This document shows, in pieces, positions 1 through 32,000 of a DNA stretch of 32,000 nucleotides. The translations under genes were made by a program, and so were the position numbers. The stretch is taken from positions 210,001 through 242,000 of the forward strand of contig JAUIDC010000001.1 of the NCBI GenBank assembly GCA_030429145.1. The letters are read 5' to 3'. This stretch comes from Candidatus Saccharimonadota bacterium (GTDB lineage Bacteria; Patescibacteriota; Gracilibacteria; Absconditabacterales; Absconditicoccaceae). Position 1 is the first letter of the stretch. Each line of letters opens with the position of its first letter. A model generated the notes under the pieces. It did not search any database and was not told the origin of the DNA. It worked only from the letters and a program-made list of their open reading frames with translations.

Positions 1-248
1 AATGGTTGAAACACAATCCATTTATCGCACTTGGCACGATGATCTGTGCAGCGGCTGAACTACGCGTTGATAGCTCACCTATGTGAGGATTCGATCGCGA
101 ATGATTTACAAAAGTGCTACAACTTGAAGAAAAAAAGCTGACACCACTAGTACTCCTAGGGCTTGGCTATAGAAGCAAAGATGATAAAGCAGCAGAGCGC
201 AAGAAAGTAAGGTGGGATCATGAAGACGTCATCATCCGTCTTGATTAA
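1..248 (+). CDS. nitroreductase-family protein, C-terminal fragment (5' end outside window)
   Basis: The frame from nt 3 reads ...IALGTMICAAAELRVDSSPM-G(TGA)-GFDRE-G(TGA)-FTKVLQLEEKKLTPLVLLGLGYRSKDDKAAERKKVRWDHEDVIIRLD, with TAA at 246-248. The M-G-GFD and LG(Y)...R...V C-terminal pattern is typical of NfsB/FRase-type nitroreductases. Confidence 0.65.
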
Positions 249-251
249 CTG

Positions 252-1106
252 CTACCCCAATAGACGAGATAATACGACAAAAAACAGCACCATCCCCGAA
301 AGTGTATTTACTCGAGGAAAGATTTTATATATAGAGAAAAGTGTTCATTTTTTATATTGCCACAATGCTACTATCATCAGCGCTATATAGAGAACGCCTA
401 GCAGTCCGAGAATCCAATGATAGAAAAAAGCGATGCTACCTGCCAAAAGATAAAGCAAGAGGCACAAGAATATAGTCCCCAAACCTCAAAGCAACGTTGC
501 GACGGTATCTACCCCTCACTCCTTATCAGCTTGTATGTCAGGCACAGCTGAAAATGCATGCATCGCCATAGCCCAGGCCAGTGCGGCAAGCACAAACATC
601 CAGCCAATGTTTTCTGGTCCAGCGATCAGCAAAAATCAAAACAGCGCTGTTGTTACATAATGTCATGCACTGAAAAACATATCTAGCAACGGTAGACCTT
701 TCGCTCTTATCGGCTTTGCCGAATACTGTCCTGAGAAAAAGAGGAAAAGCAAGAACGCTACGATAGGAGCGATCTCCCATGGGATAAATAAAAGAAAAGG
801 AAGTGTTGAAAAAGCTATTCGCCTCCACAGTTTTAGATGCTCTTTCGGTTCAACAAGAGCCTCATAGGCCTGTTTCTTTGGATTGAGCTTATCTGTTTCA
901 TAGTCGTAGATGTCGTTGATCCCGTATATCCAAATGTTTGCAGGGATGAGAAAATATAAAAAGAATACAGCGATGAGGAACCACATACTCTTATCTCAAG
1001 GCACACCAAATAGTGCCATCCCAGCTATAAGACCAATCATGTATGGCCCCAGTTCATATATTCGAAATCTTGGTCTAGAAATACGCAACACTCTCTGCAA
1101 ATGCAT
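252..1106 (-). CDS. UbiA-family prenyltransferase in a carotenoid cluster (lycopene-elongase-like)
   Basis: ATG at 1104-1106 and TAG at 252-254. The N-terminus is MHLQRVLRISRPRFRIYELGPYMIG. The first Asp-rich motif is NDIYDYETDKLNPKK and the second is PDIQADKEGGVDTVATLLG. The protein is multi-TM and read through 6 in-frame TGA. It lies directly downstream of crtB. Confidence 0.75.
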
Positions 1107-1133
1107 AGTTATATGAGAACAAAAGATAAAAGA

Positions 1134-1976
1134 TTATCGGATATGTTGTAATAAAATACGACCTTTATCAACTTTCGTTGTTCTCGCCGAATGAGAAAAA
1201 ACATCATAGTTGTTTTTTTCTATTTTTCTGAGTATTCACTGATAGAGCTTTGATGCGAGAAAGATAGGTTTCTGAGCAAACTCAGGCAAAAACTGTAATC
1301 ACTCCTCTGCCTCAGCATAAAGCTGATCTGCATGTTCAATTTGCACACGCATAAAATCTTGCCGTGACGCATCAGGATTTTCTCTTCATTCTACATACGC
1401 ACGCACATCATCGTGCGATAAGCCATGTTGACGAAGCTCTTCTTGTGGCATATAAATGCGCTGAAAGTCTCTTCGATCCTCCGCTACATCACGCAAAAAG
1501 TTAGTAAGTTGCATGGCCTCTCAAAGCGCTCTCGCATATGGCAACGCGTGCTCTTTATCAGCGTCCACCAGATAACACATCATCTCTCCGACCACCATGG
1601 CAGAACCATACATATATTGTTGTAACTCCTCATATGTCTCATAAAGACTCTTCTCTGTATCCATTAACATCGCATCCCAAAAACTCTCGCTAGAGAGAAA
1701 TGGGATCTTTTTACGATGAAAAAGCTCTACGGCACTGCCCCAACGCTCATGTGCTATATCTTTTTCCTCATATGCTTTCTGCCACTCTTTCCACATCTCT
1801 TGGAGTATCCTCTTTGCATCTTGTCCCGATCTCTCTTTATCGTCTACGACCAAATCAGGGATGCGAACAAACGCATACAGTGTCATCACATCCTTCTTTA
1901 CATGACGAGGAAAGAACAATGTCGCATAGTAGTAACTTGTTCCATACTTTCTCATATAGTATGACACTGAACGCAT
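1134..1976 (-). CDS. crtB: phytoene (or dehydrosqualene) synthase
   Basis: It starts MRSVSYYMRKYGTSYYYATLFFP...YAFVRIPDLVVDD. After the TGA at 1521 it continues G-EAMQLTNFLRDVAEDRRDFQRIYMPQEEL, the canonical squalene/phytoene synthase signature. TAA is at 1134-1136. Confidence 0.9.
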
Positions 1977-3458
1977 CTAGTGATTTTTACCTGCTAAAAC
2001 TCTTTGCGCAGTCAACTCTCATGAGATGAGAGCCATTTGTGTACCTATTCATGGATTCGTATATGCTCATGTATAGTACAGACCCTTTACTTTTTTGCTA
2101 TAGTTATTTGGTCTAAATGCTGACGTTTGCATGAAAGTATGTGCTAAACCAAGTGCCGTGCCTTTGTATGCATTATATCTCTCCTGAAAATGCTTGATAT
2201 GGAATAACTTTTGATATCTGATACGATCTTGTAGATCGGGTATGTGACACACCTGTGAAATCATCGCCAATATTTTCTCTGTGTAAGCATCTTCCTGTCA
2301 CTGAGAGAGCTCAACACCTGGTGGACATGGCACGAGTACAAACATGTTTTCATGGCCTGCAGGCGCAACTGTATCATCACTCTCACTTGGTTTACAAATA
2401 TAGAGTGACGGATCTGTCGGCATCTCTTTCGTCTTAAAGATCTCTGCAAAGTTTTTCTTCCAGTCCTCGGTAAAGATCAAATTGTGATGTGTCAGCATTG
2501 GTAGCTTCCCCGCTACACCCAAGTAGAGAATATATGCTGAAGGAGCAAGTACTTTTTTCTTTCGATACGACTCAGGATAGGTTTGTTCATGTTTCTCGAG
2601 CAAAACCGTCTCTGTAAAATGCATATCCGCATTGGAAACGACGATGTCTGCCTCAGCGGTTTTCCCATCAGCAAGCTCTATTCCTGTTGTTCTACCATCT
2701 TCTGTCACGATACGAGTGACGGGGCTATTCACATATATTTTCACTCCATTTTTCTCTGCTATAGACTGCAACGACCTAATAATCTCATAGAGTCCTCCTT
2801 TAGGATACCATACGCCCTGCGCAAAGTCCACATGCGACATAAGTGCATAAATTGCCAGTGCATCATAGGGAGATGTTCCCAAAAAAAGCAAAGGATAACT
2901 CACTATTTTCTGCATCTCAGCACTCTTAAAAAATCTTTTCACATAACTCGCCATCTTCTGAAACACATTGAGCCTGATCCCATCTATAAATGTATCCCAT
3001 GAAAAAAAATCTAATACTGAATCGTAATTTCTATACACAAACTTCTTCATCGCGATAGTATACTGATACGACGCACGACATAGATACTCCTTAAATGGCT
3101 TACTCACACCCTTTTCTATCTTCTCAAATGTTTCCAAGTCTCTCTCAAGATCCGCAGCAATATCCACGATACGATTTTGCGGAGTAAAAAAAATTCTATA
3201 ACTTGGATCTAGTTTGGTCAGCTGCAAATGCTGCGTAATATCTTCCTCAACCTGTTCGTAAAAACGTTCAAACACATCAGGCATAAGATATCGACTTGGT
3301 CACATATCAAACCTATACCCATCCTCTTCGAGTAGCGATGCTCTTCCTCCCACATGATCATTTTTCTCGTAGAGGCTAACCTCATATCCGGCGCGTGCAA
3401 GATAAATTGCAGTGCTTAAACCACCTATTCCTCCACCAATGACAACAACTTTTTGCAT
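1977..3458 (-). CDS. crtI: phytoene desaturase (FAD-dependent, CrtI family)
   Basis: The N-terminal Rossmann motif is MQKVVVIGGGIGGLSTAIYLARAGYEVSLYEKNDHVGGRA. The C-terminal part reads YNAYKGTALGLAHT..FRPNNYSKKVKGLYYT-G-AYTNP-G-IG. Four track fragments join across TGA. TAG at 1977-1979 abuts the crtB ATG. Confidence 0.9.
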
Positions 3459-3478
3459 ATGATAAGATAGACTGAATA

Positions 3479-4753
3479 TTAAATAATGTTTACTAGTTCA
3501 CTGATATGTTTCATCCTCTGATGATCAATGATACTCATCTTTTCTCACATCTCTTTTCTTCTTTTCTCGTGCAATTTAGTAGGCAAAATTTGTCCGCCTA
3601 GACCTATCTCTCCTAGAAAAAGGAGATTTTTATCAACGACAATATTTTTGTATTGCGAATAGATACCTGCCGCAATAGCGAGATCAAGTCCACTATCCTT
3701 AAATGAAAACTCTCCTGGGATGTTCACAAAAATATCAAATCGACCAAGGTTTGCTTTTAAGTATCTCTCCAAAATAGCCACAATGAGATTTACTCTTGCA
3801 GGGTCAACTCCAACGATTTGACGGGTAGGAAACTTTCCTTTGGTCTTATTGAGGAGCACCTCTAGATGCACCACTACTGGACGACCATTGTCGATGCCGA
3901 CGGTCAGCACAGAACCGGGTATCGTCAGATTTGCCGAATTAATAATGCGTTCCTTAAGGTCATAAACCGGCTTGAGACCAAATAAGGTCATCTCAAAGAT
4001 CGCAACCTCATCGGTATTACCAAAACGGTTTTTGATGCAACGTAAGATACGATATTGTCAGTAGCGATCTCCTTCGAGATAGAGAACCACGTCAACAAGA
4101 TGTTCAAGATATTTAGGACCAGCAATCTCTCCACCTTTCGTCACGTGTCCTATCACCCACGCAGTGATATTTTTCTTTTTGCATAGCTCTGCTATCTTCT
4201 CTGCACAGTATTTAACCTGAGCAGGGCTACCAGATGCATTATCAATATTTTCTGAATAGATCGTCTGGATAGAGTCTATGATAATAAGATCATACTGTCC
4301 CGTCTCTGCTGTCAGTAAAATATCCTCTAGATGATTTGCATGAAAGATATCCATATGTTCATTCTGTTTATCTTCCGTAATCCTTGCTTGACGATCAACT
4401 ATCTGATCACTTTGTTCCTCACCTGAAAAATATGCCACACGTTGCGTCGTAAACTGTTGTACTATCTGCAAAGCAATAGTCGACTTACCAATACCTGGCT
4501 CTCCACCAAGGAGATAGACTCCTCCTTGTTTCAGTCACTTTGGAAAAATACGAGCAAGCTCTGTGTCTGATAGTGGGATATACTGCGAAGATTTCTTTTC
4601 AGTCACTTCTAGCTCTTGCCCTGTTGCAATCCCCTTCTTTTTTGACTTTCCTGTTATCCCACGCACTTCCGAAAATGAACCAAATGCTCAGCACTCCGAA
4701 CACTTTCCTAGCTTTACTGCACTGCTATGTCAGCAATCATTACATACGTACAT
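3479..4753 (-). CDS. radA: DNA repair protein RadA/Sms
   Basis: The zinc ribbon is MYVCNDC-G(TGA)-HSSAVKLGKCSEC-G(TGA)-AFGSF. The Walker A is GGEPGIGKST, followed by the KNRFG motif and a Lon-like C-terminal domain. TAA is at 3479-3481. Confidence 0.9.
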
Positions 4754-4828
4754 TTTCTACTCTCTCATCTCTAAAATCACCTTAATATACGCATACCCTA
4801 CGCATATGCAACTCAACCGCCATATTCA

Positions 4829-4856
4829 TTGACTTATTGCGTTATATTTATAGAAT
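4829..4856 (+). promoter_or_regulatory. sigma-70-type promoter upstream of rpoD
   Basis: TTGACT (4829-4834), a 16-nt spacer, then TAGAAT (4851-4856), about 35 nt upstream of the ATG at 4891. Confidence 0.5.
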
Positions 4857-4890
4857 TGTGAGAATTTACGTCTTTCGAAAGAAGAGCACC

Positions 4891-6132
4891 ATGGCAATGA
4901 GACAACTCAAAATCACCAAGGCAATTACCAATCGTGAATCACAATCACTTGAAAAATATCTACAAGAAATTGGGAAAATAGACCTCATCACTCCAGAAGA
5001 GGAGGTCCAACTTGCCCTACGTATAAAACAAGGAGATCAAGTCGCATTGGAAAAGCTGACGAAAGCCAATCTTCGTTTTGTAGTATCTGTTGCTAAACAG
5101 TATCAAAATCAGTGACTCTCTCTTTCGGACCTTATAAATGAATGAAATCTTGGTCTCATTAAAGCTGCCCAACGTTTTGATGAGACAAAAGGATTTAAAT
5201 TTATCTCATATGCCGTATGGCGAATTCGTCAATCAATTCTCCAAGCATTAGCTGAAAACTCACGCGTCGTTCGTCTTCCTCTCAATAAAGTCTGAATGTC
5301 CAATAAAATTAGTAAAGCCTATTCCAAGCTTGAACAAGACTTTGAACGTGAACCGTCTTCTGAAGAAATAGCCGAGATGCTCGAACGAGAAGTCGAGGAA
5401 GTCGAAAACACACTCTGAATAGGCGGGAAACACGCATCATTAGATGCACCTTTTGCTGGCAGCGAAGGAGAAGATGCTTTAACACTACTCGATTGTTTGA
5501 CATGATCAACAAGCGACTCTCTTTTGGAGGCTCTCGATCAAGAAGATCTCAGAACTCATATTAGATGTGCTCTTGCAAAGCTTACCAAAAAGGAAGCACA
5601 GATTGTTTCTCTCTATTTTGGCTTCGAGGGCGAACCAATGTCTCTACAAACTATTGGGGAAAGTCTTACTCCACCTCTCACTCGTGAAAGAGTAAGACAG
5701 ATCAAAGATAGGGCTGTGTGAAGACTAAAAAGGATTTTGCCAGATGTTATCAAATGAAATCATTTGTCGAAAGATTACGTTTCTCAAAATACTCGTACTA
5801 CTCCGAGACAAAGAGAAGAAATGAAGGGCAAACAAGAAGAACTTACAGAGACCCTCAATGCCTCCGCCCACTCTGTTTGGCAAGAACTACCGCTTGGATT
5901 GCGCTGACTGCCAAAAGACGTCCAGATTACTTGGATTATACAACACTCTCCGCTTGATCCGCATCATCAAGAGATGGCACTTCATTATTTTGTGAGAAAA
6001 AACTATAATCTCAATATTACTAAACCCGGGAATGAAAGCCTCAACGACCATTTCGTCAGAGAAGCAAAGCTGAAACGACAACCCAAAATTGAAAAAGTAC
6101 TAGGAAAGAAAATAGATTTTATCGGAAATTAA
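4891..6132 (+). CDS. rpoD: primary RNA polymerase sigma-70 factor (Bacteroidetes-like short RpoD core) with a 125-aa C-terminal extension under code 25
   Basis: It reads [29 protein letters not shown]...[58 protein letters not shown]...[26 protein letters not shown]. The 288-aa core ends at the TGA at 5755-5757. The first TAA/TAG in frame is at 6130-6132. Confidence 0.85.
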
Positions 6133-7193
6133 ATCTTCCTCAAAAGCTCAATAATTTGCTGAAAATACTGTCAGTACTCCGGTACGGGCAGTTTTATTTT
6201 AGAGAGAAGTTTTTCTGCTTCGGAAAGATACTCTTCGACTTTTTCTTTTCCGTATGCTACTGCTCCACTATCTATGAACACTTGGCGCAGTTCATCAATT
6301 TGAGGCTTTGAAAGTCTCTTACCCATAGCACTACTAATAGCCAAGCGGTGTGCGTATTTACCAGTTTCGTAGATATACTGTGTTAAGTAGGTCTGTTGAC
6401 CATCCTGGATGTCAGAAAACTTTGTCTTGTCATCATAGTGCGTCGTCTCATAGCCCTCCTCTACGATCACATCAAGAAGATCATCACGCATCTGATAGGC
6501 CTTTCCAAGGACTTCACCAAGTTTTTCAATTTTTTTACACTCTGCTTTCGACGCCCCTGCTAACAATGCTCACGTCAACATAGGTCTCACAAAAGTATAC
6601 TTCCCTGACTTATAATGATTTTTTCTCTCTAACAACTCCTGGTCAACACCATCTCCTACCATAATATCTACATCTATTACCTGTCATGCAATCACCTCTT
6701 CTACTGTCTCTTGTACATTACGAATGGCTTGCTGGATAAGCTCTTTCGAGATAGTGTACGAACTATACAGGACATCATACACCCATGAGAAAATAAGATC
6801 TCCCATCAAAATAGCCTGAGCTACACCAATGTGCTCTTTGTTTGTTGATGAAAGAAGACCTGCAACAAAAGTGTGATATGTAGCAACGCCGTGCCTCATC
6901 TCACCTTTGTCTATGATATCATCGTGTACGAGAGCCATGCTATGTAATAGCTCATGAGACTGAGCAAAGCGCATCAGCTCTTTTTCATCAGCCATACCAC
7001 CATATGCCTTGTGCGTAATGTACACAAGGTAAGGTCTTACACGCTTTCCTCCGCTAAACATAAAATCTTCTATATATGCCACAATCTGTTGCATTCTCGT
7101 TGACGAAGCAATCTTTTGCGACTCTTTTATTTTATCAGTAACATACTTTCTCAATTGCTTATCAAACACTGTTTTAAATGACTTAATGTCCAT
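6129..7193 (-). CDS. polyprenyl diphosphate synthase (FPP/GGPP synthase family)
   Basis: The first DDxxD is LVHDDIIDKGEMRHG and the second is KAYQMRDDLLDV. Three track fragments join across TGA. The tail ...[20 protein letters not shown] ends at TAA (complement of 6129-6131). Confidence 0.85.
6167..6200 (+). terminator. rho-independent terminator-like hairpin after the rpoD reading frame
   Basis: The arms are ACTGTCAGTAC/GTACGGGCAGT (11 positions: 9 Watson-Crick pairs, 1 G-U, 1 mismatch) with loop TCCG, followed by TTTTATTTT. It lies inside the 3' end of the convergent polyprenyl synthase gene. Confidence 0.45.
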
Positions 7194-7293
7194 ATGTCCT
7201 CTAAGAGCTATAAATGTGGTTAAATATACAAATCAAATGACAGAATGCAAACAAGAAAAAATCCCCTCTATAAAGGGAATTCTTCTTTGATGT

Positions 7294-7590
7294 CTAATTG
7301 CACTGATCACAATCTTTTCTATGTTTTTTTGCCCAAGCGACGATAGTTGAAGTCGAAAGTTCATATTTTTGTGCTACGCTACGCGCATCCAAATCATTAT
7401 GACAGTAAGCATCTACGACCTTCTTACGAAAAGCCTCATCGTACGTTCACCTCACACCTCACAGCGTAAACTGTTTATGACAATCTGTACAGCGAAATCT
7501 CTGTCAGCCCTTTGGGAGCTGACCATTTTTTTGTACATGTTCACCATGACAGTATAAGCACTCTCTGAGACGTTTGAGATGCTTGTTCAT
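7294..7590 (-). CDS. IS1 InsA-like zinc-ribbon + HTH protein (orphan, no transposase partner)
   Basis: It reads MNKHLKRLRECLYCHGEHVQKNGQLPKG-G-QRFRCTDCHKQFTL-G-GVR-G-TYDEAFRKKVVDAYCHNDLDARSVAQKYELSTSTIVAWAKKH. The CxxC...G.QR(F/Y)RCxxC pattern followed by an HTH matches InsA/IS1595 N-terminal modules. TAG is at 7294-7296. Confidence 0.6.
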
Positions 7591-7614
7591 TGTATAAGGA
7601 TAATAGATGATAAA

Positions 7615-8082
7615 TTACTTTCTCTTGAGAGATACCGTAAATTTATTTTTTAATCCTGTTTTTTCAAGGATCATATCTCTTCGCCAAAATGCAACTGTAA
7701 CAAATAGTACGATAATAATGAGCGCAAGGTATTCTACCTGTTCATTATGTTCTTCATGATGTACCTCAAATCCTATCCAACGAGGCAAGATATGAAGTAA
7801 CACGACATGTGCTACCAGCATAACAGTTGAGATAGAAAGAAATCTTCCTGCTGTCTGTCTATCCGCCCAGCGGTGCGTCCACCACCAGTTGATCAGACCA
7901 AGTACGATAACTCCGCCAAGATGGAAGAGTTGGATAAGTCCCTCATAAGCAAGTAGATCCTCCAGATGTAGATCTGAAAGAAATGCAAGTATAATAAGCT
8001 CTACCACAAGGATAAGGATATTGTAGACGAGCGTTGCAACACAAATTTTGTGTTCAGTAAACGAGTGTGTGTGACCGTGCAT
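7615..8082 (-). CDS. hypothetical His-rich integral membrane protein
   Basis: A 155-aa intact ORF with 4-5 hydrophobic helices, starting MHGHTHSF and containing a HHEEHNEQ segment. No motif was recognised. Confidence 0.45.
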   Translation of the reverse strand: MHGHTHSFTEHKICVATLVYNILILVVELIILAFLSDLHLEDLLAYEGLIQLFHLGGVIVLGLINWWWTHRWADRQTAGRFLSISTVMLVAHVVLLHILPRWIGFEVHHEEHNEQVEYLALIIIVLFVTVAFWRRDMILEKTGLKNKFTVSLKRK

Positions 8083-8178
8083 AATAGTATTTTTTTGGTT
8101 AATAATAATGCTAGCGGAGAGTATAATAACAAATTTCTCCTCAAAATCAATACAAAAATCCTCAAAAGTAAAACACCG

Positions 8179-9228
8179 CTATTTCCCCCATACTCTCTCT
8201 CGATGCGCTCTCCATACCTCATCAAATGTTCACTCAAGAAACCTTCCTCTACCTCACTGGCCAAGTACTTCACCAGAGCCATTTGCAAGAAATGCCCACG
8301 AGGCATTGTGACCGGCAGAGCTACGCTTCCATCCAAGGATCCCTCACATTTTCACAACATTGATCAACACATTGCCACTACCTGCGGCTCCATAACTTGT
8401 TCGTCACTGTGCTCGCTTTTCTACCTGCTGTATGTCGGGCTTATCTATAAGCTCTTTACGAATAAGTGTATTATTGGGGATATATGTCCGTTCAATAGTT
8501 TTCTCTCTGTCAAAAAGAGAATAGTATCCTTCATAGTATCAGTGCCCGACCTTCGCTACTCCACGCCGGAGAAATGCCTGGAGTGGTTCTGGTGAGGTTT
8601 TTATCTTTGTACTTTCTACCTGCTGCTCATGTAATGAGTTTGCAAATACATTATTGACCACCTGCTTTGTGATCATAGTAAACAGTGGGTAGATAAGAAT
8701 CCATACCGCACCAATTCGATATCGCATCTTTCTCCACGATTTCTTTCTGAGGAACAAATAGACAAACCAAATGATAATCAGTGGAATCGTATAGAACATA
8801 TCAACGACAAAGATATTGTCTCGTGAAAATGTTGCATCGGTAAACGGCAGGAGAAATCTCGTTCCATACGATGTCATTGCATCAACAAAAATATGTCAGA
8901 CCACGATACTAATGTATGACGCTAATGCCCAACGCCACCATGGACGTTTATAGCGATCACTCTTGCCACAGAGTCGACCTACGAGAAGCGCAATGGGGAT
9001 ATTGAAAAACAATGAGTGCATGATGCCTCTATGAAACAAAAACTCGCTCATATAGTCTGTATGCGGCAGGTAGTTATTGACAAAAATATCGAGATCAGGA
9101 ATGTTTGTGATCAGTCCTCCAAGGATCAATGCCTTATTACGCTGCCACCATGAAGCCTGATGAGGCTCCTGTCCAACTACTTTTTCCATGATCCATCATC
9201 CGATAACTCACTGAGTAATATTGTCCAT
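8179..9228 (-). CDS. membrane-bound metal-dependent hydrolase (DUF457 / YbcI-YdjM-like, long form)
   Basis: It starts MDNITQ-G-VIG-G-WIMEKV...LILGGLITNIPDLDIF...FHRGIMHS. The C-terminal region (YYEGYYSLFD...GNVLINVVKMGG...FDEVWRAHRERVWGK) matches the long Bacteroidetes-type family layout. It has 8 in-frame TGA. TAG is at 8179-8181. Confidence 0.7.
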
Positions 9229-9306
9229 AAGCTACTATATATACTAAAGCGTCTACTTATATTTTTCTGATAAGAAGTTACTACTCTTTTTCTATAATGC
9301 TCGATA

Positions 9307-10323
9307 TTAGGCCGTACGTTTTTTTCTCACGTAGACGCCGGGAGTTTTCTCCATGATAAGTCAGTTTATCTCGAGTAGACTCACAGTGGTGAAAATGTCT
9401 GTGACAGTTCAGCGCGTATATGCCACAAACTGGCTGATATTAGCTTCTCCATGGTGGTCTATACATGCAAGGAGCTGTTGCTCTTCAGTGGTTAGTTGCT
9501 CCATCGCTCAGCTCTGCCGCTCGACTCCGTTCCTACGCGAAAAATACTGAGCCAAGAACTGATCCAAGCGGTCGAGCGGCAGTCTCTTCCCCGCAGCGAT
9601 CTGCTCATTGCTTCCTGCAGAAGAGTCTGCAAAGATACTCTGCATCGGCGCATAGACAGGCTTATTGAGCTTGTTTCACATCTCTGCCGTGATAAGCGAG
9701 CCCGAGCCCCTCTGCGCCTCCGGCAAAAAGATCAGATCAGCTAACCCAGCTATCAGGCGATTACGCTGCGGGAACGACCAGTCAGTCGGCACAAACTGAT
9801 GTTTGTATTCTGAGAGAATCATCCCTCCCTCACGGACAATCTGCTGCATCATCTCCCTCCTTCTACTTTTGAGATAATAGGCAAATCATCACCCCAATAC
9901 AGCTACTGTCGGGATCTTATGGCGAATCGATAAGTTATGAGATAACATATCAACGCCATTTGCCAAACCAGACACGGTGATGAGATCATACTGCGCTAGT
10001 TCCTCAAACAACATATGTATCACCTGCTCTGCGTAGGAACTAAGATTTCTCGGTCAGACAATAGCTATAGTGAGCCTGTTGAGCAGGTCGGCATCTCATT
10101 GAGCAAACAGTACTGCCGGTGCCGAAGGCACCGTCTTACACCTCCACGGATAACCTGTAGTTTCATCGTCCACTACCATACCATATATACTGTTTTTGTC
10201 CATCCGCTGCTCCACGGCAGAAATATCTACCTGTGGTAGCTCGTTATTGGCTTTTATCTGCGCCTGAGTCACCTCTGGGACCGTGGCAAAATAGTATGCT
10301 TTGTAGGGCGATTTTTTGTCCAT
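9307..10323 (-). CDS. dprA: DNA processing protein DprA (Smf)
   Basis: Motifs include TIAIV-G-PRNLSSYAEQ, ITVSGLANGVDMLSH, TVAVLG-G-G, FPQRNRLIAGLADLIFLPEAQRGSGSLITAEM and a C-terminal winged-helix-like tail. TAA is at 9307-9309. Confidence 0.85.
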
Positions 10324-10466
10324 TTTTATGTTTTTGATATAATTTGTAGTACGATAGTTATTCGGGCAAGCATTGCGACCAAACCGCTTCAGATCACGGT
10401 TTTTCTATCCATTCTTACGATTATCACACATTCTTTATGTATTTTTCAAAAAAAGTCATCAGTTAT

Positions 10467-10494
10467 TTGACACATTTACTTTTTATCGTATAAT
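10467..10494 (+). promoter_or_regulatory. sigma-70-type promoter upstream of the M23 peptidase gene
   Basis: TTGACA (10467-10472), a 16-nt spacer, then TATAAT (10489-10494). Confidence 0.55.
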
Positions 10495-10531
10495 ATAGAT
10501 GTGAAATTATTTAGAAGTTTTGCATAGCAAT

Positions 10532-11953
10532 ATGAGAACACACATCAAGACGCACTCACATCTACGAAAGAAAGTTGCCATTGTAGCGCTCCTTTTGACA
10601 CAAGCAACATCATTTGTGTTCAATGGAAAAGGCTTCAGTTGGTCATACCCACTCAAAGAAGTTTCTAAAAATGAGTGTAGAAAAATCCACTGGGATCAAC
10701 TTTCGGATGACTGTAAGCAACCCCTTCCAGAGATTGACAATGCAAACTACAATGCATACGTAAACAATCCTACCTATAGACTTATCTATAGTGTTCTCTG
10801 GGGTGGTACATACAATGACGGTTGGGACAACGATAAAGGCGGTCATGAAGGTGTAGACTTCGTAAGTTCTGAGGGAACTCCAGTATATTCTGTCGAAGAT
10901 GGAGTTGTTATCAAAGCAAGAGCACAAGCAGGTTACGGTAATGTAGTCGTTATCAAACACACCCTCGACAATGGAAATCCTGTCTACTCAACATACGGAC
11001 ATCTTTCAAATATTACTATCCCTGAAGGTATGTGGGTAAACGAAGGTGATATGATCGGAAGAGTTGGTCATGAAGGACTAGCATACGGAGACCATCTTCA
11101 CTTCGTTCTCAATACTACAGCTGACAACACCTACGCTTTCCGAGGTTGTCCTGATCTTTCAAGAGGTGAAATTGCCATCGGTAATCTTGGTCTTTGTAGA
11201 AACTACCTTACAGAAAGAACTGTTGATCCTATCGCATGGATCGAATCACAAGGACGTATAAACACTACCCATGGCATCCTCGCAGATACACACAATCACA
11301 GTAACGAAGCTATAACAAACTCAAATACTACAACTACCAACAACAAACCAACAGGAAGAAGAAGAATGCCTATCATTCCACTTCCCCCTGTCATCAACAA
11401 TACTTCTACAAACCCAGCAGTAAAAGAAAAAGCAGTATCAACTCCTATCAATGAAACAACTACACAAAAACCTACAAACAATACTACCAACAACACATCA
11501 AATACTACTACCACAACCACAACACGTAGATCACTCCCTTCAACAACACAAAATACTACTGCATTCGCATCGGTAGATAGTCAAAAGAAATCGACTGGTC
11601 CTGCAACGATAGAAGTGAACAACTCTACTAAACTCGGAGAAGACTTCCTCACAAAATATAATGTAGATATTGATACGTCTTTTGGTAACAGTATGACGGT
11701 AGGTCAAACAAGTAGCCTTGTTGTTACTGTCACTGATAAGAATACAGGAGCTCCATATGTAGGCATGCTTCCAAAAGAGATTACTATCATCCCTTCTGAA
11801 GCACTCTTTACACTCTCTCCTCAGGTAATCAGATTGACTAACAGCGAAGGTAAAGCACTTGTACTCATGAGTGCAAACAGAGCTGGAACAAGCGACCTTG
11901 TTATCTTCTACAATATGAAATCATTTGCTAAGATAGCTGTTAGCGTAAAATAA
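10532..11953 (+). CDS. secreted M23 (LytM-type) peptidoglycan endopeptidase with Thr/Asn-rich linker and C-terminal Ig-like domain
   Basis: The N-terminus is hydrophobic. The zinc-site motifs are GGHEGVDF and GDHLHF. A low-complexity T/N/P linker spans about 11290-11560. The C-terminal domain is beta-rich (TVTDKNTGAPYVG...). There is no in-frame TGA. The ATG at 10532 is preferred over the TTG at 10520. Confidence 0.85.
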   Translation: MRTHIKTHSHLRKKVAIVALLLTQATSFVFNGKGFSWSYPLKEVSKNECRKIHWDQLSDDCKQPLPEIDNANYNAYVNNPTYRLIYSVLWGGTYNDGWDNDKGGHEGVDFVSSEGTPVYSVEDGVVIKARAQAGYGNVVVIKHTLDNGNPVYSTYGHLSNITIPEGMWVNEGDMIGRVGHEGLAYGDHLHFVLNTTADNTYAFRGCPDLSRGEIAIGNLGLCRNYLTERTVDPIAWIESQGRINTTHGILADTHNHSNEAITNSNTTTTNNKPTGRRRMPIIPLPPVINNTSTNPAVKEKAVSTPINETTTQKPTNNTTNNTSNTTTTTTTRRSLPSTTQNTTAFASVDSQKKSTGPATIEVNNSTKLGEDFLTKYNVDIDTSFGNSMTVGQTSSLVVTVTDKNTGAPYVGMLPKEITIIPSEALFTLSPQVIRLTNSEGKALVLMSANRAGTSDLVIFYNMKSFAKIAVSVK

Positions 11954-11972
11954 TCATATGTTTCTTTATGCA

Positions 11973-12002
11973 AAAAGATGACCCGCTTGGGTCATCTTTT
12001 TT
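11973..12002. terminator. bidirectional rho-independent terminator
   Basis: AAAAGATGACCC-GCTT-GGGTCATCTTTT is a perfect 12-bp stem flanked by an A-run and a T-run. It sits between convergent genes ending at 11953 (+) and 12013 (-). Confidence 0.75.
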
Positions 12003-12012
12003 ATGTAATAAT

Positions 12013-13683
12013 TTAGTTCTTTCTTCCTAGTACATTGAGTTTATAGAGACCGAAGAACAGCCCTGAGATGAGCAGCATGAAGAAGAGATTTTGCATCGGT
12101 CACACTTTCACTTTGTTCGTATCACCGATTTGAAGGGCATTACCGTCACTACACATAGCAACGACCGCATAGTATGCATATGTATCCTGCTCCGCCATTG
12201 GATCAAATGGATATTCAAATCTTGTCTCTGAAGTTTCACCAACTTTTTGCATACCGATGATACCATTTCCTTCTGGCACTGGCACGTCAGAGCGGTAGAC
12301 GATATATCTATCAGCACCCTCTATCTTATCCCATGTAAGATAGTATTTGTCTGCGATTTTTCTCGTAATAACGACAAGACCTTCAACCTTACACACAGGA
12401 GCAGATCACTTCCCTGGTTCAATGAGGATAACATCAGAAGGCTCTCCAATAAGGCTACCATTTTGATCTACTGGACTCACCTGCACATAGTACGACTTCG
12501 TTAGATCCATGCCAACTCCTGTATAGACTGCACCACTGACAACGTCCCCCGTCATCAGACTCAAAGACTCTTTTGTCTCTCCATATTTCACGAGAAAATA
12601 TGGCACCTCTCCTTGCGCATAGCTACCAAGGTAGGTCCAAGAGAGTTGCAGCTTTGACTTGTCTACACTATCGACAAAATATTTTATCTGCTGTACCGAC
12701 TTTGTGTCTACCACATTGAGTGTCGCAATATTGTTATAGGTCTTCGTTGTTCCCTCAGAAACCATAGACGCATTCACAACAAATGTTCCTGCTTTATCCA
12801 TAAGATACTCTTTCTTCCAGATAGCACCATCTACATTATCGAGTGGTACCTTTCGCGAAGCAGATCCATCCTCTGGGACAACGGTCAACTCTACAGCATT
12901 TGCACCATTTGCCGTAAATGCAAATGTCACTTTCTGTCACTGCTTTACCGTCGTTCCAGGAAGCACCTCAAAGTCTTGCATACCTGCTTCCGCTGATGGC
13001 TGATAAGTAAATGTCACCTGAGATGAGATGGCAACCTCATTTCCATCAATATCTACGATCTTTACCTGCAGTGTATTCTCTCCTGCCTCAAGATTGGTCA
13101 CATAGACGTTGAAATCACCATTTGAAGAGGTGATATCCTGTTTTGCTCTGATACCATTGATATAGATCTCCAACGGAGAATTTCTCAGCGAACTATTACC
13201 GACGACATTGATAGTTTGATTGGTCTCTGTACTTCCCTGTGATGGAGAAGAGACAGTAACCGTCCCTAGTGCTGAGCTCTGCCCTGCTCCGTTTACTACA
13301 AGTGTTGTTTCTCCTCTGATCGTATCATTGATGATCTCACTTACTTTGATAGTAAACGTCCCTGATTTTTTCACAACGAGTCCTTTCGAAAAAGTTTTCA
13401 CTCACTGATCACTCGCGACGAACGTATAGATACCATCAGATGGTAGCGTATAGTCCTGAGAGTCTATCGGAGAGTTTGTTGCAACTAAGTCGATGAAAAT
13501 ATCTCATGCGTAGTCTTTGACGACATTACCATTTGCATCGATGGCTCTTACTGTCAGATCCAATGCTTCATTGACATTGACGGTTGTTGGCGACACTTGT
13601 ACAACGAATGAAGAAACATCAGCAGCAGCTGTTGCTGAAAATACGGCAGTCAGTCCTATCAAAAAAGCTATCGCCTTTTTCAT
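12013..13683 (-). CDS. secreted surface protein with tandem Ig-like/FN3-like domains and C-terminal TM anchor
   Basis: The signal peptide is MKKAIAFLIGLTAVFSATAAA. Ig-like repeats include RAIDANGNVVKDYA-G-DIF. An FN3-like segment reads YYLTWDKIEGADRYIVYRS. The C-terminal hydrophobic anchor is MQNLFFMLLISGLFFGLY. Four track ORFs join across 5 TGA codons (13503-13505, 13404-13406, 12937-12939, 12406-12408, 12100-12102). TAA is at 12013-12015. Confidence 0.7.
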
Positions 13684-13720
13684 GAAATCATAAGAAGAAG
13701 TAAATTATACTACACTACTT

Positions 13721-14203
13721 TTACTGTTTTTTTATAGCAAGTCCATCAATATTTCAACCCTCAAATAGCACTGTGGCATCGGTGAGAGTTATATCCTCTG
13801 CACTACCCTTAAACGAGATGAGCGCAAGCTGTTCATCTGCCTGAAGAGGCTCCTCAAAAAAGAGCGTCACATGCATCTGTCCTTCTTCTCCTGAAGAAGA
13901 AGTGTAGTCGTATCTCGTTTCTATTGCTTGCTCTTCAACCTCAACGGTTTCTGGATTGTAAACAACCATGAAGCTGAGAGAATTTGCTCATTCAAATGTT
14001 TTTTCAGCTCTCACTGTCAATGTGTTTGCTTCGCTCTCGTAACTAATGTCTCCACGTACAGCAGAAACAGCACTGCCCTGCAGTATATCTGCACTAAGCA
14101 AGCCTGATTGGTTGATACCTACTGACACTGCAGCCACTAGGATCATGGCAACACCGATTGCCACTATATGTTCCGATGCATGACTTCTACGAGATTTTCT
14201 CAT
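13721..14203 (-). CDS. hypothetical N-terminally membrane-anchored protein, probably co-transcribed with the surface protein
   Basis: It starts MRKSRRSHASEHIVAIGVAMILVAAVSVG (TM), followed by a beta-rich ectodomain. Two track ORFs join at the TGA at 13988, and a second TGA lies near the end. TAA is at 13721-13723. Confidence 0.5.
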
Positions 14204-14306
14204 GTCTAGCTGAGCCGAATTGTTAGGTAAACACAGGCAAAAGTATACTTTCCCTTGGTATATGCAATAGTTATGATAGCATTTTTATTGTTATTTTGTT
14301 TTTTTA

Positions 14307-15392
14307 TTATTTAAGATATTTACTTATGTTGTCATTGTGTCATTGTAATGTTTCTGCGTAGCGAATCACACCATTGTTATCATGGAGATAGTAGAAGTAG
14401 TTTGTCTTCTCAAACTCAAGCACCGCTCTCATGCTCTCCACCGACGGATTTGCAATAGGTGTCGGAGGCAGTCATCTGTGCACTCTTGTATTGTAGGCAT
14501 TGTCTGCGTCTTTGATGTATCTTCCAATGATCGCTGGCGTACAAGTCTCATATGGCTCATGTAGTCCGTAGCAAAGTGTGATATCTGCTCAGAGCAACGT
14601 CCCCTGCTCCAAGCGGTTGAAAAATATCCCTGCGACTGTCGGTTTATTCTGAATGTTTCTCTCCTCCTTCTCTATCACTGATGCCAAACGCAGGATATTC
14701 CACAGATCCATCGTATAACTTATAGTAATTCATTTCGCTTGGAGCAGCGATGGGAACGACGTGATAGCTGATGCGTATGGCTGATAGACTTTTTCATCAA
14801 AGGCCTTCAGCTGCAATCTTACAAGCTGAGACAGCACATCTTTACTTGGGTCAATGAAATACGTATCTGGATAGAGCCACCCCTCAAGCGATGGAAAATC
14901 ATGTCTTTGATAGGCATCAGCAATATACCCATATCACGCAGCAGCTCTTTGTATAACTTCACCTGATGAGACATAAGTAACGTACTGCCCCTCGTCTATA
15001 AAGTTTTTTTCTGTCAGCGACTTATCAACATCATAGATCGATCGTCACTCTAAAACAGTAAAACGAACATACTCAGAAATCGGCCCCGCCTCTATCACAT
15101 CCACAAACTCCTCTGGCGAATAACTTCCACTAAACTGATACGTACCAAGCTGTATACTTCCTAGATCTACATCGTTCGTTTTAATATACGCTTTCAGTTT
15201 CATCTTCTCACGTCACTGCAAATCAGCGAGAAACACATTAATCGTATCTCATTTCGTCACCACCACCGTCTTTGTCAGCGAAATAGGCCTCGTCAATGCA
15301 ATACCCACTCGGACAACAACAATGAGCAACAACAAGACGACCCAGCGTCATCGACGTGGTCATTTCTTTCTCGTAAAAGTGTGTCTTTCCAT
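14307..15392 (-). CDS. mltG: endolytic murein transglycosylase MltG (YceG-like)
   Basis: The N-terminal TM is MERHTFTRKKGPRRGRWVVLLLLIVVV. Family motifs are LASVIEKEERN, AGIFFNRL, YNTRVHR-G-LPPTPIANPS and YFYYLHD. The gene is largely invisible in the standard-code track because of frequent TGA. TAA is at 14307-14309. Confidence 0.85.
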
Positions 15393-15510
15393 ACTCGTTT
15401 TCAAAAATAAATCTCCTCTCCAATCTACTGTTCTTCATCAAAAAAACAATAGTTGCAAATACATTCTAAAAAAATACACATATTTATCTTTACACTCTCA
15501 TCGTGAACTC

Positions 15511-16050
15511 ATGCGCAAATGGCAACTTATATGCATCTTATTCATCATCGCAGTTGCGTTCTATTGGCGAAAGTTTCACGCACAGCCACAGCAAAACACT
15601 GGTGAGCAATCAACTATAGATAGGATACTCAACTCGACGCAAACAGGCGAAGAGCTTACAGGAGACAATGAGATCGATACCAGCTCATGAGTCGAGTGAG
15701 CACTACAGTACGCATGATGAGGAGAGTACGACGAGTATTCTGATGCAAGGCGAAACAGTGCACTCGAAAATGGCACTCGTGTTATCGTCGTCTTTGAAAG
15801 AGATGGAGACCCAACAGCTGAGGCACTGTACGAGGATATTGTCAGACGTGAAGCACGCATTCCATACAATACAGTTATATTGTTTGCAAATATTGATACA
15901 CAAAGTGCACTTGCAAATCGCATGGATGTGGATTATAGCAATACTATCGTCTATGTCGATAGATCAGGAAACGAGATCAGAAGATCAGGAAACGGAGTGA
16001 TCATGCTTTCACAGCTAGTAAGAGGTATAGATGGTCTTCTCGTGAATTAA
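15511..16050 (+). CDS. membrane-anchored thioredoxin-fold protein with degenerate active site
   Basis: It starts MRKWQLICILFIIAVAFYW (TM). It then reads ...GEYDEYSDARRNSALENGTRVIVVFERDGDPTAEAL...VILFANIDTQSALANRMDVDYSNTIVYVDRSGNEI. This matches the layout of thioredoxin-family proteins (F.A.WCPTC...D....Y.V....T.V.VD..G), but DPTA replaces CPTC. TAA is at 16048-16050. Confidence 0.55.
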
Positions 16051-16101
16051 TGAGAATACTATATCGTGAATATGCTTTTTAGTTTATAAGATATTATAAG
16101 T

Positions 16102-16485
16102 ATGTCGACGACTATGATTATTGCACAGTTACTCTTCCCTTTGTTTGCACTTGTGACGCTTTCAGTGCTGATCAATCCAAAGCGATATAAGCAGATTGCT
16201 AAAGAGCTTTCCAACAGCCACGCATTGATCTACATGGCAAGTATGATCAATCTCCTCGGTGGTACAGCCATCATCTTGTATCACAATGTCTGGACACAAG
16301 ATCGAAGCACCATCATCACTATCATTGGTTGGCTTGCTGCGCTGAAGGGAACTATCTATCTGCTCTTTCCGAACAGTGTGAGCTCGATGGCAAAATGGGC
16401 AAGCAATAAAAGTACTATCTATATCATGGCTATCATCAGTATTATCATCTCGGTGATTTTGTTCTCACTGACAGGATTGAATTAA
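16102..16485 (+). CDS. hypothetical small integral membrane protein
   Basis: A 127-aa intact ORF with four hydrophobic helices and no recognised motif. Confidence 0.45.
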   Translation: MSTTMIIAQLLFPLFALVTLSVLINPKRYKQIAKELSNSHALIYMASMINLLGGTAIILYHNVWTQDRSTIITIIGWLAALKGTIYLLFPNSVSSMAKWASNKSTIYIMAIISIIISVILFSLTGLN

Positions 16486-16576
16486 AGATCATCTACAATA
16501 GTTTTGAAGAGTTCCATGTCGGAACTCTTTTTAAAATCGCTTGCTTCTTATCTCAACTTGATTACATATTCTCCTG

Positions 16577-17137
16577 ATGAAGATCACGAACAAGCGCACA
16601 TCATTTACTCTTATCGAAATGCTTATTGTCATCGTGATAATAGGTATTTTAGCTGCAGCTCTTGTACCGAGGCTGACAGCAGTACAGTGAAGGGCGAGAG
16701 ACAGTAAAAGAAAACTAGACCTCAGGGCACTCTACAATGCGAATGAAATATACCTACTGGATGTCGGACAATATGCTCACGATAGAAAGCCTTCCAATCC
16801 AGCCGCCTCACGTGACAGCACAGATACCTCACCTCGGATGCCAGAATTTAGTTGAATGATGTGAAGTATTCCTACAGACCCTCTCAATAGAAAAAATGGT
16901 TATCTCTATTCGACGGGCACATATATCTACGAGTATTCAAACCTTGTCACATGATCAAAAAATAGCTACATACTCTGAGCAAAGCTCGAAAACACTCAAG
17001 ATGTTGATAGGTGTGAGTTGAAAACATATAAGTACCGAAACCCTTGATCATCTGCTTATCTCAACGCTTACTGCTGAGCTGAAGGAAGGTATACTTACTA
17101 TTATGATCCGGCACAGCTTGCTAACGGCAAACACTAA
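16577..17137 (+). CDS. type IV pilin / GspG-like pseudopilin, paralog A
   Basis: It reads MKITNKRTS-FTLIEMLIVIVIIGILAAALVPRLTAVQ-G-RARDSKRKLDLRALYNANEIY. The C-terminal part shares PTDPLN, LENTQDVDRC...C and YYYDP..ANGKH with paralogs B-D. TAA is at 17135-17137. Confidence 0.8.
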
Positions 17138-17178
17138 GGACAAGATGAATAAAAAAAGAGGCCATAAGGTCTCTTTTT

Positions 17179-18084
17179 CTAATCTCCTGCTCCGCCTCAT
17201 CATGAGAATCCTCAGCCTCATGAAAATCAGCCCAATGATCAACCACCTCACCCTCAGAAACCTCCTCGAGGACCTCATGGGAAGAACAGAAACGCTCCTC
17301 AGAACACATATCAGAAAAACAGCGCAGCAAAGTATACGAAGATCGGAATCATCGTACCGATAGTGACTATAGCTGCAATCAGCATGAGGAGTGAAAGGAT
17401 CAATGTCGTTATAACTCCTCCGCGAGTGCGTTTTTTCCCTTTGGCATTTTTTTGTTCTTTTTTGTGAGAACGAACACTTTTACCCAAAAAATATGCAAAG
17501 ACGGCTAGTGCAAAAAGGAGGGACTCATTTCATTCGACATCTTCGAGCGGTTGCATCATCCTCCCCTCTCCCGAAGAGATGGCTTGCTGAGATCTATCAT
17601 AAAATACTCTGACTGCTCATGCAAAGTCTCCAGAGTTTACCAGAGGTCTAATATCTTCTTCAATGATCTTGTTTGCCAACACATCTGGCATCTCTGCCTC
17701 TAGTCCATACCCGACCACGATACGGATTTTCTTTTCCTCTGTTGCAATGACCAGTAGCAACCCATCATTTGTCTGCGCACTACCGATACGGTTATCATTG
17801 AAGAGCTTGAGAGAGATATCAAAAAGCTCATGTCCCTGACGATGAGGAATCAACACAGCGACAAACTGATGACCAGACACCTGCGCATAGTTATACGCGC
17901 GCTGATTGAGCTCTTTCTCCTGCGACTCATCAAGCACTCCTGCAAAGTCGGTTATGTACTGATCGATCGCTGGGAGATCCATCACATTCAATCACTCGAT
18001 ATTTCCTGTTTGTGCGAAAACGACGCTTCCCGATAAAAAGAGCGTCGTCACAGCAGTTACAAAAGCTAGTAGTCTACGTGTCAT
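17179..18084 (-). CDS. TPM-domain (YgcG-like) protein with TM segment and Gly-rich tail
   Basis: The signal peptide is MTRRLLAFVTAVTTLFLSGSVVFA. The TPM domain reads ITDFAGVLD...LLLVIATEEKKIRIVVGYGLE. After a TM segment the tail is GGFGGGGGGSLGGFSGGGGFSGGGGAGD, largely encoded by TGA. TAG is at 17179-17181. It lies downstream of lemA, the usual pairing. Confidence 0.8.
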
Positions 18085-18105
18085 ATAAGTCTATCCAATG
18101 AATAA

Positions 18106-18714
18106 TTAATTATTAAGCATCTCATCTACATCTGGCACCTCTTTTATCTCCTTGTCCGCTGGCGGAGTGATACGATCTTTCTGCTCAAATCCAAATAGTC
18201 CTGAGAGCAATTTACCCCAAGGAAAACTTCTTACTTTGAGATTGTATGATGCAATCATATCGTTGTAGTTCATGATCTCTGTACGGATGCGATTTTCTGA
18301 TCCTTCAAGCGTCACGAATAAGTTAGTAAACTGCTCATTTGCCTTAAGTTCAGGATAAGCTTCCACAGCAACTCTCAAACCTCCAAGCGTTGAAGCGAGA
18401 AGAGATGAAAACTCTGCTGATGTATAGTTACCATTTTCTACCATCTGGTCAAGTTGTTGCAGATTTTGGCTCTGTGTACGAAGGGCTGTGATATTCTCAA
18501 GCGTTGATCCTTCATACTCAACATAGTTTTTTACGACAGCCGCTACCTGTGGCACAAGGTCAACACGTCTCTCATAGACATTTTCTACCTGCGCTTGTTG
18601 CGAGTTAATTTGTTCATCCATTGAAACCATGTTGTTGTAGAAACCCTTAATAGCTCCATAAAGCCCAAGAAGAATGACAACAACTATAAGAATAATCCAA
18701 GTACTTTTTTTCAT
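18106..18714 (-). CDS. lemA: LemA family protein
   Basis: An N-terminal TM is followed by QAQVENVYERRVDLVPQVAAVVKNYVEYEGSTLENITALR, the characteristic LemA core. The 202-aa ORF is intact. Confidence 0.85.
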   Translation of the reverse strand: MKKSTWIILIVVVILLGLYGAIKGFYNNMVSMDEQINSQQAQVENVYERRVDLVPQVAAVVKNYVEYEGSTLENITALRTQSQNLQQLDQMVENGNYTSAEFSSLLASTLGGLRVAVEAYPELKANEQFTNLFVTLEGSENRIRTEIMNYNDMIASYNLKVRSFPWGKLLSGLFGFEQKDRITPPADKEIKEVPDVDEMLNN

Positions 18715-18764
18715 GTTATATAAACATACAAATAAAATGCATACTATATTATATGATTGTGCTA

Positions 18765-19577
18765 TTATTTTTTGTCTACCACTATTCCCTTATTTTTCAC
18801 ATTTCTTGTCTCCCATTTAATTTTGATAAGTTGCCAGTTCTGTATGAGATATTGGATGATTGTAAAGACTGTCGTCGTGACAAGATAGATACCTACACCA
18901 CTCGGTGTACCGTAGATAAATGAACCCATCATAAATGCCATGAAGATGTTCATAAATCCCATCATCTTTGTCATGTCTGGCATCTTTTGCCCACCAGGTC
19001 AAAGCTTCGGTGCCGCAGCTTTATTTTGATTGAGCGCGATGAGTTTAGACTGCACATAGATAAGGATCGCACCGACAATTGTTAGTCCCCAGTTTTGCCC
19101 AGTAAGAAGGTCTATCCCAAAGAACCAATGGTTGATAGCATCAGTACTCAGATACTGTGATGCGAATGGTGCTACGAATGAGTAGATATCTGCTGGGTCG
19201 AGAACATCTGCTCCTGCAAATGCGCGGATCACATAGAGAAGCCCGAAGAATACAGGTATCTGTACAAGTATCCCCATACATCCTTTGAGTGGCCCAAGGC
19301 CATCAGACTTCATCACCTTCATCGTCTCCTGTGAAAGCCTCTGTGGATCATCTGCATATTTCTCTTGGACCTCTTTAAGCTTCTCCTGCATGTTCCCCAT
19401 ACCCTTCTGCATTTGGGTTTGGTTAGAGCTTACTTTCCATAAGAGCGCTCTAATAAGTAGTGTGAGTACAACAATAGCCCGACCGAGATGCCCGCCAAAA
19501 AGCGCAAGTAGCATAACCAGTATATTAAATATCGGACGATATATAAGTTCAACAGCGATAAGTTTTATTGGATTCAT
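18765..19577 (-). CDS. yidC: membrane protein insertase YidC/Oxa1 (short form)
   Basis: It reads LTLLIRALLWKVS...MQEKLKEVQEKYADDPQRLSQETMKVMK...GCMGILVQIPVFFGLLY. Two track ORFs join at the TGA at 18999. The ATG at 19575-19577 is preferred over the TTG at 19580. Confidence 0.85.
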
Positions 19578-19692
19578 CAAAACATGTTACAATTAAAGTA
19601 TATCATATATACATATCTAAAAACGAATTACAAGCAAGGCGAAACGCACTTTTTCAGTTGTATTCCCAAAAAAAATCTCTATCTATAACGTA

Positions 19693-20223
19693 ATGAAGAA
19701 AAAAACGAATAGAACATTTACGTTGATAGAGATGCTAATAGTCATTGTGATTATTGGTATTTTAGCTGCAGCTCTAGTTCCAAGATTAACCTCAATTCAA
19801 AGTAGAGCAAGAGACAGCAAAAGAAAGATTGACCTCAAAGCTATCTACAATGCAAATGAAATTCATAAGCTCGACTATGGCTACTACGCAGCGTCGGGTT
19901 CATACGTACAAAGTAGTGCAGCACAACCTCGAATGTCATGACTTACTGGATACTTAAGTAGTCTCCCAGTAGACCCAATAAATGACTATATTTCCGCCTC
20001 TCCTCTTGCTACAGGAACATATTTGTATACATATATCAGTCTGTATGGAGAAGGTTACTACTCATTAAGTGCAATGTTGGAAAACACAAAAGACCCTGAA
20101 AGATGCTGAGTTAAAACATATGTCTATAGCTCAAATCTCATACCAAGATGTTGAGCAGGCCATCTTGGAACAAGCCAACTCTACTATTACGATCCACCAA
20201 ATATGTTAGCAGGGAAGCATTAG
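19693..20223 (+). CDS. type IV pilin / GspG-like pseudopilin, paralog B
   Basis: It reads MKKKTNRT-FTLIEMLIVIVIIGILAAALVPRLTSIQSRARDSKRKIDLKAIYNANEIHKLDYGYYA...PVDPIN...LENTKDPERC-G-VKTY...RC-G-AGHLG...YYYDPPNMLAGKH. TAG is at 20221-20223. Confidence 0.85.
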
Positions 20224-20291
20224 GCCACTTGAAATTGCTATAATAATTACTTATATAAACAGTATCCTTTCAGCAATCAATTCAGTCTTAC

Positions 20292-20822
20292 ATGCAGAGA
20301 CAAATAAAAGCTTTCACACTGATCGAAATGCTGATAGTCATCGTGATTATCGGTATTTTGGCTGCGGCTTTAGTTCCAAGGCTTACTTCTATACAAGAAA
20401 GAGCCAGAGATACAAAGCGCAAGACAGACCTCAAGACAATATACAATGCAAATGAGATTCATAAGCTCGACTATGGCTACTACGCAAACTCTGGAGCATT
20501 CATCTATAGTAGTACCGTAAGTACATGGATGACTGGACTTGCTGGAACATATCTCACGAGTGTACCAGTAGATCCGATCAATATCACTCTTGCCTGATTT
20601 TCAACGTGAGCATACAACTATAAATATCGAAATACTTATGGCGAAGGATACTACTCTCTCATGGCTATGCTAGAAAACCAGAAAGATCCTGACAGATGTG
20701 GAGTAAAATCATATCTCTACTGGCCTGGTAGTTATCAAGTCAGATGTGGTGCTGGGCATCTATGACAAAGTCAGCTCTATCTCTATGACCCCAACAATAT
20801 CATTAACGGTAAGCACAATTAA
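20292..20822 (+). CDS. type IV pilin / GspG-like pseudopilin, paralog C
   Basis: It reads MQRQIKA-FTLIEMLIVIVIIGILAAALVPRLTSIQERARDTKRKTDLKTIYNANEIHKLDYGYYA...PVDPIN...LENQKDPDRCGVKSY...RCGAGHL-G-QSQLYLYDPNNIINGKHN. TAA is at 20820-20822. Confidence 0.85.
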
Positions 20823-20850
20823 GCCACCGTTGACTTATTTTATTTTCATA

Positions 20851-20879
20851 AAAAACACATTGCAAGAGTGTGTTTTTTG
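20851..20879 (+). terminator. rho-independent terminator after pilin C
   Basis: AAAAACACAT-tgcaaga-GTGTGTTTTTT forms a 6-bp core stem extended by A/T-run pairing, with a T-run at 20873-20878. Confidence 0.55.
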
Positions 20880-20887
20880 TTTATAAT
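20860..20887 (+). promoter_or_regulatory. sigma-70-type promoter driving the RT leader/ncRNA
   Basis: TTGCAA (20860-20865), a 16-nt spacer, then TATAAT (20882-20887). It overlaps the pilin C terminator and predicts a TSS near 20894, about 310 nt before the RT ATG. Confidence 0.45.
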
Positions 20888-20893
20888 CTGTTT

Positions 20894-21206
20894 TGCTGCG
20901 CGACGTATTTTGCTACGTCATTACCAATCAACAGCGACAGGTCATTTTTTGACTGCCAGTCGTTAATTGGGAGTAGCATATCCGTGGGGATTTGGGTGGC
21001 AGAAAATTACTGAAATATTACCCCCCAACCACACTCTGCTGGGTTAAGGATGTTTGCAATAGTTAGGAAAGTGTTCTTTTTTTAGAGAGGGAAACCTCAA
21101 CAACTTAAGAAACAGTAAGAATGAGTCTTGAAGGCTTGTTTATGCTACGCTGAAATAACTATTGCTCCCTTTTCTCGGCATCTATATCCGTATTACTATC
21201 ATCAAC
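20894..21206 (+). ncRNA. candidate structured non-coding RNA / template leader of the reverse transcriptase
   Basis: No plausible ORF. There are several local hairpins (20902-20919; 20935-20962; a long G/C-rich stem 20984-21034; a GNRA hairpin 21087-21098). A longer-range 8-bp pairing joins 20973-20980 to 21141-21148. G- and C-runs are atypical for this AT-rich genome. Confidence 0.4.
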
Positions 21207-23252
21207 ATGACGGATAATCATCTTGCAAAGTTTTATAGCGGTCCCGCCAGTATTCTGGCGGACCAACGCATACTGACAGCCGTCAGTATTTTTTTGCAAA
21301 CTACACAACAAGAGATCATAGATGTATTCCTACTCAGACAACAGTCAAAGCACCAATCTGAAGACGGACAAACGATAGGACAAGGGTACATACATTATCC
21401 TAAAAGAGAAAAAAAGAAATTTAGATATATCACCGAACCACTACCACAGTTGAGGAGTATTCAAGAAACTATTCTTTTTACTCTACAAGGAATTGAACAG
21501 CGCCATAGTATCATGCAAGAGGAACTAGAAGTATATGCTCGTCTGCAAGGCCACAATGTTGATATCTCACATATCAACAATCATCAAAAGGGACTTCAAT
21601 TTAACGAATCACCAATACAAAAAACCGCTATACATAGAGATGCTCGTATAGACAGACCCTACACTGTAGAAGTAGATATTGCCAATGCTTATTCTTCTCT
21701 ATCCGAAGAGAAACTTTTTTTCATACTACAAGATTTACTAAAAACACAATATAACATACTCCCCTTCAAAGCTCTTTCTCCCCTCGAAATACAAAAAGCA
21801 ACCGCACTCATAGGACATTTTCTCGCTTACGACAATCACCTTGCAACGTGAGCACCTACTAGCCCGTATATTTTTCATAAAGCCCTGAAAGCAACAGATG
21901 AAGACATAGTGGACACGTTAGCATCAACACCTATTGAAAATCCAGTATACACAAGATATCTTGATGATATTTATATTACATTCGACAGAATCAATACTCC
22001 GACTTCTTCCACCATCACAGAGTTTGCCTCATCTCTCTATCAAATATATGACCACCTCGAAGATGAGTGAACAATCGATGTCATCCCTAGACTTGCCAAA
22101 CTGCTACCAAAAATGCAACATTTTTTTACTGGTGCAGAGGTCATCATCAGCGATAACGATGCAAAAAGAGAGACAAGAAAACAGCTCGTAGAACTAAGAT
22201 CACTACTCATTGATTTTAAAAACATGTTATTGCATCGACCAGAACACGCCCTAGAATATAGCATCCAATATGTAGACGGATGATTGTCGGAAGAGTATTT
22301 TATAGAGTATTTTGAAAAAACTCTTACCATCCTCAATCGTTTATCAAATAGTTTATGAAAGAGCTTATTTACCACGATCAAAGCACTAGATTGATTCAAA
22401 AGAAAGCTAGATAAGACAACTCCTGACTATGAAATCACAAAGGAAAGCATTCAATTCGATATTGAGAAAATTTTAAGGAAGCATGGATGGCCAGTCAATA
22501 AGTCAAAGATAAAGACAAGATGACCATCTTCTCCATCCATGAGTACGATGCTTGGATTAGGAATAAACAACAGCAACAAAATTACAATTCCAAGCTGAGA
22601 GATAAAAAGAAAATTAGAAATGTACCGAAACATCCTTACGGATAAATCTCCTATTCCTCGCCACTTCAAACACAAAGAAAGTGGTATCTTAGATTATTGG
22701 AAAATACTAACCTCTCTGCAAGGATACAAAGAATATATTCTTGAAATAAAGTGAGCTGATAAAAAAATTTCTAAAAAAGAAAAAATGCAATATATGCGTC
22801 ATCTAGATGGAATTTTCACAAAAGAAGAGGCAATCCTTATCAGAAGAATAGAGAAAAAATGTGCTTCACACTTTGGCATTAGTGTAGAAGAAGCACATGA
22901 ACTTATTTTTTCGGCCCGAACAGTAGAAAAAGAACAAGCATATGCTATGAGAAAAGGAAGAGCCTATCAGGATGGTGATATTATTTTTGATGAAAACGGA
23001 GAGCCAGTAGATACAAGAGATATTCCTCGGGAGTTAGCAGATTCAAATCTCCCCCCTTTTGAAGAACTATATAACGAGAACTGGTATGATCCAACGAAAA
23101 TACCATGATATATTGACGAATCTCTTGCCCCCATTGATGAGAGAGAGATCCCATGGGAACTACTAGCAGAACAGAAACAAGATAATAATAGAGAGGTTGA
23201 ATCAGAAAAACACGACAACCGACCTGATAATATCGATGATCTACCATTCTAA
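21207..23252 (+). CDS. stand-alone reverse transcriptase (retron/UG-Abi-like palm motifs) with internal insertion and long acidic C-terminal extension
   Basis: RT motifs in order are KFRYITEP / LRSIQETIL (1-2), VEVDIANAYSSL (3), T-G(TGA)-APTSPYIF (4), YTRYLDDIYITF (5, YxDD), ILRKHGWPVNKSKIKT (6) and MLGLGINNSNKITIPS (7). The protein is 681 aa read through 9 TGA. TAA is at 23250-23252. The ATG at 21207 is preferred over the TTG at 21162. Confidence 0.85.
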
Positions 23253-23316
23253 AAAAACCCTCCAAGTTGGAGAGTTTTCTATTTGATTGTTATCAAAGAG
23301 TCGTCTTCTTATCTCA

Positions 23317-24741
<1,425 letters not shown>

Positions 24742-24759
24742 TTACATATACTAAATATT

Positions 24760-25386
24760 TTATCTATTCTTCTTTCTTTCCATATATTCTACGATAACCT
24801 CGCCCAGTGTTTCTACTAGGATATCAAATTTTTCGTCACGTCAACCATTGTCCTCGTCATCACGATCAGTATCGATGAGACTTGGTCCATAGCTTTTTTC
24901 CTTTCGTGCAGCGACGATCGCAGCCTGTTTTTTAGGCTGTGGTACATGATGAAACGGATAGGTAATATCATGTTCCAGACGAATAATAATATCACCAGTG
25001 TTCCATGCTGCATCCATAAGACCGCTTTGCTCATATGTGATAGACTGTATATTCTCCCAATAGACTGTTTCTGTCTTATACTGGAGAAATCCATTCCACG
25101 TGAGGATAGTTATACCTCTTTCCGTGATGATCATCGCATCAAAGTAATCATTGAGGACGCGCATCACGAAAAAAGCATAGGTCATCAAACCAAGCACACC
25201 AAAGATCATGGTTGCTATCTCCCAGTCTACATACAAACGTACAAGACGGTAGATAAGCAAAAAGATAAAGAGTATCGCCAGATGTTTGATGGCCGTTTTG
25301 ATATATACTAAGATATCGTGCCCGATAATGTGCTCGATATCATCATGGTTAACATACTGTTTGATAACAAAGGTTCTCAGACTCAT
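24760..25386 (-). CDS. membrane protein with bacterial PH (bPH_2/YdbT-like) domain
   Basis: Two TM helices are followed by ITERGITILTWNGFLQYKTETVYWENIQSITYEQSGLMDAAWNTGDIIIRLEHD. It reads through the TGA at 24841 to TAA at 24760-24762. Confidence 0.6.
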
Positions 25387-25419
25387 AGAACAGAGCTATA
25401 GTGAAGCGGTAAAAAAGTT

Positions 25420-25659
25420 TTACTTTTTGCCTCCTTTCTTCACTGCATCGATCTTTTTCATTCTTTCTGCATATTTCTCCATACGACCCTTAGAAACCTG
25501 TTTTACAACAAGACCCTGATTGTAGGCAGGATGACATGCTGGACAACTTTCTACTTTGATAGGTCCTTTTTCAGTTGAAGATACAGTAAATGTGTTGTCG
25601 CAGATACAATTTACTTCAACATTTTCATGATACTGCGGATGAATTCCTTTCTTTGGCAT
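25420..25659 (-). CDS. rpmE: 50S ribosomal protein L31 (Zn-ribbon type)
   Basis: It reads MPKKGIHPQYHENVEVNCICDNTFTVSSTEKGPIKVESCPACHPAYN. The ATG at 25657-25659 is internal to the track ORF. Confidence 0.9.
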   Translation of the reverse strand: MPKKGIHPQYHENVEVNCICDNTFTVSSTEKGPIKVESCPACHPAYNQGLVVKQVSKGRMEKYAERMKKIDAVKKGGKK

Positions 25660-25752
25660 AGTCAATGATATAAGTAGTAAATAGTCGCGACGCGGTATAC
25701 GTCGCATGATAATATATTCAGTCTCGACCTATGGCCGAGTGTGAATAGCGTT

Positions 25753-26268
25753 TTAGTGAGATTTTTTATGACCTCTTTTAAATTGATGAGCTTCCATCTC
25801 ATGGTCATAGATCTCAGCCTGTGCAAACCACAGTGAGACCTCCTTCTCTGCTTCTTCAGGTGTCGCAGATGCATGTACAAGATTTGTAAGCCAAGCATTG
25901 TTCTTGTCTGTATATCCGAAGCTCAAATGAGAATAATCTCCTCTGATAGTGCCTGGGAGTGCAGACTTTGGCTCTGTAGAACCTACCATCTTACGAACAA
26001 CCTCTATAGCCTCAACACCTTCTCGCACCATGGCGATAACTGGTCCTGAACGCATAAAGTCAGTATTGATTTTAAGAATCTCTTCACCACGACGACTTGC
26101 TAGCTGTCCGATCGTTTCATAGTGATCATAAAGATGCTCCTCTGTCGGCTGTATCATTTTCATAGCCTGCAAATGAAGACCAACCTTCTCAAAACGAGAA
26201 ATAAGTTCACCAACAATGTTTCTTTTTACCGCATCCGGTTTTAGCACTATGAGCGTCTTCTGCAACAT
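25753..26268 (-). CDS. ndk: nucleoside diphosphate kinase
   Basis: It reads TLIVLKPDAVKRNIVGELISRFEKVGL...GPVIAMVREGVEAIEVVRKMVGST...PGTIRGDY...NLVHAS (active-site His). Confidence 0.95.
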   Translation of the reverse strand: MLQKTLIVLKPDAVKRNIVGELISRFEKVGLHLQAMKMIQPTEEHLYDHYETIGQLASRRGEEILKINTDFMRSGPVIAMVREGVEAIEVVRKMVGSTEPKSALPGTIRGDYSHLSFGYTDKNNAWLTNLVHASATPEEAEKEVSLWFAQAEIYDHEMEAHQFKRGHKKSH

Positions 26269-26430
26269 GTGTTTTCCAGCAAAAAAGATCTAAAAATCTA
26301 GGCTTAGATAGTACGGATTTGGGGTTTGATTACAAGGTAAAATAGAGGTATGGAAGTTGTGAAGAAAGACACCGTAACCGACAAATAGTTTTAGTTGTAC
26401 AAATCCAACAGCATTTATTGACATTTTCTA

Positions 26431-26458
26431 TTGAATCATTTTGGCTTTTTTGTATAAT
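26431..26458 (+). promoter_or_regulatory. sigma-70-type promoter with extended -10
   Basis: TTGAAT (26431-26436), a 16-nt spacer ending in TG, then TATAAT (26453-26458), 25 nt before the ATG at 26484. Confidence 0.5.
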
Positions 26459-26483
26459 CTCGCCTTAAACAAATAAAAATCAT

Positions 26484-27386
26484 ATGAACATCAACGATTC
26501 ATTACAACAACAGATTGAAGAGATCCTTAACAACAAATCATGGACCGCACCAAAAGAGGTTTCAGCTGACAAGCTCAAGAACCACACCAACCACGGAATT
26601 GCACCGGACATCGTTAAAGCGCTTTTCAGCTTAATGAAGCAAAAAGAAGCCGTTCTTGTCGAAAAAATAGAACTTCGTAAGAAACTCAATCCTGTAAAAA
26701 CGGAAAAGGACACCCTCATCCCGTTTGGATTCCTTGGAGGTGGAATGGGACTAGGCTTCGGCGGAATTTTCGAGCATATTATTATGCAAACGCAAACGAA
26801 GTCTATCTCCCTTCCTGAGTTACTATCTGAAGATCCGGTAGCCATGCAGGAACTCGAGGCTGAAATAGCACTACTAATGGCGGAGAGGGGCGTAGTTGAA
26901 GCGATGCTACACTACGAGATAAAAAAGATAACGAATATGCAATATCCGTACGCGCAAAAGTGCAATGCTGTCTTCACCCCCGACTTTTCCCTGTTTATAG
27001 AACTGGTGGCCGAATCCGAAGACTGGAAGCTTAAAACTGAGCAGTTTAACCTCCAGGTTGAACGCCTTAAAGAGCAACTACACTTCATTACTCTACCACA
27101 GGACAGCCCTCATATAGAAGAATTCGATACAATGATGGCAGAACTACAGGAAAATAATATTCTATGTTTCGCGGGCGTTATCCCGCATTTCAACGGAAAA
27201 GACACTAAAGCTTACTATCTGCCTAAAAGCTTAGACGAATTTCGTATGTATGAGGACGTCAAAGTGGAGGAAAAAGATGAAACGGCCCTGGCCCGTAAAG
27301 AACGCGTCCGTGAATTGTTCCAAACAATGATCTCTCTCGGCACTCCTTATGTATTCAAAGAAGAGGAAAAAGAAGCCGAGGCATAA
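26484..27386 (+). CDS. hypothetical protein (helical/coiled-coil with central glycine-zipper hydrophobic segment)
   Basis: A 300-aa intact ORF with its own promoter and a strong terminator. It contains GFLGGGMGLGFGGIF and acidic coiled-coil-like regions. No motif was recognised, and none of the Gly codons is TGA. Confidence 0.6.
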   Translation: MNINDSLQQQIEEILNNKSWTAPKEVSADKLKNHTNHGIAPDIVKALFSLMKQKEAVLVEKIELRKKLNPVKTEKDTLIPFGFLGGGMGLGFGGIFEHIIMQTQTKSISLPELLSEDPVAMQELEAEIALLMAERGVVEAMLHYEIKKITNMQYPYAQKCNAVFTPDFSLFIELVAESEDWKLKTEQFNLQVERLKEQLHFITLPQDSPHIEEFDTMMAELQENNILCFAGVIPHFNGKDTKAYYLPKSLDEFRMYEDVKVEEKDETALARKERVRELFQTMISLGTPYVFKEEEKEAEA

Positions 27387-27411
27387 AATGTTATCTACAA
27401 GCTATCTGAAA

Positions 27412-27439
27412 AGCACCGTTTATAGACGGTGCTTTTTTC
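27412..27439 (+). terminator. rho-independent terminator
   Basis: AGCACCGT-ttatag-ACGGTGCT is a perfect 8-bp stem followed by TTTTTT. Confidence 0.75.
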
Positions 27440-27516
27440 TTTGCGACTCTCTACATTGTTATTGACTTATTTATGACAGAGACATATAATACTCGAACAT
27501 AAAATTCAAATAAAAC

Positions 27517-27891
27517 ATGAAACAGCTACTTCTTAACACTGCTATCCAGCAGTCTCAGGAAGGCGGCTGGATAAAATCATTTGAACATCAAAGAGTATGT
27601 ATTGCTATAGGGATAGTTATCCTCATAGGTCTGACAATATTCTTTGTCCGACTATGGTACATGCGAAAAAAGTATCCACCTGGAAAAGGGAAAATATATA
27701 CAATATCATACCCTGGACCAAAGGCACGATCTGCGAAAGAGTTTCTTAAAGAGCGACACGATGCATTATTCATTAGAATTATTGTGCAAACGCTCTGTAA
27801 AGAAACCAATGTATGGCATGCGACTATTGAATGTTATTGAAAGAGCCCTCTGTATATCAGGGGGCTTTTATGAAAGAAAAAACATTTGTAA
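27517..27891 (+). CDS. hypothetical single-pass membrane protein
   Basis: MKQLLLN... has one TM (VCIAIGIVILIGLTIFFVRLWY). The standard-code end is the TGA at 27838. Under code 25 it continues for 16 codons to TAA at 27889-27891, through a hairpin at 27844-27866. Confidence 0.4.
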
Positions 27892-27961
27892 ATTGGTGAA
27901 TTGTTCCCTATATTGAAGAAGAAAAATATGTGTTATCCAGTTTCTATTAAGATTTTTTAAT

Positions 27962-28507
27962 ATGGTTTTATCATCAATGTTTACGTATAGAAAACTCTCT
28001 TTTACGTTAATAGAAATGCTAATAGTTATCGTTATTATAGGTGTTTTGGCGGCAGCTTTAGTACCGAGACTCACCTCTCTGCAAGGTAGAGCAAGAGACA
28101 CCAAACGCAAGGCAGACTTCACGACCATCTTGAATGCAAATGAAATATTTTTTATAGACAACACGAGATATGCTTCACATGGATGAGTTGGCTATCTTGT
28201 CAGCACTGCCTCTCAACCTTGGATACCTGAACTGTCAGGCGTACTAGCGACCATACCTACTGACCCGATCAATGACAATGCTTATTATAGATACACCTAT
28301 GCGTCTGTCTATGCTACACCTGTACACACCTACGACCTGCATGTTTCGTTAGAAAATCGTAATGACCCAGACAGATGTGGGGTTAAGGTCTACTACTCCA
28401 ACACCCATTTCCCGAGTAGCCATGTACGTTGCAGTTTATGACAAACAGGTATAAACAACGGAATGATCTACGATGTTTCTCCAAACATTAAAAATTCTGT
28501 CTACTAA
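27962..28507 (+). CDS. type IV pilin / GspG-like pseudopilin, paralog D
   Basis: It reads MVLSSMFTYRKLS-FTLIEMLIVIVIIGVLAAALVPRLTSLQGRARDTKRKADFTTILNANEIF...PTDPIN...LENRNDPDRCGVKVY...RCSL-G-Q. TAA is at 28505-28507. Confidence 0.8.
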
Positions 28508-28512
28508 ATTTC

Positions 28513-29112
28513 TTACTCTATACTCATATCCATATCGTCTGAACGTCTACGCTTGATAAGCGTTGGGATTTTGATGTTTGACATAAGAAGGATCGTCACC
28601 AACGTGTGCAAGAAAAGCCACACTGGCGTCATTTGGATGAAAGCAAATACAACCGGGTTAGCACTAAATCCCTGCGCAATCATCGTCATTTTGGTCATAT
28701 TGAAAGCGTCGGTACCAATGATAGCGAATTCCAGTGTCATGATGATACTGACCACGGTCAACGGAACAAAAAGTATCGTCAACATAAATCTCTTAAATCA
28801 TGATGCGTGCATACTCACGCGCAGATGTGACTTCAAGAAAATCAACAAAAGAAGCAACAGATATACTGCAAGGATGACCGTCGTTTTATTCTCCTGCAAA
28901 AACAACAAGCTTTCACGTGTTCCTGGATAGAGAGAGTCAATCCACAACACAAACCAATCTATCACTCCCCAAAGCGCAATACATAAACCAGTGAGCATAT
29001 AGTTTGCTATCACTACTTTTATCATCCTCTCTAGGCCTATCGCCAAAGAGAATACACAAAGGATACCAATTGACCCGAAAATAAAATATTCCAAATTGTC
29101 CATGGATGCCAA
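28513..29112 (-). CDS. hypothetical polytopic membrane protein located between pilin genes
   Basis: Two track ORFs join at the TGA at 28798, giving about 6 hydrophobic helices. The start is TTG at 29112 or ATG at 29103. TAA is at 28513-28515. Confidence 0.5.
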
Positions 29113-29187
29113 TAAAAACTAAAAGTTGCTTTCCTTATATAAATAGTTACAAAGACAGTAATTTTACCGCACTTGTACTGAAATTTC

Positions 29188-30000
29188 ATGGGTATGTCAA
29201 ATAAAAAATGATTTACGCTGTTAGAATTAATCATCGCCATCGGTCTACTAGGTGTTGGATTGATTGCTGTATTCGTAGTACTCAATAGTGGATTCAATAC
29301 GATGCGTCAAGCAAGATGACAGGTCACAGCTATTAACTTAGCAAGAGAGTGAGCTGAGATGATGTTCAATGTCAGAGACACAAACCTTCGCAAATGGTCT
29401 GGTAAGAAAGATGCCTGCTGGCTCAACAGAAAGTCTGTCTATGCGGCAAGTGATGCAGCGTGCGAAAACGAACCATGGATTGGCTACTATTATAGCTCTA
29501 CAGGAATTTCTTATATACCTGTCTTTGCTCCTTTCGGTAACAGTCAAACACCTATTGTTATCCCTATGACTGGAAACTCTCTCAACATCTTTGATGGAGA
29601 GATAGCAAATGATGCGTGATATGAGCTACTCACCACAGCGAGTGGCGAATTTCTGCCTTTCCCATTTTTTGAATGATCACAAGGACTTGCAAGTTGTTAC
29701 ACGATCCTCAGCGGCGAACTCAAGACTACTGATGATGGATGTATACCACAAAGACTATCTCCTGCGGGGAAATTCTACAGATCTATTAGTAACGTTTGAC
29801 TCTACGACAAGCACACCTCTACAACAGGTGGAAGGAATCTGCAGTGCGCAGACGGTTCAAGCACCGACTCTGCCACTAGTACTGCATGTGGCACATCTAT
29901 AGCGAAAGAACTGCGTTTCTGTTCAGAAGTACAGTATATCGTTGATAACGCCAGAAGAACCGTCACGATGTGTTCGGTTATGAGTAATTTCAAGGAATAA
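29188..30000 (+). CDS. minor pilin / pseudopilin (PilV/GspI-like) with canonical G|FTLLE prepilin motif
   Basis: It reads M(GM)SNKK-G(TGA)-FTLLELIIAIGLLGVGLIAVFVVLNSGFNTMRQAR-G-QVTAINLARE-G-AEMM. The C-terminal domain is Cys-rich (8 Cys). TAA is at 29998-30000. Confidence 0.7.
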
Positions 30001-30005
30001 GGAAA

Positions 30006-31748
30006 CTACCTATCAAACAAAGCATCCAAATCCCCTTTCGTCATCTTGATGAAAAATGGTCTTCCGTGCTGGCAGACGAACATGCCATCGATGTGAGAAA
30101 ATCCGTCTCTTACAATATTTTGCATTTCTATGTGTGAGAGTTTTTGTCATGCCTTGATAGAAGACTTACATGCTTTCATCGCATAGAGCTCATCGAGGAT
30201 GATGTCAAATGACAATGGCGATGTATGTAGTACAATATTGAATAGCTTCTCTATGTTGATCTGATATTCGACAAAAACTTTTGGCACTGCATAGACTACG
30301 AGTTTATTTTCTCAAAAAAGTTCAATATCAAAACCTAGCTTTTTAAGCTCCTCTATCTTCTCATCTATCACCACTGCTTTTGGTATATCCATGCTCACCG
30401 GCTGCAATAATTTTTCTGGTGACATTCCATCTTCTTGCGCTTTCTTTTTCATTTTCTCAAAAGCAATACGCTCGGCAAGTGCATGTTGATCTATCAGATA
30501 CATACCATCATCTGCTTGGAGCATAATGTACATGTTTCGAAGCTGTCAGATGATAGTATATTGTGACTGATCAGCCTGAATGTGCATCTCCTCTTGCTCT
30601 GTTCACGACTTCACATTGACGTTGTCATTGAATGAGAAATTGAGCATGGATCATTGTCCATGAGCAGCGCGAAATGGATTATTTAAGAAATCACTGCCGT
30701 TTTTTGAAAAGGTAGCCGACGCGATTTTATCAATTGTTTCGCGAGGTATATCAATGATTTTTTCGTGTCCCAATGCATTTTTTACTGCAAGATGTACTGC
30801 TTGATAGATACTTCCTGGATCTGCAAAACGCACCTCCATCTTTCTTGGATGCACATTGACGTCAACATGTTCAGGATCGACATCGACAAACAAAAGTGCC
30901 AGTGGATATTGTCCCGGATGAATCTGTCTTTCGTATGCACTCAGCAATGCTTTTTTCAATATCCTATCCTGCACTGGACGAGCGTTAACGAAGATACGAA
31001 TATTTTCCTGCGAACCAAACGTGAGCGACGAATCAGAAAGCACACCATACATACGTAGTGGCGACTGATCGAAATCCAAGACGCGAACATTGCTCTCTCG
31101 CTCTTTCTTAAAGATGTCTGTAAAGCGAGTTAACAGATCTGTCGCTATTGGTAGGTCAAAGATGATCTTTCCATCTTTCTGCAACACCCAGCGTTTATCT
31201 CGGTGAACCAGTGCAAAATTCACAAATAGATCATGACAATAAAAGTACTCTGTTTGCGCCGACTTGAGAAATTTTTGCCTTACTGGTGTATTGTAAAAAA
31301 GATCTTCGACAATCACAGTCGTTCCATGCCCTCACGCAAAGCTTGATGGCTTCAGCGAAATCTCATCAGCGATCTTGGTCAATGTCTGCCCTACCGTACT
31401 ATCAGCACGTTTCGTCTGGATGGTCAACTTACTCACCTCTGCGATAGCCGCTAATGCCTCACCACGGAAACCATACGAGCTGATCGAATACAAATCCTCT
31501 TCCTCCAAAATCTTACTTGTCGCATATCTTTCTATCACAAGCTCCATATCTTCCGTTTCTATCCCATCTCCATCATCTTCTACTTTTATCAATTTTCTTC
31601 CACCATCATGAAGATCTACCACGATCTCTTCAGCACCTGCATCAAGCGAGTTTTCTACAAGTTCTTTCACCACCGAAGCAGGACGTTCGACCACCTCTCA
31701 CGCCTTCAATCTGTTTACTAGATAGTCTGGAAGTCTTTGAATCGCCAT
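30006..31748 (-). CDS. mutL: DNA mismatch repair protein MutL
   Basis: It reads [39 protein letters not shown]...DDGDGI...[12 protein letters not shown]...[12 protein letters not shown]. The C-terminal dimerisation domain contains [27 protein letters not shown]. It has 7 in-frame TGA. TAG is at 30006-30008. Confidence 0.9.
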
Positions 31749-31825
31749 CAAGAAATCATTTTTTAACTACAAAATCGTCTGTCGAGAATATATTTATTTT
31801 ATCAGTTCATGCAATGATATTATCA

Positions 31826-32000
31826 CTATAGTGCTACTAAATATGGCAATCCAATCATCATCACCCATATGCCCACTATCATTCCCGGGAAGAAAGGGAT
31901 AAGGCGTTTCTCGCCTTCTTTGGTGATGGGAGTGACAAAAAGCAATAGCAAGGCACAGAGGCATGCAACTATGACGTAATATCGGAAATATTGGATGATA
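31826..32000 (-). CDS. membrane protein C-terminal fragment, possibly A24 prepilin peptidase (5' end outside window)
   Basis: ...VACLCALLLLFVTPITKEGEKRLIPFFPGMIVGIWVMMIGLPYLVAL ends at TAG (31826-31828). The basic loop followed by IPF(G/F)P plus a final TM resembles the PilD/A24 C-terminus. Only 57 aa are visible. Confidence 0.35.
   Translation of the reverse strand, partial: IIQYFRYYVIVACLCALLLLFVTPITKEGEKRLIPFFPGMIVGIWVMMIGLPYLVAL

Follow-up and report, generated by a model that had tools for sequence, protein, structure and literature searches.

The 32,000-nucleotide stretch of DNA analysed here (the window) is, with a probability of about 0.9, a chromosomal fragment, densely packed with coding sequence, from an uncultured bacterium of the Absconditabacteria (SR1) type, in which UGA is read as glycine, CGA and CGG are read as tryptophan, and only TAA and TAG act as stops. 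Arginine is carried by CGU, CGC, AGA, and AGG. The variant code itself is already published, and its biology is known. That is, Shulgina and Eddy (2021, eLife, PMC8629427) assigned UGA to Gly and both CGA and CGG to Trp in the Absconditabacteria by Codetta inference, and this code is restated in PMC13092985. For the present locus, translations by code 11, 4, or 25 would all be wrong. A preliminary description of the window had held that any standard-code annotation is wrong, which is borne out, and had adopted translation table 25. The UGA part of that table stands, but its retention of CGA and CGG as arginine does not, since these codons behave as tryptophan.

Gene Content and the Sense Reading of TGA

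With TAA and TAG as the only stops, 94% of the window falls within non-overlapping open reading frames of 80 codons or more; adding TGA as a stop reduces this to 70%. The GC content is 41%. The gene model totals 32 genes and 9,518 codons. Each gene terminates at TAA (25 genes) or TAG (7), as the preliminary description had said of the re-joined genes. The features are as follows, with strand in parentheses.

3..248 (+): nitroreductase-family gene, 3′ part; Pfam Nitroreductase, 1.1e-5 with TGA = Gly
252..1106 (-): UbiA-family prenyltransferase; Pfam UbiA; 6 TGA, 3 CGA
1134..1976 (-): phytoene/squalene synthase, CrtB-like; Pfam SQS_PSY, PDB alignment
1977..3458 (-): phytoene desaturase, CrtI-like; PDB 4rep, 4dgk; Pfam Amino_oxidase
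3479..4753 (-): RadA; PDB 5lkm alignment
4891..6132 (+): sigma-70 family factor; PDB RpoS and SigA alignments; Pfam Sigma70_r2
6129..7193 (-): polyprenyl synthase; Pfam polyprenyl_synt, 2.3e-37; 3 TGA
7294..7590 (-): small InsA-like zinc-ribbon/HTH protein; Pfam Zn_ribbon_InsA, 5.9e-6; 3 TGA
7615..8082 (-): membrane protein, 155 aa; no TGA; CGA at 7681-7683
8179..9228 (-): YdjM-family membrane protein; Pfam YdjM; 8 TGA, 7 CGA, 2 CGG
9307..10323 (-): DprA; PDB 3uqz alignment; Pfam DNA_processg_A
10532..11953 (+): M23 peptidase; Pfam Peptidase_M23; no TGA, 2 CGA
12013..13683 (-): secreted protein, 556 aa; ORF and codon counts; 5 TGA, 1 CGA
13721..14203 (-): protein, 160 aa; ORF; 2 TGA
14307..15392 (-): MltG/YceG; PDB 2r1f, 4iiw; Pfam YceG
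15511..16050 (+): membrane-anchored protein, 179 aa; 4 TGA, 2 CGA
16102..16485 (+): membrane protein, 127 aa; 2 CGA
16577..17137 (+): pilin-like N_methyl protein; Pfam N_methyl
17179..18084 (-): TPM-domain protein; Pfam TPM_phosphatase, 5.3e-29; 14 TGA
18106..18714 (-): LemA; Pfam LemA; no TGA
18765..19577 (-): YidC; Pfam 60KD_IMP; 1 TGA
19693..20223 (+): pilin-like N_methyl protein; Pfam N_methyl
20292..20822 (+): pilin-like N_methyl protein; assigned by the N-terminal FTLIEMLIVIVIIGILAAAL motif common to Pfam-scanned paralogues; 3 TGA, 1 CGA
21207..23252 (+): retron-type reverse transcriptase with a long C-terminal extension; PADLOC RT_III-A, 9.7e-18
23317..24726 (-): ATP synthase beta subunit; no TGA, CGA, or CGG
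24760..25386 (-): protein, 208 aa; 1 TGA, 1 CGA
25420..25659 (-): ribosomal protein L31; Pfam family given for the called gene in L001
25753..26268 (-): nucleoside diphosphate kinase (NDK); Pfam NDK; CGA at 26023-26025
26484..27386 (+): protein, 300 aa; no TGA
27977..28507 (+): pilin-like N_methyl protein; N-terminal FTLIEMLIVIVIIG motif; 2 TGA
28513..29103 (-): membrane protein, 196 aa; 1 TGA
29188..30000 (+): pilin-like protein; 6 TGA
30006..31748 (-): MutL; PDB MutL alignment; 7 TGA, 3 CGA

In-frame TGAs number 125 and are spread over 24 of the 32 genes, eight genes being free of them. They are the only internal stops, with no TAA or TAG among them, and the model needs no frameshifts. Pfam matches run across the TGAs nearly end to end: SQS_PSY is matched at positions 1-260 of 263, Amino_oxidase at 1-443 of 443, YceG at 3-275 of 275, and DNA_processg_A at 13-209 of 212, and regions 1.2, 2, 3, and 4 of the sigma-70 factor are all found. 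PDB matches, too, extend over the full length across the TGAs. The earlier observation that the genes are broken only at TGA is confirmed.

Could the TGAs be true stops or damage, in the form of pseudogenes, sequencing errors, selenocysteine, or programmed read-through? Nothing specific speaks for this, but the genes do look fragmented under table 11, for example where L010 and L013, two related contigs from NCBI, were called with code 11. However, the codon statistics reject this reading: 125 internal TGAs stand against zero TAA or TAG, and no frameshifts have to be invoked. Furthermore, the sites are conserved in four related genomes, where they read TGA or GGN, the TGAs lie opposite Gly rather than Cys, and 125 sites in 32 genes far exceed selenoprotein usage. 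We regard it as next to impossible. Chance is likewise excluded, since no stop other than TGA occurs among the 125 internal ones and since TGA codons pair with GGN in relatives at 25 of 48 sites, against 69 of 4362 for other codons. In the window genes, TGA has a sense meaning, and termination is left to TAA and TAG alone.

TGA as Glycine

That TGA encodes glycine is well supported by homologue alignment, codon exchange, and profile scores. Each of the TGA motifs quoted in the preliminary description is present and falls on a conserved Gly. In the sigma factor, TGA 5113-5115 (QYQNQ-TGA-LSL) and TGA 5143-5145 (LINE-TGA-NLGLIKA) occupy the invariant Gly residues of region 2. In MutL, TGA 31698-31700 (LKA-TGA-EVVERP) is the invariant Gly of GEVVERP. 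RadA has Gly at TGA 4730-4732 and 4688-4690, both reading C-TGA, and at 4535-4537 (PDB 5lkm). A set of seven standard-code RadA genes (L002-L008) agrees: Gly is found in five of the six alignable genes at site 8, in six of six at site 22, and in seven of seven at site 73. In CrtB, TGA 1521-1523 (TGA-EAMQLTNFLRDV) lies on a conserved Gly of the PDB alignment. The remaining motifs are those of the reverse transcriptase (TGA 21849-21851, G-APTSP) and of the nitroreductase gene (TGA 84-86, M-TGA-GFD), which has a further TGA at 102-104. Conserved Gly residues are also matched in DprA (TGA 10096-10098, 10054-10056, and 9886-9888; PDB 3uqz), CrtI (3300-3302, 2067-2069, and 2049-2051; PDB 4rep, 4dgk), and MltG (15045-15047 and 14472-14474; PDB 2r1f, 4iiw). 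The claim that all the breaks coincide with family-invariant glycines was overstated. The best PDB homologue has Gly at 16 of the 32 aligned TGA sites, and the other 16 are variable positions (K, D, E, H, Q, A, S, T).

Codon exchange with four related genomes agrees. Among 48 aligned TGA sites, the relative has GGN at 25, only TGA at 11, and TGG at none; the GGN pairing differs from that of other codons with p = 1e-30 (Fisher). Non-Gly codons are the partners at 12 of the 48 sites, about a quarter, which is slightly above the 52 of 286 found for GGN sites. By gene, GGN is found in relatives at six of the seven MutL sites, at all three sites of the InsA-like protein (L014), and at four of the six sites of the pilin-like protein at 29188..30000 (L009 or L010); two of the three TGAs of the polyprenyl synthase are GGT or GGG in L014. 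In the TPM-domain protein, 11 of the 14 TGAs lie in a Gly-rich C-terminal tail.

Profile scores bear directly on code 4, under which Mycoplasma and some insect endosymbionts read UGA as tryptophan. Summed over 12 Pfam families, TGA = Gly gives 1351.1 bits and TGA = Trp 1257.8, so that the Trp reading costs 93 bits. The score falls from 188.1 to 165.8 for DNA_processg_A and from 67.7 to 52.4 for UbiA; RVT_1 of the reverse transcriptase scores 29.4 with the corrected code and 20.9 with TGA = X. As an exception, AAA_25 in RadA is 5 bits better with Trp. The Logan-derived part of the public protein collection was translated with this code for the lineage, and its copies of MutL and many homologues show W at every TGA position; this W, however, is a mere table choice by the gene caller. 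The alignments reject code 4, as Trp was never the partner of a TGA in the PDB homologues (0 of 32), nor TGG in the relatives (0 of 48). Code 4 shares with the window a sense UGA in a small-genome bacterium but differs in its meaning, since in the window UGA behaves as Gly and Trp appears to be expanded through CGA and CGG. We consider code 4 scarcely credible.

CGA and CGG as Tryptophan

Table 25 has UGA = Gly and stops at TAA and TAG only, as in the window, and the evidence on TGA fits it equally well. It keeps CGA and CGG as arginine. In the gene model, 42 CGA and 8 CGG codons (50 in all) occur, i.e., 44 and 8 per 10,000 codons, a fair rarity that counts in favour of table 25. Judged by homologue alignment, codon exchange, and profile scores, these codons behave as tryptophan and not as arginine.

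Of 22 CGA/CGG sites aligned to relatives, 13 are paired with TGG, three with CGA or CGG only, and six with I, L, or F codons; none is paired with CGU, CGC, AGA, AGG, or a Lys codon. TGG pairs with none of 194 other Arg sites (p = 2e-15 against the CGA/CGG sites), and other Arg codons meet CGA or CGG in only one of 287 codon pairs. In the reverse direction, 15 of 52 TGG sites in the window have CGA or CGG in a relative. In a table of all 64 codons, the deviating codons are TGA, CGA, and CGG; TCC is also flagged, from 12 scattered pairs that we take as noise. For CGG the basis is small, with eight codons in the gene model and five aligned sites (TGG at two, CGG at one, and Leu or Ile codons at two).

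The individual sites are as follows. CGA 5221-5223 of the sigma factor corresponds to the Trp that is invariant in region 2.3 (YATWWIRQ) and is TGG in L014. TGG is also found in L014 at CGA 7681-7683 of the 155-aa protein, at CGA 8976 and 8415 and CGG 8568 and 8490 of the YdjM gene, and at both CGAs of the M23 peptidase. All three MutL CGAs are TGG in relatives. The NDK CGA is TGG in both L009 and L010, the PDB homologues having V or L and never Arg, and CGA 24906 of the 208-aa protein is CGA in L009 and TGG in L010. In by-eye comparisons, CGG 16835-16837 and CGA 19930-19932 of two pilin-like proteins lie opposite Trp of their paralogues. At other sites the partners are L/Y/F for CGA 1473-1475 of CrtB, M/Y for CGA 15042-15044 of MltG, and CTT in L010 for CGG 19479-19481 of YidC. 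CrtI has a CGA at 3291-3293.

With CGA/CGG = Trp, the Pfam total rises to 1378.8 bits, about 28 (27.7) above the Arg reading. Eight of the nine families that contain these codons score higher with Trp, and the ninth, UbiA, changes by -0.1. For TGA and CGA/CGG read as Gly and Arg, Trp and Arg, or Gly and Trp, the bits are 63.6, 58.9, and 66.7 for Sigma70_r2; 212.2, 202.0, and 216.1 for SQS_PSY; 141.7, 118.6, and 145.3 for Amino_oxidase; and 186.4, 169.6, and 187.9 for YceG. With TGA = Gly, YdjM goes from 82.5 with Arg to 89.7 with Trp, 60KD_IMP from 133.8 to 136.8, and NDK from 137.3 to 140.4.

A counter-case is CGA 3740-3742 of RadA, which lies opposite polar residues (D/Q/N/S) in distant homologues. 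Against this, plain table 25 would lose the 27.7 bits, would put Arg in place of the invariant region 2.3 Trp of the sigma factor, and would leave the TGG pairing unexplained. We therefore hold it to be very improbable. An annotation by table 25 would still mistranslate about 50 codons in the window, the sigma Trp at 5221-5223 among them.

Taxonomic Placement and Decoding

Table 25 goes back to Campbell et al. and Rinke et al. (both 2013; cited in PMC8629427). The preliminary description had left the choice between Gracilibacteria (BD1-5) and Absconditabacteria (SR1). The group assignment is upheld by MutL and DprA, whose nearest named homologues are labelled SR1, Absconditabacteria, or Absconditabacterales, and the CGA/CGG change points to the Absconditabacteria side, because both CGA and CGG appear to have changed to Trp, whereas some Gracilibacteria have CGG to Trp only (PMC8629427).

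The code could be as described and the organism still belong to Gracilibacteria or to a third sister lineage. The nearest named SR1 homologues are just 47-51% (MutL) and 36-37% (DprA) identical, one DprA match at 38% identity carries a Peribacteria label, and no close relative was found among the GTDB representatives. In addition, the GC content lies above the 0.26-0.38 of the clades with reassigned CGA/CGG (PMC8629427). However, the named hits among the best 120 MutL homologues are all SR1 or Absconditabacteria, none being labelled Gracilibacteria, and CGA to Trp has so far been reported for Absconditabacteria only (PMC8629427). We consider such a placement unlikely. If it were true, CGA to Trp would reach past the clade in which it was reported.

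The published Absconditabacteria code, for which tRNA evidence is also presented, has all three reassignments in common with the window (PMC8629427). As there, arginine uses CGU, CGC, AGA, and AGG, with AGA the commonest, and CGG is rarer than CGA. The CGA frequency of 44 per 10,000 codons compares with fewer than 37 in aligned Pfam domains (PMC8629427), although the two measures are not identical. Capture of an Arg CGN codon is also known from Anaerococcus and RFN20 Bacilli (Onthovivens), with CGG to Trp, and from Peptacetobacter, with CGG to Gln (PMC8629427, PMC13092985). Unlike the window, these change CGG alone and keep CGA as Arg and UGA as a stop.

The clade literature suggests how the code would be decoded. 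A tRNA-Gly with anticodon UCA would read UGA, with release factor 2 absent. tRNAs with UCG and CCG anticodons and tryptophan identity would read CGA and CGG, and tRNA-Arg(GCG) would read CGU and CGC. No tRNA genes were found in the window or in the related loci examined.

Two further observations concern single genes. The gene at 15511..16050, whose protein gave no match in the Pfam search, is seen only under the recoded translation. The ATP synthase beta product has an exact copy on Logan contig ERR3428547_33923.

Reading Frames and Gene Model

The window has a GC content of 41%. With TAA and TAG alone as stops, 94% of its length lies in non-overlapping ORFs of 80 or more codons; adding TGA as a stop lowers this to 70%. 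The gene model comprises 32 genes with a total of 9,518 codons, and 125 in-frame TGA codons are spread over 24 of the 32 genes. Termination is at TAA in 25 genes and at TAG in seven, which bears out the statement in the preliminary description that every gene ends at one or the other.

To keep domain matches unbiased, the long ORFs were translated with TGA as X before the Pfam scan. The SQS_PSY match extends from position 1 to 260 of 263 and crosses four TGAs. Full-length matches across TGAs were also found for Amino_oxidase (1-443 of 443), YceG (3-275 of 275) and DNA_processg_A (13-209 of 212). Further matches running across TGAs were to polyprenyl_synt, UbiA, YdjM, TPM, YidC and the sigma-70 regions 1.2, 2, 3 and 4.

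The segment 15393-16576 is seemingly a non-coding gap of 1.2 kb. Two small genes fill it once the code is corrected, as follows:

15511-16050, + strand, small membrane-protein gene
16102-16485, + strand, small membrane-protein gene

The presence of these protein genes rules out an RNA locus at 15393-16576, and an Rfam scan of the window gave zero matches. Spurious TGA-rich frames overlie the 15511-16485 region, and greedy ORF selection prefers them over both real genes.

The Assignment of UGA

Searches with MutL and with DprA led to four syntenic loci of related genomes, which served as partners for codon comparison:

L009, MutL 77% identical to that of the window
L010 (GCA_965231145.1), MutL 74% identical
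L013 (GCA_040384245.1), MutL 78% identical
L014, DprA 47% identical

Curated window genes were aligned codon by codon with their orthologues. The codon table was limited to these curated genes, antisense and off-frame ORFs being excluded, and the codon-exchange test is independent of any annotation. At the 48 TGA sites with an aligned relative, GGN is found at 25, a site being counted if at least one relative has GGN; TGA only is found at 11 and other codons at 12. At non-Gly sites, by comparison, a GGN partner occurs at 69 of 4,362 (Fisher p = 1e-30).

Alignment of the TGA sites with the best PDB homologues, all from standard-code organisms, pairs Gly with 16 of the 32 aligned sites by our own count, and the remainder are variable (K, D, E, H, Q, A, S, T). 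TGA falls on a conserved Gly at both sigma region 2 sites, in GEVVERP of MutL, in RadA at the two zinc-ribbon positions and the pre-Walker one, in the EG and GLPP motifs of MltG, at three sites in DprA, at three in CrtI and at the CrtB site. The three N-terminal RadA TGA sites have Gly in nearly all of the six to seven aligned standard-code RadA genes from GTDB. When ten proteins were rescored with Pfam, the bits summed over 12 families came to 1351.1 with TGA as Gly and 1257.8 with TGA as Trp, that is, a difference of 93 bits in favor of Gly. Ten of the 12 families scored higher with Gly than with Trp; the score of NDK, which is without TGA, was unchanged, and AAA_25, a generic model matched by RadA, was alone in favoring Trp.

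These data bear on the other explanations of in-frame TGA. Table 4, in which UGA is Trp, is ruled out by the lower Pfam scores, by a TGG partner at none of the 48 sites and by Trp at none of the 32 PDB-aligned sites. Selenocysteine is excluded by the finding of 125 TGA codons in 24 genes, aligned with Gly rather than with Cys. Pseudogenes and sequencing errors are likewise excluded, because the internal stops are exclusively TGA, are kept as TGA or GGN in the relatives and align to Gly.

On the strength of these alignments, exchanges and scores, we read UGA in the window as a sense codon for glycine, one that makes up 125 of the 673 Gly codons of the gene model (19%). The preliminary description had come to the same assignment, and each of the motifs that it quoted was located in the window. 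Its assertion that an invariant glycine underlies every break holds for the quoted examples and not for all sites, since half of the aligned sites are at variable positions.

A compact visual demonstration of TGA as Gly is given by the Gly-rich tail (GGFGGGGG...) of the TPM-domain protein, at 17179-17316 on the - strand, in which 11 of the last 45 codons are TGA.

The Assignment of CGA and CGG

In the 64-codon table, the deviant codons are TGA, CGA and CGG only, besides TCC, whose 12 scattered pairs were treated as noise. The partners of window CGA codons in the relatives are TGG (14), CGA (five), CGG (three) and a few Ile, Leu and Phe codons; CGT, CGC, AGA and AGG are never partners. Of the 68 pairs formed by window TGG codons, 18 are with CGA or CGG. 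The codons CGU, CGC, AGA and AGG pair with one another in 209 of 287 codon pairs, versus a single pairing with CGA or CGG. Counted per site, the 22 CGA/CGG sites have TGG in a relative at 13, CGA/CGG only at three, hydrophobic codons at six, and Arg or Lys at none. At other Arg sites, a TGG partner is found at 0 of 194 (p = 2e-15).

For CGA, TGG is present in a relative at 11 of the 17 aligned sites. The CGA at 5221-5223 stands where the invariant YATWWIRQ motif in sigma region 2.3 has its second Trp. It lies in the following gene:

4891-6132, + strand, sigma-70 factor, 413 aa

The orthologous ORF has 785 aa in L009 (15572-17929) and 1166 aa in L014 (8476-11976); that is, sigma-70 carries large lineage-specific extensions that vary among close relatives. 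The NDK CGA at 26023-26025 is matched by TGG in both L009 and L010 and by V/L in PDB homologues, and the CrtB CGA at 1473-1475 is at an L/Y/F position. The CGA site that fits Trp least comfortably is in RadA, at 3740-3742 on the - strand. Unlike the other CGA sites, it is aligned with D, Q, N or S, all of them polar, in seven RadA proteins that are distant and use the standard code. Since this is a variable position, the polar partners do not contradict Trp.

The five aligned CGG sites are partnered by TGG at 8568 and 8490, by CGG at 10206, by ATA at 9519 and by CTT at 19481, and none by Arg. YidC gains 3.0 bits when CGG is read as Trp. Additional information comes from five pilin-like genes:

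16577-17137, + strand, pilin-like gene
19693-20223, + strand, pilin-like gene
20292-20822, + strand, pilin-like gene
27977-28507, + strand, pilin-like gene
29188-30000, + strand, pilin-like gene, more divergent than the other four

The first four are close paralogues with the FTLIEMLIVIVIIG N-terminus in common, two of them confirmed by Pfam N_methyl. The paralogues are useful internal controls because the CGA and CGG codons of two copies, including the CGG at 16835, align to TGG in other copies. Summed over the Pfam families, changing CGA and CGG from Arg to Trp raises the score from 1351.1 to 1378.8 bits, with a gain in eight of the nine families having such a codon and a change of -0.1 in UbiA.

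From these pairings we assign CGA to Trp, and CGG to Trp on a small sample. Because there are just eight CGG codons, five of them aligned, CGG is the weakest part of the proposed code. Together, CGA and CGG make up 50 of the 140 Trp codons of the gene model (36%). The code of the window, as read from sequence comparison, is as follows: UGA is Gly, CGA and CGG are Trp, the stops are TAA and TAG, and Arg is encoded by CGU, CGC, AGA and AGG. Translation table 25, named in the preliminary description, was correct for UGA. It leaves the other 63 codons standard, with CGA and CGG as Arg, and this part did not stand, as both act as Trp in the window.

Consequences for Annotation

The chief consequence is practical. 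In P0001, the public protein collection's copy of the window MutL, all seven TGA positions are given as Trp, which is a code 4 call, as made for Logan-derived proteins of this lineage. The gene calls in the NCBI assemblies of L010 and L013 are fragments, as results from code 11, in agreement with the earlier claim that any standard-code annotation of this locus is wrong. Codes 4 and 25 are likewise wrong for the locus. Table 25, the choice of a careful reader, still places Arg for Trp at about 0.5% of codons, including the invariant, functional Trp of the sigma factor. Such errors pass into the protein families, structure predictions and phylogenies made from these translations.

Comparison with the Published Code

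Shulgina and Eddy (2021, PMC8629427) reported that in Absconditabacteria the codons CGA and CGG have both come to mean Trp, besides the known UGA as Gly. UGA is read by tRNA-Gly(UCA), and CGA and CGG by tRNA(UCG) and tRNA(CCG), which are classed as Trp acceptors if they have G73 and are without A20 (PMC8629427). CGU and CGC are read by tRNA-Arg(GCG), tRNA-Arg(ACG) being missing from the Candidate Phyla Radiation (PMC8629427). The window matches this code at UGA, at CGA, at CGG and in the use of CGU, CGC, AGA and AGG for Arg. For Absconditabacterales, a 2026 paper takes the code with UGA as Gly and CGA/CGG as Trp as established (PMC13092985). UGA as Gly was published in 2013 and CGA/CGG as Trp in 2021, and the window probably falls within the clade of that description. 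The decoding machinery of this genome would be that published for Absconditabacteria; tRNA scans found none in the window, in L009 to L013 or in L001, the Logan contig ERR3428547_33923 carrying the exact ATP synthase beta product. To our knowledge, this is the sole bacterial code in which a stop reassignment and a sense reassignment are combined.

Two quantities differ from those published. The reassigned clades have GC contents of 0.26-0.38 (PMC8629427), whereas that of the window is 41%; the low range was used to argue that AT pressure pushed CGA and CGG near extinction before reassignment. CGA occurs at 44 per 10,000 codons in the window, counted over all gene codons, versus fewer than 37 published, counted over aligned Pfam columns, so that the two measures differ. 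Together, the rather high GC and CGA use are mildly informative on the reach of codon capture.

Taxonomic Position

Among the matches listed for MutL, the nearest named homologues share 47-51% identity and come from candidate division SR1 and Candidatus Absconditabacteria; other relatives are at 71-89%. DprA matches are to Absconditabacterales and SR1 (36-37%) and to one Peribacteria (38%). An exact 42-mer from atpD is absent from the GTDB representative genomes. A RadA peptide-pattern search of the same representatives gave matches in unrelated phyla alone, at 33-36% identity, and no close relative; these matches were reused as the standard-code controls. The organism probably belongs inside Absconditabacterales. 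As to the choice between Absconditabacteria and Gracilibacteria offered in the preliminary description, the CGA reassignment favors the Absconditabacteria side, following PMC8629427.

A further proposal, which we consider rather unlikely, is that this lineage is distant from the named SR1 genomes (MutL about 50%) and has carried the capture of CGA from Arg to Trp further than reported. It is suggested by the 36% share of CGA and CGG among Trp codons, the CGA frequency of 44 per 10,000 and the GC content of 41%. If the pattern were genome-wide and the lineage branched outside the clade analysed in 2021, the double reassignment would have a wider phylogenetic range, and this would be a case of reassigned codons re-expanded after capture.

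Other Genes in the Window

Four further genes of note lie on the - strand:

252-3458, - strand, UbiA-type prenyltransferase, phytoene/squalene synthase (CrtB) and phytoene desaturase (CrtI), consecutive
6129-7193, - strand, polyprenyl synthase, near the preceding set

Together they form a carotenoid-type gene set. The lineage is usually described as metabolically reduced.

A reverse transcriptase is also present:

21207-23252, + strand, retron-type reverse transcriptase, 681 aa (PADLOC RT_III-A, 9.7e-18; RVT_1, 29.4 bits under the corrected code)

Its RT domain spans approximately residues 65-280 only, and the roughly 400 aa that extend the protein at its C-terminus match no family. Upstream of the gene, at 20823-21206, lie 384 nt of non-coding DNA, which could be a candidate site for a retron msr/msd RNA.

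What the first reader, a model, noticed from the sequence alone, without database searches (positions are those of the whole stretch)
20860..23252. Stand-alone reverse transcriptase with its own promoter and a ~310-nt structured leader: candidate retron-/DRT-like RT-ncRNA element in a recoded genome
A 681-aa ORF carries all seven RT palm/finger motifs, including YLDD. It sits alone between a pilin gene and a convergent atpD. No maturase/endonuclease domain, integrase, Cas gene or recognisable effector gene lies nearby. Upstream is a TTGCAA-16-TATAAT promoter, followed by ~310 nt without a credible ORF but rich in hairpins. Established defence RTs such as retrons, DRT2 and DRT9 share this layout of one RT gene preceded by a templating ncRNA. 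The RT is clearly native to the alternative code: it has 9 TGA-Gly codons, one of them the invariant Gly of the (Q)GxxxSP motif. I cannot place it in any named RT clade by eye. A functional RT-ncRNA system in a code-25 CPR-type bacterium would, as far as I can judge, be undescribed.
Basis: partly seen in the sequence, partly recalled or inferred. Interest (0 to 1): 0.85.

Follow-up and report, generated by a model that had tools for sequence, protein, structure and literature searches.

The report
Retron-like reverse transcriptase with partner RNA
A tiny recoded (TGA=glycine) bacterium carries a divergent retron-type reverse transcriptase next to a conserved, folded ~400-nt RNA of its own. [quoted passage not shown]

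Summary
A 681-aa ORF (21207-23252, nine in-frame TGA=Gly codons) encodes a catalytically intact reverse transcriptase (RT). It follows a conserved TTGCAA-16-TATAAT promoter and a non-coding leader. Sequence profiles and a confident AlphaFold model place the RT among retron RTs, but in no defined retron type. Group II, DGR, DRT2 and DRT9 readings fail.

The leader is a real structured RNA. Six homologous loci, plus one GTDB genome found independently by the covariance model, share a three-way junction and a long-range helix, both with many compensatory changes.

- The RNA probably runs about 90 nt into the ORF and ends at a conserved terminator hairpin plus U-tract kept by synonymous compensatory changes.
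- A ~160-aa helical insert separates RT motifs 5 and 6.
- The disordered acidic C-terminus carries DIP[W/R]E motifs and ends in NIDDLPF, like the SSB tip DDDIPF. This recurs in a wider family of about 50 clusters, mostly code 25.
- The module sits at one syntenic site next to yidC, evolves faster than its neighbours, and is absent from that site in a related genome.

Best reading: a retron-like RT-ncRNA system, probably defensive. The template, the product and the tail's partner are inferred, not shown. No description was found in the searched literature.

The parts
20850..20878 (+). Hairpin AAAAAACACA/TGTGTTTTTT at the end of the upstream pilin gene (likely its terminator). Its loop holds the -35 box.
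   Evidence: Inverted repeat I5, 10 nt, 100% complementary.
20860..20887 (+). Sigma-70-like promoter: -35 TTGCAA (20860-20865), 16-nt spacer, -10 TATAAT (20882-20887). The predicted start near 20894 coincides with the first base of helix P1.
   Evidence: 10/12 match. A promoter with a 16-17-nt spacer is at the same position in L001-L004, L006 and L008.
20894..21295 (+). Whole predicted ncRNA (~400 nt), from the predicted start to the U-tract of the terminator embedded in the ORF.
   Evidence: MFE -126 kcal/mol, z=-5.3, 0/100 shuffles as stable. The ends are inferred from the promoter and the terminator, not mapped.
20894..20978 (+). 5' three-way junction. P1 is 20894-20899 with 20973-20978. 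An unpaired G20900-C20901 follows. P2 is 20902-20907 with 20914-20919, with loop UUUUGC. P3 is 20924-20928 with 20966-20970 and has a variable-length extension.
   Evidence: On 7 loci, P2 has 6/6 and P3 has 5/5 pairs with changes on both sides, and both are 100% paired. For the whole structure 0/500 shuffles reach the observed values, and the covariation score is 0.66 against at most 0.19 for slid controls. The same helices appear on a plain MAFFT alignment.
20980..20991 (+). P4 hairpin AUCC-GUGG-GGAU, followed by the conserved UUGGG.
   Evidence: 86% paired, A-U/G-C/G-U at the closing pair.
20992..21036 (+). Irregular G-rich/C-rich hairpin region (UUGGG...CCCCCCAACCAC). The sequence motifs are conserved but the pairing register is not settled.
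   Evidence: Seen in single-sequence folds. Not tested for covariation.
21037..21065 (+). 5' strand of the long-range helix: UGCUGGG, AAGG, GCAAUAGUUA.
   Evidence: Pairs with 21156-21180. Inverted repeat I7 is 10/10. RNAalifold finds compensatory pairs. In the inner 7 bp, 47/49 cells are paired on 7 loci and 5/7 pairs change on both sides; 11/2000 permutations reach this.
21066..21155 (+). Variable interior enclosed by the long-range helix (74-125 nt in homologs). It includes a GAAA-tetraloop hairpin (GAGG-GAAA-CCUC). Candidate template (msd-like) region.
   Evidence: Stop codons occur in every frame in five of seven loci (L003 has one and L006 two stop-free frames), so it is not a DRT2-type endless ORF.
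21156..21180 (+). 3' strand of the long-range helix: UAACUAUUGC, CCUU, CUCGGCA. Its inner core (21159-21165) ends 36-41 nt before the ATG in six of seven loci, 26 nt in L006.
21207..23252 (+). RT gene, 681 aa, code 25, nine TGA=Gly codons.
   Evidence: Homologs P0001-P0006 and L008 are 36-54% identical over 90-100% of the length.
21240..21264 (+). Conserved hairpin inside the ORF (codons 12-20).
   Evidence: Helix 1: 86% paired, 2 pairs with changes on both sides.
21270..21295 (+). Intrinsic-terminator-like hairpin (AUACUGAC-AGCC-GUCAGUAU) plus U-tract, inside codons 22-30 (ILTAVSIFL). Predicted 3' end of the ncRNA and attenuator of RT expression.
   Evidence: Flagged and present in all 7 loci. 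All 8 pairs are 100% paired, and 3 pairs change on both sides through synonymous codon changes.
21384..21983 (+). RT fingers and palm, motifs 1-5: RYITEP...IQ, K-T-A-I-H (degenerate retron NAxxH), VDIANAYSS, LATGAPTSP, YTRYLDD.
21990..22481 (+). A ~160-aa all-helical insert between RT motifs 5 and 6 (aa 262-425).
   Evidence: The Ec86 alignment breaks between Ec86 residues 211 and 212. Helices H265-425 have pLDDT mostly 70-96. The insert is present across the wider family.
22482..22754 (+). RT motifs 6-7 and thumb: GWPVNKSKIKT, MLGLGI (in place of retron xVTG), LQGYKEYILEIKG.
   Evidence: (second aligned stretch to Ec86).
22917..23249 (+). Disordered acidic tail (aa 571-681; 30 D/E against 13 K/R). 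It carries PVDTRDIPRELADSN (23004-23048) and PIDEREIPWELLAE (23130-23171).
   Evidence: pLDDT below 50. The motifs are conserved in the close family.
23229..23249 (+). C-terminal tip NIDDLPF, which resembles the SSB C-terminal hexapeptide DDDIPF.
   Evidence: The tip is present in 5 of 7 close homologs and in about a third of the wider family. The SSB-Ct motif is described in PMC5872125.

Best explanation
This is a retron-type RT-ncRNA module of a lineage-specific kind.

Shown: (1) a catalytically intact RT of the retron clade; (2) a conserved promoter; (3) a covarying structured RNA directly upstream that continues into the first 30 codons and ends in a conserved terminator-like hairpin.

Inferred mechanism. 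Transcription from 20860-20887 mostly stops at 21295 and yields a ~400-nt ncRNA. Occasional read-through yields RT mRNA, so RNA is in excess over enzyme. The RT binds the invariant 5' three-way junction, as retron RTs bind msr. The long-range helix (21037-21065 with 21156-21180) plays the part of retron a1/a2 and presents the variable enclosed segment (21066-21155) as template for a short cDNA. The disordered acidic tail ending in DDLPF docks into the pocket that proteins of the SSB interactome use for the SSB tip. This would couple the RNP or its cDNA to host (or phage) ssDNA-processing proteins, either to mature the product (for example via RNase H or exonucleases) or as the sensing/effector arm.

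Three features fit an anti-phage role with the RT's own C-terminal extension as the only effector in this genome: fast evolution at a fixed, variable-cargo site, an empty site in a relative, and the retron ancestry.
For: Retron clade.
- PADLOC and NCBIfam hits are all retron RTs: RT_III-A 6.6e-17, retron_St85 8.8e-16.
- The family profile against the PDB gives retron Ec86 9e-32, then Kva2, Ec67, Ec83, Ec78 and Eco8; group II scores 2e-6.
- The AF2 model (pLDDT 81.5, pTM 0.75) has retron RTs as its ten best Foldseek matches, with TM up to 0.67 of the target.
- The wider family keeps the retron NAxxH and (I/V)TG motifs.

RNA.
- Covariation on a MAFFT alignment and on covariance-model alignments.
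- Model R1 finds an untrained hit (E=4.8e-11) exactly upstream of the RT in GTDB locus L008. It finds nothing at the empty site L009 and nothing else in 125 kb.
- Long-range helix statistics.
- Terminator conserved through synonymous compensatory changes.
- A wider-family leader (L010) folds like a classic retron RNA, with a terminal a1/a2-like helix, z=-10.

Context.
- The module lies next to yidC in 8 loci (L005 duplicates the window).
- Neighbour proteins are 50-91% identical, against 36-54% for the RT.
- L009 has the flanking genes adjacent with no RT.

Tail. The DDLPF-type tip recurs across proteins only about 20% identical.
Against: - No cDNA, transcript ends or binding have been observed.
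- The RNA is not organised like a canonical retron. About 140 nt of conserved structure lie 5' of the a1/a2-like helix. The enclosed segment (74-125 nt) is short for msr plus msd. No branching G can be assigned.
- In this subfamily the retron hallmark motifs are degenerate (KTAIH for NAxxH, MLG for VTG).
- There is no effector gene in the window. The ORFs that follow the RT in relatives are unrelated to known effectors and are not conserved across all loci.
- Strict synteny could equally mean a housekeeping role.
- The SSB-tip reading rests on motif resemblance only. The host's own SSB tail could not be inspected.
- Only 7 RNA sequences were available, all related, so shuffle controls overstate significance.
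Confidence: 0.55

Rival explanations
1. Domesticated housekeeping RT. The RT-RNA particle is a fixed chromosomal function of this CPR lineage in replication restart, gap filling or break repair, analogous in role to group-II-like G2L4 RTs. It would be recruited through its SSB-like tip to SSB-client proteins and would not be an immune system.
For: Same chromosomal site in all 7 distinct loci, among core genes (yidC, atpD, L31, ndk). Single copy in the window, no effector gene and no mobile-element genes. The SSB-tip motif is the hallmark of genome-maintenance hubs. The catalytic residues are invariant.
Against: The RT evolves much faster than its neighbours (36-54% against 50-91% identity). 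The cargo next to it is variable. A relative has the site empty. All closest relatives are retron RTs, whose known roles are defensive. Two close homologs (L002, L008) lack the terminal tip.
Confidence: 0.2
2. The leader is only a cis-regulatory 5' UTR: an attenuator or autoregulatory RT-binding site that sets RT expression. The RT then acts on other templates or without a template (protein-primed or untemplated synthesis, as in AbiK/Abi-P2).
For: A conserved terminator and a start-codon-proximal hairpin lie in and just before the ORF. No branching G or msd-like long hairpin can be assigned in the window.
Against: About 300 nt of multi-helix structure with a three-way junction, a GNRA hairpin and a long-range helix is far more than an attenuator needs. 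The interior varies freely while its closing helix is kept, as templates do. Retron-clade RTs are known to use a cis-encoded RNA. Abi-type RTs match far worse.
Confidence: 0.15
3. A DRT2- or DRT9-like system. Rolling-circle or iterative copying of a short template in the ncRNA gives concatemeric or homopolymeric DNA (a Neo-like gene or poly-dA).
For: Layout of promoter, ncRNA, then a single RT. A helix juxtaposes the two ends of an enclosed segment. A conserved U-run is present. The DRT9 and DRT2 mechanisms are described in PMC12483538.
Against: The RT is not of the UG2 or UG28 type. DRT2 is only the 24th structural match (E=1e-4, against 3e-9 for retron), and all top PADLOC hits are retron models. 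The enclosed segment has stop codons in every frame in five of seven loci. The conserved U-run follows a G+C-containing hairpin, as in a terminator.
Confidence: 0.05
4. A remnant or member of a mobile retroelement (group II intron or DGR), or a decaying pseudogene.
For: RVT_1 is the only Pfam domain, and only at borderline score.
Against: No Rfam intron or other family was found at gathering score or at E up to 10. No TR/VR repeats; the only repeats are pilin paralogs. Group II RTs match about 25 orders of magnitude worse than retron RTs. The ORF is intact in 7 genomes with invariant catalytic residues. IMG/VR holds only generic RT-core matches.
Confidence: 0.02

Closest known systems
Bacterial retrons (RT plus msr-msd ncRNA; for example Ec86/Eco1, Ec67/Eco2, types I-XIII of the Mestre et al. 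2020 classification as encoded in PADLOC)
   Same: The RT is closest to retron RTs in both sequence and fold. A promoter and a structured ncRNA lie immediately upstream on the same strand. A long-range helix ends shortly before the RT start codon. The enclosed segment varies in sequence. Like the single-gene retrons (I-C, VII, XI, XII), the RT carries a long C-terminal extension.
   Different: It matches no single retron type; all types score about equally, and only over fingers and palm. NAxxH and VTG are degenerate in this subfamily. A ~160-aa helical insert lies between motifs 5 and 6. A conserved 5' domain lies outside the a1/a2-like helix. A terminator is embedded in the ORF. The C-terminal extension is a disordered SSB-tip-like tail rather than an enzyme domain. 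No separate effector is present. The hosts are code-25 CPR bacteria.
DRT2 and DRT9 (defence-associated RTs with an upstream templating ncRNA)
   Same: One RT gene preceded by a conserved structured ncRNA with its own promoter, and no separate effector gene (PMC12483538).
   Different: A different RT clade. No stop-free template in five of seven loci. No evidence for a U-loop template.
SSB C-terminal tip (DDDIPF) and its client proteins
   Same: A disordered acidic tail ending in D-D-[LI]-P-F at the very C-terminus (PMC5872125).
   Different: The tail is attached to a polymerase, not to an OB-fold ssDNA binder. Additional internal DIP[W/R]E motifs are present. Binding partners are untested.
G2L4 group-II-intron-like RT (domesticated repair RT)
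   Same: A free-standing chromosomal RT without mobile-element features. This is a possible analogy of role only.
   Different: G2L4 belongs to the group II clade and has no dedicated ncRNA. It is a weak structural match here (E=3e-5, TM 0.2-0.3).

Membership tests
Retron | RT belongs to the retron RT clade | tested here: met
   All best HMM, PDB-sequence and Foldseek matches are retron RTs. No single type is favoured.
Retron | Retron-specific RT motifs NAxxH (before motif 3) and VTG (motif 7) | tested here: inconclusive
   The window RT has K-T-A-I-H and M-L-G; only the His and the Gly are kept. The wider family keeps NAxxH and (I/V)TG. The definition of these motifs is from my own knowledge of the retron literature.
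Retron | Adjacent upstream msr-msd ncRNA bracketed by inverted repeats a1/a2 | tested here: inconclusive
   The structured ncRNA and a covarying long-range helix ending about 40 nt before the ATG are present. However, the helix encloses only the 3' part, and a conserved 5' domain lies outside it. A terminal a1/a2-like helix is seen in wider-family locus L010.
Retron | Branching guanosine after a1 and production of msDNA | not testable with these tools
   Unpaired G residues follow both candidate 'a1' strands (G20900; G21066-G21067), but this is not diagnostic.
Retron | Associated effector (separate gene or fused domain) | tested here: inconclusive
   There is no effector gene in the window. 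Unknown ORFs without Pfam hits follow the RT in L001-L004 and L008, and none has a homolog in the window. The fused C-terminal tail has no enzymatic domain.
DRT2 (UG2) | UG2-class RT, and an ncRNA template whose concatemer gives a stop-free ORF | tested here: not met
   DRT2 is the 24th structural match, at E=1e-4. Stop codons occur in every frame of the enclosed segment in five of seven loci.
DRT9 (UG28) | UG28-class RT, and a conserved U-rich loop as template for poly-dA | tested here: inconclusive
   No DRT9 structure appears among the matches listed, and PADLOC 2.0 may lack the model. The only invariant U-run is the tail of a terminator-like hairpin.
Group II intron | Ribozyme domains flanking an RT with a maturase (X) domain | tested here: not met
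   No Rfam hit at gathering score or at E up to 10. Group II RT scores E=2e-6 against 9e-32 for retron.
Diversity-generating retroelement | Template repeat and variable repeat pair near the RT | tested here: not met
   The only direct repeats in the 32 kb are pilin paralogs.
SSB-interactome ligand (SSB-Ct mimic) | Acidic disordered C-terminus ending in DD[IL]PF that binds SSB-client proteins | tested here: inconclusive
   The sequence feature is met and recurs in the family. Binding is not testable here.

The most novel reading that the evidence does not exclude
A retron-derived RT-RNA particle has become a resident component of a CPR lineage and works as an SSB mimic. Through its DDLPF tip and DIP[W/R]E motifs it plugs its cDNA or RNP directly into the proteins that normally read the SSB tail. 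It would act either as a decoy sensor for phage proteins that hijack host SSB, or as a way to hand RT-made DNA to replication-restart or recombination enzymes. This would be a previously unknown coupling between reverse transcription and the SSB interactome, with ncRNA dosage set by a terminator written into the RT's own coding sequence.
Probability: 0.2. Interest if true: 0.85.

Novelty: new variant of a known kind. Interest (0 to 1): 0.65.

Why it matters
- Distribution. Retron-type systems have been described almost only in well-studied phyla. Here a whole clade of retron-like RTs (about 50 clusters at 50% identity, mostly in TGA=Gly genomes) appears in ultra-small, host-dependent CPR bacteria, which carry few known defence systems.
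- New features to test. The clade adds a large helical insert inside the polymerase palm, an RNA whose conserved domain lies outside the a1/a2-like helix, a terminator overlaid on coding sequence, and an SSB-tip-like tail. The tail suggests how an effector-less RT could talk to the cell.
- Possible use. If the RNA is a template, the module is a compact single-protein RT-ncRNA pair of possible interest for retron-style DNA production.
- Method. It also shows that recoded genomes hide such systems from standard (table 11) annotation.

Tried and rejected
- Known RNA families. I first suspected the leader was a missed housekeeping RNA (RNase P, tmRNA, 6S or SRP), because it is syntenic and has an RNase-P-like GAGG..GUCC string. 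Rfam gave nothing relevant at gathering score or at E up to 10, and ARAGORN found nothing.
- DGR. No TR/VR repeats.
- Group II intron. Rejected by sequence and structure profiles.
- DRT2 Neo-type template. Stops in every frame in five of seven loci.
- Phage origin. IMG/VR holds only generic RT-core matches.
- Protein-pattern scans for the RT in GTDB and JGI contigs returned nothing. A neighbour-gene scan later showed that GTDB does hold one member, L008, so those negatives are unreliable.
- Word-indexed homology searches with alignments added nothing.
- The first AlphaFold run, on 5 sequences, was too poor to use (pLDDT 57).
- Model R1 finds no similar RNA next to wider-family RTs, so their leaders are not detectably homologous at the sequence level.
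- The ORFs downstream of the RT in relatives gave no Pfam hit and have no counterpart in the window.
- A conserved 40-nt box near yidC in three loci was not found in the window, but my search pattern was faulty.
Full report
**1. The observation**

The window uses TGA as a sense codon. Total ORF length above 100 aa doubles when TGA is read through.

The frame 21159-23252 is open under table 25. From ATG 21207 it encodes 681 aa with nine TGA codons. In an alignment of the seven RT genes now known, TGA codons face Gly 142 times and Trp once. The invariant Gly of LATGAPTSP is TGA in three genes and GGN in four. This confirms code 25 and shows the gene is native to it.

The catalytic Asp of motif A (D157), YLDD (Y251, D253, D254) and the motif-D Lys (K434) are invariant.

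The promoter TTGCAA-16-TATAAT at 20860-20887 is the best match in the region. By itself that is no more than chance, since 10 sites were found against 9 expected. However, a promoter with a 16-17-nt spacer sits at the equivalent place in every homologous locus.

**2. What the protein is**

*Family searches.* Pfam sees only a borderline RVT_1. PADLOC and NCBIfam hit retron RT models exclusively: RT_III-A 6.6e-17 and retron_St85 8.8e-16, far below the family cutoffs.

*Homologs.* A word-indexed search of 5.8 billion proteins found only five full-length relatives at 38-53% identity. An exhaustive HMMER search of 1.84 billion representatives found one more (P0006). It also found a wider family: 52 proteins at E<1e-10, mostly 490-550 aa. 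Many of these have Trp where Gly is expected (LPQWAPTS), which means they come from code-25 genomes translated with code 4.

*Clade placement.* The profile of this family against all PDB sequences gives retron Ec86 at 9e-32, followed only by other retron RTs. Group II scores 2e-6 and Drt3a 6e-4. With the 31-sequence alignment, AlphaFold gives pLDDT 81.5 and pTM 0.75. Its ten best Foldseek matches are all retron RTs, covering whole ~310-aa retron RTs at TM 0.64-0.67. No single retron type is favoured.

*Three departures from known retron RTs.*
- A ~160-aa all-helical insert lies between motifs 5 and 6. It is shared by the wider family.
- In this subfamily there is an extra ~45-aa segment in the fingers, and the retron hallmarks are degenerate: NAxxH has become KTAIH and VTG has become MLG.
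- The C-terminal 110 residues are disordered and acidic. They carry one or two PxDxRDIP[W/R]E motifs, and in 5 of 7 close homologs the chain ends in [ND]xDD[LI]PF.

*The tail.* About a third of the wider family, at only ~20% identity, ends the same way: DPNDIPF, DDDELPF, DGDDLPF, EEDDFPF, DDDLPF. This is the pattern of the SSB C-terminal hexapeptide DDDIPF, the conserved docking tip for many genome-maintenance proteins (PMC5872125). The resemblance is a sequence observation; binding is inferred.

**3. What the leader is**

*Alignment and covariation.* Leaders of the homologous loci align over their first ~170 nt and again just before the ATG. RNAalifold on that plain alignment predicts a three-way junction, a small hairpin and a long-range helix. 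15 of 32 pairs show compensatory changes.

A covariance model of the 5' domain (R1) scores only the RT-upstream sites in 84-125 kb of sequence. It also recovers an untrained site (E=4.8e-11) exactly upstream of an RT homolog in a GTDB genome that I reached through a neighbouring gene (L008).

On seven sequences, 88% of cells pair and 15 of 21 pairs change on both sides. P2 and P3 are 100% paired, with every pair covarying. No shuffle out of 500 reaches the observed values, and slid controls give at most 0.19 against 0.66. P1 exists in every sequence but in slightly different registers, which lowers its count.

*Long-range helix.* The helix 21037-21065 with 21156-21180 is supported by a perfect 10-bp repeat in the window, by RNAalifold and by a hand-registered count: 47 of 49 cells paired, 5 of 7 pairs with double changes, 11 of 2000 permutations as good. 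It encloses 74-125 nt of unconserved sequence, and its inner core ends 36-41 nt before the ATG in six of seven loci (26 nt in L006).

*Continuation into the ORF.* The conserved structure does not stop at the ATG. Codons 12-30 carry two hairpins, and the second is followed by U6-7, a textbook intrinsic terminator. It is present in all seven genes. All 8 pairs are 100% paired, and three pairs are kept by synonymous changes on both sides, for example CUG..GUC to CUU..GUA in L006. I therefore take the RNA to be about 400 nt (20894-21295; z=-5.3), with RT translation depending on read-through. This is an inference from sequence.

*Known families.* No Rfam family matches and there is no tRNA or tmRNA.

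**4. Context**

In all seven distinct loci the order is TPM-phosphatase, LemA, YidC, (pilins), ncRNA, RT, variable genes, (atpD), a 208-aa membrane protein, L31, NDK.

Neighbour proteins are 50-91% identical between these genomes (AtpD 91%, YidC 83-84%, the 208-aa protein 69-81%). The RT is 36-54% identical.

A more distant genome (OZ246420, labelled Ca. Peribacteria) has the 208-aa gene directly beside yidC, with no RT and no R1 hit.

Directly downstream of the RT, relatives carry unknown ORFs. L001 has 244 aa and 106 aa, L002 has 484 aa and 440 aa, L003 has 443 aa, L004 has 100 aa and L008 has 329 aa; the 244/440/443/484-aa proteins are related to one another, as are the 100- and 106-aa proteins. 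None has a Pfam hit or a counterpart in the window.

A fixed site, fast evolution, variable cargo and an empty site in a relative together resemble a small defence hotspot more than a core function. Both readings remain open.

**5. The wider family**

Of four wider-family loci inspected, two have 480-520-nt non-coding leaders with their own promoter and a co-oriented ORF 10-15 nt after the RT (L010, L013). Two have short upstream spacers (L007, L012).

The L010 leader, from a standard-code organism, folds with a terminal 9-bp helix around many hairpins (z=-10). This is the classic retron a1/a2 picture. R1 does not detect these leaders.

**6. Mechanism and rivals**

*Best-supported reading (0.55).* This is a retron-like RT-ncRNA module. 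The RT binds the conserved 5' junction. A helix-closed variable segment serves as template. The SSB-like tail links the particle to ssDNA-processing proteins.

*What weakens membership in 'retron'.* The RNA topology is non-canonical, the hallmark motifs are degenerate, there is no assignable branching G, and there is no effector gene.

*An alternative template.* The variable P3 arm of the 5' junction is another candidate. There P1, an unpaired G-C, P2 and P3 mimic a miniature a1-G-msr-msd-a2. This cannot be decided here.

*Rivals.*
- A domesticated repair or replication RT (0.2).
- A purely regulatory leader with template-independent synthesis (0.15).
- DRT2- or DRT9-like repetitive synthesis (0.05). 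Stops occur in every frame of the enclosed segment in five of seven loci, and the RT is of the wrong clade.
- An intron, DGR or pseudogene (0.02).

**7. Novelty**

Full-text searches found no description of retrons or such RTs in Absconditabacteria, Gracilibacteria or Patescibacteria, nor of an RT with an SSB-type tail. The library covers open-access papers only.

I rate the finding a new variant of a known kind: retron ancestry, with a distinct RT architecture, RNA topology and tail.

**8. Caveats**

- Only seven related RNA sequences were available.
- The covariance-model alignments lean towards the model's structure.
- The AlphaFold query carries Trp at the nine TGA sites.
- Transcript ends, the template, the product, the tail's partners and the biological role are all inferred.

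Noticed in passing
window 21270-21295 (and 21240-21264): A terminator-like hairpin plus U-tract is embedded in codons 22-30 of the RT, with a second hairpin just upstream. Both are conserved in all 7 homologs through synonymous compensatory changes.
   Followed up: yes
window 23229-23249; also P0014, P0021, P0029, P0033, P0039, P0040: The RT and many distant relatives end in an SSB-tip-like DD[LI]PF motif. The close family also has internal PxDxRDIP[W/R]E motifs (window 23004-23048, 23130-23171).
   Followed up: partly
L010 4594-4990: The leader of a wider-family RT from a standard-code organism is packed with GUGUCACACAC-type hairpins and closed by a terminal 9-bp helix (z=-10), like a classic retron msr-msd. 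The RT is followed 10 nt later by a 316-aa ORF with no Pfam hit.
   Followed up: partly
L001 5387-6507; L002 7974-10773; L003 8097-9428; L004 8133-8435; L008 10818-11807: Co-oriented unknown ORFs directly follow the RT in relatives. One family covers the 244/440/443/484-aa proteins and another the 100/106-aa proteins. They are possible accessory or effector genes and are absent from the window.
   Followed up: partly
L009 10001-11606: A related 1.1-Mb genome (OZ246420) has the 208-aa membrane-protein gene directly next to yidC. It has no RT at this site and no ncRNA hit anywhere in the 20.6-kb locus. This is an empty site for the module.
   Followed up: yes
window 16535-17137, 19693-20223, 20292-20822, about 27830-28507: Four paralogous type IV pilin-like genes (direct repeats D1-D3, 61-78% identical). 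Two of them are inserted between yidC and the RT module in this genome only.
   Followed up: no
L001 about 3045-3085; L003 about 5440-5480; L004 about 5628-5668: A conserved ~40-nt box (TATGTATAGGGATATAAGGCAAGAATACAAGAATAGTATT) lies between yidC and the ncRNA promoter in three loci. It was not seen in the window, but my search pattern was off by one base, so the negative result is weak.
   Followed up: partly
L007 4300-4560 and 4640-4900: Two ~300-nt direct repeats, each with terminator-like ends on the minus strand, lie downstream of a wider-family RT that lacks a long upstream leader. They may be its RNA partner in a different position.
   Followed up: no
L013 about 240-315: A tRNA-like sequence sits directly upstream of the promoter and leader of wider-family RT P0012.
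   Followed up: no
The protein-pattern scan for RT relatives missed a true member in GTDB (L008). 'No relative found' from that scan is therefore not evidence of absence.
   Followed up: yes

What the first reader, a model, noticed from the sequence alone, without database searches (positions are those of the whole stretch)
20894..21206. Leader contains a long G/C-rich imperfect stem-loop and nested hairpins unusual for this AT-rich genome
The specific structures visible are as follows. (1) GACGTA-ttttgc-TACGTC at 20902-20919. (2) CGAC..GTCA-ttttt-TGAC..GTCG at 20935-20962. (3) GTGGGG-at-TTGGGTGG (20984-20999) pairs with CCCCCCAA-CCACAC (21021-21034): 14 of 16 positions pair, with a 21-nt A/U-rich loop. 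(4) GAGG-GAAA-CCTC, a GNRA tetraloop, at 21087-21098. (5) An enclosing 8-bp pairing of GTAGCATA (20973-20980) with TATGCTAC (21141-21148). There is also a U-run (21075-21083), and direct repeats of TTTTGCT(G/A)CG / TATGCTACG. About 70 nt (20977-21043) are free of TAA/TAG in all three plus-strand frames. These are the features expected of an msr/msd-like or DRT-type template RNA, but I could not identify unambiguous retron a1/a2 repeats.
Basis: seen in the sequence. Interest (0 to 1): 0.65.

Follow-up and report, generated by a model that had tools for sequence, protein, structure and literature searches.

The report
Structured RNA partner of retron-like RT
The flagged stretch is a real, evolutionarily conserved folded RNA that sits in front of, and runs into, a retron-like reverse transcriptase gene in an uncultivated SR1 (Absconditabacteria) bacterium; it matches no catalogued RNA family and carries an unusual transcription terminator hidden inside the enzyme's own coding sequence.

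Summary
Comparison shows which ones matter. The window comes from a TGA=Gly (code 25) SR1/Absconditabacteria chromosome. Positions 20894-21206 are the leader of a 681-aa reverse transcriptase (RT, 21207-23252) whose closest sequence and fold matches are retron RTs. Seven related loci carry the same cassette. Across all eight, a conserved sigma70-type promoter precedes a 5' three-way junction (P1-P3) and a small hairpin P4: 98% of cells paired, 17 of 20 pairs with compensatory changes. A G/C-rich hairpin (P5) and a 3' domain closed by co-varying helices (P7-P9) follow. New here: a helix that loops out the start codon, and two hairpins inside the first 30 codons. The second is an intrinsic-terminator hairpin plus U-run, fully paired in all eight loci and kept by compensatory coding changes. 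No Rfam family matches. The RNA model hits only RT-bearing loci. Best reading: this is the RT's dedicated RNA partner, retron-derived. The 5' junction is laid out like a miniature msr-msd. The in-ORF terminator likely yields excess ncRNA and ties RT synthesis to translation. Template use, priming and termination are inferred, not shown.

The parts
20860..20887 (+). Sigma70-type promoter: -35 TTGCAA at 20860-65, 16-nt spacer, -10 TATAAT at 20882-87. The predicted transcript start is about 20894.
   Evidence: Promoter scan scores 10 of 12. Both hexamers are conserved in all 8 loci, at a fixed 7-8 nt from helix P1.
20895..20899 (+). P1 5' strand (GCTGC). It pairs with 20973-20977. It is followed by G20900, and a G occupies this position in 7 of 8 loci.
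   Evidence: Four of its 5 pairs show compensatory change, and 97.5-100% of cells are paired.
20902..20919 (+). The loop is conserved as (U/C)UYUGY.
   Evidence: All 6 pairs co-vary and 100% of cells are paired in 8 loci.
20924..20970 (+). P3 helix (CCAAT 20924-28 with ATTGG 20966-70).
   Evidence: 100% of cells are paired, 4 of 5 pairs are compensatory, and the insert is 4-37 nt across loci.
20973..20977 (+). P1 3' strand (GTAGC). It closes the three-way junction.
20980..20991 (+). P4 small hairpin (ATCC-GTGG-GGAT), followed by the conserved TTGGG.
   Evidence: 94-96% of cells are paired, but most pairs are invariant, so covariation support is weaker.
20992..21028 (+). P5 imperfect G-rich/C-rich hairpin (TTGGGTGG ... 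CCCCCCAA). The loop carries AAUUA in 5 of 8 loci.
   Evidence: A hairpin sits at the same place in all 8 loci by per-sequence folding, but the sequences cannot be aligned.
21037..21065 (+). 5' strands of the 3'-domain closing stack: P7 at 21037-43, P8 at 21046-49, P9 at 21056-65.
   Evidence: P7 7/7, P8 4/4 and P9 10/10 pairs in the window. Each locus's strands pair better with each other than with other loci's strands, -12.2 against -7.3 kcal/mol, permutation p = 0.0004.
21087..21098 (+).
   Evidence: Counterparts exist only in L001 and L002.
21156..21180 (+). 3' strands of the closing stack: P9 at 21156-65, P8 at 21168-71, P7 at 21174-80.
21185..21216 (+). P10: TATCCGT (21185-91) pairs with ACGGATA (21210-16, codons 2-4). 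The start codon ATG 21207-09 lies in the loop.
   Evidence: A local helix that contains or abuts the AUG is predicted in all 8 loci, with differing sequences.
21207..23252 (+). Reverse transcriptase ORF of 681 aa, with nine TGA codons read as Gly (code 25). The YLDD catalytic motif is present. A helical insertion of about 170 aa follows the palm. The acidic, disordered C-terminal tail ends in IDDLPF.
21240..21264 (+). Hairpin A, inside codons 12-20 (GGTCC-C-GCCAG-TATT-CTGGC-GGACC).
   Evidence: 79% of cells are paired and 3 pairs are compensatory. Between 5 and 10 of 10 pairs form per locus.
21270..21296 (+). Hairpin B (ATACTGAC-AGCC-GTCAGTAT) plus a U7 run. This is an intrinsic-terminator-like element inside codons 22-30.
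   Evidence: The terminator scan finds it. It is 8/8 paired in all 8 loci, and 3 pairs are kept by compensatory changes, including coupled amino-acid changes.

Best explanation
The flagged 313 nt are the non-coding part of a structured RNA of about 400 nt. This RNA is the dedicated partner of the retron-like reverse transcriptase (RT) encoded immediately downstream.

**Anatomy**
- Transcription starts near 20894 from a conserved promoter.
- The RNA folds into a 5' three-way junction: helix P1 encloses hairpin P2, which has a conserved (U/C)UYUGY loop, and helix P3, which carries a variable insert.
- A small hairpin (P4) and a G/C-rich hairpin (P5) follow.
- Next comes a 3' domain whose variable core is closed by stacked helices P7-P9.
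- A further helix (P10) loops out the RT start codon.
- Two hairpins lie inside the first 30 codons. The second is an intrinsic terminator.

**Inferred mechanism**
1. The RT binds this RNA. It uses part of it as primer and template for a short cDNA, as retron RTs do with msr-msd.
2. The 5' junction has the retron layout in miniature: a terminal helix, a G right after it (G20900), a recognition hairpin and a variable stem.
3. Most transcripts stop at the in-ORF terminator, so free ncRNA outnumbers RT mRNA.
4. Only transcripts on which a ribosome has initiated and melted hairpins A and B are read through. RT dosage is therefore tied to translation. It may also be subject to feedback through RT binding near the looped-out AUG.

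**Shown:** the conservation and covariation of the helices, their strict co-occurrence with the RT, and the RT's retron affinity.

**Inferred:** binding, priming, template identity, termination and any role in defence.
For: **Genetic code and the RT**
- Reading TGA through raises long-ORF coverage of the window from 14 kb to 41 kb.
- TGA aligns with Gly in homologues.
- The RT's best PADLOC hits are retron RT models, at 6.6e-17.
- An AlphaFold model with pLDDT 80.8 has retron RTs as its 12 best PDB neighbours, at E-values from 1e-9 to 8e-6.

**The cassette in other genomes**
- Eight loci carry it.
- The promoter is conserved in all of them.

**Helices**
- P1-P4 on a plain MAFFT alignment of 6 loci: 99.2% of cells paired, 15 of 20 pairs with changes on both sides, 0 of 500 shuffles as good, and slid controls at 36-52% paired.
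- P1-P4 on 8 distinct loci: 98.1% paired and 17 of 20 pairs compensatory.
- P7/P8: each locus's own strands pair better than cross-locus combinations, p = 0.0004.
- Hairpin B is 100% paired, with 3 compensatory pairs.
- Codon position 3 has an entropy of 0.87, against 0.48 and 0.40 for positions 1 and 2. The hairpin region is therefore also translated.

**Specificity**
- Model R1 finds the 5' domain only beside the RT, with E-values from 9e-18 to 5e-4. It finds none in 18 other SR1 loci.
- No Rfam family matches.

**More distant relatives**
- The related branch of about 500-aa RTs has leaders with a terminal a1/a2-type helix, at z = -9.9 and z = -6.8.
- That layout fits the published description of retron ncRNA (PMC7736814 and PMC8989520).
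Against: - No cDNA, RNA-end or binding data exist.
- No inverted repeat spans the whole leader.
- P1 has only 5 bp. In 5 of 8 loci the msd-like stem P3 is 5 bp with a 4-9 nt loop, far shorter than known msd stems.
- The G after P1 is missing in L004.
- The strict retron RT motifs are altered: KTAIH in place of NAxxH, and MLG in place of VTG.
- PADLOC scores are low, about 60 bits, whereas a true retron RT found in the same search scores 394 bits.
- The conserved 200-nt P4-P9 part has no counterpart in the retron model.
- Terminator-like sites in the window are not significantly enriched over shuffles, 17 against 12 +/- 3.6.
- The U-run is only 5 nt in L006.
Confidence: 0.55

Rival explanations
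1. The element is purely a cis-regulatory leader. The folded 5' UTR, the AUG-looping helix and the in-ORF terminator form an attenuator or autoregulatory switch that sets RT expression. None of the RNA is reverse transcribed. The RT's template or primer lies elsewhere, or the RT is protein-primed or template-independent.
For: - The terminator-like hairpin B and the AUG-enclosing helix are conserved.
- No inverted repeat spans the leader.
- No template signature, such as an endless ORF or a poly-U loop, was found.
- Long structured leaders ending in a terminator are the usual form of bacterial attenuators (general knowledge).
Against: - By published description, retron RTs work with an adjacent ncRNA that they reverse transcribe (PMC7736814).
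- The more distant branch of this RT family has a1/a2-type leaders.
- About 300 nt of co-varying multi-domain structure is more than a simple attenuator needs.
- No alternative antiterminator pairing was identified.
Confidence: 0.25
2. The element is a canonical retron. The 3' domain (P7-P9 plus its variable core) is the msd template, P2-P5 are the msr hairpins, and a normal-length msDNA of 90-150 nt is made.
For: - The 3' domain is a long, closed, sequence-variable stem structure, as msd regions are.
- The RT has retron affinity.
Against: - The 5' end has no partner 3' of the 3' domain beyond chance. The branching G would therefore not be placed next to the template start.
- The core is a multi-branch fold, not a single long hairpin.
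Confidence: 0.1
3. The element is a DRT2- or DRT9-type ncRNA. [quoted passage not shown]
For: - The ncRNA lies immediately upstream of the RT and has several stem-loops, as in DRT2 and DRT9 (PMC12483538).
- The closing helices P7-P9 bring the two ends of the core together.
- The P2 loop is U-rich and conserved.
Against: - The 3' domain has TAA or TAG in every frame on both strands in 6 of 8 loci.
- The only conserved uninterrupted U-run is the terminator tail.
- The RT fold is closer to retron RTs than to DRT2 or DRT9, which rank 24th and 30th.
Confidence: 0.05
4. The element is an unrelated small RNA or a chance structure that merely happens to lie upstream of the RT.
For: The folding z-scores alone are modest, from -0.75 to -3.8.
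Against: - Covariation is strong.
- The element is found only beside the RT and is absent from a close relative that lacks the RT.
- There is no terminator between the leader and the ORF.
Confidence: 0.03

Closest known systems
Retron msr-msd ncRNA with a retron RT (for example Retron-Eco1/Ec86 or Retron-Eco2)
   Same: - The RT palm and thumb fold is closest to retron RTs.
- The best sequence-profile hits are retron RT models.
- The ncRNA lies directly upstream on the same strand, with no terminator before the ORF.
- A terminal helix, with a G right after its 5' strand, flanks a hairpin with a conserved loop and a variable stem.
   Different: - The terminal helix has 5 bp and encloses only 55-85 nt.
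- About 200 nt of further conserved structure lies outside that helix.
- Region X reads K(T/V)xxH and region Y reads MLG.
- There is a helical insertion of about 170 aa and an acidic tail of about 100 aa.
- There is no conserved effector gene.
- A terminator lies inside the ORF.
- The cassette sits at a fixed chromosomal site, not in a defence island or prophage.
Unclassified branch of about 500-aa retron-like RTs found here (P0010/L009, P0013/L034, P0012, P0014)
   Same: - The same N-terminal FLQCTQ helix and the same insertion after the palm; identity is 21-25%.
- The same ATTGACAAAT-type promoter, which is also seen in L001, L003 and L004.
- A long structured leader.
   Different: - Their leaders are closed by an a1/a2-type terminal helix of 9-10 bp.
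- They keep NAxxH and (I/V)TG.
- They have a G/C hairpin before the ATG, not inside the ORF.
- They have a conserved downstream partner of about 310 aa with an HEIGHH motif, which the window's family lacks.
DRT2 and DRT9 RT-ncRNA defence systems (UG/Abi RTs)
   Same: A multi-stem ncRNA immediately upstream of a single RT gene serves as scaffold and template (PMC12483538).
   Different: - The RT lineage differs.
- No stop-free repeat template is present.
- No conserved poly-U loop is present.
Translation-coupled transcription attenuators (leader-peptide type, for example the trp operon) and group II intron RT autoregulation at DIVa (both from general knowledge)
   Same: - An intrinsic terminator whose formation would depend on whether a ribosome occupies the RNA.
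- A start codon embedded in a structure that the encoded protein may bind.
   Different: - Here the terminator lies inside the regulated ORF itself, at codons 22-30.
- It is maintained by coupled amino-acid changes.
- No separate leader peptide exists.

Membership tests
Retron (RT + msr-msd ncRNA) | The RT belongs to the retron clade by sequence and by fold. | tested here: inconclusive
   The best PADLOC hits are retron RT models, but at only about 60 bits, E = 6.6e-17. A genuine retron RT found in the same search scores 394 bits. The top 12 Foldseek PDB hits are all retron RTs.
Retron (RT + msr-msd ncRNA) | Region X motif NAXXH, between RT2 and RT3 (PMC7736814). | tested here: not met
   The window has KTAIH. 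The family has K(T/V)x(I/V/L)H. Only the H, the most conserved residue, is kept. The consensus of the more distant branch does keep NAxxH.
Retron (RT + msr-msd ncRNA) | Region Y motif VTG, in RT7 (PMC7736814). | tested here: not met
   MLGLGI occupies this position. Only the G is kept. More distant relatives have ITG.
Retron (RT + msr-msd ncRNA) | Inverted repeats a1/a2 at the two ends insulate the whole folded ncRNA. | tested here: not met
   The best distal partner of the 5' end is no better than for shuffled controls, and its position is inconsistent across loci. The only conserved partner is P1, which encloses just P2 and P3.
Retron (RT + msr-msd ncRNA) | A conserved guanosine adjacent to the inverted repeats serves as the 2'-OH primer. 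| tested here: inconclusive
   A G follows the P1 5' strand in 7 of 8 loci (G20900 in the window). L004 has UAA there. The chemistry cannot be tested with these tools.
Retron (RT + msr-msd ncRNA) | The msd is a long, stable stem-loop that is reverse transcribed into msDNA. | not testable with these tools
   There are two candidates. P3 with its insert has a 5-bp stem with a 4-9 nt loop in 5 of 8 loci. The 3' domain is closed by P7-P9. No cDNA data exist.
Retron (RT + msr-msd ncRNA) | An associated effector gene or a fused effector domain. | tested here: not met
   No co-oriented neighbour is conserved. In the window the next gene is a convergent atpD. The C-terminal region of the RT has no Pfam match.
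DRT2 (rolling-circle template, Neo ORF) | The template is free of stop codons in one frame, so that its concatemer encodes an open-ended ORF. | tested here: not met
   Stops occur in all six frames of the 3' domain in 6 of 8 loci.
DRT9 (poly-dA synthesis) | A universally conserved poly-U tract in a loop of the ncRNA (PMC12483538). | tested here: not met
   The U7 run at 21077-83 is absent from homologues. The only conserved U-run is the terminator tail.
Diversity-generating retroelement | A template repeat and a variable repeat pair near the RT. | tested here: not met
   The only direct repeats of 40 nt or more in the window are pilin gene paralogues.
Any Rfam 15 family | A covariance-model match at the gathering score. 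| tested here: not met
   There are no matches at the gathering score over the whole window. At E <= 10 over 20800-21400 there are only chance-level matches.
Rho-independent terminator / attenuator | A stable stem-loop followed directly by a U-run, on the transcribed strand, downstream of the promoter. | tested here: met
   The stem has 8 bp, the loop has 4 nt and the U-run has 7 nt, at 21270-21296. The element is kept in 8 of 8 loci with U5-U7. Whether it actually terminates transcription cannot be tested here.

The most novel reading that the evidence does not exclude
This is a previously undescribed, retron-derived RT-ncRNA system specific to SR1/Absconditabacteria, with three distinctive features.
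1. A miniature msr-msd (P1-P3) primes a very short cDNA.
2. An intrinsic terminator embedded in the RT's own coding sequence acts as a translation-coupled attenuator and sets the ratio of ncRNA to RT.
3. The RT's disordered acidic tail carries DIPWE repeats and a terminal DDLPF, resembling the SSB C-terminal tip DDDIPF. The tail would tether the complex to the host's SSB-interacting nucleases or helicases, such as RNase H, exonuclease I or RecQ. That could serve to process or silence the cDNA, or to sense phage interference.
Probability: 0.2. Interest if true: 0.8.

Novelty: new variant of a known kind. Interest (0 to 1): 0.62.

Why it matters
- It adds a covariation-supported RNA family, absent from Rfam, to the small set of RT-associated ncRNAs.
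- It extends retron-like systems into code-25 candidate-phyla bacteria, where the literature searches run here found no report of one.
- If the in-ORF terminator is functional, it would be a clear case of an RNA signal and a protein sequence co-evolving. Coupled Ile/Val and Ile/Thr changes keep a base pair intact.
- The terminator also suggests a simple way to make much ncRNA and little RT from a single promoter.
- The SSB-tip-like tail offers a testable link between RT-made DNA and the host's machinery for handling single-stranded DNA.
- The compact 5' junction could interest those who engineer retrons to produce short DNA.

Tried and rejected
**Searches that found no further members**
- Back-translated RT motifs found no RT relative in GTDB genomes or in JGI metagenomes.
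- Two further word-indexed protein searches added no family members.
- Members were recovered through the exhaustive HMMER search, contig look-ups and a YidC-anchored genome scan.

**Rfam**
- Nothing at the gathering score or at E <= 10.

**Readings rejected**
- A GGGAG/CUCCC long-range pairing was considered and dropped, because CUCCC is used by P8.
- An a1/a2 pair spanning the whole leader was rejected.
- A Neo-like ORF was rejected.
- The stop-free stretch is not significant.
- No TR/VR repeats were found, so this is not a diversity-generating retroelement.
- A start at the in-frame TTG after the U-run, which would place hairpins A and B in a 5' UTR, was considered and rejected. The frame is open from an ATG in 8 of 8 loci, variability follows codon position, and residues 10-45 are modelled with high confidence.
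- Transcriptional slippage at the T-run was dismissed on general grounds, because the run is only 5-7 nt.
- The missing Shine-Dalgarno sequence before the RT is not special, since 0 of 31 genes in the window have one.
- The HExxH partner of the more distant RT branch is absent from this family.

Full report
**Setting**

Under the standard bacterial code the window is poor in ORFs. Reading TGA through raises long-ORF coverage from 14 kb to 41 kb. In the RT, TGA aligns with Gly in homologues: HLAT-TGA-APTSP against HLATGSPASP. The genome therefore uses code 25.

A YidC-anchored scan of GTDB genomes places the window among candidate division SR1/Absconditabacteria. Its nearest relatives have 80-81% YidC identity, and RAAC1_SR1_1 has 50%.

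The neighbourhood consists of housekeeping genes: YceG, a TPM phosphatase, LemA, YidC, two pilin genes, the RT, atpD and ndk. None of the 31 genes has a Shine-Dalgarno sequence.

**The gene behind the leader**

With TGA read as Gly, 21207-23252 encodes a 681-aa protein. It has a borderline RVT_1 match, and its best PADLOC hits are retron RT models at 6.6e-17. The catalytic YLDD motif is invariant across the family.

An AlphaFold model built on a 31-sequence alignment has pLDDT 80.8 and pTM 0.74. Its 12 best PDB neighbours are all retron RTs: Eco2, Ec86, Eco7, Ec78 and Ec83. AbiA, G2L4, DRT2 and DRT9 rank lower.

The strict retron motifs are altered, with KTAIH in place of NAxxH and MLG in place of VTG. 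A helical insertion of about 170 aa follows the palm.

**Checking the observation**

All listed stems are at the stated coordinates. Folding statistics are modest:
- z = -2.92 for the + strand;
- z = -1.5 for the - strand;
- z = -0.75 for the inner 191 nt;
- z from -1.35 to -3.78 for homologous leaders.

The stop-free stretch is not unusual. The leader's G+C content equals that of the window.

**Relatives**

The family is rare. A search of 5.8 billion proteins returned four relatives. The exhaustive HMMER search added one full-length member and several fragments. With contig look-ups and the YidC scan, eight loci are now available: the window, L001 to L006 and L012.

In most of these loci the RT sits just downstream of yidC. 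A close relative, L013 (YidC 81% identical), has no RT there. YidC is 80-84% identical among the carriers, whereas the RT is only 36-53% identical. The cassette is therefore dispensable and evolves fast.

**Comparative anatomy of the leader**

A sigma70-type promoter is conserved in all loci (-35 TTGNNA, -10 TAYANT). It ends 7-8 nt before the first helix.

*5' domain.*
- P1 (20895-99/20973-77) closes a three-way junction.
- P4 (20980-91) follows the junction.

On an unfitted MAFFT alignment of six loci, 99.2% of cells pair and 15 of 20 pairs change on both sides. No shuffle out of 500 reaches this, and slid controls fall to 36-52%. On eight distinct sequences the figures are 98.1% and 17 of 20.

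Its outer part competes with P4.

*3' domain.* Its variable core of 90-150 nt is closed by stacked helices:
- P7 (21037-43/21174-80);
- P8 (21046-49/21168-71);
- P9 (21056-65/21156-65).

Each locus has different but matching strands. Own-strand duplexes average -12.2 kcal/mol, against -7.3 for cross-locus combinations, with permutation p = 0.0004.

- A helix formed by a conserved UAUYCG motif and codons 2-4 loops out the AUG in the window (21185-91/21210-16). A local helix contains or abuts the AUG in all eight loci.
- Hairpin A (21240-64) lies inside the ORF.
- Hairpin B with its U-run (21270-96) also lies inside the ORF. It is the best uninterrupted terminator-like site in the area.
- Hairpin B is paired 8/8 in all eight loci. 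In L005, CTG>CTT is matched by GTC>GTA, both synonymous. Elsewhere, Ile>Val at one end is matched by Ile>Thr at the other, which keeps A-U or G-C.
- Third codon positions vary about twice as much as first and second positions. Residues 10-45 are modelled with high confidence. The region therefore both encodes protein and carries RNA structure.
- The three more distant family loci examined lack hairpin B.

**Specificity**

A covariance model of P1-P4 (R1) finds the domain only in the RT-bearing loci. It finds none in 18 other SR1 loci, nor in the more distant RT loci L009 and L011. Rfam has no match.

**What it is like**

About 300 proteins match the family profile. Among them, a branch of about 500-aa RTs shares the N-terminal helix and the insertion.

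Two of their loci, L009 and L034, have a 330-400 nt leader closed by a terminal helix of 9-10 bp. This is the a1/a2 layout described for retrons (PMC7736814 and PMC8989520). Both leaders are very stable, at z = -9.9 and z = -6.8. Both loci also have a conserved downstream protein with an HEIGHH motif.

The window's family lacks that protein, and it lacks any helix spanning the whole leader. What it does have is a terminal helix (P1) followed by a G in 7 of 8 loci. P1 encloses a hairpin with a conserved loop and a variable stem, which is the retron plan in miniature.

A DRT2-type endless ORF, a DRT9-type poly-U loop and DGR repeats are not present.

**Mechanism (inferred)**

The RNA is the RT's partner. 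It is most likely bound through the 5' junction and P4/P5, and part of it is used as primer and template. The in-ORF terminator would end most transcripts at about 400 nt.

Ribosomes that initiate at the structured AUG would melt hairpins A and B and allow read-through. RT synthesis would then be coupled to translation and open to feedback. None of these steps has been observed.

**Verdict**

The retron-like interpretation is partly right. The element is best filed as a new variant of retron-type RT-ncRNA systems, not as a member of any defined retron type.

Noticed in passing
window 23000-23252 (RT C-terminus); also L001, L003, L004, L005, L007: The RT ends in a disordered acidic tail (pLDDT below 50). 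It carries one or two P(V/I)DxRDIP(W/R)E(L/D)AE motifs in 8 of 8 family members and a terminal DD(L/I)P(F/L) in 6 of 8. The tail resembles the conserved SSB C-terminal tip DDDIPF (PMC5872125), which docks many DNA-metabolism proteins. P0014, from the more distant branch, also ends in DPNDIPF.
   Followed up: partly
whole window: TGA is a sense codon that aligns with Gly, which indicates code 25. None of the 31 predicted genes has a Shine-Dalgarno-like motif upstream.
   Followed up: yes
window 16602-16749, 19693-20223, 20292-20822, 27999-28507: There are four paralogous genes for type IV pilin-like proteins, all sharing the N-terminal FTLIEMLIVIVIIGILAA. Two of them are inserted between yidC and the RT cassette. 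Most related loci lack that insertion.
   Followed up: partly
L013 9300-10010 (OZ246420.1): A close relative with 81% YidC identity has no RT or ncRNA next to yidC. The cassette is therefore a presence/absence polymorphism within a narrow clade.
   Followed up: partly
L009 6510-7460; L034 2602-3528: The more distant branch of about 500-aa RTs has a conserved downstream protein of about 310 aa. The two copies are 33% identical, carry an LHEIGHH (HExxH-type) motif and have no Pfam match. This may be a metallopeptidase effector of an unclassified retron-like system.
   Followed up: partly
L001 5387-6121; L002 7974-9428; L003 8097-9428: A variable gene lies downstream of the RT in three loci. The three products share a C-terminal motif (...C(S/N)(I/M)PG(I/V)...(F/I)(T/R)N(L/I)...) and have no Pfam match. 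The gene is absent from the window.
   Followed up: no
L009 4720-4910: The leader of a distant relative contains arrays of GTGTCACAC(AC) repeats and several near-identical small hairpins (TGTTGCACGGTGCAACA twice, GTGTCAGTTTNTGACAC twice). All lie inside the a1/a2-closed region.
   Followed up: no
L032 234-307: A tRNA-Arg(TCG) gene and a terminator lie directly upstream of the promoter of a distant relative's RT cassette. This may be an integration site.
   Followed up: no
window 20846-20880: An A/U-rich hairpin with a T-run (AAAACACA-TTGCAAGAG-TGTGTTTTTTG) lies after the second pilin gene and overlaps the -35 element of the RT promoter. It is probably the pilin gene's terminator.
   Followed up: no
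window 20978-20985 and 21184-21191: There is an 8-nt direct repeat, ATATCCGT. One copy spans the 3' edge of P1 and the P4 5' strand. The other covers the linker motif that pairs with codons 2-4. The linker copy could therefore compete with P4 for GGGAT. This was not tested across loci.
   Followed up: no
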